Positions 1 through 64,000 of a stretch of DNA of 64,000 nucleotides are shown in pieces; the stretch's first letter is position 1; the number at the start of each line of letters is the position of its first letter. Source of the stretch: Eledone cirrhosa (lineage: Eukaryota). Where the stretch lies: contig OZ024742.1 of NCBI GenBank assembly GCA_964016885.1, forward strand, positions 354,950,001-355,014,000, read 5' to 3'. The notes beneath the pieces are model-generated. The model did no database searches and was not told where the DNA came from. It saw only the letters and a program-made list of their open reading frames with translations. The translations under genes were made by a program, and so were the position numbers.

Positions 1-256
1 TCAGCCAATCCCGAATCCAGCCGATATTGTGCTCGCCGAAGGACAGAATGCTGTGGTAAAGTGATATTATGAGTTATATTTGCGTTAATACTACCCACTT
101 ATCTGCCTAATTTGGGGTCAATATATAATGGTATCCTAATGAAGGTAAATAGGCAAAATTAACAGTTATTAATTGTAGCAAATTAAAGAATACAAGGTAT
201 ATAATGTGATAACTTAGACAAAAACTAGTAAATATAATCCTCCATCGAATGAATTA

Positions 257-311
<55 letters not shown>

Positions 312-326
312 TACACACACACACAC

Positions 327-380
<54 letters not shown>

Positions 381-384
<4 letters not shown>

Positions 385-1500
385 TGATGGTTAGCGGAAA
401 TTATAATATTTCCTCTGTCTCAAATTTTGAATGACCCGCCAAAAACCGGGGGTTATTTCCCTTGCTGGAAATAACACGTGACAACTAAATACACAATACG
501 CTGCAGCTAGCGGCAACATTTAGCTTCTCGCCCCGTTCTTTGGTAGAACGAAAACCTGTTGATGAACTGAATCCTCTGTTAGATCACGAATACCACGAGC
601 TTGCCAGTTACGTAAGTCTATATTTGATTTCGGATTCATAGAAACACTTTAAACGCATAACGTTTATTTGTCCAGGTGTATTTTTCTCAACCTGTTAGTT
701 CTTTCGTTACTTTGGTATATTGTGTGTTAGATTTTACCTACCACAATGTTCAATTTGTCAAGTTATTTAAACGTATGTGATTACTCTAAGGACCTACCGT
801 GTCGAGTGCTTTGCTAACTCATTCATATAGTAGGCCGAATTTGCTTACACACCGCCAGAGATTCGATTTTACTAAGTATCCAATTATATTATTCTCTCCT
901 AGATTTAATAATTAACTAATTAATTTAATTAGACAATTCTGTTGATTGGTAAATTGTTTGTATTTGTTTAATAACATCTGGTCGAGACCTTATTCTGATG
1001 GTTAGCTGAAATTATAATATTCCCTTTGTATAACATGTTGAATGACCCGCCAAAAACCGGGGTTTATTTCCATTGCTGGAAATAACACGTGACAACTAAA
1101 TAACGATACGCTGCAGCTAGCGGCGACACTTAGCTTTTCGCCCCGTTCTTTGGTAGAGCGAAAAGCTGTTGATGAACTGAATCCTCTGTTCGATCATGAA
1201 TACCACGAACTTGCCAGTTACGTAAGTCTGATATTTGATTTCGGATTCATAGAAGCACTTTAAACGTATAACGTTTGATTTGTCCAGGTGTATTTTTCTC
1301 AACATGTTAGTCATTTCGTTACTTTGGTATATTATGTGTTACATTTTGCCTACCACAATGTTCAATTTGTCAAGTTATTTAAACGTATTTTATTACTCTA
1401 AGGACCTACCTTGTCGAGTGCTTTGCTAAGTCATTCATATAGAGGCCGAATTTGCTTGCACACCGCCAGAGATTCGATTTCACTAAGTATCCAATTATAT
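381..1500. repeat. Diverged direct duplication (~510-bp copies, 611-bp offset) flanked by (TA)n
   Basis: ATTCTGATGGTTAGC...AAGTATCCAATTATAT occurs at 381-892 and 992-1500. Confidence 0.9.
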
Positions 1501-1897
1501 ATATATATATGTATATATATTTTTTTGTTCACATGAAATAGGTTTAATACTAGGCTTAATTCACTTAGACAATAGAGTTGACTACCCCCCGCAAATAGAA
1601 TTACTTCATGGTCTTGATATTATGTTTTGGTAATGGAAATTATAGTTATCAATACGAATGAAAAGTAGGAATTGAAACCCTGATTTTAAGTAAATAAGGA
1701 ATACATCGTAAAAAGTGGAGCGTTAACATTTAAAAAGCCAATAAGTTAATATCATCCTTCATCACTTGAAATTAGCAACGAAAAGCAATAAAATGTATGA
1801 AAACATTGATAAATCAATGAAAGTAACAAAGAAAAAACCTAATAATAACATAGTGATAGAGGAAAGAGATTAAAAAAATATACACAAAAATACATAA

Positions 1898-2083
1898 CTG
1901 TTTCTACTGTGGGACAAGGCCAGCAATTATCCAGTGCATTACTGGTACTTTATTTTATCGACCCCGTAAGGATGAAAGGCAAAGTTAACCTCGGCAGGAT
2001 TTGAATTCAGATCACACAGGGAAGTAACTTTATGCTTCAAAGCATGGCGTCCGACCCTCTACCGATACTGCCAATCCACCGCC
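1898..2083 (-). mobile_element. tRNA-derived SINE, full length, with 17-bp TSD
   Basis: Matches the SINE copies at 27-29 kb and 52.5 kb; A/B-box-like head; TACAC(A/G)AAAATACATAA at 1881-1897 and 2084-2100. Confidence 0.85.
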
Positions 2084-2231
2084 TACACGAAAATACATAA
2101 ATATAGGTTAAAAGTACGTATTGAGAGCTGAAATGAAAATATGTAAGAACCAATGTTTTTACACCTATAGGTAAGTTTATCGAGAAAGAAATGGTTGATA
2201 TTGTGAATTCCATCATCGGACGAAATACTTT

Positions 2232-2390
2232 GTGACAGAGAGTTACAGCCTTTTAAGTTCGGAGTTCAAATCTCACCAAGATCAACTTTGGCTTTCAACC
2301 CTACGAGTCGATAACATAAAGGACCAGTAATGCACTGATGACGAGTTAATCGACTTTCCCCTCCCCTATGTGTTTCAGAAACCATTCCTA
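2232..2390 (+). mobile_element. Older, diverged SINE of a related family
   Basis: GAGTTCAAATCTCACCAAGATCAACTTTGGCTTTCA...CCAGTAATGCACTG matches the SINE core. Confidence 0.65.
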
Positions 2391-2444
2391 ATAGTAATGT
2401 TCTCCTTTTTGTTATTATTGAAGTTGCAATTAACAATAATATTT

Positions 2445-2710
2445 GGGTCCTGTGAATGGCCTGACGCTGACTCAAGATTGGAAAAGAAAAACTGGTAGAT
2501 GGCAGTTTGCCCAATCGGACAGGGTCACCGTGGGTTTTATTGGAGAAACCCTTAGAATCTCCTCACCCCTGGAGGAGTCATATTTTTTTTAAATGTATTT
2601 TCTTAGTCTCTATTATGAATTTTATTTTACACAGAGTAAAACCCTCAATGTATCGCCATGCATTTTCTTTAATGTTTCATTAATGTGCTTAATAAACAAA
2701 TCCTTATTAT
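2445..2710 (+). mobile_element. Tx1 array unit 0: 3'-terminal fragment (end of ORF2 plus 3' UTR)
   Basis: GTGAATGGCCTGACGCTGA...GAAAAACTGG...TTGCCC...CAGGGTCACCGTGG aligns by eye to unit 5 at 26488-26580; ends AATAAA...TTATTAT. Confidence 0.6.
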
Positions 2711-2717
2711 AAGAACA

Positions 2718-4061
2718 ATGAGGAAGCTATCACTGAAAGGTCGAGCGGAGGTGGCGAACACGTACATCGCGTCCGTCATCTACTACCGTCTGATCGTTGT
2801 CCCTTGTCCCCGTTCGCGCCTCGTCATCTTGGAGCGGCTCCTCTTCAAATTCTGTGGATGGGTCAGGTTCCCTTGGTGAGGCGGTCCATCTGCTGCCAGC
2901 ACCCTCTACTTGGAGGGCTGGCCATGCCGTGGCTAATGATGCGCAGACACGCGCTGGGGCTGCGGCATATCCAGATATTCTGCCTAAACGGTGAACAGGT
3001 CTGGTCGCCGTTTGTCAGACGGGCCTTTCCGCAGCTCGTCTCTTTGACTGAGCTGCATTCCTGGGTCAAGAAGAAACCGAGACTGGGTGACTGGCATTGG
3101 AATGTTGCCAGACACTCACCTCCCTCTACCAGGTGGGCAATGCGGTCAGTGGAACTTCCACTCTCGATTTCTATAGAGGATTAGTAGTAGGCAAGTGCAA
3201 CGCCGCACACGGAGAGACTCTGGGAGTCGACGAAGTTGAACTAACAAGTCTGATCCGTAGGTCTTTTGAGCCGAGGACGATGGATCATTTCCAAAAATCC
3301 CTCACTTGGCAGTACTACCGGGGGGCACTACTGGTTCGAGATAAACTCTACAGCCACGGAAGTGCTGTCAGACGGTTCTGCCCGAGGTGCGCGCAGAGCG
3401 ACGAAACCGTTCTGCACGCACTCGTCCAGTGTCCGTGCATTACTGACTTGTGGAGTTATGCCGAACAGCTGTTGTCGCGTGTATAACGGATCCAGCTATC
3501 GGATGATTCCATAGTGAAATCGACCCGCCGCCTTCTTTTGGGCAGGAAGGAGAGGAAATCTTCCTCTCTGGTGGCAGTAGCGAAAGAGGTTGTATGGTGC
3601 ACGATGTTGAAATGACTGAAGACAGACTCTTATCTCTTAGGCCAATCCCTCATCAACTTTTTCAAGTTTTACTTAGACAGGAAGGTGAGGGTGGAGAGAG
3701 AAGTACTGCCCCCCCCCCCCAGTACATTTGTTGAAAGGTGGGTGAATGAGGCGAGAATGGGCCGTGTGAGTGGGCCTACTCTGGTCATGCGCCTGTAGGT
3801 GGGTAAATTTGAGGAGAAGAGGGGTGCCCTTCCAGGGTGCTCTCGAAGCGTCGGGGCGTTCAGGATTGGTGGGGTACCTGAGCGAACCCTGGGTGGTCAC
3901 CCTCCTATTGGGCATTTTTCTTGTTGTATTTTATAGTTACTTTGTTATTGTATGTTTACTCGATTCTTCTGTAAAACCACACTGTCGCAGTCTTTTATAT
4001 GTCCCCTATATGTCGGCCCTTGTGGCCAATACATTAAATCATTATTATTATTATTATTATT
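2718..4061 (+). mobile_element. Tx1 array unit 1: 5'-truncated Tx1/L1-clade element with (ATT)n tail
   Basis: Frameshifted ORF2 C-terminal half (RKLSLKGRAEVAN, CPRCAQSDETVLHALVQC), then 3' UTR and ATT repeats at 4041-4061. Confidence 0.9.
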
Positions 4062-4275
4062 GTTGGTGAAGCCACGCTTCTTATCGCCTCCAGTTTTTTA
4101 CAACGTTTTACCTCTTTCAACCGTTCCAAACCTTTTATTCAAGTTTTAAATTTGATAAAAGTTTAGAAGAAATGATCCACCTAATAAAGGGGTTCACTAG
4201 TAAATCATGCGGCACCATTTTACGGGGTGTCGTATTCGTATTTGTGTAAAAATATTTTTTTTGAAAAATGTCAAC

Positions 4276-6300
4276 ATGCATAAAACAAGAGAGAGAGCGC
4301 TGTCAGACAACACAGAGAGAGGGAGACTTTATCAGCATGTCAACAAGACAGCGTTCCAGCGGTGGTAAATATAAACGAAAATATTATAAAGGAAAAAAAG
4401 ATTGTTACAGACTTAAAATTAACAAATATTTCTAACACAAACAACACCGACAATAACACTAACAACAACACCATCAATAACAACAGCAACAACAAAAATA
4501 CCAGCGGTAAAGTCGAGAACGACAATAACAAAAATAACAGCGGTAAGGTCGAGAACGACAATAACATTGACAATAACAACAGCCACAACAACAATAATAG
4601 TAGGAACAGTATCAACAAAAACAACAATAATAACAACAGCCACAATAACAGTAACAACAGCAACAGTATCAACGAAAACAACAACAACAACACCAACAAA
4701 TGTACCAGCGAAAACAACAACAGTGACATCGATACCTGTAATAGCGACCTCAGCACCACCAGTAAGACCAGTAGAGGCAGCAATAGTGGTGCTGCTGAAA
4801 AAGAGACTACTTCTTTTGCAGGTATCGCCCGAAATATCGAGACAGTGTTAGTCACAGAGGAGATGGGTGTTGCAAGGGCCATGGTGACCCGATTTTTTCA
4901 AGGAGCAGCAGCTACGGACGTTGACTTACAGCACCGTAAGCAAAATATCACATCGAGTGGAGAGAGCCACGGAGGCTAAAATCCAAAAGTCTGGGCACGC
5001 AAAACCCACATCACCCGAGGCAGAAAGTACGCCACAGTAGACGTATATTTCGCCACCCCCCAGGAAGCAAAGTCTCACTCTTTGGAAACCCTAAAGAGTG
5101 AGGAGATAGTCTTGGTGCCCTCCTACTGCGGGCAGAAAATTGTGAGGGTCAAAGTGACCCAGGTCCCACCCGACGTGCCCATACCTTGGTTGGCCGCGTC
5201 TGTCCTTGCTTAAATTGAGAACAGGGCGACCATGCTGCAAGTAGAAAAAATACGGAGAGAGAACTGGTTAGGTATAGGCATGCAAATACTTATACAAACT
5301 GAGCAGGAATGTATAGACGCTATACCCGTTATCATAGACATCGAGGAAGGACTCCAGCTCCTTATAAGTGTAGATGGAAGACGGCCAAAATGTTATCTCT
5401 GTGGGTCGAAGGGTCACCTCAGGGCCTTTTGCCCGCAGAAGACACCGAAGAGAGCCCCTCTCCTTCCAATACCTGGTCCGCTGCTACCAAGAGCAGAACA
5501 GGCAACAAACGAAGAAGCCCCTTCCACGGTGAGTAGGACCCGTACCAAGGCCACGGATAACTAAAGCAGCATCATCAGTAGCGGTAACACCAATAGCTAC
5601 ATTTGAAGTAGCTACACCAGCAACAAGATTGCCGAAGAGGGCTCAACTACCACCACCAACAGCCGTGGAGAACATAATCTCTCAGACACCACATAATTCG
5701 ACATGGAGTTTGAGGCGGGAGTGAAGTGGCAAACGGTCTGCCACAAAAAACAAAAAACAAAAAAAACCTTAGATTCACCCTCCAAAAGCGAAGGCATACA
5801 AAGAGGGGTAAAGAGAGCAAGGAAACTTGCAGCAACACCACCACCATCACCACCACAATCACCACCAAAAACACCAACAACGCAAACACAACAAGACACT
5901 CACCAAACGGCAACAAGAAGAAAACACACACAACGCAAACACAACAAGACACACACCAAACAGCAACAAGAAAACAGCAACACAATCACGCCTCCCCACA
6001 AAAAGTACAGTCATAAACATGGCAAAAAAAGAACTCATACAATATATAAAGCAGCACACAGACATCACAGAACAAAACTACTACACCCCACCAATACCAA
6101 TAACTCTCCCGACAAACATAAGCATAATCGAAATCTCAATAGAACAGTACAAACCTTTAAAACAAAAATTCCCCAACGCAGTTGGAGACTTCGGAGGGAC
6201 GGTTACCAAGCGGATATACACTGACATCCCCTTGGAAACACCCATGACCAGCGAAAGGGACGGTTCTACTTTCCCTTCACCATACGAAAATGGTAAGTGA
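4276..6300 (+). pseudogene. Unit 2 ORF1 (gag-like), disrupted
   Basis: Asn-rich N-terminus, CYLCGSKGHLRAFC knuckle, Lys/Pro/Thr-rich linker; stops and frameshifts; start inferred by analogy with other units. Confidence 0.8.
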
Positions 6301-6332
6301 CCCTTTCTCACTTGCCCCGTTTCTCTTCAAAC

Positions 6333-9300
6333 ATGGCTGTACTCAGAATAGGCAGTATAAATGCACGTGGCCTGATGTCATGTTGGAAGCAGGGTCACCT
6401 GCTCAATGAACTCAGGTCTTTAAACATAGATGTGGTAGCCATCAGTGAAACCAGAATCTCCGAAACACGGGCCTTCGCACCGATCTTCGGCCTCTACGAT
6501 GTATACGCATCTCCCAGCCGTCCAGGATCGGGGGAGGGATTTCCGTCCTTTTTTGGAGAGGCTTGGATCTCGCGATACGGGCCATCTTCCTGGACCCAGA
6601 GGGTAAGTCGATGGTGCTGGCGGTGACCGGCACTGGAGGCAATGCTTTCGGGCTAGTAGCCGTCTACATTCCAACGGGGGCAGGACCGCCAGACTTCTTC
6701 ACACGTCTAGAGACCTTTCTTGTAACATCTCGATTTTAGTGTTAGTGGGCGACCGAAACGGTAACTTGGATGCACGCTGGGATCGTGTGGGGCTAGATAA
6801 TAGGGGAGGAGGGTGCAAGAGCCTCACCAACCTGCTCAGACGTTTTGAAATGTCTGACAGGTATGGACTGGATCACCCGAATGTGCCATGTGGACATGGA
6901 CAAACCGTATCGGGTCATCCAGATCGTATCTCGATAGGGTATTATGCAGAGAACTAGATAAGGCTAGTATAAATTGTCCACAATTTCAAATAGTAGACTA
7001 CACAGACCACACATTTGTGATCTGTGATATCGACATAGACAGACTTCATAGACAAGGGCCTGGTTACTGGAAGCTGAACGCGTTTTTCCCGGCGCGCAAA
7101 GCCTACAGAGACCGGATTAGCGTATTAGTTAAGCGGGCGTTGACGGTAGCGGTCGTCAACAACAGGTGGTGGTTCACCCTGATAAGGGCAATTAAAGTAG
7201 AGACGATTAGGTTTAGCAAAGGAGTAGTTATAGAGGAAAAAGAATAGAGGGAGAGCTAGTCAGAAAGCTAGAAGAGGCGTTTAGGACAGGCATCGCAACC
7301 GATGTGTTTGCGGCGAGATTGGCACTCGACCATTACTTCAACGCAAAACAGGAAGGCTGCGTTGTCAGAGCTAGAGCGCGTGCTCTGAAACACGAGGGAA
7401 CAAAAGCCGTCCAATGGGCTGGGGTGGCAGAGGTGCGACGTGGCAACAAAGCCACAATTCGGTCTTTGTCTGACCAAAACGGGTGCGTGATGCTCGAACC
7501 CGACCGATGTGTGAAGCTTTTCAGCAGCACTTTGCTGAAATGTTCGGGAGCGGCGGCGGCCCGGATCAGGGCATGGACTTCAGTGCATACCTCGACGGAC
7601 TGCCTCGGTTCTCGACAACCGCAGCACAGTGTTGCGAAAAGCCAATAACAGCTGGTGAAATACGGTAAGCGATGACTAACTGCACAAGGGGTAAATCGCC
7701 AGGTTTAGATGGTCTGCACTACGAGCTTTATGCATTTATGCCAGACTTGTTCGGTGACCTCTTGCAGACGTCTAATGCAACTGGCAGCAGAACGGGAGCA
7801 TTCCCAGTTTTGTGAGCCGGGGGCAGTGGCGCTGCTGAGAAAAGACCCGAACACGGGGGATGTTATCGATAATTTCAGGCCCATAACCCTGCTAAACGCA
7901 GAGTTCAAGGTGTTAGCAACGAGGTTGGCGCTTGTCGTCAAGCGTCTGGTGGGAGAGGCGCAGACATGCGCCATTCCGGACAGATCTATACACGACAACC
8001 TCCACCTCATGCGATACATATTAGAGAGGGTGGTTAAGGAACCTGGCAAGGGTGGGGCCCTGATCAACTTGGATCAATCCAAAGCATTCGATAGGGGCGA
8101 CCATCGGTACCTGGCGGCTGTTTTCGAGGCAGCCGGTTTCGGCCCCGTTTTCAGGGGTTGGATCGCAGCAATGTACAGCGACATCTGCTCAATTGTGAGG
8201 GTGAACGTTCACCTGTCGCAGCCGTTCAGCATCATGCGCTCAGTCCGCCAGGGTTGTCCCTTCTCGTCGCTTTTGAACGTATTGGCTCTCGAGCCGTTAC
8301 TGCACAAACTGGGGGCGATGAGGGGCGTACCATGCGAACTAGGATGCGGTAAATCCAAGTCGGCTCACGCTGACGACGTCACCGTGGTGGTTCGTGCACC
8401 ATACACGTGCAGATGCTCGGCACCGCTCTCAAGGAATACGAAGCGGTGACAGGAGCAAAGATAAACCAGGAAAAGTTGGTGGGCTTGCAGCTCGGCACCT
8501 GGAGAGGGAAGTCCATGCCGTCCGACAGCGTCGTGGGGCGTTGGATGGACGGACCGGTTAAATTGCTCGGGGTCTGGTTCGGACCGGACCTCAAGATGGA
8601 GAAAAAACTGGAACGAGGTGACGAGCAGGGTGGCCTCCCTCACCCAGAAATGGGCTGAGAGGAAGCTGTCCCTGAAAGACCGGGTGGAAGTGGCAAATGC
8701 GTACATGGCATCCGTCATCTGCTACCGCCTCACCGTCGTCCCTTGCTCCAGCCCAACTCTCACCAAAATGGAGCGCCTCTTCTTCCGCTTTTTGTGGAAG
8801 GTTGGTGCTCCCATGGTCAGACGATCCATCTGCTGTCAACACCCGTTGCGTGGGCATGCCATTGCTGATGATGCGCAAACATGCGCTGCGGCTGCGACAT
8901 CTCTGGTGCTTCCTTGATGTTGAACGGGTGTGGTCACCGTTCGCCAGGCACGTTTTCCCACAGCTCGTCTCCTTGACGGAGCTGCAGTCCTGGGTCCGAA
9001 AAAGACCGAGGGATAGCGCTCAGTTCGGCACCAATATCGGTGGAACATCCACCTTGGCGTTCTATAGAGGACTAGTGGAGGGGAAGCGCGACGACATTCT
9101 CGGAGAGATCCTGGGCGTCGAGAAGATCAGCTGTTTGCTCTCTTCCGGAGAACTTTCAGCCCGGGGCCTATGGATAACTTCCCAAAATTCCTGGCCTGGC
9201 AGTGCTACCGGGGAGCGCTGCCGGTTCGAGATAAACTCTACAGGCACGGAAGTGCCGTCAGCCGAGCCTGTCCGAGATGCGCGCAGAGCGACGAAACCGT

Positions 9301-9684
9301 TGTGCACGCACTCGTTCAGTACCCGAGCATTGCTGACTTGTGGAGCTATGTCGAACAGTTGCTGTCACGTGTGGGACTGATCCGGTTGTCGACTGAGTCC
9401 ATTGTGCAGATGGTCTCGCCGTCTTCCTTTAAGGAGGAAGGGCAGGCGGTTTTCATCTACCTGGTGGCCATGGCAAAAGAGATTGTGTGGTGGACAAGGT
9501 TAAAAGGGTTAAGACAAACACTTTCCTCTTCGGCGAATCCATAATTAACTTTTTCAAGTTTCACTTGAAGAGGAAAATCAGGGTGGAAAGGCAAGTGCTG
9601 CTTTCTAGCAAGTTTGTTGAAAGGTGGGTGAATGTAGCGAGAATGGTCCGAGTGAACGGGACCACTCTGAATATACGTCTGTAG
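6333..9684 (+). pseudogene. Unit 2 ORF2 (AP endonuclease, reverse transcriptase, CCHC), frameshifted
   Basis: MAVLRIGSINARGL, AISET, VGDRN, YTDH; NFRPITLLN, LDQSKAFD, RQGCP, HADD; CPRCAQSDETVVH. Confidence 0.92.
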
Positions 9685-9990
9685 TTTGAGAGATGGGAAA
9701 ATTGAGAGAGGGCGCTTGCCCTGGTGGTTAGGGTGGCCGTGGTCTACTGTGTGGTTTTCGCCACGAGTAAACCTCGGAGGTTTCCCCCTATTGGGGAATT
9801 TTTCATTGTTTCAATTTTCATTTTTAATGTTTATATATATATATGTTTTATGTCCTTTTTTTCTTTTCTTATAAAAATAATAAAAATATTTACACGCACA
9901 AAACCCACATCGTACCGTCCTGTGCCGTCTGTAATGTTTTTGTTGATGTCAGCCCTTGTGGCCAATAAAGAAATAATAATTATTATTATT

Positions 9991-12900
9991 GTTCTTTGAT
10001 TCTCAGTCATTGATGTTATTTAACAGGAAAGTTTGTTGAAATGAATATCAAGCCACTACCTGCAGCGTCAGATATTCAGGACGTATTGGAGGGTTCTTGC
10101 TGTTCCCAGCAAGCATGCCTTTTGAATCGTTCCAAAAAACGTGGCGGGGCCAATTTTCTTTGACCATCCCTGGAAACCTTTTGAGATAGTACCTAGTGCG
10201 CCTATGACAATCGGGACCACTTTGACTTCATGGCAGTTCCAAATCCTTTTTACCTCCCACATTAAATCCTGGTATCGGTTAATTTTCTCCCTCTCCTTCT
10301 CTTGCACTCTCGTTTCGAATGGGCAGGCCACATCCACAATCAGGCACGATATTTTGTCCTTGTCCAAAACCACCAGGTCAGGTCTATTGTATTCCAGTTT
10401 CTTGTCCGTCTGTATCCTAAAATCCCATAGCACCTTCACCTGATCGTTTTCTATCACCGACTCTGGCTTATGCTCATACCACTTCTCAGAATGTGGTAAA
10501 TTGTTTACTTTGAATAGGTGCCAGTGGATCACCCTGCACATCACATCATGTCTCCAGCCCTTATAGTGAGTCTGGTCTAGGTGTTTACTCTCGGATACAA
10601 TGTGAGCCACAGTCTCCTCTCTCTCTCCACAGATCCTGCACAGTGGGCTAGCCTCCTCCTTGTAAATATGGGTTTTCAACCATTTCGTTTTGAGGGCCTG
10701 CTCTTGCGCAGCCATTTGCATTCCTTCTGTAGCCTTTTTAACGTCTCCTCTTTTCAACCAGTTCCATGTCTGTGGATCTCTGAATTCATTTTTCTCAAAG
10801 AAGGTACTATGAAGGGATTTTTCATGAAGGCTGCTCTTTCTCCTTGTTATTTCCTCCTTGGACAACCCCTGGTCTATTGTCCTGTCCTTCAGTACAATTC
10901 TGAGCATTGGCTCCTTACTATCAGTCACGTATTTGTGTAGGTTATTTTTCTCCATCCGAACAAAGTCCTCTATGCTGATAAGACCACTTTCACCTTCAGA
11001 TCTCCTTAAGTAGAGTCTATCGACATCACTCCTCTTGTGGAACATGTTGTAGATAGTCAATAGCTTCCTGGTCTTCCTATCCATTTCTTTTTGTTCATCA
11101 ACATTCCATCTCAGCATTCCCGCACTGTACCTAATAATAGACACAGCTAGGGAATTTACTGCACTTATGGCATTCCTACTGTTCAGATGTGACTTTAATA
11201 CGCTCCTTACTCTCCGAATGTATTCATATCTTATCAAATACTTCATTTGTTTGTTCTTGATGTCATCAGCCTCCAGAACACCCAAATACTTGTATCCTTC
11301 TCCAGTGTCAATTTCCTTTATCATCTCACCTGTTGGTACGTGGATTCTGTTGCTTCTGCTCAATTTACCCCTCTTCATCACAAGGACTCCACACTTACTA
11401 ATACCAAATTGTATACATATATCATTGCTGAAAATACGGACAGTGTCAACAAGCACATCCAACACCTTCTCACTCTTCCCGAAGAGCTTAAGATCGTCCA
11501 TGAAGGGGAGGTCATTGATGGTAAGCCCTCCCTTTCCCAACTTGTATCCTGCTCTCACTTTTCGCAGTATAATGGTCAGGGGCATCAGGGCAAGGACAAA
11601 CAACAGAGGGGACAGACTATCTCCATGGAAGATACCTCTCTTGGTCGTCACGCCTCCCAAGGATACTCCAGCTGATGTTAACTCTGCTTTCCAGGACTTC
11701 ATACTTTTGCCCAATATCTTTTGATGTTATCTGCCACCTTGAAGATCTCTAGGCTTTTGGTGATCCAAGAATGAGGCACCATGTCAAATGCCTTTTTATA
11801 GTCTATCCATCCCATGGCAAGACCAGTGTGTCTCCTCTTGCAATTACTCATTACCATCTTATCAATAAGTAACTGGCCCGGTACTTCTTTCGGCATCCTT
11901 TTTGTTCGTCCGATAACAAGTTGTTTGTGTGCAGGTGATGGTAGATTTCCTCAGACATAATGTTTGTCAACAGTTTCTACATTACAGACAAACGTGATAG
12001 GTCTATAATTGGAAACATCATTACCCTTGATTCGGTCTTTCATTACCAGAACTGTGGTATCTTTTCTCAACCACTCTGGTACCTGACATCAAGCAGTCAT
12101 TGAACATGGTTGTCAGTTTCGGGTGGAGGGATGTTATATTTTTAATCCAATACACCTGCACACCATCTGGGCCTGGTGATTTCCAGTTGGTTAGTATTTT
12201 GGCCTGCCCCTTAAGAGTTTCAACTGTGATACTCAAATCAGTCTGTTGGTGTGCCTGTTCACTAATCTCCTTTTGTACTATTTCAATCCACACTTCCTGG
12301 TCATTATGTTTAACATCCTACTCCCATATTACTCTCCAGAATGTCTTAGTTTGCTCCGCCTCAGGGATCAAGTCGTTGCCTCTTTCTTTCCCTTCAAGCT
12401 GTCCAAACAGCATCTTCTGGTTGTTGTGAAACATGCGGTTCTGTCTATACTGATTGACTCTACTCTCGTATCGCCTAATTTTTGCACTCTTTGCTACAAT
12501 GCGTTGCTTCAGTTCCTCTATGATAATACTTAGCTTTTTCCTACTAGTTTTGTACTTTATTTCCAGTCTATTTTTAGTGTCTATGTGTTTTAGTGTCTCA
12601 GTAGGGACTCAAGCTTTCCAATATCATTTCTCATTTCCCTGATTTTACCATTCAGTCGTTTCTTCCACCAAGGTTCTGATCTTTCTTGTTTGTTGTTTCC
12701 TCTCGCTTGTATGCCAAGTAAGTTCCTCACCGCATTTGCTGTTGCTTTGAGGATATTGTTGCACTGGTGAAGGCTCTTCGCCTCAAGGTATGGGATGACT
12801 TTGTTTACCTTAGCTGTTGTTTCTTTTAACTTTTTACTGTCTACAAATCTTATGTTCACAGGTTTCCCACTATCATTGTTCAATTCATCTACCACTAAGT

Positions 12901-13669
12901 TTAGGATATCAACCAAATCTTGTCCTAGCCCGTCAGCATTCATCTCCTCAATGGCCGTATCTCTGTTCCAGGTATTATTTATTTCTGCATTCAGATCATT
13001 GTCTGCTTCGGATGGTTCCTCCGTTCTCTCAACCTCTTCACCTTCATTTCCCACTGGCTCGTTTGCCTGGCATACTCTACTCTCCATTTCGAACCTAATC
13101 TCTCTGCCCAGTTCCTCCAGTTCCAGCTAGCTTATCCACCCATCAGTTCTTTTTATCCGAGCCTGCCCGGCCAATTTTTGTTCATCTAATTTTACTAGAC
13201 CAATCTCGTTCCAGATGTTATGCATCCGTTTCCTATAGCCTTTCTCCTTGGGGATGCTCTTCAGATAACATTGCATAACAGTTCTATTCAATTCTTTCGT
13301 CCAGTTGGTTCTGGTCCCTTTCCTTCTTCTTCCTCCGACACCAGCAGTACTTGGTTGACAGCCAGGTCCCTGCTGCTGAGACATGGAGCACCTGCTGGGT
13401 GAGAGTTTGTCACATGACATTCCAGTCTCCACTTCACCGTTATTCGAACTTTTTAGGTTCGGCATTTAAACACTCTTATCGAGGATTGGTGAATGTATGG
13501 TTACATAACCACCGGCGATTTCATCACCCCCCGTGATTTTAGTGTGGCACTATCACGCTGTAGACGAACATAAATAAACAAGCAAACAAACAGGTAAAAA
13601 CAAAACGCCAATTGTAATGTAATGTTTGAATGTCTGACTTAGTTCTTCCCCCTTCCTTCTTTGTCTGTC
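9991..13669 (-). mobile_element. R4-clade (Dong-like) non-LTR retrotransposon with restriction-like endonuclease, ~3.7 kb, inserted in (TAA)n
   Basis: Single frameshifted ORF with RT and RLE; TTA/TAA repeats on both sides (9978-9990 and 13670-13692). Confidence 0.85.
10068..13465 (-). pseudogene. R4/Dong-like ORF (RT plus CCHC/PD-D RLE), several frameshifts
   Basis: NWKSPGPDG, WIDYKKAFD, GIFHGDSLSP, FMDD, YKYLG, CRICGEREETVAH, RHD, RPDLVV, IVDVACP, PIVIGALG. Confidence 0.92.
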
Positions 13670-13897
13670 TTATTATTATTATTATTATTATTGGTCTAAG
13701 CGGACGTATTTTGCTCGCTCACAGTAAGTCGCTTTATTTGCCTGTTTAAATTATTTTTTGTTAAATATTTCTTGTTGTGTAAGGGATATAAGCCCTTAGA
13801 CTTTGCCCCGTGAAGGGGAAAGTATAATATTTGGGCCTTTTGGCCAAAATATTTGAACTTTTTTTACATGTTAAAAAATTTACGAAGAAAAAAAAAC

Positions 13898-15790
13898 ATG
13901 GCTGAGCCACGCCCCACAGCGATATGTCGGCTCTCATGCGACAACGACGTAGAAGTTGAGAGGAGCGCTACAGCGAAATTAACACATTGATAACACAAAC
14001 ACCACCACAAACAAGGTAAACAAAGACACCAATGATACCAATAAGAACTCTAATTTGAAAAAAAATTACAGTAACAGCGACAACGAAAATACAGATAACA
14101 AAAAAAAATTAACAAATACAACGACAATATCAACACCACTAACATGAAAACAAATAGCGACAACACCAACAGCAACAATACCAACTGCACCGAGAACAAC
14201 GGTGGCAGCAAAGACAACCATGATAACAGCGACAGTGCTAACAACATCACCAACAAGAACAACGTCTACACGACCCCCAACGAAAACAAGACCTGTGGCA
14301 GCAGCAAAAAAGAGGCCATGGTTCAACATGGACCTCTCAAACAAAGATGAAATGTTGGCCCAGGCATGGAAGCTTATCAAGCAAGAGCAAACTTGGGCCA
14401 ACTAAACTGTCCCGGTAGAAGCTATTGAGGCAGTGGAGCGCAAAATGGTGCATTATAGATGCATCTCAGCACAGACCAAAAGGGCAGCGTTAATCCCACA
14501 AGAAAATATCGAAGTTGCGCTGAGGTTCATCAGAGAAGACACCCAGTACATAGAGAGGGGCAGACAGTACGGCACCATTTCGGTGCTGTTCAAGTCAGAA
14601 GACCTCGCGATGAAACACGCCATGAGTCCTTGCAAAAGCAGCAAGGTCATAATGTATCCCTCCCACATGGAAAAAAGAACGGCCCGTCTCCACATTCCCA
14701 GAATCCCACCAGGACTTGACATGTGGTGGCTTCTCGGATGTGTGATTGTGGAGGGGACGGATACAGTCCCTATAGAAGTGACCAGAACGGCCAGAGAGGA
14801 CCCGAGTATGTGAAGAAAATCCCAGACCATATCCGACTTCAGAATGGGACTGTCATTCACATTATGACCGAAGGCAAAAGGTCGCAGTGTTTTGTTTGTG
14901 GTGAAAAAACCCATTTGCGAGCCTTCTGCCCTCAACTGCTGAAAGAGGCAAGGGGTCGAAAGGCTCCACTGCCCGACGCCGGGGCGAGGATCAAAACCAA
15001 CACCTGCACCGGCAAAACCACCACCAGCATTGATCACCCAGAGGGGAAACGAGGAAAGCTGTCAAATTCCCCCTCCTCCCCAAAATAGACACACCAATAA
15101 AACCTTAAACATACATACAAACACACTTACAGACACAGACCCCTCATCTACCAGTAGTGAAGATGAGGGAATTCCCAAATCCCCCCAAATACAAAAAAGG
15201 AAACACAAAAAGAAAAAAAAACTCAACAAAGCACAAAAGCACCCACAATAAAAAACGCAGACATCACCCACGCAAACATCTCTCCAATAACACCAACATC
15301 AACACCACCATCACCATCACCAGAATCTCCCAAACGCAAACAACCGAAACAGACGCAAGAACAAATATACACACAAACATCTGAAACCACAGACGCCGCA
15401 CTCAAAACAAACACAGATACAACCTAAACAACACCACCAAAACCATCACCACCACAGCCACGTAAACAAATAAAATCACACCAACAAAACATGCAAAACG
15501 TCGTGTTCGTCAGGAGGGCCAACAAGGAACTGATGGCCCTCGTAGCACGAAGTGAAAATATACAAAAAAAGGGGCAAATGTTTAAATCGAGCACATTTCG
15601 CGTGCCGGAAGATTTGGTTCTGGTGCGAATGTAGCTCGACATATTCAAAGAAATACGAGACAGCTTTCCTCGGGACGTGGGAACCCCGAACGTAAAACCC
15701 ACTTCAAGACTTTTAAAGGGGTTCCCAAAAGAAACCCCACTAACTATGGAGGTCGAACAACCCGAACTTCACAAGAGCCCAGAAGTTAAG
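13898..15790 (+). pseudogene. Unit 3 ORF1, disrupted
   Basis: AAACATGGCT start, Asn/Thr-rich N-terminus, CX2CX4HX4C knuckle. Confidence 0.75.
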
Positions 15791-15824
15791 TAAACCTTCC
15801 TCTCTGTCTGTTAAACCTGCCAAC

Positions 15825-18800
15825 GTGGCCGTATTAGGAGTAGGATGTTTAAATGTTCGAGGCCTGGGATCGTCCTGGAAGCAGGGTCACCTGCTCAATG
15901 ACCTCAGGTCTATATAAATTGAAGGAATTGCAGTCAGCAAGACCAGGATTTCAGAAACGCGCGCCCTAGCCCCCATTTTAGACGACTATCAGATCGTTGA
16001 ATCTGTTAGCCAGCCGGGAATGGAAGGCGGGGTGGCAGTGCTGTTTAGGAAAGTCTGGATCTCGAGGTAAGGTGGATCTTTCGGGAGCCGGACGGGAAGT
16101 TGGTGGTCCTAGACGTGAACAATAATGATGGTGGTGCCTTTAGACTGGTGGCCGTCTATGCTCCTACTGGGTCAGGACGGCCAGATATCTTTAGACGCCT
16201 GGAAGCCTTTCTGGGCACGTCTCGCCCTTTAATGTTAGCGGGGGACTGAAACGGCATCTTAGACGCACGCTGGGACTCTGTGGGAGTATCCGATAGGAGC
16301 GGGGGGTGCAAAAGCCTCAAGAACCTGATCAGCCAGTTCCAACTGTCTGACAGGGACCGACTAGATTTCCCTAATGCGCCAGTGTGGACTTGGGCTAACC
16401 GCATAGGGTCATCTAGATCGTATATGGACAGGATATTCATTAGGAAAATAGACAGAAATAGTGTAAGTTGTTCACGTTTTGAAACGGTCGCCTTTTCAGC
16501 TTACAAGTTTGTGATCTGTATGGTCGACATAGATTAGACCCGTAGGTTAGGACTTGGTTACTGGAAGCTAAACATGTCATTTCCGGCACGTAAGGCTTAC
16601 AGGGACCAGGTCAACAATTTAGTTAAGAAAAAGTTGACAGGGGAGTCGTCAACAATATATGGTGGGGGGCTCTCAAAAGAGAGATTAAAGTAATGTCGAT
16701 AGAGTTTAGCAAATAAGTAGCATTAGAGAAAACTAGAAAGGAGGGAGAGTTGGTAGATAAGTTAGACGAGGCTACTGGTAGTGGCATTGCAACTGATGTG
16801 CTAGCCGCGAGAATGGCATTAGACCATTTCTTCAATGCGAAACACGAAGGTTGCATTGTCAGAGATAAGGCGCGTGCTCTGAGAAACGAGGGAAGGAAAG
16901 CTGTCCAATGGGCCAGCGTGGCAGAGGCGCAGCGTGGTAATGAAACCACGATTCGGTCTTTCACGGACCGAGACGGGCTCGAGCTGAGCGATTCCAAGAG
17001 TATGCGTGAGGCCTTTCGCCAACATTTTGCTCGGTTGTTCGGGAAAAGTGGTGGGTTAGAGATGGTGGCGGACTTCAGTCCCTACCTTGATGGCTTGAAC
17101 ACAACTCTCGACGGCTGACGCTGGGCGCTGCAAAAGGCCAATTACTTAAGCCGAGATTCAGGATGCCCTTGTAGGCTGCATGAGGCGCAAGTCACCCTGT
17201 TTGGATGGTCTGCCCTACGAGCTTTACGTAAATATGCCAGACTTGTTCTCCAATCTCCTCGAAGCCCTCACTGCAACTGGCAGCAAAACGGGAGTATTCC
17301 GAGTTCTGTGAGGCGGGGCGTAGTGACGCTTATAAGGAAAGACGAGAACAAGAGGGACACATTAGACTATTTCAGGCCCATAACTCTGCTCAACACAGAG
17401 TTTAAGATTTTGGCCAGGGTGTTAGCGAAGAGGTTGGCGCTTGTCGTCGGGGATTTGGTTGGGGAGGCGCAAACTTTCGCAATCACAACCATGTCCATAC
17501 ACGACAACCTCCACCTAATGCGATACATTATAGAGAGGGTAGGGTGTAAACCTGGCTTCGGTGGGGCTCTGATCAATTTAGATCAATCGAAAGCATTCGA
17601 TAGGGTCGATCATCGGTACCTGGAGGCTGTCCTCAAGGCGTCTGGCTTCGGCCCCGTCTTCAGAAGCTGGATCGCTGCAATGCACAGCGGCACCTGCTCG
17701 ATGGTCAAAATTAATGGCCACCTCTGGGAACCGTTTCAGGTATCCCGATCGGTCCGTCAAGGGTGCCCGCTCTCCTCCCTTCTGTACGTATTGACTCTCG
17801 AGCCTTTACAGCGGAGGCTGGAGCTGTTGCAGGGCATCCCGCTCGAACCGGGACGCGGAAAGGCTGTGTCGTCTTATGCGGACGACATCACCGTGATGGT
17901 GTCGGACATCTCAGAAATCGAGGTGGTCCGCAACTTATTGGAGGAATATGAAAGGTTGACGGGAGCAAAACTTAACCCGGAAAAGTCAGTGGGCTTGCAA
18001 CTCAGCACCTGGAGAGCCAAGTCCATGCCGTCCAACAGCGTCGTTAGGCGTTGGACGGACGGACTGGTAACGTTGCTAGGAGTTTGGTTCGGTTCGGACC
18101 TCCAGGTGCATAATAATTGGGACGAGGTGACGGGCAGGGTAGTCTGTCAAACCCAGAAAATGGCTGGGATGAAGCTATCACAGAAAGGTCGGGCGGAGGT
18201 GGCGAACACGTACATCGCGTCTGTCACATACTACCGTCTGACTGTCGTACCTTGCCCCCGTTTCCGCCTCGCCATTTGGAGCGGCTCCTCTTCAAATTCT
18301 TGTGGAGGGGTTAGGTTCCGCTGGTGAGGAGGTCCATCTGCTACCAGCACCCTCTACGTGGAGGGCTGGGCATGACGTGGCTAATGATGGGAAGGCACGC
18401 GCTGAGGCTGCGGCATCTCCAGATATTCTGCCTAAACGGTGAACAGGTGTGCTTGCCGTTTGTCAGACGGGCGTTTCCGCAGCTCCTTTCTTTGACTGAG
18501 TTGCAGTCCTGGGTCAAGAAGAGACCGTGACTGGGTGACTGGCATCTGGAATGTTGCCAGACACTCACTTCCCTCTACCAGTCGGGCAATGCGGTCAGTG
18601 GAACTTCCACTCTCGAGTTCTACTGAGGATTATGGTGGGCAAGTGCGACGACGCACTCGGAGAGGCTCTGGGAGTCAACGAAATCGAACTAACCAGTCTG
18701 TACCGGAGGACTTTCGAGCCGGGGACGATGGATAATTTCAAAAAATCCCTCGCTTGGCAGTGCTACCGGAGATAAATTCTACAGGCACGGAAGTGCTGTG

Positions 18801-19223
18801 AGACGGACCTGCCCAAGATGCGTGCAGACCGACGAAACTGTTCTGCACGCACTCGTCCAGTGTCCGTGCATTACTGACTTGTGGAGTTATGTTGAACAGC
18901 TGTTGTCTCGTGTAGAACGGATCCGGCTATCGGCCGAGTCCATAGTGAAGATCGACCCGCCGCCTTCTTTTGGCAAGGAAGGGCAGGTAATTTTCCTCTG
19001 TCTGGTGGCAGTGGCGAAAGAGGTTGTTGTGGACGAGGTTGAAAGGACTGAAGACAGACACTTTTCTCTTCAGCCAATCCCTCATCAACTCTTTCAAGTT
19101 TCACTTGGAAAGGAAGGTGAGGGTGGAGAGAGAAGTGCTGCCCCCAGTACATTTGCTGAAAGGTGGGTGAATGTGACGAGCATGGCCCGTTTGGGTGGGC
19201 CTACTCTGGTCATGCGGCTGTAG
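15825..19223 (+). pseudogene. Unit 3 ORF2 (APE-RT), frameshifted
   Basis: LNVRGL, FRPITLLN, LDQSKAFDRVDH, RQGCPLS, YADD, CPRC...H...C. Confidence 0.92.
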
Positions 19224-19496
19224 GTAGGTAAATTTGAAGAGGAGAGGGGTGCCCTTCCAGGGTCCTCTCGAAGCGTCGGGTCGTTCAGGATTGGTGGGGT
19301 ACCTGAGCGAATCGTAGGTGGTCATCCCCCCTTTTGGGGAATGTTTTCCTGTTGTAATTTTCTTGTTAATTTATTGTTACTTTGTTATTGTTACTTTGTT
19401 TATTCATATTGTTTACTCGATTTTTCTGTAAAACCCCACTGTCCCAGTCTTTTGTATTGTCCCCTATATATCGGCCCTTGTGGCCAATAAATGAAA

Positions 19497-19534
<38 letters not shown>

Positions 19535-19744
19535 GGCGACCTACGTAGTAAATCGTATCATCGGGAGCTCCGCAAAGGTTTGTTATTTCCGTTTGCTAAA
19601 CATTGCCATTTATCGAAAATGTTTATTGTTAAATGTATATAAGCGCACACACGATGTTTTCCGAAAAGGACACCCAAAAAGATTCGGGCCTTGTGCCAAA
19701 AATTTAAACTTTTATGATTATCAAAAAATTTCTTTGAAAAAACC

Positions 19745-21640
19745 ATGGCTGATTCACCTCTGCACCAATCAGATGAGAGCCTTCCTCACAAACTAACACC
19801 TCACACCGACACCACCATTGTAAATATTACTACGTTTGCCAACACTAAAAATTTAAGCAGTAGCAATATATTAAATTTGTCTCAGGCAGACATTCATTTC
19901 CCTCCATTACCAATGACTGCAGGTGTTAAAGCCGCCGCGACAACCACCTCTTCCATCAGCACCGCGACAACAGAAACAAAAGGGAAAAATAAATTAACTC
20001 GTGATGTCGAAATGAATTCAACCAAAATGAACTCTTCCACACCGAACACCACTGACGCCACCACCACCACAACTGAACTAAAATTAATAATAACAAAAAT
20101 AACTATAACAACCACAGCAACAATGACATTAAGAAAACCAACCTGAGTTTTGCCAGATTTGCAAAACAGTGCGAAGCATTTCAGGTAACTCAGGAGGAAT
20201 TAGATATGCCAAAAAAATGGTAAAGAAAGATGGGTACAGCGTCAGCCCCCCCTCCCCCCCCCTAATAAAATGGACCATCGGCGCCTATGCACCGTGTCTT
20301 ATCGAACAATTAATGTAAAATTACGCCGAGTGAACGGGTATCCGAGTCCCAAATCAAAAGACCTTTGGGACATGTGTAGGCAAGAAAAACCCATATCAGA
20401 CGATGGGCAGAATTTTGGAACCGTGGACGTGTTCTTTGAAACACCAGAGGAGGCTAGAGAACACTCCATGGCTCCATTAAGAAGTGACGACTTCACACTC
20501 GTCCCAAGCTGTTGTGGTCAGAGACTCGTAAACTTCAGGGTGACCCACGCCCCACCGGCCATCGAGATTCCCTGGCTAATAGCTGCCGTCGTCGCCGGCA
20601 TCGAAGCCAACACCAATATAATAGCAATAGCGAAATAAAAACAGGAGAACTGGTCCGGATCTGGAATGGAGCTCCTGATCCAAGCGGACCAAAAAAGCAT
20701 TGAGGAGATGCCAGATGTAATAAACTTCACTGACGGTAGCCACCTCACCGTAATTGTCGAGGGCAGAAGATCTATGTGTGTCGTTTGTGGTGAAGGAAAC
20801 CACCTAAGAGCTTTCTGCCCTCAGGCTAAAATGTTGAGGCGACCTCTCCTACCCACCCCAGTGACCAACCATCAAAACCACCAGCAGCAGAGATGGCAGC
20901 AACAACTGTAGCAGCAACAACAGAAGCAACTATAACAGCAACAACCCCAGCAACAGTAGCAACACCAACACCACCACAACCCAACACTTCTGAATTAGCA
21001 CCAGCGCCTACACCATCCACCACGACACAACCAAAACTAACGCGAGTGGAAGATTTTCCAATACCCGGCCTATCACAACTGGAGACAGATTGTGACGATG
21101 AGGAGTGGGAAACGGTATCAGGAAAAAAGAAAAAAAGAAACTAAAAAAGAAAAAAATTATCTTCCTTCCCCCTCCAAAAACAAAATACAGAGGGAAACAA
21201 ATCACCAACCCCATCACCCCAAACACCAACACCATCACCATCATTAACCCCAACACCACCATCACCTACACCACAAAAGTCACCAAAATGCGAAAGACAA
21301 ACAAACCCACAACAAACGCAAACAAAACAAAACAACCAAAACGATACACACTACACAGCATTAAATTTGAACAACAACCAATTATTACACTACATCCAAC
21401 ACAACACCAGCATCACAGAAAAAAGACTACACAACAACCCCAAAATTCACACCACCTCCACACATACAAATCACTCGCATCACACAGAAAGCGTACATGA
21501 CACTAAAACAAACATTGCCCAAAGATATCGAAGACTTCCGACAAGCACTCTCCAGGAGAATTTATAAGGACATCCTTCCTGTGGAGGCCACAAGCAGTGA
21601 AAAGGATGTAGAAACCGTCCTTCCTCTACGAGAAATAAGG
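19745..21640 (+). pseudogene. Unit 4 ORF1, disrupted
   Basis: AACCATGGCT start, Thr-rich N-terminus, zinc knuckle, central region similar to unit 2 ORF1. Confidence 0.78.
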
Positions 21641-21677
21641 TAAGTGGTCATTCCCATCTTTTCCACTCCATTTCAAC

Positions 21678-24600
21678 ATGACCTCACCGAGAATAGGCAG
21701 CATAAATGCGCGTGGCTTGGGGTCGTCATGGAAGCACGGCCACCTGCTCAACGACCTCAGGTCACTAAACATAGATGTAGTGGCCATCAGCGAGACAAAT
21801 CTCCGAAGCACGGGCCTTCGCACCGTTCTTCGGCAGCTACGATGTGTACGCATCTCCCAGCCGTCCTGGATCGGGGGGAGGAGTTGCTGTGCTTTTTCGG
21901 AGAGGTTTGGATGTTGCCATACGGGCCATCTTCCTGGACCCAGAAGGTAAGTTGGTGGAGCTGGACCTGACCAGCGGAGACGGGCAAGCTTTCAGGTTAG
22001 TGGCAGTCTATGCCCCGACTGGAGCAGGGCGGTCTGATTTCTCCGGCGTCTGGAGACCTTTCTTGGAACGTCCCGCACTTTAGTGTAAGTGGGCAACTGG
22101 AACGGGATCTTAGATGCACGCTGGGACTGTGTGGGATGAGTGGATAGGGGAGGAGGGTGCAAGAGTCTCACCAACTTGCTCAGGCGTTTTGAACTGTATG
22201 ACAGGTACCGATTGGATTTCCCGAATGTGACATAGGGTCGTCCAGATCATATCTAGATAGAGTATTTTGTAGGGAAATAGATAGGTCTAGCTCAGGCTGT
22301 CCACAATTCAAGATAGTCAGTTACACGGACCACAAATTCGTGATTTGTGTGCTTCACTTAGATAGGCTTCATAGACGAGGACCCGGCTACTGGAAGCTAA
22401 ACGCGTCCTTACAAGCGCGCAAGGCCTACAGAGACCGGATTAGCGAACTGGTTAAGCGAGCGTTGACGGGGGCCATCGTCAACGACAAGTAGTGGTTTAC
22501 TCTGAAAAGAGCAATTAGAATAGAGTCCATTAGGTTTAGTAAGGCTTTAGCAATAGAGAAAAATTGAGCAGAGAGAAAATTAGTTAGAAAATTAGACGAT
22601 GCGCTTAGCAAAGGCATCGCGACCGACGTACTTGCGGCGAAATTGGCCCTTGACCAATTCTTCAATGCAAAGCACGAAGGCTGCGTTGTCAGAGCTAGGG
22701 TGCGTGCTCTCAGACACGAGGGAACGAAAGCCGTTCAATGGGCCCGAATGGCGGAGGCGCGTCGTGGCAACAAAGCCATGATCCGCTCTTTGGTGGACCA
22801 CGACGGGCGCATGCTACTCGATCCCGGGCAAATGTTTGAAGCTTTTCAGCGACATTTCGCACAGCTGTTCGGGGGCAGCGGCGGGCCGGATCAAGGGATG
22901 GACTTTAGTGTCTACCTCGACGGACTGCCGCGGCTCTCGGCCACTGAGGCGGAGTGTTGCGAAAAGCCGATAACAGCCGCTGAAGTACGGGAGGCAATGA
23001 CTGGCTGCACAAGGGGTAAATCACCTCGTTTGCATGGTCTGCCCTATGAACTTTACGTACAGATGCCAGGCTTGTTCGGAATCCTCTTGGCGGGTGTCAA
23101 CTGCAACTGGCAACAGAACGGGAGAATTCGCAGCTCTGTGAGCCGAGGATCTGTGGCGCTGCTGAGAAAGGATCCGAACAAGGGGGATAATATAGATAAT
23201 TTCAGGCCCATAACTCTGCTAAATACAGAGTACAAGATTTTGGCTAAGGTGCTGTTCGTTGGTGGTCTGGTGGGAGAGGCGCAGACATGCGCCATTCCCT
23301 ACAGATCCATCCACGACAACCTTAACCTCATGCGATACATCGTAGAGAGGGTAGCCAGGGAATGGCACTGATGTGTCCTTGATCAATTTAGATCAGTCAA
23401 AAGCTTTCGATATATCGACCATCGTTACCTAGCGGCAGTCTTGAGGGCGGCTGTCTTTGGGCCCGTCTCAGAGCTGGATCGCTGCTATGCACAGCGACAT
23501 CTGCTCTGTGGTGAGAGTGAACGGTCACCTTTCGTAACCGTTCAATATCATGCGCTCGGTCCGCCAAGGATGTCCCCTCTCGTTCCTCTTGTACGTATTG
23601 ACTCTCGAGCCATTACTGCACAAACTGGAGACGTTGAGGGGCGTCCCGCGCGAACTAGGATGCGGAAGATCCGTGTCAGCATATGCGGACGATGTCACCT
23701 TAGTGGTGTCGAACGCCAAACACATCGAGGCGATCGGCACTACACTAAGAGAATACGAAGCGGTGACAGGAGCAATGATCAACCAGGAAAAGTCAGTGGG
23801 CCTGCAGCTCGGCACCTGGAGAGGAAGGTCCATGCCGTCCAACAGCGTCGTCGGGCGCTGGACAGACGGACCGGTTAAATTGCTAGGGGTCTGGTTCGGT
23901 CCGAACCTCCAGATGGACAAAAACTGGGACGAGGTGACGAGCAGGGTGGCTTCTCTCACCCAGAAATGGGCGGAGAGGAAGCTATCCCTGAAAGGTCGAG
24001 CGGAGGTGGATAACGCGTACATCGCGTCCGTCATCTACTACCGCCTGACCGTCGTACCTCGTCATAAGCCCCGCCTGACTGCGCAGGAGCGTTTTCTCTT
24101 TCGCTTTTTGTGGAAGGGACGCGCCCCAATGGTCAGGCGGTCCATCTGCTGTCAATACCCGCTACGTGGAGGGCTGGGCATGCGGTGGCTGATGATGCGC
24201 AGACACGCGCCCAGGCTACGACATCTCCACCTCTTCCTCGAGGGTGATCAGGTGTGGTCGCCGTTTGCTAGACACGTCTTTCCGCAGCTCGTCTCCTTGA
24301 CGGAGCTGCAGTCCTGGGTCAAGCAAAGACCGAGGGGGAGCGCTTGGAGACTGGAATGTCTTCAGGCGCTCACAGCCCTCGACCAATCGGGAAATATGTT
24401 CGGTGGAAACTCCACCTTGGCGTTCTATAGGGGATTAGTGGAGGGGAAGAGCGACGACGTACTTGGAGAAACTCTAGGCCTCGACGAAAATAAACTAGCC
24501 AATCTCTTCGGATGGACTATCGGGCAGGGGCCTATCGACAACTTCCAGAAATCCCTGGCCTGGCAGTGCTACCGGGGAGCTTTGCCAGTTCGAGATAAAC

Positions 24601-25030
24601 TCTACAGGCATGGAGGTGCCGTCAGCCGAGCATGTCCGAGATACGCGCAGGGCGACGAAACCGTCCTGCACGCACTCGTCCAGTGTCCTAGCATTGCTGA
24701 CTTGTGGGTTTATGTCGAACACCTGCTGTCACGTGTAGGACGGATCCGGCTATCAGCTGAGTCCATCGTGAGGATTGCCCCGCCCTCTTCCTTTAGCCGG
24801 GAAATACAGTTAGTTTTTATCTTTCTGGTGGCCATGGCGAAAGAGATAGTATGGTGGACACGTTTGAAAGGGCTGAAGACGAGCACTTACCTCTTCGGTG
24901 ATACCCTGATTAACTTTTTCCAATTTCATCTGAAAAGGAAAATCAGAGTAGAGAGGGAAGTGCTCTCTTCCCAGCATGTTGTTGAAAGATGGGTGAGAGA
25001 AGCAAGTATGGCCCGAGTATGTATCTGTAA
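21678..25030 (+). pseudogene. Unit 4 ORF2 (APE-RT), frameshifted
   Basis: MTSPRIGSINARGL, NFRPITLLN, RQGCPLS, YADD; 514-aa open stretch from 23550. Confidence 0.92.
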
Positions 25031-25273
25031 ATTAAAGGTGGAAAACTGGGAGAGGTCACTTGCCCTGGTGGTCAGGGTCACTGTGGTCTTTTAATGGGCT
25101 TTCTCCACAAATGTCCCTCGGAAGTCTCCCTCCTATTGTGGAATCTTTCTTTGTTATTTTATTACATCCTCTGTTTTTTTTACACGCAGAAACGCCCATT
25201 TGTTCCGTCCTGTATTGTCCTGTACTGTCCTTAATGTCTACTTTATGTAAACCCTTGTGGTTAATAAAGAAAA

Positions 25274-25304
<31 letters not shown>

Positions 25305-26805
25305 GAATGCTATGGTTGACGGAGGCTCGGCTCTGTAAGGTACTGTAAATTTTGAACGCTTTAACAATTGTAAATTGTTTAAAACTTAGACCAACTTGTA
25401 GACAAAACCACCCTCCTCCTCGTGAGAGGGGTCTTTCTGCCCGTTATTTGGCCCTTCGGGGTTAAATAACTGTTTATTGGGGGTTTGTACCCAATATTTA
25501 TTTTAAACAAAAAAAAACAACATGGCTACGAAAAAGAATTTGCATAGGTCACTCCCAATCATTCCGTCTTCTTCTTCCTCAATCGCCACTACAGCAGAGA
25601 GAAGATTGTCTCTCTCCCTCCCTTCTTTAAATGTGTCTCTCTCCCACCCTTCTCTTTCGCAAGTGACGAAAGAAAAGAAAAGTCTCGTGCAAAGCATGTA
25701 AGGTTTCTCCACGACGACAACGACAGCGACGAAACAGGTGTGCGGAAAATACGAAAACCCAGTTCATTCGTCTGACGTCAGGAATAATAGCAGTAGCAGC
25801 CGTAATAAAAACAGCAACAGTGACAATGAAAACAACAGTAGCAGCCGCAACATCATCACCAGCAGCATAAACAACAACAGCATTAGCAGCAGCAACACCA
25901 ACAACAACCACAGCAACAGCGGCGAAGGCAGTAGTCGTAGTACCTGCAGCAACAACAAAAATAAACTAGCCAATCTCTTCGGATGGACTATCGGGCCGGG
26001 GCCTATGGACAACTTCCAGAAATCCCTGGCCTGGCAGTGCTACCGGGGAGCTTTGCCAGTTCGAGATAAACTCTACAGGCATGGAGGTGCCGTCAGCCGA
26101 GCATGTCCGAGATACGCGCAGGGCGACGAAACCGTCCTGCACGCACTCGTCCAGTGTCCTAGCATTGCTGACTTGTCGGTTTATGTCGAACACCTACTGT
26201 CGCGTTTAGGACGGATCCGGCTATCATCTGAGTCCATCGTGAGGATTGCCCCGCCCTCCTCCTTTAGCCGGGAAGGGCAGGCAGTTTTTATCTGTCTGGT
26301 GGCCATGGCGAAAGAGATAGTATGGTGGACACGTTTGAAAGGGCTGAAGACGAGCACTTACATCTTCGGTGATGCCCTGATTGATTTTTTCAAATTTCAT
26401 TTGAAAAGGAAAATCAGAGTAGAGAGGGAAGTGCTCTCTTCCCAGCATTTTGTTGAAAGATGGGTGAGAGAAGCAAGAATGGCCCGAGTGAATGGGCCTA
26501 CTCTGAGTATATATCTGTAAATTAAAGGTGGAAAACTGGGAGAGGGCACTTGCCTTTGTGGTCAGGGTCATTGTGGCTTTTTACTGGGCTTTCTCCACAA
26601 ATGTCCCTCCGAAGTCTCCACCCTATTGGGGAATTTTTCATTGTTATTTTTGTTACATCCTCTGTTTTTGTTTTTTACACGCAGATATGCCCATTTGTAC
26701 CGTCCTGCATTGTCCTGCACTGTCCTTAATGTCTACTTTATGTAAACCCTTGTGGTTAATAAAGAAATCATTATTATTATTATTATTAGTAGTATTATTA
26801 TTATT
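25305..26805 (+). mobile_element. Tx1 array unit 5: chimeric or internally deleted element (5' UTR and ORF1 start fused to an ORF2 3' end of the unit-4 subfamily)
   Basis: CAACATGGCT start at 25522 and Asn/Ser repeats, joined at ~25958 to sequence nearly identical to 24487-25290. Confidence 0.85.
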
Positions 26806-26871
26806 GTAGTTGTTTTGTTGTTGTTATTGTCAGTCATATTTTTTGTCTTCTTAATATTATTATTATTTTCA

Positions 26872-27470
26872 CAGAATCGGTTGAGGGTCGGACGCCATGC
26901 TTTGCAACATGTGTTACGACCCTTTTTGGTCTGAGTTCAAATCCTGCCGAGGGTATCTTTGCCTTTCATCCTTACGGGGTCGATGAAATAAAGTACCAGT
27001 AAAATACTGAATTAATTGCTAAACAATTATTATGATAATAATAATTGTTTCTACTTCAGGCACAAGGCCAGCAATCACCCAGTGCATTACTGGTACTTTA
27101 TTTTATCGACCCCGTAAGGATGAAAGGCAAAGTCAACATCGGCGGGATTTGAACTCAGGTCATAAAGGGACGTAACTATGCTGGAAAGCATGGCGTCCGA
27201 CCCTCTACCGATACTGCCAATCCACCGCCTTTATAATAATAATAATAAATATAATAATAATAATAATTATTATTATTATGGTGGATTGGCAGTATCGGTA
27301 GAGTGTCGTATGTCATGCTTTGAAGCATAGAGTTACCTCCCTGTATGATCTGAGTTCAAATACCGCCGAGTTTAACTTTGCCTTTCATCATCCCGGGGTC
27401 GATAGAATAAAGTACCAGTAATGCACTGGATAATTGCTGGCCTTGTGCCAAAAGTAGAAACAATTATTAT
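26872..27470. mobile_element. Cluster of three SINE copies (+ 26872-27030, - 27046-27229, + 27279-27470) in TTA/TAA repeats
   Basis: Shared core GAGTTCAAAT...GCCGAG...TTTGCCTTTCATC...GGGGTCGAT...AAAGTACCAGTA. Confidence 0.88.
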
Positions 27471-28667
27471 TACTATTACTTTCTGTTTATCATCATAATA
27501 ATAATGATTTCTTTCTTTCTTTATTATTTATTTATCATCATAATAATAATACTGTGTGCTTTTGTTTGGGGCGCTAATATGTTTCCGTACGATTTTGTGT
27601 TGCAGATGTTCTGTTTGTTTATATGCCCAGTCTGCTTTGCTATGTATTTATTTGTATGTTTTTTTTTTACCACTGCCAAGATGCATGTAATATGGAGTGT
27701 TTCTATTTTATGTTAACAGATTATTTTTTATCTATTTCTAGGTTCTAGTGTTTGGATTATGTCTTTATTCTTGTTCAAGGAGCCATATTTTCTCATGGAT
27801 TTGCCAATTTATTTAGTGTTCAACACAATGGTGGTGTAGATTGTTATATTCCAGAACATAATCACATTGTCATTTTTAGTAAGGTTTTCATGTATTCAGG
27901 TGTTTTCCGTTGGTGTTCCTTAATGCCGGTATAACTTCTAGGTTATGTAAACTCCTATCTTTCTCATGATTGTAGATATATCCTTTCATAGATATGATTG
28001 GGCATCCAATGAAAGTATTGTCGAGGGTTTCTCTGAAAATGATCATGTTCTGAAATTATTGTTTTGGCTTCTTTCAATGAATATGTTGGTTTCTATTAGA
28101 AATGATTTATAGTGTGTCACATTCAAGAATCATTCCCTTTTACCTTTCAATACTCCTATTGTAATAGGGATGGGATTCGTTCCCCAAAATTAACTCGTAT
28201 TTTCATCAACAAAATTGTCATTATTCTCGCTGCCATACTTGCACCTGCCTGCTATCTTATGTATAGTCACTTTGTATAACATTTACTAGAATAAGTTTTC
28301 TAGAATCAATCAATTCCAAACTGATATATATATATATATGGTATACATTATTCAAGTATGTATATACTGATTAATAATTCATGGTTACAACTCTATAAGA
28401 CATTACAAATCAGTTCATGGCATGGATATCACTTTGTTTATTTTTCCAGGAGAATATTTATTTATTACAATTATGGTGTTTTACACTGTAGTTTGGCATG
28501 TTATAGTCTTTGTTTAGTGTGTGTCGTCTCAGGAACTAAGTCTTTTTATACAACTATCATTGGGTTTCTCATCATCATCATCAACATGATCATTAACATG
28601 GTCATCAATTTACAATAATTTCTTAATCATTATTGTAAAAGCAAAACAACCTTTTATTAGAAATAAT

Positions 28668-28815
28668 TGTTTTTACTATTGGCACAAGGCCAACAATTAT
28701 CGCTGTTTATTGCTGGTACTTTATTTTATCGACCCCGTAAGGATGAAAGCAAAGTTAATCTCCGCGGGATTTGAACTCATATCATAAAGGGCCGTAACTG
28801 AGTTCAAATCGCGCT
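28668..28815 (-). mobile_element. 5'-truncated SINE with 16-bp TSD
   Basis: TTTTATTAGAAATAAT at 28652-28667 and 28816-28831. Confidence 0.85.
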
Positions 28816-29049
28816 TTTTATTAGAAATAATAGCTTGAAATTTGGGCAAAAAAGGCCAATACGTTTTATTTGTATGAGAGTGACAAGTCTATTTCATCGA
28901 TCTCTGAAATTCTATTTTGTCGACGTCGGAAATATAAAAAGCAAGAATGACCTCATTATGATCTGTACCCAAAACATAAAGAGCACCAATAACCCCGCAA
29001 CGTGTTTTTGTTTCCAATAATCCTCAATCCTCGATATTCATAGAAATAA

Positions 29050-29245
29050 TTGTTTGCGACAATATCACAAGGTCAGCAATTTGGGCGAAAGTGTGAGTCG
29101 ATTATATGGACCCTACTAATTAACTGGAACTTCATTTTATCGAACACCAAAATATAAAAGGCAAATTTGACCATTAGAAATCTCAATAGAAATTGTCAGA
29201 ACAAATACAACAGTAGCATTTTATCTGACGCTCTATTAATTTACC
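29050..29245 (-). mobile_element. Old diverged SINE
   Basis: CACAAGGTCAGCAAT...TTTTATCGA...AAAGGCAAA resembles the SINE body. Confidence 0.55.
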
Positions 29246-29319
29246 ATCCTTTTATGGATATTGCCGTGTGTCTAATAAACACTGTGTGATGTGGGGAGTT
29301 ACGTGCCTTTTAAAATAAT

Positions 29320-29496
29320 TGTTTCTACTTTTGGCACAAGGTCAGCAATTATTCCAGTGTATTACTGGTACTTTATTTTATCGACCCAGCAATGATGAAA
29401 GGCAAAGTTAACCTCGGCGGGATTTGAACTCAGATCATGAAGGGCCGTAACTCTTTGCTGCAAAGCATGGCGCCAGACCCTTTACCGATACTGCCA
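29320..29496 (-). mobile_element. SINE with 12-bp TSD
   Basis: TTTTAAAATAAT at 29308-29319 and 29497-29508. Confidence 0.88.
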
Positions 29497-31204
29497 TTTT
29501 AAAATAATCTAGAACATCTTTACCACATGGCTTTCAAATTAGATGTAGTACAGAATGCTTGAGAAATGTTACAATTATCATAACTAAAATCATTTTGTTC
29601 ATAAGCAGCTTCAATTGAAATTGAAACAATTTCAACAGTAACAGATTACCTCCCATAACAAATACGTTTCCATAGAAATTAATTCCTGAATACGACCTCT
29701 GTTTTGTACCGGATAATTTTCAGAGCAGAAATATTTTAATAACGGTCGATTTTGATCCAGATATATCAAAGCAACACAGCGATCTCAGTTATTTAATTAA
29801 AATTTCTCGACAGGGGAAAGTAAGCATCAATAGGTCAATGGGTTCCAAATACGTACACAAATGATTAAATTTGTGTTGAAGACTGAACTCATTTCATATA
29901 TGCCTCTTTTTCAACCCTGCAGCCTATTTGTTTTAATCGATATTACGAAAGAAGTAGTCAACAGAAAAACCTAACATAAATCACTAATAATACAAGTTCA
30001 GAATTCATCTTTATTAACTACGTGAGTATTGCAGTCATGAACATTGCTTGTACATAGAAAGTATTACAACTTTTTGGATTCATATATCGAAACTAGAAAG
30101 CCAAACATATTTTAATTATTTCTAACGGCACATATTACAGTCATCTACGATCTAAATTATCCTTTTAATTACCCTCAAAACTATCATAATCATAATCATT
30201 ATCATCAACAATATCATACACTCATTAAATCTGTAAAAACGAAACAACCATTAGTTTTAGCAATACATGTTTTAAAAATATGATTACAAGTGAATATACG
30301 AAGTAGGAACTCCTGTCAAATACACATCCACGACGAAGGTTTGCTTCCTAGCTAAATATAATTGACATGACGTAAGTTGTCTATATGTTTGGAAAAGAAT
30401 GAATAAGTTCTACATAGTCTCTTCAAAATTTGTAGAATGTTTTATTGAGTCAGAATAAAATCCAACAATTTACATTGGTAGCTTTTCCTCTCACAATAGT
30501 AATCATTTATTCAAAAGTATATTATTTTAATAAAACTCTCTTTTCCTTATATTATATTCCCTGGCTATGTTTCTTCTACATTATTTCAACAAATCCAAAA
30601 TAATTCTAACGAAAACAAAAATAAAGTATAATGTCAGTAATAACAAGAATAAAAATAGCACATAGTTTTCTAAAATATTTGTCATAAAGTTAGAGAGCAG
30701 TAATGAGATTGCTAGCCAAAATGCAACAGTGTCAAACATAATTATTGCCATTTTAAATATCTGATGTGAAAGTGAAATAAACAATAGAAGGAAATAGTTG
30801 GCAGACTATCATGAGTTTTCCTAGATTATTGGCCAACAGTGGAAGGATGGAGGGTGGATATATATATATATATTTATGTAAAAGAGTTACTACAAACATA
30901 CAGACGTAAAACATAGCCACTGGGTTTGGAACGGTTAATCACCTTCGCTTCAGAGAAAAGCGCACATTCCCAGAGGTTTCTGCCAAGAAATATCAACAAA
31001 ACTACTAACATGGTAAAATAATAGATTGACAGAAGACATTGAAGCCTCGGGAGGAAAAGAGAGGCTGAGAGCTAAGAATATATATATATATATATATATA
31101 TATTTATTTATATATATAAACATATATATGTATATATATATGTAATATATATATGTTTATATATATATATGTAATATATATATATATGTAATATATATAT
31201 ATAT

Positions 31205-31244
<40 letters not shown>

Positions 31245-32254
31245 GGGGGGGGTGCTTGTGTGGTGTGAGTGTATGTATGTGTACGCGTGGGCTTGTATGC
31301 CTGTGTGTGTACTATCTATATGTAAGAGCGTGCGTTTTTCGGATTTTATTTTTACGTTTCCCACTAACAACGAATGATACGTTTTCCAAGCCAGACACGA
31401 TTTCTTCATTGAAATGTAGGCAATATTCAATATGAATATATATATAGATATAATTGGTCGTTTTGGAAGCCTCAACAATGCAAATGGGTAAATCTGCGGG
31501 TAACAGAATCAGGTGGTAATGAGAGAGAGATGTAATAGGAAATGTAGAATGAGACGTATAGGGTGTAGAGGAAGGTAGGAAAGAGTGTAAAAATAATAAC
31601 ACAAGATAGTGTTACCTTGGAAGTGATTTAATTGTCTCTATATTTCGGATTTAGTCACTATCAACTGGGATTTGCCGAGGGGAAACCTATATATGAAATC
31701 ACACATGTCATAGCCTTTCCGCATCTGTATGTTGCGATTGGATATATGTGTATCTATATCTACATATTTTTAAATGCGCGTTCGAGAGTAATTATACTTA
31801 TTATCGGATAAACATCTGGAATATTTTATACGTACATTTTCAAATATTCGTTAAAGGCTTGAATGTTTACTTTCTTAATTAGCCGTGCGTTTTCGAGTTT
31901 TCTGGAGCCTAGATCTTATGACTTATGCAGGGAAAGATTTGTTTACGTAGAACAGTGACCGATAATTACACTTATCAATCTTAGGTTAGACTCAGCAGAT
32001 TTAAGATGAGTTGGGAATATGTAATATGTTTGTTTATATGTGCACGAAAGATCCCTCAAATAAGTTGCCTATAACCATTACCTTTTAGAGATATTTTGAG
32101 AGTAAAATTCCACCAGAGAATGAGAGACAAGAAGGGAGAAAGAAATGTAGAGAAAGAATCGCCCTCAGTACTAATACCTAAACAATGCACAATCATTCCT
32201 ATCACAAATCCCACCACAAATCAATGAAACGAGAGAACTATAAAATATAAAATG

Positions 32255-32680
32255 TTGCTGCGGTTCCATTGTTGATCCTGTCGGTTTCCACCCACTGTCA
32301 TGCCGTTACAATGGTGGCCACCTCCAACGCCTAGCTGCTCTCAACGAGATCATAAACCCTGGCCTTGAGGGTACAGGATTCTCCTTCTACCTCGAGCCAG
32401 AGGGGTTTGACAGAGGGAGCTGTAAAAGGCCAGATACTTTGATAATATTCACATTATGTGGGGGCTGGACCCTCATCTTGGATGATATAAGTTGAAACAC
32501 CTCTAGCAGTAGCATGGTACGTTCGGCTTCAGTGAGGCCAAATAGGCTGAATAGGGTAAACGGTCACTCTATCTGATAAGTATAACCTGTACAGTGAAAA
32601 CGTCACGCGTTCTTGGTCCCCTGGCCATATCCTTTCTCACTGTTATCGGAGCGGCGTTTGCTGCCTGCAGGTGCGAGTCC
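32255..32680 (+). pseudogene. Fragment of a CRE-like non-LTR RLE endonuclease domain
   Basis: Manual translation CGSIVDPVGFHPLSCRYNGG...LNEII...LEPEGFDRGSCKRPD (CCHC, then EP...KRPD motif). Confidence 0.7.
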
Positions 32681-33888
32681 AGCAATGTGGAGTGTCCATT
32701 TCGAATGAAATTTTTTTGAAAAAGCTTGCATTATATTTTTTTCCTTTTAATCGTGCCACTATACCCATTGTGAAAGTCAGCTTTAGGACCACATATACCC
32801 TTCTCAAATTCACTAACTCTTTTAAAGCTACAAAAAAGAACTACATAAGTATCACAGTTATTCCTATTTTTCTCATCACAATTGTTCTTACAGTTTTAAT
32901 CATGTTTGAGGATACACTATATTTCATATAGTCCATTTTCAGAACTCCCAAACGTACATTTTTCAGCTTGGAATCTATTTATCAACGCTAAAAAAACATG
33001 ATAGCTTTTTAAGGATAAAAACAGATTAAAACTATCGCTCGATTCCAGCCCTTCTCCCCAACCACAGACTTATGAAGAACTGAGAAAAACAAAGATTAGA
33101 AAAATCAACATCGAATAAACTATTAATTTTCCTTCACTTATTATCGTATCATCTAACCCATTTTGTATTTTATGGTCTAATTTAGAAGAATTTTATCGAA
33201 AATCTTCGTTCGATCAACACTTTTTCCTCCTATCCGAAATGACCTCGGTGCCGTCTCAACGTATAGAATATTTGTGTTATTATTTATTTGTTTATGCAAT
33301 TTTAGAGATAGTTTATGAGTCAGTCGAGATGTTTTCTCCAAAATTGGCAAATTAATTAAATAAATTCCTTATATCGATCAGCTAAGCTTTAAGCAACAAT
33401 GGCATTATAGTAACAATGATCTTCACTGAAATAACTAGCTATGTCATCCGCAATGCAACAACAACATCGCCTTTACGGCCATCACCAACACCATCTGATT
33501 CGCCATGATTATTACAAATTATTTCATATTAATAAAAAATGACAGAGAAAAGAAATTTAAGGAAAAAAATGAAGGATATTTGACACATTTAATGGAATAA
33601 CATGTATGTGTATTTTTTCTTCTTCCTCGCTATATTGTATTGGGCTTTACATAGATTGAATTCCGAGGCAGATTCGGTTTTTGTCATATTGTAAATATAT
33701 CGTTAATGGTTGTAGCAGATTCAATTCTCAGGGAGCCAGTCTAACCAGATGAAATAAATATTCCTTATGGAGAAAAGCAGCATAGTGTGAACATTTAAAA
33801 ATAACATTTCCTTAGTTTATAAAATAGAGGGGAATATCGTCCCAATGTATCATGGAAATCTTCTCAGTGTTTGCCTTCTTTCAATCAA

Positions 33889-34020
33889 TTCTTCTTCTTC
33901 TTCTTCTTCTTCTTCTTCTTCTTCTTCTTCTTCTTCTTCTTCTTCTTCTTCTTCTTCTTCTTCTTCTTCTTCTTCTTCTTCTTCTTCTTCTTCTTCTTCT
34001 TCTTCTTCTTCTTCTTCTTC
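33889..34020 (+). repeat. (TTC)n microsatellite, followed by a degenerate (CAC/CAT)n tract to ~34575
   Basis: Direct inspection. Confidence 0.97.
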
Positions 34021-34805
34021 CTCATCTAACAACACCAGAAAGATTAGAACATGCCCTACCCACAGACACTCCATTACCACCATCACCACCACCAACAGCA
34101 CTAGTGCCATCACCGTCACCAACTTCATCAACACTTCTCATTTCTTCTTCTCCTTCACAACCATCTTTTCTTATCTTCTATACACTCACCATCACGCCAA
34201 TCACCACCATCACTCCCATCACCACCATCACCCATAACTCCCATAACAACCATACCAATCACCACAATAACCCGCATCACCACCACCATCAACATCACCA
34301 CCATAAAAATCAACAACTTAAACATCACCATCATCACCAGCATTGACACCCTTATAAACTTCACCATCATCGCCACCACCATAACTATCACCACCTCTAC
34401 ACCCTTATCTTAACCCACAACCATCACCATCATAACCCTCACAAACATCACCATCAACCTCATATACATTATCATCACTATAGCCTCCATCACCATTAAC
34501 ATCATCATAATCACTACAACCATCATCAGCTCAATAGCCATCATCATCAACACCATACCCTTCATCATCACCACAATAAACAGTCAGTCATGCCATTCTA
34601 GATTTCTTTACAACTTTCCCTGTCACATTACTTACATATGATATATTTTCCTTATCTGTATATTTGTAGGAGAAAGTCATCGTACTCTATATATGAATGT
34701 GTGTGGTACATGATGTACATACACAAGCACACACACACATACACACACACACAAGCACACACACACACACACACACATACGCACACACCCACACATACAC
34801 ACACT

Positions 34806-34836
<31 letters not shown>

Positions 34837-34849
34837 TTATATAAACACG

Positions 34850-34941
<92 letters not shown>

Positions 34942-34966
34942 TATATAATATGAGATCAATATCCTC

Positions 34967-35540
34967 ACAGGTACTAAGTACCCTCGGAATTATATAGGGT
35001 GTCTATGATAAAGTTGTTGTTCAAGAGATAAGCGGAACAAGTAAAATTCAAACAATCTTTCAAATAAATTCAAAAAATGTAATTTAAATATCCATATTGC
35101 TTTTACCGACAGTTTCGCCTCATAAACGTTTGGAAATACTTCCAATGGAAAGTTCGGCTCTTCAGAAAGCATTTTCCCTTACATAGGACATAAACTCCCA
35201 CAGCCTGCAAATATATTGCCTCCAGCCAGCTAGTGCAGATCGAATAGGGCCGTAAACGTGACCTACACGTGAACTGGTCGGTAGTAGTAGCGGGTGTAGC
35301 ATAGATGTGTTGTCTGCCACACCACTAAAAAGAGCAACTAGGTAAACGACGGATTTTTCTCTACACATGGGAGAATTTACAGGTACTAAGTACCCTCAGA
35401 AATATATAGCGTGTCTAGGATACAGTTGTTATGAGGCGAAACCGTCGGTAAAATCAATATGGAGAGGTAAATATTTAAATTATATTTTTTGAATTTATTT
35501 TGAAAGATTGTTTGAATTTTACTTGTTCCGCTTATCTAAG
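34967..35540. mobile_element. PLE-like pseudo-LTR remnant with direct and inverted segments
   Basis: 34967-35020 repeated at 35379-35430; 35025-35125 inverted at 35430-35540; contains an HHR motif; flanked by (TA)n. Confidence 0.6.
35098..35171 (-). ncRNA. Minimal type I hammerhead ribozyme motif
   Basis: TGCTTT-CTGAAGA-GCC...GGC-GAAA-CTGTCGG-TA-AAAGCA: stem I, core, stem II and GUA site intact. Confidence 0.75.
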
Positions 35541-35569
35541 TATTATATATATATATATATATATATAAG

Positions 35570-35621
<52 letters not shown>

Positions 35622-35866
35622 CCACATATTTATGTATAAAAATATATATATATATACCTGCTTGTTTATGTTACACTTCATATACACATACACAAACAGC
35701 CACACAATCACAAACACAAATATACACAGAGACAAAAACATATATATTTATATATGTATATGGAGGATTTAATGTATACACTCATACACACGCACACAAA
35801 TATATATATACATTTATATACACGTGTTTGTGTATGTTTCTTCATATATACACACCCACACACACA

Positions 35867-35935
<69 letters not shown>

Positions 35936-36479
35936 AAGAATCAAAGAACTGTTCAAAACATTATTGTGCTTACAGCCGTTTCCTCCAAACCGAGGTTTGG
36001 ATTTCTTCGGAGCAATTTATTAATGCATGGACAGTTATATGACCTCGTTTTCAGCCGAGAGACATACCGATACATATTCAAACATTGATACATATTCAAA
36101 CATTGTGGGTCAACATTCATTACAGAATTTAGAGTGGCAGTACACACTTCGAGATTACATTTATATTAAGAGGTACAATCAAATCAAAAATACAGGTTAA
36201 AATACAACATGAAGATAAGCGGTTATATAGTGCAAATGTTATATGTGTGGCACGCATGTGCGTCTTGTTTATATAGTGTGGCAGAGAGATATGGTGGTAA
36301 ATTCTTTATATGATTGATATAACTGCTCTGTAAATCATCTGATGTTTTTACATTGAGCTACTTAACTTACTGGTAATAAGGTAGTAATACATTACTGCCT
36401 ACCACTATTTAGGGTGTGTGTAAAATACTTATAACTGCATAAGGTTTTGTATTTACATAACCATAAATAGTATAACTAA

Positions 36480-36526
<47 letters not shown>

Positions 36527-36948
36527 TATATGTGTGTATTTGTGCGTGCGCACGAGCGTGTGAGTGTGGGTGTGTGTGTGTATGTGTCTGATTGTGTACA
36601 TATACTTGTGTATATTAAAAGTCCATGCATAGAATTGTTTTTTCTAAATTCTTAAAAGAGAAAGCATTATAGAGATTCTAACAAATAAAATAAAAAGAGG
36701 CAATGAAGTAGAAACATCGTTCAGAATTATATGTAGGATTGTTGAAGATTCATCTCCCAGTATAAAAGTACTTCAAAAGTTTTCTGCTGTGGTCTCAAAA
36801 TAGAATAACATCATTGTATGAAGGCAATAATACATATATTCTGGAGAAACTTCTACTAACAAAACTATATTTCTGATAAAATATAAAACTAGCTCAGAAA
36901 TAACATTTAAATTCCAATAATCCAATACATTTTTTGTTCTTATGTGTG

Positions 36949-36989
<41 letters not shown>

Positions 36990-37004
36990 ACATATCTATA
37001 TATG

Positions 37005-37054
<50 letters not shown>

Positions 37055-37079
37055 TATATATATATATATATACACCTAC

Positions 37080-37190
<111 letters not shown>

Positions 37191-37243
37191 ATAATATACA
37201 TACATATTATATATATATATGTATATATATATTATACATACAT

Positions 37244-37293
<50 letters not shown>

Positions 37294-37418
37294 GGTTTTA
37301 TTTAAAATTGTTGGGTTACAACAAGTAAATATTTTATAACTGATATAAAGCACTCGACAAGTTTTTGGAGTAGATATACGATATTAAACAAATGGAAACT
37401 ATATTTATAAAACCATAT

Positions 37419-37486
37419 GTATTTCATTATACATATTTCAGGGATACCATATTAAAAATATGGCATGCCTTCGTCAGATAAAATAC
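37419..37486 (-). ncRNA. Minimal type I hammerhead ribozyme motif
   Basis: GTATTTTAT-CTGACGA-AGG...CCT-GAAA-TATGTA-TA-ATGAAATAC. Confidence 0.75.
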
Positions 37487-38132
37487 AATATATAAACAGT
37501 TTTATAAATAAATAATCCTTCTCTCTCTATATACTACTTTCACCTCTCTCTTGAGTTTATCTTTATGTATGATGAATTATTATGTATCTGTCGCTTTCGT
37601 TTGCCTCTCTTATTTCTCTCTTGTTTCATTTTCACTTCCTCCTATATATTTATATTTTCTCTCTCTCTTCCTTTCCTCCCCCTTCTCTCTCTCCGTTTTT
37701 TCTTTATCTCCGTTTTTTCTTTCTCTCCGTCTTTTTTCCAACTGTGCTTAACACTATAACTAAATAATTATTATCCTTCTCTCTCTATATAGTACTCCCT
37801 CTCTCTTGAGTTTTTCTATATGTATGGTGAATTATTATTCATCTGTTGCTTTCGTTTGCCTCTCTTATTTCTCTCTTATTTCTTTCTTGTTTCTTTTTCA
37901 AATCCTCCTATCTATTTATATTTTTTTTTCTCTTTCTCCTTTTCTTTCTCTCCCCTCTATTTCTCTGTTTTTTTCTTTACCTCCGTTTCTTCTTCCTCTC
38001 CGTCTTTTTTCTAACTGTGCTTAACACTATAACTAAATAATTATAAACAAATCACTATCCAGACGGCGTCCTAGTATAATGGTCGCTTATAATATGGTAC
38101 GTCAAAATTATTTATAAAACTGTTTATATATT

Positions 38133-38200
38133 GTATTTTATCTGACGAAGGCATGCCATATTTTTAATATGGTATCCCTGAAATATGTATAATGAAATAA
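38133..38200 (+). ncRNA. Minimal type I hammerhead ribozyme motif (inverted twin of 37419-37486)
   Basis: CTGACGA at 38142, GAAA at 38180, long stem II, stem I pairs. Confidence 0.75.
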
Positions 38201-38239
38201 ATATGGTTTTATAAATATAGTTTCCATTTGTTTAATATC

Positions 38240-38287
<48 letters not shown>

Positions 38288-38684
38288 GTATATATATAAT
38301 ATACATAGATACAAAATATATATATATATATATAATATAAACGGAAAAACTGTAACGAAATTTCATTTCCCACTCTTAGTACGGCTGTTACTTAAATATA
38401 AGTATGTACACGTACATACATATATGTATACAGACGTACAGTAGTATGTATATATATATACATACATGCACACATATATATATGTACGTATGGTTTCACC
38501 GAACATTTATTATAATGCCCTGTGTGTTTGTGAACAATATATAATATACATATATAATAATATATAGATAATTGTATATATCTACTAACATAAGCGCATA
38601 GATGTACGCCAATGCCAGCAAATACACATGTTATGTCATAGTACCTAGGTGGTTCAATGCAGGAGGATGCAGAACAATAATATA

Positions 38685-39450
38685 AACGACGTAAAATAAG
38701 AAAATTTAAATAAAAAATAAAAACAAAATTAACTTACTAATTAGTTTCTGCAATGGGATAAAGACAGTTACGTAATGAACTGTTGAGAATTTCATTGCGT
38801 CATCAGGGAGATCTATTCTCAGCCAAGTCTCCAGGCAATGCGCGGACACTGGGGACTCATATAAAAATAATAATAATTCGGTAAATGGAACAGCTATCGA
38901 GGACTGGATTCCAGGCACTGAAAATTCTCACTGCCACTGGTCATATGGCCGATTCTAAAGAATCAATCACGTGACACAGAGGCTAGTCAGTAGGAATGGG
39001 ATGGTAAGATGACAGACGCCTACTAACACCCCCCAAAAATTTACAAGTTGTTTTGTCAGGTTTGCTCGACAAATCAGTGATTTGGAGATAAATATAGATA
39101 ATTTAATATATCTACTAACATAAGCGCACAGATGTACGCCAATGCCGAATCGGCCATATGAATCGGCCATATGACCAGTGGCAGTGAGAATTTTCAGTGC
39201 CTGGAATCCAGTCCTCGATAGCTGTTCTATTTACCGAATTATTATTATTTTTATATGAGTCCCCAGTGTCCGCGCATTGCCTGGAGACTTGGCTGAGAAT
39301 AGATCTCCCTGATGACGCAATGAAATTCTCAACAGTTCATTACGTAACTGTCTTTATCCCATTGCAGAACCTAATTAGTTGGAGTGAAAATTTAAGTAAG
39401 TAGGTTAAATTTTTTTAATTTTTTTTTTTAATTTTCTTATTTTACGTCTT
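38685..39450. mobile_element. ~270-bp inverted repeat pair carrying an HHR motif (PLE-like)
   Basis: 38685-38955 is the reverse complement of ~39160-39450. Confidence 0.7.
39305..39384 (+). ncRNA. Hammerhead motif, partly decayed; twin on the minus strand at 38735-38810
   Basis: CTCC-CTGATGA-CGCAATG...CATTGCA-GAA(C/A)-CTAATTAG-T(T/A)-GGAG with palindromic stem III. Confidence 0.6.
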
Positions 39451-39543
39451 TTATATATAATAATATATATATATGTGTATATTATATATATATATATATA
39501 TATAACTACACAAAATATGCATACAACTTTAATATATATTTAC

Positions 39544-39596
<53 letters not shown>

Positions 39597-39597
39597 C

Positions 39598-39640
<43 letters not shown>

Positions 39641-41206
39641 GTGTGTGCTTATATGTTTTTTTTTTATATTTGAAAATATGTTATTTGAATATTTTGTTTC
39701 AGGAAAATTAGAAGTAAATATCGAGATGAACATTGTATAATCCTGAGTTTAGAAGCCACTAGACATTTATTAAATCTTCGACGTATTTTAAAACTACGAA
39801 TGACATGAAATAACTCAGCTAAGACGAAATTTGAACCTGCAAGAGAACACTACAATATATTTAATTTGATACTCACGTCTTTGACATAGAAATATCGTCA
39901 TAAGAAAACGCGTTACTGAGCATCAAATATCTTTATAATGAGAAGCGATAATACAGATCATTGTAATATAAACTATTTATCTGAATTTATCTTTGAACTG
40001 TGAAATCAATTTCGTCATACATTCCTAAAGAATATTGGTATAGAACATACGATATTGCGAGAGAGGAAAATCCTAAAATGTTTTTAAGCCTTTGCTATTT
40101 GACATTGGCAATAATATTACAGTAAAATATTATTTTGTCCTAGTCTGAAAAATGAAATTCAGTATGGTCAGTAGGTCAGCAGCCAATCTATCTTATGAAA
40201 GTTAAATGTCATTTTAATATTTGAGTTCAAATATCCCGGTAAAGTGGTTCAATATATCACCTATCATTTCTTTCTGAATTTGATATAAATGTTTATTTGA
40301 TAATTCTTTTTTTTATTTAACGCAATTTCATCCATAACATTCTTTAGACGATTTTATAACGATCTCTCTTAGTGTCATTATTTCCTCGGCTGTACTGCGT
40401 TTGTGGTAAAAACCAGTGTTCGCCAGTTTGCTTGAACTCAATACTATCCCTACATTTCTCTGTCAGACACTTATCATAGGCTTTACAGAAGCGATGAAAT
40501 TTTCATGTTTCTACTACAGAAATTACTAGACTTATATGTTACTCATTGCCCACAAAACCGTTTCTTCGTTTGTAAACCACCGATAGAAACATCTGAAATG
40601 TAACATAACGGGATAGACATAGATTCTCAGCTCAAAAAAGCGCAAATGACTCATAAATAAATCATTAAAATTAATTTAAAATCAGAATAACAACCTTACT
40701 TAATATCTAAATACCAACAAGTGTAATGCAAGGAACGTAAAAGAATCTGCTAATAAATACTTATTTAATGAAGAAATGCAAATAACTCAATAATTAATTC
40801 AATTTCAATGTCCTTAGCAAGGCAGGGAGAAAATACCAGACGTATTGCAATCTTATAAACTTTCAACGAATATTCACCGATTTTCCTCCAGTGTATATAA
40901 AATAAATACACATATACTTCAGATTTTCCGACTTACGACCAGTACCGTTAAATTGAAATTATATAATCTAAGAGAAAAAAGTATATCTCTGGACACTAAA
41001 GATTAAATAATAGAGAATTCGTTATATAATTACATCCCGATCATATGAAATTTTTACAAAATTCGCAGAATAAATCAGTATTTAATAGAAATCCGTCTTC
41101 TAAAGAACTAGAATTATTTCATTCTTGCGGAGAAATCAGGGAAAATATGTTGAGTAACTTATTTACTTTGGTTACCTCCGGCTTATCTCCGAATATATAT
41201 ATATAT

Positions 41207-41588
41207 AGTAATAATAATAAATTTGAAGACTAAAATCCAAAGAGGGCTCGATAAGGATAAATATATATCAAATATATAAGAATCGTAGAGCAAATATTTA
41301 TTAAAATAGCAGATTAAAGTTTAAGCAAAGAATCGCTGCTTTCACCCTTAACGGGATCTTCTGAAACTAATAAAGTCAATCTGTAAACGCAGAAGTGTTA
41401 TTACAAAAAACGTTGTAACCGGAGGAAGACAGGAAGACGAACCAACGTATCGTCTTCCTGTCTTCCTCCGGTTGCAACGTTTTTTGTAATATCACTTCTG
41501 CGTTTACAGATTGACTTTGTTAGTTTCATAAGATCCCGTTAAGGGTGAAAGCAGCGATTCTTGGCTTAAACTTTAACCTGTTATTTTA

Positions 41589-41596
<8 letters not shown>
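41207..41596. repeat. Dispersed repeat forming a hairpin with ~145-bp arms; other copies at ~43437-43592 (-) and ~56196-56430 (+)
   Basis: 41295-41440 is the reverse complement of 41450-41595. Confidence 0.85.
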
Positions 41597-41666
<70 letters not shown>

Positions 41667-41671
<5 letters not shown>

Positions 41672-42295
41672 AATGAAATGAAATTTCATTTCTCACTCTT
41701 AGTACGGCTGATACTTAAATGTAAGTATGTATACGTACATACATATATGTATACATACGTAGAGTAGTATGTATATATATACATACATGCACACATATAT
41801 ATATGTACGTATGGGTTTACCGAACATTTATTATAATGTTCGGTTTGTTTGTAAACAAACAGCCCGAATTAAGCCGTACAGTGTTCGGAAACCATCGTCG
41901 CCCTTTTGTTCAACACTGACAAAGGAAAGATGAACTAGTTTCAAGCTTATTAACTATCGTCAGCATTGTATACCTTCCCGTCAGACGATTGAACATTTGA
42001 AAGATTATACTTTCCTTATGCATATTAACGGTTCAGCAGTTTAATTTACATATCGAGTGAGTTAGTCGGCCCGGCGTACCGAAAACATTAAATGGAAAAG
42101 AATGAAATAACATGTTATTTCTCACTCTTAGTACGGCGGATACTTAAACAAACCGAACATCATAATAAATGTTCGGTAAACCCATACGTACATATGTATA
42201 TGTGTGCATGTATGTATATATATATACATACTACTCTACGTGTGTATACATATATGTATGTACGTATACATACTTACATTTACGTATCAGCCGTA
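41667..42295. mobile_element. ~500-bp HHR-bearing repeat family, with inverted partial copy
   Basis: Shares GTATGTATACGTACATAC and TCACTCTTAGTACGG blocks with 38340-38537, 45086-45820 and 50718-51366. Confidence 0.75.
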
Positions 42296-42297
42296 AA

Positions 42298-42712
42298 TTT
42301 AATCCTGAGGAGGATATTAGAGGGGGCTAGAGCAAAGTGCCTTCCTGCGGTCATGGTTTTCATTTACTTTAGGACAGCCTTTGATTCTTAGGACCGTCAC
42401 TGCTTGATAAAGATCTTACAGGCTTATGGAATACCCAAGAAGATAGTGGACCTGATACCACTGCTCTACACCAACACCAAAGCCCAAATCATTAGAACTG
42501 ATGGGATGACAGATTTCTTTGAAATACTGGCTGCACAGCTCTAGGGAGATATATTGGCTCCCTAACTGTTTATCATCGTAGTGGACTAGTGTATGCACCT
42601 TGCACTGGAGAAACACCAGGAGTCTGGCTTTACTGTAGCACCGACTCAGAGCAGGGGAGTTAAGGCGAAAAATATATCGGATGCTGAATTTGCCGACGAC
42701 ATAGTTTTAGTG
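42298..42712 (+). pseudogene. RTE-like reverse transcriptase fragment
   Basis: LRRILEG...FIYFRTAFDS...ILQAYGIP...GDILAP*LF...EFADDIVL, with stops. Confidence 0.8.
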
Positions 42713-42728
42713 AAAAATGCAGTGAATG

Positions 42729-43317
<589 letters not shown>

Positions 43318-44080
43318 GTCTATATAGTAATAGAACAAGTAACGCCTCGTGCGATAGACAGCACATAGTGACATAAGTGGATTGTAAAACGGCTAGAAAG
43401 GGTAGCCTAAAACCACTCAACTTCAAAATCTCACGAAAGAAGATCCATTAATGGTGAAAGCAGCAATTCTTTGCTTAACATTTAGTCTGTTATTTTAATA
43501 AATATTTGCTTTTTGGTTCTTATATATTTGATACATACTTATCCTTATCGAGCTCTCTTTGTATTTTAGACTTTACATTTATTAGTATTACTATATATAT
43601 ATTTATATAGAAGTCGTTACACAACAGTTAGTTCTCCATACCGAGAACAATTGTTTCACCTTAGCGGATCCTCAGCTCGTAATGGACATGGTTATACGGA
43701 ACAGGAATGACAACCGTACGAACGCGCAGGCGCAGAAACGATCACTTCACACAAGCAATACTAAAGTGCATGCGAGAGGTGTCACGGAAATAACTGCGAA
43801 AGTCCGAAAAGTTTCTAGTTGATAAGAAAATTAGTATGTTGTAATACAATCCGAAGCTTTGTAGTTATGTAATAGGTGTTTCCAGACGTGTGGACAACGT
43901 GTGAATAACTCATTTCTCTTTCTCGTGTTTAGGCGATGACTATTGCGTAATCTCTTTAGAATAGTTATTCGTTCATGATGAACGAATATATATATGTAAA
44001 AGTTAAACAGAAATAACAACACCAACGGTACAGTATATGAAAGATATATATTAGGTTAACGCTTCATATAGCAGGGAGAA

Positions 44081-44134
<54 letters not shown>

Positions 44135-44392
44135 AAGAATGAAGAGTAACATGGTTGGCTGTACAATAAGGGCTTTATTTATAGTACTGATCAGTTGGGT
44201 CTAGAGTTCGCTAATCGCTTGAGGTTGCATCATTCGATCTCCAATACATTATTTACCTCTCGTCAACACATAAGAGAATGTAAATATGAGAATAATAATA
44301 TTTGAGTCAAACAAAGTCGTACGTTAAAACTATCCGCAACGGAGAGGACTCACAACCACTAACTAGATTACCTATAACGATCACTTGTTATC

Positions 44393-44499
<107 letters not shown>

Positions 44500-44501
44500 C
44501 G

Positions 44502-44534
<33 letters not shown>

Positions 44535-44555
44535 GTATATATATATGTATATATT

Positions 44556-44633
<78 letters not shown>

Positions 44634-44938
44634 AATTCAAATACATATAATTAGACATAGACACAAATACATATATGAGTTTGGTAACATTTCACGGTGT
44701 GGCTCAATGAAGAATTAATTAAGCAAGGCTAGAAGAAATACTTAGATAAGTGTCATATTGCTGTACATATTGGAAAATAATCTGTTTCCTTTGTATATTA
44801 TATCTTCACAAGTACCTTTTAAAATTATAGCCTCGTTTAAATGATGTTTTATGTGGTTAATGTATGCTGATTGGGAGATGAAATACTGTATGTATTTTAT
44901 CTAATGGTTCTTAAGACTTCCATTTATATATATATATG

Positions 44939-45080
<142 letters not shown>

Positions 45081-45085
45081 TATAT

Positions 45086-45820
45086 ATAAGTATGTATACG
45101 TACATACATATATGTATACAGACGTACAGTAGTATGTATATATATATATATATATACATACATGCACACATATATATATATTTACGTATGGATTCACCGA
45201 ACATTTATTATAATGCTTGGTGAATCCATACGTACACATATATATGTGTGCATGTACGTATATATATATATATATACATACTACTGTACGTCTGTATACA
45301 TATATGTATGTACGTATACATACTTATATTGAATTAACAGCCGTACTAAGTGTGATAAATGAAATTTCGTTTCATTTTTTCCGTTTATCGTTTTCGGTCC
45401 CCGGCCGATTAATTCACTCGATATGCAAATTATGCTGCTCAGCCATTAATATGCATAAGGAAAGTAAATACTTTCAGACCTTCAACCATCTGGCAGGAAG
45501 GTATATGTTGCTGAAGATAACTAATAAGCTTGAAACTAGTACAGCGTTCCTTTGTCAGTGTTGAACAAATGAGCAACAATGGTTGCTAGACAATGTACGG
45601 CTTAATTCGGGTTGTTTGTTTACAAACACACCGAGCATTACCATAAATGTTCGGTAAGTCCATACGTACATATACCTATATATGTGTGTGCATGTATCTA
45701 TATATATATACATACTACTGTACGTCTGTATACATTTATGTATGTACGTATACATACTTATATTAAAGTAGCAGCCGTACTAAGAGTGATAAATGAAAGT
45801 TCGTTTCATTTTTTCCGTTC
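45086..45820. mobile_element. ~500-bp HHR-bearing repeat family, partial tandem plus inversion
   Basis: Orientation switches at ~45220; same family as 41667 and 50718. Confidence 0.75.
45505..45547 (+). ncRNA. Minimal hammerhead motif with palindromic stem III; minus-strand copies at 41928-41969 and 50996-51038
   Basis: ATGTTG-CTGAAGA-TAACTAATAAGCTT-GAAA-CTAG-TA-CAGCGT. Confidence 0.65.
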
Positions 45821-45825
45821 ATATA

Positions 45826-45876
<51 letters not shown>

Positions 45877-45988
45877 ATAGGGAGAATAAGACGATTATTA
45901 GGAAGAAAAATATATTTGTTTCCGTTTTATTTTTATCTATTTCTGTGTTTTTTTCCTAATAATCATCTTTTCCTCCCTATTTTCATAT

Positions 45989-46107
<119 letters not shown>

Positions 46108-46955
46108 CATTATATATTTATACATTATACATTTATACATTATATATTTAAATGAAGACATTTTATTTATAGCTTTTTCATAACAAAATCCCATTTTCTA
46201 AGCGAAGGAGATGACAGATTCTAAGATACTTATACTTCCCAGAAAACAGATTATGTTAGCCTGCAAAATGACATCTATTAGAAACTGAAAGCTTACCGTC
46301 GCCTCAATATAATATCAACGAACCTCTTACTATATGTTATGTTAACAATAAATTACTTGTTTTATACTCATCCACAATATTGAAGTTTCCACATTATACA
46401 TGACATCTAGAGAGGATGCATATGTAAACTAAGACTCGGAATTCGGAAATAAAACTCATATTTCACAAAACTGTAACATACGCTGAACAAGCAATTACTG
46501 TGCTTTAAAGTTCTTTTTAAGTGGGGAAAGACATTGCACTCGAACAACCCCACTCTCTGGGAATCGAAAACACTACACGAAAAGGGGAACTGGTTAACAC
46601 CAACTTCAAGGACGTGGCTCGTTTCCTATATATATATATATATATATGACCAAATGTTAAACAAGGTTCATTGATTATTAAATGAATATAGTATTACAAT
46701 ATATAAAAAAGCACTCAACAGTGAAGTCTTCTGGAGTTATTAATATTATTCAAAATATTAATAAATGGATACATTCAAATAATAAAAATATATGTTTTAT
46801 TATATATAATTTGGAGGTATTGTGGTGATTTGTTCAGTACGTCCTCATCAGATAAAAAATTAATTTGATGTATGACATACCTCAACTGTTTGATTATTCA
46901 ATTGCAGTCTTGGCAGTGATTTACTACGACAAAACTCATTATTTATATACGACAA

Positions 46956-47072
<117 letters not shown>

Positions 47073-47198
47073 TACTTGTCGTATATAAATCATGAGTTTG
47101 GTCGTAATAAAGTTGTTTTTCGCTAATTTCCCAAATACCATTTCGCTAATTTCCGAAATACCATCCTCGCTAATTTATATTTGTATATATATATACAT

Positions 47199-47291
<93 letters not shown>

Positions 47292-47294
47292 TAT

Positions 47295-47362
<68 letters not shown>

Positions 47363-47366
47363 GTAT

Positions 47367-47401
<35 letters not shown>

Positions 47402-47409
47402 GGTAAACA

Positions 47410-47501
<92 letters not shown>

Positions 47502-48152
47502 TCATATACATATATACACATACATACATATATAGGTACAATCACACACACTCATATATACAGACACACACATATACACACACCGGTCTATTTGTATTCA
47601 TATGTTTATATTTGCAAGAACGGAGCACGCCATTTTTTCATTCACATATATTTTCCCTCGCTGTGGTTCGCATTTTTTCTGTTACCTTACTGCTTTCCTC
47701 TTTCTATTTCCGCCTTACCTCTCGCTTTCCTCCATCCCCGCTGCTGGTCACACACTCTCAGCTGGCCCTACCCCCACACTTTCACTCACTCACACTCTGC
47801 TACTCCTCCACTTTCACTTCCTCCCGTCTAACCTGCGTTAATTCTTTCCTCTCTCACTTTTTGCGTGGCTCGGAAGCGTCTATTTTCTTCTCGTCATTTG
47901 ATTCGTCGGACTTAAGCCAACAAAATTCATTGACCTGTCTCTCTTTTCCTCTCTTTACCTTGCGTTACTACCATGTGGTTTGTTCCCTTTCCTCTATCCC
48001 GATAGCTTAATTAAGTTATCGCTCGCACTGATTTGAGGTATCTAGTCTTTAATGCGAAGAAATTCCAATGAGAATCAGCAGACTACTGATGACGGATATT
48101 TTTCCTGTTTCTCCGTCTATTTTTATTCATATATATATATATATACTCAATA

Positions 48153-48600
48153 AAACACCAGAGCCAAAGAAATGTAACAACTTTAGCAGAAAAAGCTTGG
48201 ACGCTCAGGGATAGCGATCAAAAGTTTACCCTAAAATGGGAGAAATTAGCTAAAACCCAAAGCTTTTCCAGGAGCCAACATTTCTGCAAATTATGTAATC
48301 TTGAGATATATTACATAATCACACACAAGAAGAAATTGCTGAATAACAGAATTGAACGAACATTATTCTGCCGTCACCGAACTAAAACCCTTTTTTCCCA
48401 CTACAAGCTGAATATTACATACAAGAGGAACATCCCCACAACTATATAAACCTCAATCTAGTTAGAAAAATATATAAACAATCTCTTCTCAACATACATA
48501 TGTATATTAATAACATTAAATTACCACACTAATAATAAAAAGACATGCTGATGAGAATAGGTGCAAATATGCTATAATGAATGTGTCTAAAATGGACCAT
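48153..48600 (+). mobile_element. 3' fragment of a Penelope-like element (GIY-YIG C-terminus and UTR)
   Basis: Manual translation TTLAEKAWTLRD...LKWEKL...CKLCNLE...LLNNRIE...CRHRTK; CTGATGA core remnant at 48548. Confidence 0.75.
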
Positions 48601-48697
48601 AAGTAGGTATATATATGTAAAAATGTATATAAAGAAGTAAATATATATATATGTTTGATGTGTATAGTTAGATGTAAGTGTATTCATGTATCAAAGT

Positions 48698-48748
<51 letters not shown>

Positions 48749-49388
48749 GACTGGAGTATGTATGTATATATGTGTGTGTCTATACGTGTGTATATAAAGA
48801 CAAGTTGAGTATGAAAATGTATACGCATGAACGCGTATGTATATACAAGTATATATGTATATATATATATATGTGTGCATGTGTATATGTATGTAAGTAT
48901 GAGCATGTAAGTATGTGTATGTGAGTATATTTATTTTGTAGAGGTGTGCATATATGTTTGTGTATGAATGCGTGGGCGAAAGGATACGTACACTTGAAAG
49001 AAAAATTTAGCCAGCATGCATATCTATACTATCTCTAATCCTTCTATAGATTTAGAAAAATAACCAATAATATATTCTATAAAAATGTCAAAACAACAGA
49101 TGGGAATCTAATTATTCACTGCCACAAAAAATTCTTACTGCTATCAAAAAACCACTCCCTCAACTATTCTTCTAACAACTTCACCCCTCCCTCCTAATAT
49201 TCTCTATAAAAACCAAACAGGTCCTCAGTAAAATTATTCTGATGAAATGACAGTTGATAATAACATTGAAATATTGAATGTCTGTATAACTAATACTTTG
49301 TAGATAGCAGCTGTTTTCAGGTTATGTAACTGTTATAGAAACACGTGTCAATATATTCGGTTTAACTAATCTGTATCCATTTAAATCC

Positions 49389-49435
<47 letters not shown>

Positions 49436-50328
49436 TACATATTAGTATATATATATATATACATGTATAATTAGTATTAACTCCTATAGGCTCTTTTCTG
49501 TAGCCAAATGGTAGACTGGCATATTCAATTTCACTCTACAACATTCATTGATCACATATGATGATGTTACCCCCTTTTCAGATAGCTGTAAACAATTCTC
49601 TCTTAACGCATGACCTCTCTGAACGTCGCTATAAAGGAATTTAACTATTTATATGACTTTTTAAAATCATTGACCATGCCCCACAAGAGAAAAGAAAGCA
49701 ACAATTTTGTAGGATTGTTTTATATGTTACTTCTACTGTGTTTTGATCGTATGGCCATATACGGACTGTATCCTTTTACAAGTTCAGCTACGTCCATGCC
49801 GTCCTAATAGTACTGGTTCAGTTCGGATCTAGCTGTCGAAACGGCCGGAGCTCAGTCATCGGGGTCCTGACACTTTTTTCTATACTTGCATATATATATA
49901 TATATAGTATGTATATATCTAAAGAATATATTGAGTTAGAAACTCAAATTAGTCTCTTACAATAAACTAGCCATAGGGAAGAGATTTTTCCGAGCAGTAT
50001 ATTATAATTGAATATAAAAGAAATATAAACACAGACATTTACATATATGTGTTCAAATCTTAATGGAACAGATTCGGTAAGGTGAAAAGAATTCTAACTA
50101 TGGACGATAGGGTTTGCCAGCCTCAAATTAAGAATAAATCAAGAAAATAAATACAAACCGGAATTGTGGTAACTACCAATCACCCAGACAGCGTTTGGCT
50201 ATATTGTTTTGACAAAATTAATTTTGAAGGGGAATACCGATTCTTGCACATCAGTGGTTGAGGAAAATGGTCTCTTACGATTTGAACACGTATATGTATA
50301 TGTCTCTGTTTACCTTTCTTTTATATTC

Positions 50329-50415
<87 letters not shown>

Positions 50416-50599
50416 TAAAATGTGGAGAAGGAGCACACGAGTTGGAATATATATATATGTAAAATAGGGAGACATAGACGATCGTTAGGAAAAAATATAT
50501 TTATGTTTTCTTTTATTTTTTTCTTATTTTTTCTGGGTTAGATATACACACACACACATACACACACACACACACACACACTCACACCCCAACACACAC

Positions 50600-50689
<90 letters not shown>

Positions 50690-50717
50690 ATATATATCTA
50701 TATATATATATATATAT

Positions 50718-50770
50718 GTAAGTATGTATGTATACGTACATACATATATGTATACAGACGTACAGTAGTA

Positions 50771-50846
<76 letters not shown>

Positions 50847-51366
50847 CAGGTACACATATATATATGCACGTATCAGTTTAGCGGACGTTTATTATAACGT
50901 TCGCTTTGTCCGTTTGTAAACAAACGGACAGCCTGGATTATGCCGTACGGTGTTAAGGCAACCACGTCACCATTTTGTTCAACACTGACACAGGAACGAT
51001 GTACTAGTTTCAAGCTTCTTAGCTATCATCATCACCGTATACCCTTCTGCCAGATGGTTGAACGTTCGAAAGTATATACTTTCCTTATGAAAATTAACGG
51101 CTGAGCAGCCTAATTTGCATATCGAGTGAGTTCAGTCGGCCAGGCGCACCGAAAACGATAAGTTGAAATAGAATGAAACGAAATTTCATTTCTCACTCTT
51201 AGTACGGCACTTACTTAAATGTAAGTATGTATGTATACGTACATACATATATGTATACAGACGTACAGTAGCATGCATATATATATATATACATATACAT
51301 ATATATATATATATATATACATACAGGTACACATATATATATATACGTATCAGTTTAGCGGACGTT
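50718..51366 (+). mobile_element. ~500-bp HHR-bearing repeat family, ~1.3 tandem units in (TA)n
   Basis: Block repeats at ~50720 and ~51222. Confidence 0.75.
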
Positions 51367-51510
<144 letters not shown>

Positions 51511-51515
51511 CATAA

Positions 51516-51558
<43 letters not shown>

Positions 51559-51559
51559 A

Positions 51560-51590
<31 letters not shown>

Positions 51591-51595
51591 CATAA

Positions 51596-51766
<171 letters not shown>

Positions 51767-51815
51767 TAGTCAAAAGAAAATTTCGCTCTATATGGCTGAA
51801 TACAATAAACGTAAT

Positions 51816-52723
51816 GTGAGTTTTTCGAATATTAATAATAACATTCGATTCGTTTGTAATTATGCAAACAAGCCTCAATGTTATAGCAATGTCAGTAGAA
51901 TGAACACTTCATTATTGCTCTTAGTCTGGCATGCAAACAGAACGGCAGATACTAATGTTTCTAAGTAACACCCTACGTCAGTATAGTTCAATGTTCACCT
52001 GCCAAACTGCCAGAGCTATTGAAAATATATGGTATTTTCAAATCTACACAGTGTCTGATCGGCCTGATGTGCATATTAGCAGATCAACTAGTAATCGAAA
52101 AACACATTACATTTATTGTATTCAGCCATTCAGAGCGAAATATTCTGTTTTACTTGAAATTGGCAAAGCCGGACATTTATTGCTCTTATACAGGAAACTG
52201 ACTGGCCAGTCTGCTGATATGCAAATCTGGCTAATCAGTGGATCTGCTAATATGCAGATCTGACTGATCAGCCAGTCTGCTAATATGCAAATCAGGCCGA
52301 TCTGTCACAGTATTTTTGTAAATAGCATATATTTTCAGTAGCTATGACAGTTTGACAGGTGAACAGTGAGCTGTACTGATGAAGGGTGATACCCATAAGC
52401 ATTAGTGTCTGCAGTTCTGTTCACATGTCAACATAAGAGCAAGAATGAAGTGTTCATTCTACTGACATAGCTATAAAATTGAGGCTTGTTTGCATAATTG
52501 CAAACGAATCGAATGTTGGATTGGCAGTATCGGTAGAATGTCGGACACCATGCTTTGCAGCATAGAGCTAAGCCACTTTATGGTCTGAGTTCAAATAATG
52601 CCGAGGTTAACTTTGCTTTTCATCCTTACGGGGTCGATAAAATAAAGTACCATTAATGCAGGTGGGATAATTGCTGGTCTTGTGCCAAAAGTAGAAACAA
52701 TTATTAATATTCGAAAAAATCTC

Positions 52724-52725
<2 letters not shown>
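51816..52725. mobile_element. Fold-back element with ~260-bp diverged inverted arms; right arm interrupted by a SINE
   Basis: 51816-52080 vs 52283-52725; central CTGCTAATATGCA repeats. Confidence 0.75.
52518..52705 (+). mobile_element. tRNA-derived SINE
   Basis: GGATTGGCAGTATCGGTAG...GAGTTCAAAT...CTTGTGCCAAAAGTAGAAACAATTATT. Confidence 0.9.
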
Positions 52726-52755
<30 letters not shown>

Positions 52756-54163
52756 TTAATAAGGTAATGAATTCTTTTACAATGGAATTAGCTCGAAGGA
52801 GGAAAATACCCCCTGAGCCGTGTATAAACTAATATGTATGTGATGAATCACAGATACCAACACATTTGTATATATATTGCAAAAGAAAAATTTACCCAGA
52901 TTGAAGTATACTAATTATTATACTACAGTTTGTCCATATCGATTTAAAATAATAAATCAACGAAGACGAACTGTATTGCCAAGAGGCTATGATGTTTAGA
53001 CACATTTAAATTTCAAAATCAAACCTGTTCCGTAGATAAGTTTAAACTTTAAAATCCAAATATGTTTCGAGTTAAATAAGTGTAGGAATATCATGTCCTG
53101 CACTCCTCAGTAAACATCCAGGGACAAATTGATATGCTTCACTTCTAAATAATTTAAAAGACTGCGTGACGCACATGGTTTTACAGTATCTAACTAGTCT
53201 CATAACCGTACTGCTAGAAATAACAGTCGTATATATGAGGCGGCTTGCAGCTCGAACTAGGAGCAGTTAAATTAATAAGGTAATGAATTCTTTTACAATG
53301 GAATTAGCTCGAAGGAGGAAAATACCTCCTGAGCCGTGTATAAACTAATATGTATGTGATGAAACACAGATACCAACACATCTGTATATATATTGCAAAA
53401 GAAAAATTTACCCAGATTGAAGTATACTAATTATTATACTACAGTTTGTCCATATCGATTTAAAATAATAAATCAACGAAGACGAACTGTATTGTCAAGA
53501 GGCTATGATGTTTAGACACATTTAAATTTCAAAATCAAACCTGTTCCGTAGATAAGTTTAAACTTTAAAATCCAAATATGTTTCGAGTTAAATAAGTGTA
53601 GGAATATCATGTCCTGCACTCCTCAGTAAACATCCAGGGACAAATTGATATGCTTCACTTCTAAATAATTTAAAAGACTGCGTGACGCACATGGTTTTAC
53701 AGTATCTAACTAGTCTCACAACCGTACTGCTAGAAATAACAGTCGTATATATGAGGCGGCTTGCAGCTCGAACTAGGAGCAGTTAAATTAATAAGGTAAT
53801 GAATTCTTTTACAATGGAATTAGCTCAAAGGAGGAAAATACCCCCTGAGCCGTTAGAAGTGAAGCATATCAATTTGTCCCTGGATGTTTACTGAGGAGTG
53901 CAGGACATGATATTCCTACACTTATTTAACTCGAAACATATTTTAAAGTTTAAACTTATCTACGGAACAGGTTTGATTTTGAAATTTAAATGTGTCTAAA
54001 CATCATAGCCTCTTGGCAATACAGTTCGTCTTCGTTGATTTATTATTTTAAATCGATATGGACAAACTGTAGAATAATAATTAGTATACTTCAATCTGCC
54101 TAAATTTTTATTTTGCAATATATATACAGATGTGTTGGTATCTGTGTTTCATCACATACATAT

Positions 54164-54168
<5 letters not shown>
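52756..54168. repeat. 516-bp tandem repeat (~2.1 copies) plus inverted partial copy at 53853-54168, inside (TA)n
   Basis: AAGGTAATGAATTC recurs at 52761, 53277 and 53793; copies near identical. Confidence 0.93.
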
Positions 54169-54231
<63 letters not shown>

Positions 54232-54957
54232 AATATTATACTCTTGATTTGGCCAGAGATGAATATTTCCCAATACCTTTTAAGTGTAACTTTCCGTATT
54301 TATTATTACTATGAAATATTGATTGTTATTCTGGTATCATATCTCTGTTTTTAGCCTAAGAAAATACCTATATGCGTGTATAAATAATACATGCATATAT
54401 TTATTTTTTTTAAATCTAATTGAGTTCTTCACCCGCAAGGTTAAAATTATTGAAAAAATTAATTGACCCGCGTGCATATTATTTTATTATGTTTCGCGAC
54501 GACCCCCTCTTTCCGCTTGATGACAGTGTGAAATGTCTCATTCTGAGACTGCTGGAATTTCTTATTTGGCGGTCATTCTGATACGGAGAGGGAACATCGT
54601 TGGACATTGAATATCGGCAAGAACATTTTTTTATATCGATGTTTGACGGGCATCCACTGATGATTTATAAGTGCGCACCTGCATATATTCCTACGGAGTA
54701 TGTGAAGGCTTCTACATAACCTGGACACATTTTCCCAAGTTGTAGAAAACTTATAATGAAACAATTGTTTGGAAAGTGAGATGTATTTTAATTATGTCTC
54801 ATATAAAATAATACAACTGGCTATCCGCAAAATACATATAGTTAGCACCCCAAATGTAAAATTGGGATTGTACTATGGTATATCCTAATGTGTGTTGCGT
54901 GAGATGGAAGCCAGTCAGAGTATAGATTGAATCTTTAAGCTTTCTCTGTTAATGTAT

Positions 54958-55010
<53 letters not shown>

Positions 55011-55020
<10 letters not shown>

Positions 55021-56153
55021 ATGTATATATAATCTATTTTGCAATACACTTTATGCTTAATTAAAAACATTTTGAAGACCGTAAGCTATTGTTTTAAAGT
55101 AGTGACAAATTCACTCACTTTGATCTCAGCAAACAGGGGAGATAAGCTGACATTACATGTTTCGCTTTTGTTGAAGCTTATCAAGGCCAACTACCCCGCC
55201 TGTCTACTGAGATCAATGATGTTATATTCTTATAGAAATCTAGTAAATAATCAGGAGCTGATTATGCAGAGCGGTTGTTGGTCAGGCAGAAATTAAAAAT
55301 TAGAATTGGAGCTCTGAAATAGCAATATATATATGGATGTATATATAATGTATTTTGCAATACACTTTATGCTTAATTAAAAGCATTTTGAAGACCGTAA
55401 GCTATTGTTTTAAAGTAGTGACATATTTACTCACTTTGATCTCAGCAAACAGGGGAGATAAATGTATTGCAAAATACATTATATATACATCCATATATAT
55501 ATTGCTATTTCAGAGCTCCAATTCTCATTTTTAATTTCTGCCTGACCAACAACCGCTCTGCATAATCAGCTCCTGATTATTTACTAGATTTCTATAAGAA
55601 TATAACATCATTGATCTCAGTAGACAGGCGGGGTAGTTGGCCTTGATAAGCTTCAACAAAAGCGAAAATGTCATATCGGCTTATCTCCCCTGTTTGCTGA
55701 GATCAAAGTGAGTGAATTTGTCACTACTTTAAAACAATAGCTTACGGTCTTTAAAATGCTTTTAATTAAGCATAAAGTGTATTGCAAAATACATTATATA
55801 TACATCCATATATATATTGCTATTTCAGAGCTCCAATTCTCATTTTTAATTTCTGCCCGACCAACAACCGCTCTGCATAATCAGCTCCTGATTATTTACT
55901 AGATTTCTATAAGAATATAACATCATTGATCTCAGTAGACAGGCGGGGTAGTTGGCCTTGATAAGCTTCAACAAAAGCGAAACATGTGTGTCCGCTTATC
56001 TCCCCTGTTTGCTGAGATCAAAGTGAGTGAATTTGTCACTACTTTAAAACAATAGCTTACGGTCTTTAAAATGCTTTTAATTTAGCATAAAGTGTTTTGC
56101 AAAATACATTATATATACATCCATATATATATAATGCTATTTTGGAGCTCCAA

Positions 56154-56160
<7 letters not shown>
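55011..56160. repeat. 315-bp tandem repeat with internal inversion at ~55462, inside (TA)n
   Basis: AAAATACATT recurs at 55471, 55786 and 56101; 55011-55461 is in the opposite orientation. Confidence 0.93.
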
Positions 56161-56198
<38 letters not shown>

Positions 56199-56746
56199 AT
56201 AATAATAAATTTGAAGACTAACATCCAAAGAGGGCTCGATAAGGATAAATATATATCAAATATATAAGAATCGTAGAGCAAATATTTATTAAAATAACAG
56301 ATTAAAGTTTAAGCAAAGAATCGCTGCTTTCACGCTTAACGGGATCTTCTGAACTAACAAAGTCAATATGTGAACGCAGAAGTGAATATTTAAAAAAAAC
56401 GTTGCAAACGGAGGAAGACAGGAAGACGATACTTTGGTTCGTGGAAACGTTCCCTGGCAAAGAACGGGAAAAAAACGAAAATAATACGTCACTATTTGGA
56501 GCAGTGAAAAACAATTACACGCAAAGACAAAACCACGTTTATGGTATAAAATAAGTCGTAGACTAATATTCTATTACGTGGTTCATACAGACGTTATCTG
56601 GCAAAGAACGGGAAAAAAGGAAGATAATACGTCATATGTGGAGAGGGTAGAACAATTGCACACAAAAACAAAACAACGTAAATGGTATAGCAGAAGACGT
56701 AGACTAAAATTCTATTTAGACATGTCCCAAGGCTCTGATACCATCA

Positions 56747-56835
<89 letters not shown>

Positions 56836-57099
56836 CGAAACAAAGTTATGTGTATGTATACATAAGCCTCCCTGCATATGCGTCCTCATACAACCATATG
56901 TGAGTACACTTAAAAGCCTAGTGTGTAAGTAAAGACAAGGGGGAGTATAACCCAAGATCAAATAATAATGAACAGGTGAGGGAGAACATGGAAGAAAGCG
57001 GTATAAAAGCTGTGGTAGAGAGTAAGTCTTCGTGAAGAGATCTGTATAAGGGTATATAGTTAAAAAGTGATCTGGGTAAAGGATGAAGGTGGTGAGTGT

Positions 57100-57460
57100 G
57101 TATGTATTACAAGCATTGTATAAAATAGGGGGAGGGGTTATAAGTCAAATGAAAAAACATAGATAAAGATAAGGGAGATCCAATGTATAAATTGGTAGAA
57201 AGTATGTGTTTATAAGGTGATGATATTGGTAGTGAGTGAAGGAGTGATATGTAAAGAGCAAGCTGAGGGTTGTTAAGTAATCGTTGGTGTGTTAATCTAG
57301 CTAAAAGGTAGATGCGATTCAGGTGCGGGCAACAACGAATGATTTCGGTCTTAGAGTTGAGGCAAGGCGGAGGGGTTTTTAATTTTTGGAGATTTCTGAA
57401 TTTTTTCTTAGTACTAAAACACATTTCTTTGTGCCCCTTGGTATTCTCTTGAGTGATTTG
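57100..57460 (-). mobile_element. Possible decayed PLE 3' end
   Basis: CLNSKTEIIRCCPH resembles the LN.R.E...CRH terminus of Penelope endonucleases. Confidence 0.4.
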
Positions 57461-57870
57461 AAAATAAAAAAAAAATATATATATATATATTATTCTCTGG
57501 AAGCTGTATTCAGACCTGATGGGCTCCGGCTGATTAAATTGTGTCCTAGAAAAACAGTATGACAATACCGTGACTCTACGTCTCCATCAGGTGTTATGTG
57601 AAAAAGAAAAATGTAGCAGGGTATATTTATTCTACACACCTGTTACGTAGTGCAATGGTGGGAGCGCTTTCAACGATTAGTTCTAGTTATTACTCCTTGC
57701 CACTACATACACATGAATATAGAACGAACTACCAAACTCAACTTTGTGTGTCGTATGTTTACGCATTTACGTATTTTCATGTCATATGGTGGCACATAAA
57801 ACTGAAGTAGTTTATCTACTAAAAAATCACCAAATGTCAAGAAAACATCGTAATGTTGCATATATATGTT

Positions 57871-57973
57871 GGCGCCTGGCCTAGTGGTAAGTGCGTTAGA
57901 CCTACGATTATAATACCGTGGGTTCGATTCCTGGACTTGGTGGTATGTTGTGTTGTTGAGCAAAACACTTCAT
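57871..57973 (+). mobile_element. tRNA-like SINE head from a different family
   Basis: A box TGGCCTAGTGGTAA, B box GGTTCGATTCC, then TTGAGCAAAACACTT. Confidence 0.65.
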
Positions 57974-58704
57974 GGAGAATCTTCTACTCCCATTCGCTTC
58001 ACACCACAGAAACAGGAATTTACACCTGCCTGAGGATCTGCCGAGCTCCAGACCGACTTTAGTAAAATTCATATGCGTAAATAGTTTTCCCCATTATCAC
58101 GATAAATTAAAGACTTTAAACTTTTTCTGTTTCTTCCAAAAGTCGTCGTGGTAAGGGAGAAGGTATCATTAAACAATAGATGAGGCCATGATATGACTAG
58201 GCTATCAACTAATCGAATATCTTTAGTATATACTCTAATTTATTTAAGTGACTCTACATTGTTCTAATCTAATTATTCACCGTTACAATTTTATATTACA
58301 TTTGCTCATAATAATTATTTCATTTCAGGGAAGCAAATAACATGTGAAAAAATAAACGGAGAAAAAAGTAGCAAGAAAACTAAAAGTAAAAGCTATTTTC
58401 ACATATAGCAATTTCAGATAGAATTCACTATTTTAGATTGACGCACACATCTTATCATTTTGCTTAAACCTGAACGATCGAAGCGGGTGCAAACGTGAAA
58501 TAGAGGTGATATGTTTCGAAGAAGATATGTTAACGGCTTCGAGGGTTACGTGTTTTCTTTTTTATTTTTTGTTTTGTGTTTGTTTTCTGCGAGGCAATAC
58601 GCGTATGAAATTGGTATTTTCTTCGTGACAAGATAACTGATTCTTGTTTGAGGTGGCCATCGTCATATACCACAGCAACACCAGCAACGGCAACGATACC
58701 ACCA

Positions 58705-58909
58705 TCAGTATTAGTAGTTGTAGTAGTAGTAGTTATCGTAGCAGTAGTAGTAGTCGTAGTCGTAGTAGTAGTAGTAGTAGTAGTAGTACATGTTATAGAG
58801 CGGGTGGGGAAATGAGAACATTGCGGTATAACAAAACAATTGAGAATGAATAAAAGATAAAACAAGCATTTGTGGGTGAAATTACTACTACTACTAGTAC
58901 TACTACTAC

Positions 58910-58954
<45 letters not shown>

Positions 58955-59050
58955 GTACTACTACTACTATTATAACTACTACCACCAGCACTACTACTAC
59001 TGCTACTAATATTACTACTACTATTACTACACCTACTACTACTACTACGA
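58705..59050. repeat. (TAG)n and (CTA)n microsatellites in opposite orientation
   Basis: TAG repeats at 58705-58790 and CTA repeats at 58882-59050. Confidence 0.9.
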
Positions 59051-59057
59051 ACACTAG

Positions 59058-61833
59058 TAATGATTTCATTTATTGGCCACAAGGGGCGACATATAGGGGT
59101 CAATACAAAAGACTGGGACTGTGGGGTTTTACAGAGAAATCGAGTAAAAAATATGAATAACAATAACAAAGTAACAAGAAAAATACAAGAAAAATTCCCC
59201 AATAGGGGGGATGACCACCCAGGGTTCACTCAGGTATCCCACCAATCCTGAACGACCCGACGCTTCGAGAGCACCCTGGAAGGGCACCCCTCTCCTCCTC
59301 AAATGTACCCACCTACACCCGCATGAGCAGAGTAGGCCCACTCACACGGACCATTCTCTCCACATTCACCCACCTTTCAGCAAATGTACTGGGGTGCAGC
59401 ACTTCTCTCTCCACCCTTACCTTTCTTTCGAAGTGAAACTTGAAAAAGTTGATGAGGGATTGGCCGAAGAGAAATGTGTCTGTCTTCAGTCCTTTCAACC
59501 TTGTCCACCATACAACACGTTTCGCTACTGCCACCAGACAGGACAATTGCCTGCCCTTCCTGGCCAAAAGAAGGCGGCGGGTCGATCTTCACTGTGGACT
59601 CGGCCGATAGCTGGATCCGTTATACACGTGACAACAGCTGTTCAACATAACTCCACAAGTCAGTAATGCACGGATAATGGTCGAATGCGTGCAGTACGGT
59701 TTCGTTGCTCTGCGTGCATCTCGGCCAGCTCCGTCTGACAGCACTTCCATACCTGTAGAGTTTATCTCGAACCGGCAGTGCACACCGGTAGCACTGCCAA
59801 GCGAGGGATTTTTTGGAAATTATCCATAGTCCCGGCTCTAAAGTCCTCCGGAACAGACCGGTTAGTTCGACTTCGTTGACTCCCAGGGCCTCTCCACTAA
59901 TCCTATATAGACCTCGAGAGTAGACGTTCCACTGACCGCATTGCCCGCCTGGTAGACGTCAGTGAGTGCTTGGCAAGATTCCATATGCCAGTCACCCAGT
60001 CTCGGTCTCTTCTTGACCCAGGAATGCAACTCAGTCAAAGAAAGGAGCTGCGGAAAGGCCCGTCTGACAAACGGCGACCACACCTGTTCCCCGTTTAGGC
60101 AGAGTATCTGGAGATGCCACATCCTCAGCGCGTGCCTGCGCATCATTAGCCATGTCATGCCCAGCCCTCCACGTAGAGAGGGCTGGCAGCAGATGGACCG
60201 CATCACCAATGGAACCTGACCCCTCCACAAGAATTTGAAGAAGAGCCGCTCCAAGGTGGCGAGGCGCTAACGGGGGAAAGGGACGACGGTCAGATGGTAG
60301 TAGATGATGGACGCTTTGTACGCGTTCCCCACCTCCGTCCGACCTTTCAGTGATAACTTTCTCGCAGCGTATTTCTGGGTGAGAATGTCTACACTGCCCG
60401 TCACCCCGTCCCAAATCTTATCCACCTGGAGGTATGGCCCGAACTAAACCCTGATCAACTTTACCGGTCCGTCCGTCCAGCGCCTATCGACGCTGTTGGA
60501 CGCCATGGACTTGCCTCTCCAGGTGCCGAGTTGCAAGCTCACCAACTTTTCCGGGTTAAATTTGCGCCTGTCAATCTTTCATATTCCTCCAATAAGTTGC
60601 CGACCACCTCGATTTACTGAGGTGTCCGACAACATAACGGTGATGTCATCCGCATAAGCCGACCAAGCGTTTCCGCGTCCCGGTTCCAGCGGAAAACCCT
60701 GCAACAGCTCCAGCTTCGGCAGTAAAGTCTCGAGAATCAATACGTACAGAAGACAGGGGAGAGGGCACCCTTGACGGACCGATCTAGAGACCTGAAACGG
60801 TTTCGAGATGTGGCCATTAATGTTGGCCCACGAGCAGGTGCTGCTGTGCATTGGAGCGACACAGCTTCTGAAGACGGGGCCGAAGGCAGCCGCCTTGAGG
60901 ACAGCCTCCAAGTTCCGATGTTCGAGCCTATCGAATGCTTTCGATTGATCTAAATTGATCAGAGCCCCAACGAAGCCAGGTTTACACCCGACCCTCTCTA
61001 TGATGTATCCCATCATGTGAAGTTTGTCGTGTATCGGCCTGATTGGGATTGTGCAAGTTTGCGCCTCCCAACCAAATCCCGGTCGACAAGCGCCAACCCC
61101 TTCGCTAAAACCCTTGCCAAAATCTTAATCTCTGTGTTGAGCAGAGTTATGGGCCTGAAATAGTCTAATGTGTCCCTCTTGTTCTCGTCTTTCCTTATCA
61201 GCGTCACTACGCCCCGGCTCACAGGACTTGGAATACTCCCGTTTTGCTGCCAGTTGCAGTAGAGCGCTTCGAGGAGATTGGAGAACAAGTATGGCATATT
61301 TACGTAAATCTCATTGGGCAGACCATCCAAACTGGGTGACTTGTGCATCATGCAGCCGAAAAGGACATTCTGAATCTCGGCTGAAGTAATCGGCCTTTTG
61401 CAGCGCCCAGCGTCGGCATTCAAGAGTTGCGGCAAGCCATCGAAGTAGGGACTGAAGTCCGCTACCGTCTCTGTCCCGCCACTTCCCCCGAACAGCTTAG
61501 CAAAATGTTGGCGAAAAGCACATCCGCTTTGAATCGCTCAGCTCGTGTCCATCTCGGTCGGACAAAGACCGAATCGTGGTTTTATTACGACGCTGCGCCT
61601 ATGCCAAGCGGGCCCATCGAACAGCTTTGATTCCCTCGTTTCTCATAGCACAGGCCTTAGCTCTAACAATGCAACCTTCGTGTTTCACATTGAAGAAATG
61701 CACTAATGTCATTATCGCCGCTAGCATGTTAGTTGCAATGCCACTACCAATAGCCTCGTCTAACTTATTTACCGACTCCCCCTCCTTTCTATTTTCCTCT
61801 AACGCTACTTCTTTGCTAAACTCTATTGACATT
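59058..61833 (-). mobile_element. Solitary 5'-truncated Tx1 element of the unit 1/3 subfamily
   Basis: Frameshifted ORF2 (FRPITLLN, LDQSKAFD, RQGCP, YADD); 3' UTR close to units 1 and 3; degenerate TTA repeats at the 5' flank. Confidence 0.92.
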
Positions 61834-62962
61834 AATGATAGTAATAATAGTAATAATGTAATGATGGTGATGATGAGAATGATGATATTAGGGCGGGTTG
61901 TAATGATGTGAAAACCAGAAGACCGTTATTAACCCGAACAGGGGAGGAATGTATGAGTTGCTACAATATAATAGTACCAAATAACACATTAGAAATGTTA
62001 ATGTAATAAAAAAATTGTTTTTGTTTAGTTTCCTTCACATAAAAAAAAATACTATAAAAAAAAACACAGTAAAACAGTAGAAATAAGCAGATATCTTTAT
62101 TTCACAAATCGACGTAATCGAACAGGAAATCTGACAAATGGAGTCACTATGATGCAATACCAAGCTCGATAAATTGTTTTAGTAAAGAAATAATAGAGAG
62201 GAACATTATAGTGCAGAAGACAAATGTCTGACGTAGCAAGCTCACGAGTTCATTCCAGTCCTCTTAATCATATTTCCATAGTAAATACATTTCTGCAGAC
62301 AACCCCATGTTTTTAAGATTCCACAAGAAACGATAAAGGGAAGTGTATTCATTTATTAATTTATCCCTTAACTCCTGATGGATTCTGTGAATTAATGTCA
62401 CGACATAGAGCCGCTCATCAGCATTTTAAGATATTGCTTGTTCAGGGTTTCAGCTAGGTGAATTTGAAGAGAAAGATAGAAGAATTACGAAAGAAGAAAC
62501 ACAGAGGAGAAGCAGAATCACTCACATTACTGGATAGGTACTTCGTTTATTAAAACAAACCGATGAAAAGGAAAGAAGACCTCGGCAGAATTTAATTTCA
62601 AAGCACAGATAGCCACAATCAATATTGCCAAGGATTGTATCTGACAAACCAAAACAGAAACACGAAGCCTCCATCTTAATTTTAATTTTGAAAATCCTAA
62701 GATTTGCGAAAACTGTAAATTAGATAAAAAAGTATTCTTAAAAAATGTCAGTTGCATTTTCAATTTCTTTGCTTTATACTTTCACCCGTGTGGGACACGT
62801 CTTTATATATATGAAGTTATAAATGTAAAATTTCGAAGACACTAATATCTACACTCAGCTTGAATGTATTGAGTGGTTATTTAAATAATTGTTTTAAGTT
62901 CGATGGTGCTTGAAACACACGTTCTTAACAGTAAATGATGAAATGTTGACTTATACCTCTTG

Positions 62963-63009
<47 letters not shown>

Positions 63010-63011
<2 letters not shown>

Positions 63012-64000
63012 ATACTTTGGGAGGGTCATGTTGCCAATAAGAAACACACGCACCAGGAGTTTTCACTTCAATTTATTATAGTAAATTTATAAATTTAGGA
63101 ATTTATAAATTTCCGGTGTGTTGGTTGGTTCCACAACCAGATGATTGTTTATATATTGTCAAAGTTCTTTCGTCACACATTATTTGACCTCTTCAGTGAC
63201 TGGGGTTTCTGTTCTTTGTGTTTGTGTCTCTCCTTTGTTCTGTCCTACGCCATCGATTTTTTGTGTGAGTTGTGTGCTTAGTTTGCGCATGTGTTACATC
63301 CGGGTGTCTGTGTGTGTTTATATTTGTTTATTTAATTGTTTATTTACATGTTACTGGTTGGTTGTCTGTTCTATGTGCGTATGTGTTTTCATTTTGTCCT
63401 TAATTGTAAGTTGTGATGTTGCTGTTACGTTCATGTTTTCTATTTAATTTTGGTTGGAGTTCATTTATGTTTATTGCCTCTGTGATTCTATTTTTATTTC
63501 TATGTTCTCTAATTTACCCGTATGTTCTATTTTAGCATGTTGGTAGAGTACAGATGATTCTTGAAGGTCTCGCCAGCATTCATGTATCCGTTCCCCTATA
63601 CTACGAGCTGTCTCACCTATGTAGACTATATTTTTATCTCTACATTGTCCTTCAGTACATCTTATGCTATATACTAGTTTTACAGTTAATATGGGGGCTT
63701 AATTTACAGATTATACATTTCTTATTTATACAGGGATGTCATTGAAAAGGTTATGTATTGCTAATAAGTGTTTTTATGGAGGTAGCTGGTCTTTCTACTA
63801 TCTTAATATTGAGTTTATGTTTATCTAGGTCCCTTCTAAATTTGTAAGCTAATTCACCTCTAGGAGTTGTATCGATGAACATTACACTCTGGTATTTATT
63901 GCTATCATACCATGAGTTTATTCTATTAACCTTATTCCTAGTTCTTTCTATTCTATTCCAAAATTTGCTCCTTTACAAGGGTCATGTCCCATTTGTGTCA
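63010..64000 (-). mobile_element. Penelope-like element 3' part (Cys-rich linker, GIY-YIG endonuclease, UTR), decayed; runs off the window
   Basis: SVMFIDTTPRGEL...CINKKCIIC...LVYSIRC...VYIGETARSIGER...EAININ...PKLNRKHE. Confidence 0.85.
63158..63200 (-). ncRNA. Variant minimal hammerhead motif in the PLE 3' region
   Basis: GTCA-CTGAAGAG-GTCA...TGAC-GAAA-GAACTT-TGAC. Confidence 0.5.

Follow-up and report, generated by a model that had tools for sequence, protein, structure and literature searches.

Retrotransposons of the APE-RT type, likely belonging to the Tx1 clade, seem to insert in the genome of the octopod Eledone cirrhosa in one fixed orientation at the motif ATTATT. The nick is likely made by the ORF2 endonuclease, and with the motif on both sides of every insertion further elements could stack beside earlier ones. 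We assign this reading a probability of about 65%.

The window, a stretch of 64,000 nucleotides (contig OZ024742.1, positions 354,950,001 to 355,014,000), contains six Tx1-type pieces (U0-U5) on the plus strand between 2445 and 26805, as the original prediction had stated. Table 1 gives an overview of the features. The pieces had been described as a chain with no host DNA between them, but this chain is interrupted: a Dong/R4-like element on the minus strand splits it between U2 and U3. Thus, the TTA run before U3 adjoins this element rather than the tail of a Tx1 unit. All four 5′ junctions given in the prediction, with their ATT runs, were present where indicated. Only the start of U2 most likely has to be moved from 4065 to 4062 (GTT GGTGAAG), because most copies have GTT, GGTT or GTTGTT in front of GGTGAAG. 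An (ATT)n end had been claimed for every unit; ATT runs follow U1 to U5 (that of U2 reaching 9990), but U0 ends in TTATTAT only. For U0 the Tx1 sequence covers 2445-2704 with an uncertain 5′ boundary. Its best relatives are 74–78% alike over most of the query and mostly end in AATAAAGAAATC, followed by a short or decayed ATT run.

Table 1 Features of the window
Feature	Position	Strand	Remarks
Further SINE copies	about 1889-2105, 26872-27020, 27278-27472		
U0, old Tx1-subfamily 3′ stub	2445-2710	+	ORF2 end, 3′ UTR, AATAAA, TTATTAT
U1, 5′-truncated Tx1 copy	2718-4061	+	U3-like, 85.5%; ATT x7 at 4041-4061
U2, full-length decayed Tx1	4062-9990 (start most likely)	+	ORF1 CCHC knuckle near 5391; ORF2 remnants 6342-9681
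Dong/R4-like element (presumed)	9990-13669	-	RT, presumed cysteine-histidine motif, PD..D restriction-like endonuclease; 3.7 kb
(TTA)7.7 run	13670-13692	+	between Dong 5′ end and U3 head
U3, full-length decayed Tx1	13693-19534	+	knuckle near 14888; ORF2 remnants 15834-19220; ATT x12 at 19499-19534
U4, full-length decayed Tx1	19535-25304	+	knuckle near 20777; ORF2 remnants 21684-25019; ATT x10 at 25275-25304
U5, young-family copy with 4.5-kb internal deletion	25305-26805	+	ATT run 26770-26805
SINE copy	27037-27230	-	family inserts at ^ATTATT, Tx1-like 3′ end
Solo 5′-truncated U3-family copy	59034-61834	-	5′ flank decayed ATT-like run; 3′ flank ATT, then (AGT)n

Only three units of the array (U2, U3, U4) are full-length; the deletion junction of U5 lies at 25955-25963 with a 9-nt overlap. 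The ORF2 regions of U2, U3 and U4 are 71–78% alike, while their 5′ UTR and ORF1 regions are mutually unalignable except for one 66-nt patch (U3/U4). U4 and U5 are 92% alike in ORF2 and the 3′ end but differ in 5′ UTR and ORF1. Closer relatives of each unit exist elsewhere in the genome (93–99% at 5′ ends), so that the units represent independent insertions of different subfamilies, as had been proposed. Tandem duplication as origin of the window array was rejected, since the joined subfamilies differ.

Protein P0001 matched Exo_endo_phos, RVT_1 and zf-RVT, all above cut-off and in one frame, and its best solved relative is the L1 ORF2p. Catalytic-type APE, RT and zinc-finger domains are found within one ORF of 1138 codons. 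ORF1 of the Tx1 clade carries a CX2CX4HX4C knuckle; such knuckles were found in U2, U3, U4 and in the intact U5 ORF1. The sole Tx1-named relative was a protein of Stylophora (32% identical), none of the relatives returned bore the name Kibi or Koshi, and the quick tree did not include Tx1L, Keno, Kibi and Koshi. The elements are APE-RT retrotransposons, likely of the Tx1 clade.

Targeting of ATT in fixed orientation, as predicted from the array, was borne out genome-wide when the 5′ flanks were tabulated as had been proposed: TTA repeats were enriched at 120 intact 5′ ends (heads) of four subfamilies, 4 of them from the window and 7 from one array. Upstream of 118 of the 120, two or more perfect ATT units lie in the same phase and orientation; three or more units are present upstream of 112. 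Across 600 kb of genome, sampled at even spacing, (ATT)3 starts at 2.7e-4 of positions; the presence of ATT at the heads is therefore not due to chance. Furthermore, an ATT run precedes all 47 full-length copies among the 59 traced via 3′-end matches. A random sample (60 evenly spaced 10-kb stretches) yielded 4 heads of these four subfamilies, again all after an ATT run; AAC/GTT runs are 2.5 times commoner than ATT runs in these stretches (125 vs 50). The copies studied are the best-scoring matches and hence the youngest. Old fragments in the random stretches often have no ATT flanks. ATTATT was present within 30 nt upstream in only 25 of 44 copies broken at the 5′ end, a mixed, non-random set including deletions and later insertions, and loci L161 and L179 have no ATTATT upstream. 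Metagenome contigs contained 80 loci with relatives (about 25–42% identical), of which 15 were inspected and had no ATT flank pattern. We rejected the assumption that (ATT)n simply belongs to the 5′ end of the element itself, because upstream contexts and run lengths vary freely and truncated copies as well as SINEs show the ATTATT on the target side.

On the 3′ side, all 60 ends examined (3′-end matches of U2 and U1 are left out of this count) are followed by an ATT run, and C precedes the first ATT in 57 of them. AATAAA or a variant is located 6–7 nt upstream of the junction in 57 of 58 parsed copies, and poly(A) was nearby in one of the 58. The tails had been regarded as new at each insertion; the 3′ ends do enter ATT runs, but these represent, at least partly, duplicated target. 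Indeed, two truncated Tx1 copies have clean duplications of 15–16 nt starting with ATTATT, ATTATTGCCTTTCAT(C) and ATTATTGCAGCAAATG, and no added tail. No duplication with non-repeat bases was detected in full-length copies. Nested insertions were tested for newly made tails, and in none of 8 cases was a second copy of the duplication unambiguous; locus L249 matched but is open to a reading as an ATC variant in front of another head. The 5′ runs are longer than the 3′ runs (median 28.5 vs 18 nt, p=3.5e-5), and 9 of 46 full-length copies have less than 10 nt of pure ATT on the 3′ side. Neither the longer 5′ runs nor the absence of non-repeat duplications can be accounted for by a simple nick-and-duplicate model.

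An abundant SINE family uses the same site and forms duplications of 8–19 nt starting with ATTATT. Among 44 random copies, 24 duplications were informative, and positions +1 to +6 read ATTATT in 20–23 of these. C was found at −1 in 11 of 24 (vs 14.6%, p=2.5e-4), the base that also precedes the first ATT at Tx1 3′ ends. Two SINEs sit precisely on the 3′ terminus of a Tx1 copy, and 4 of 24 on the terminus of another SINE. The SINE 3′ end shows a significant likeness to U2, U3 and U1 (0, 15 and 36 of 2000 shuffles); for U4, U5a and U0 (108, 277 and 431 of 2000) significance was not reached. This SINE is likely moved in trans by these Tx1 elements. In crocodilians, SINEU shares its target with Tx1-Mar and was likely moved by Tx1 (PMC4494074); both SINEs share a Tx1 target, which here is a short ATTATT motif and not a Mariner transposon.

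Read in its own sense, the minus-strand element has (AAT)n/(TAA)n on its flanks. Its RVT_1 match is weak and its best solved relatives are R2 proteins; the translation contains an RT, then a putative cysteine-histidine motif and a restriction-like endonuclease. The element is a putative Dong. A Dong-like element lies upstream of at least 22 of the 120 Tx1 heads, and the Dong 3′ end is unrelated to that of Tx1 (595 of 2000 shuffles). In silkworm, mosquito and the snail Biomphalaria, a specificity for TAA has been described for Dong (R4 clade) (PMC3812793). The microsatellite is common to Dong and Tx1, but Dong has a restriction-like endonuclease and the opposite orientation; apparently, the repeat has become the target of two endonuclease types that are unrelated to each other. 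The original prediction had not noted the Dong element, the SINE at the shared site and an ATCT-specific sister subfamily.

In this sister subfamily, designated V, a TATC run precedes 19 of 20 5′ ends, with at least two perfect units at 17 of 20 (background of (TATC)2, 7.5e-5). Target preference is common in the Tx1 clade; the threshold for it was set at more than 20% of flanks (PMC4494074), compared to 118/120 in the ATT subfamilies and 19/20 in V. In quick trees, which include V as one copy, V is sister to U3 (SH-aLRT 98), and monophyly of the ATT subfamilies was rejected (p-AU 0.0056, AU test run after the tree had been seen). As V nests among the ATT subfamilies, these trees would imply at least one switch between ATT and ATCT within the clade. 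The anatomy of V is that of the ATT subfamilies, with tail repeat and target repeat changed together. Compared to U5, its APE is 62% and its RT 75% identical, and the endonuclease hairpin loop of V differs (ANRSG vs T/ANRIG).

Head-to-tail arrays recur in the genome. Contig C4 has 13 units, ten of them near-identical with open ORF2, and ATT runs occur at the unit junctions of arrays on C4, C1 and C7; one C4 junction enters a Dong stub directly. A Tx1 tail lies upstream of 37 of 110 heads, compared to 4 of 48 background ATT runs (p=7e-4), a small background; against a satellite-free background the excess is 37/110 vs 4/37 (p=0.01). Self-seeding, as originally proposed, is therefore supported with regard to the re-use of landing sites. 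Nevertheless, the mechanism is not unique, since tandems are already known from the literature to arise where a target preference meets target duplication, and some of the array growth is segmental duplication. The interstitial position was confirmed: the window is located at 354.95 Mb of a 378.9-Mb contig, about 24 Mb from its end, and the C4 array at 222 Mb of 378.8 Mb. A telomeric role was rejected, as the array positions are not terminal. The proposed feedback resembles that of HeT-A/TART only superficially, because all target-preferring elements with target-site duplication regenerate their target (10.1101/158386).

A possible course of events is as follows. The putative ORF2 endonuclease would nick the bottom strand opposite C^ATTATT and thereby start target-primed reverse transcription. 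The RNA, with its poly(A) signal 6–7 nt before the junction, may carry a few AUU units from read-through at its end; pairing of these units with the nicked strand would account for the missing poly(A). The full-length cDNA would then join inside the repeat, hence the fixed ATT|G phase. Each insertion would leave the motif on both sides for later elements, and the terminal C of the element seems to restore C^ATTATT as the favoured site. Slippage may lengthen the runs and unequal exchange may amplify some arrays, while Dong, on the opposite strand, and the SINE would use the same runs.

Alternatively, target choice could reside in the RNA. Transcripts would start and end in the flanking repeat, a loosely AT-specific nick would be accepted wherever the AUU or AUCU end pairs, and full-length copies would gain a copy of the repeat leader at their 5′ junction, so that a target switch needs no protein change. 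The copies without poly(A), the signal 6–7 nt before the repeat, and the pure, in-phase 5′ runs that exceed the 3′ runs agree with this, as do five loci (L204, L207, L209, L210, L253) with 21–51 nt of pure ATT upstream, 5–8 nt downstream and no diagnostic duplication. Furthermore, tail and target repeat changed jointly in V, and RNA-target pairing contributes in other LINEs (PMC6007223). However, the C preferred at −1 of SINE sites falls outside the part able to pair, the V endonuclease is just 62% identical to that of U5 with a different hairpin loop, and the Tx1L endonuclease was reported to be sequence-specific in vitro (PMC1950540). We consider RNA-borne choice rather unlikely, and similarly doubtful that octopod Tx1 elements inherit their target through flanking repeat at both transcript ends, a stray insertion having made the ATCT lineage without retuning of the endonuclease.

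The preferred reading, insertion at ATTATT by the element's own endonuclease, also has to be weighed against another origin of the arrays: they may have grown mainly from a few double insertions, through duplication (tandem or segmental) and gene conversion, with a real target preference but little feedback. On C4 the ten adjacent units differ by 4–78 substitutions in 6 kb (two by just 4), and a block of Dong stub and Tx1 stub is present twice. Yet different subfamilies are joined in the window, in the C7 arrays and in other C4 arrays, a Tx1 head, often of another subfamily, follows 18 of 60 dispersed 3′ ends, and collapsing the C4 copies to one leaves the neighbour excess in place, which makes duplication as the main route improbable. 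Least probable, and largely refuted, is wide insertion followed by survival or assembly only in tolerant ATT-rich regions. Old fragments and about 40% of the 5′-broken copies without ATT flanks would fit, but regional survival cannot account for a phase and orientation that are exact to the base in 118 of 120 heads (including copies 98–99% alike), nor for the different exact repeat used by V.

Kibi, Koshi and the crocodilian (TTCC)n/(TTTC)n Tx1 families are described as microsatellite-specific, related families using related repeats (PMC4494074, PMC3812793). The elements studied here resemble Kibi/Koshi as Tx1-type APE-RT elements specific for a microsatellite. In contrast to the known targets (TC)n, (TTC)n, (TTCC)n and (TTTC)n, the junction repeat is ATT or ATCT, and a mollusc-type genome, long head-to-tail arrays and 600–1500 first-look candidates for each of several subfamilies are further differences. 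No ATT- or ATCT-specific Tx1 is described in the literature searched, a search outside which lie Repbase, Dfam and the target labels of Fig. 3 and supplements of PMC4494074; microsatellite-specific Tx1 are already known, and the ATT and ATCT targets appear new relative to this literature. R1 arrays, in which target preference plus duplication keeps the site and makes a new one and dimers expand by unequal exchange (10.1101/158386), likewise have the target motif duplicated at unit junctions; unlike R1 tandems, about a third of the young full-length copies here have an upstream Tx1 neighbour and subfamilies mix. Head-to-tail non-LTR arrays of mixed families are also known from the telomeric HeT-A/TART/TAHRE and from Tx1-1_ACar (PMC10088271). 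Unlike HeT-A/TART, the arrays here are interstitial, have target repeats between units, bear an endonuclease and give no sign of end-capping.

The findings bear on how APE retrotransposons gain or change target specificity, by protein, RNA pairing or both. The clade includes very young copies with open reading frames as well as close subfamilies on different repeats; U5 and V would form a natural pair for testing target choice and its change, and the SINE reports cut sites at base resolution; this may inform tools for site-specific gene insertion. LINE arrays of multiple 10 kb in cephalopod genomes could be explained in this way. Three element types (Tx1, Dong, SINE) are linked to the ATT/ATCT microsatellites, a point of importance for assembly, the annotation of repeats and the use of microsatellite markers.

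A search of window positions 1-30000 against Rfam gave no match. Among the contigs listed in 4 sequencing runs none bridged the tandem junction, so that reads gave no confirmation of the array, and no RNA run was among those listed as holding U5 words. At least half of the U5 words were found in 11 rows of the sequencing runs listed, representing 8 coded organisms and 7 studies.

The flanks of the elements were tabulated across the genome with the first 200–230 bases of four heads (element 5′ ends), without flanks, as queries, keeping the 30 best loci per head. Among these 120 heads, which include four copies from the window and seven from one array, perfect ATT units end exactly at the head in 118 (at least two units) and 112 (at least three units) cases. 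As background, sixty 10-kb stretches at even spacing gave a frequency of three-unit ATT runs of 2.7e-4 per position and strand; AAC/GTT runs are commoner in them than ATT runs (125 vs. 50), and the four heads encountered there by chance are all preceded by ATT. In two 3′-end searches an ATT run directly follows the element at all 60 loci, with C as the last element base at 57 of them. A poly(A) signal lies 6–7 nt before the junction in 57 of the 58 parsed 3′ ends and poly(A) was seen in one. Of 60 longer stretches, 59 were traceable; an ATT run precedes each of the 47 full-length copies among them, with a terminal change in three cases. ATT targeting by these Tx1-type elements, as stated in the original prediction, is thus strongly supported. 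Further heads resembling Tx1 stand directly after ATT tails in four other stretches (L315, L138, L180, L432), suggesting that ATT subfamilies outnumber the four sampled. A repeat beginning ACAGTTGCATTTATC also follows ATT runs directly with a fixed junction (L267, L274, L283, L313, L134, L258) and is possibly another element with the same target. Stretch L311 carries 11 copies of a 556-bp satellite with an ATT x4 run inside its unit.

The cut site was approached through an abundant SINE, the 3′ end of which resembles that of Tx1 (counts out of 2000 shuffles: 0 for U2, 15 for U3 and 36 for U1), while the likeness to U4, U5a, U0 and Dong was not significant in the shuffle test. Exact duplications were present in 27 of 44 SINE copies from the 60 evenly spaced 10-kb stretches. 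The 24 informative ones are 8–19 nt long and start with ATTATT (each of positions +1 to +6 in 20–23 copies), and C occupies −1 in 11/24 compared to a background of 14.6% (p=2.5e-4). According to this start and the favoured C, the minimal site is likely C^ATTAT(T), which a Tx1 insertion would restore through its own terminal C. Four SINE copies are inserted at the end of another SINE, and at other loci two lie exactly at a Tx1 3′ terminus.

The expectation that each insertion adds a new (ATT)n tail found no clear support. Two 5′-broken copies show clean duplications of 15–16 nt whose ATTATT start lies directly at the element end without added tail; L170 would allow a reading with six added units, although the bases that decide this are also part of a Dong end; and none of eight tests gave a clear second duplication copy behind a nested element. 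In a mixed, non-random set of 44 copies with broken 5′ end, ATTATT occurs close upstream in 25. Full-length copies differ from these: non-repeat bases at the 5′ junction were seen in none of them, and in 46 such copies ATT runs have a greater median length on the 5′ side (28.5 nt) than on the 3′ side (18 nt; p=3.5e-5). Nick-and-duplicate alone does not account for this asymmetry, which is the chief argument for a possible RNA contribution to target choice. True 5′ truncation is rare (5′ end kept in 47 of 59 traced copies) and large internal deletions are frequent (L122, L125, L147, L151, L158, L162, L169, L180).

The window array, at 354.95 Mb of contig C3 in the 3.0-Gb assembly, is real with corrections. 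Six Tx1-type pieces lie on one strand as originally described, but a Dong/R4-like element on the opposite strand had been overlooked.

Features of the window and two loci elsewhere in the assembly
Feature	Position	Strand	Description
Direct duplication	380-889 and 991-1500		~510 bp, 93%
U0	from 2445	+	old 3′ stub
U1	window array	+	5′-truncated Tx1-type copy
U2, U3, U4	window array	+	full-length Tx1-type copies, decayed
Dong/R4-like element	9990-13669, between U2 and U3	-	3.7 kb, TAA-type flanks
U5	to 26805	+	young copy, 4.5-kb internal deletion
(TTC)44 run	33889-34020		perfect, Koshi-type target; no Tx1 match beside it in window self-comparison
Direct duplication	52756-53853		~580 bp, 99%; 326-bp inverted copy adjoins
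V	L200:4283-10000 (C4, 263.45 Mb)	-	very young Tx1 subfamily at (ATCT)n
U5 unit	L184:3423-9447		part of C4 array

The divergence described originally was confirmed: the 5′ parts of U2, U3 and U4 are essentially without alignment, the ORF2 regions are 71–78% alike, and each of the three has 93–99% relatives elsewhere in the genome. U4 and U5 share ORF2 (92%) but not ORF1 and 5′ UTR. Together with two chimeras of U4-type ORF1 and U5-type ORF2 (L251, L255), this points to swapping of 5′ UTR and ORF1 among subfamilies. The oldest pieces are the upstream ones (best relatives 78% for U0, 90% for U1, 96% for U2), and this order fits growth on the tail side.

After removal of window copies and collapse of the C4 array, a Tx1 tail lies upstream of 37 of 110 heads, and of the 48 ATT runs that served as background 4 have one (p=7e-4; 4/37 and p=0.01 with one satellite left out), in a comparison with a small background and heads biased to young copies. 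Self-seeding above the expected rate is therefore supported, by a mechanism already known: target preference together with target duplication giving tandems is a published principle (10.1101/158386). Duplication also adds to array growth, since a stub block occurs repeatedly on C4. Further head-to-tail arrays are found on C1, C7 and C4, the largest with 13 heads over >73 kb (C4, 222.06–222.14 Mb, L183–L190). Ten of its units are near-identical (4–78 substitutions apart), all with open ORF2 and eight with an ORF1 of ~700 codons; an active source locus or a small-RNA locus is possible. At least half of the sampled words of its U5 unit in L184 are present in sequencing runs of eight organisms with different codes. 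This suggests that the element was recently active in several species or was passed from one to another.

The elements are assigned to Tx1 by domain layout, ORF1 knuckle and one named relative, an assignment that is probable; the closest named protein to the RT region, from Argonauta hians, is 73% identical, which makes an octopod host likely. Tx1 families with a microsatellite as target have been described for TC, TTC, TTCC and TTTC (PMC4494074), whereas the targets here are ATT and ATCT; the telomeric repeat is another known Tx1 target (PMC10088271), and that of Dong is TAA (PMC3812793). In a recent Octopus vulgaris annotation L1-Tx1 and Dong-R4 are listed among active families, and its main text does not use the word 'target' (PMC13282606). 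The literature searched contained no ATT- or ATCT-specific Tx1; Repbase, Dfam and the figure labels and supplements of PMC4494074 lay outside it, and prior annotation is possible. These elements are a variation on microsatellite-specific Tx1 elements already known.

Of greatest value is the finding of sister ATT and ATCT subfamilies with young, intact copies. V shares 75% (RT) and 62% (APE) identity with U5; first-look candidates numbered 523 for its 3′ end and 1249 for its 5′ end. Its terminal motif is that of the ATT subfamilies, but the repeat after it is ATATC(TATC)n at almost all of the 20 ends. A TATC run precedes 19 of 20 heads (at least two perfect units in 17), the twentieth being truncated, and about six heads are, by eye, preceded by a Tx1-type tail. 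Several other 3′ ends with ATCT tails lie upstream of V heads. A quick RT tree placed V as sister to ATT subfamily U3 (SH-aLRT 98), and a clade of ATT subfamilies alone was rejected (p-AU 0.0056) in a test run after tree inspection with V as one copy; this would imply a target switch within the clade. In the segment aligned with the L1 hairpin loop, the ATT subfamilies have T/ANRIG, the Tx1-type ORF2 protein P0001 TNRLG and V ANRSG. This loop influences L1 nicking specificity, though single changes did not (PMC1950540), and the difference between V and the ATT subfamilies may be a lead to target choice.
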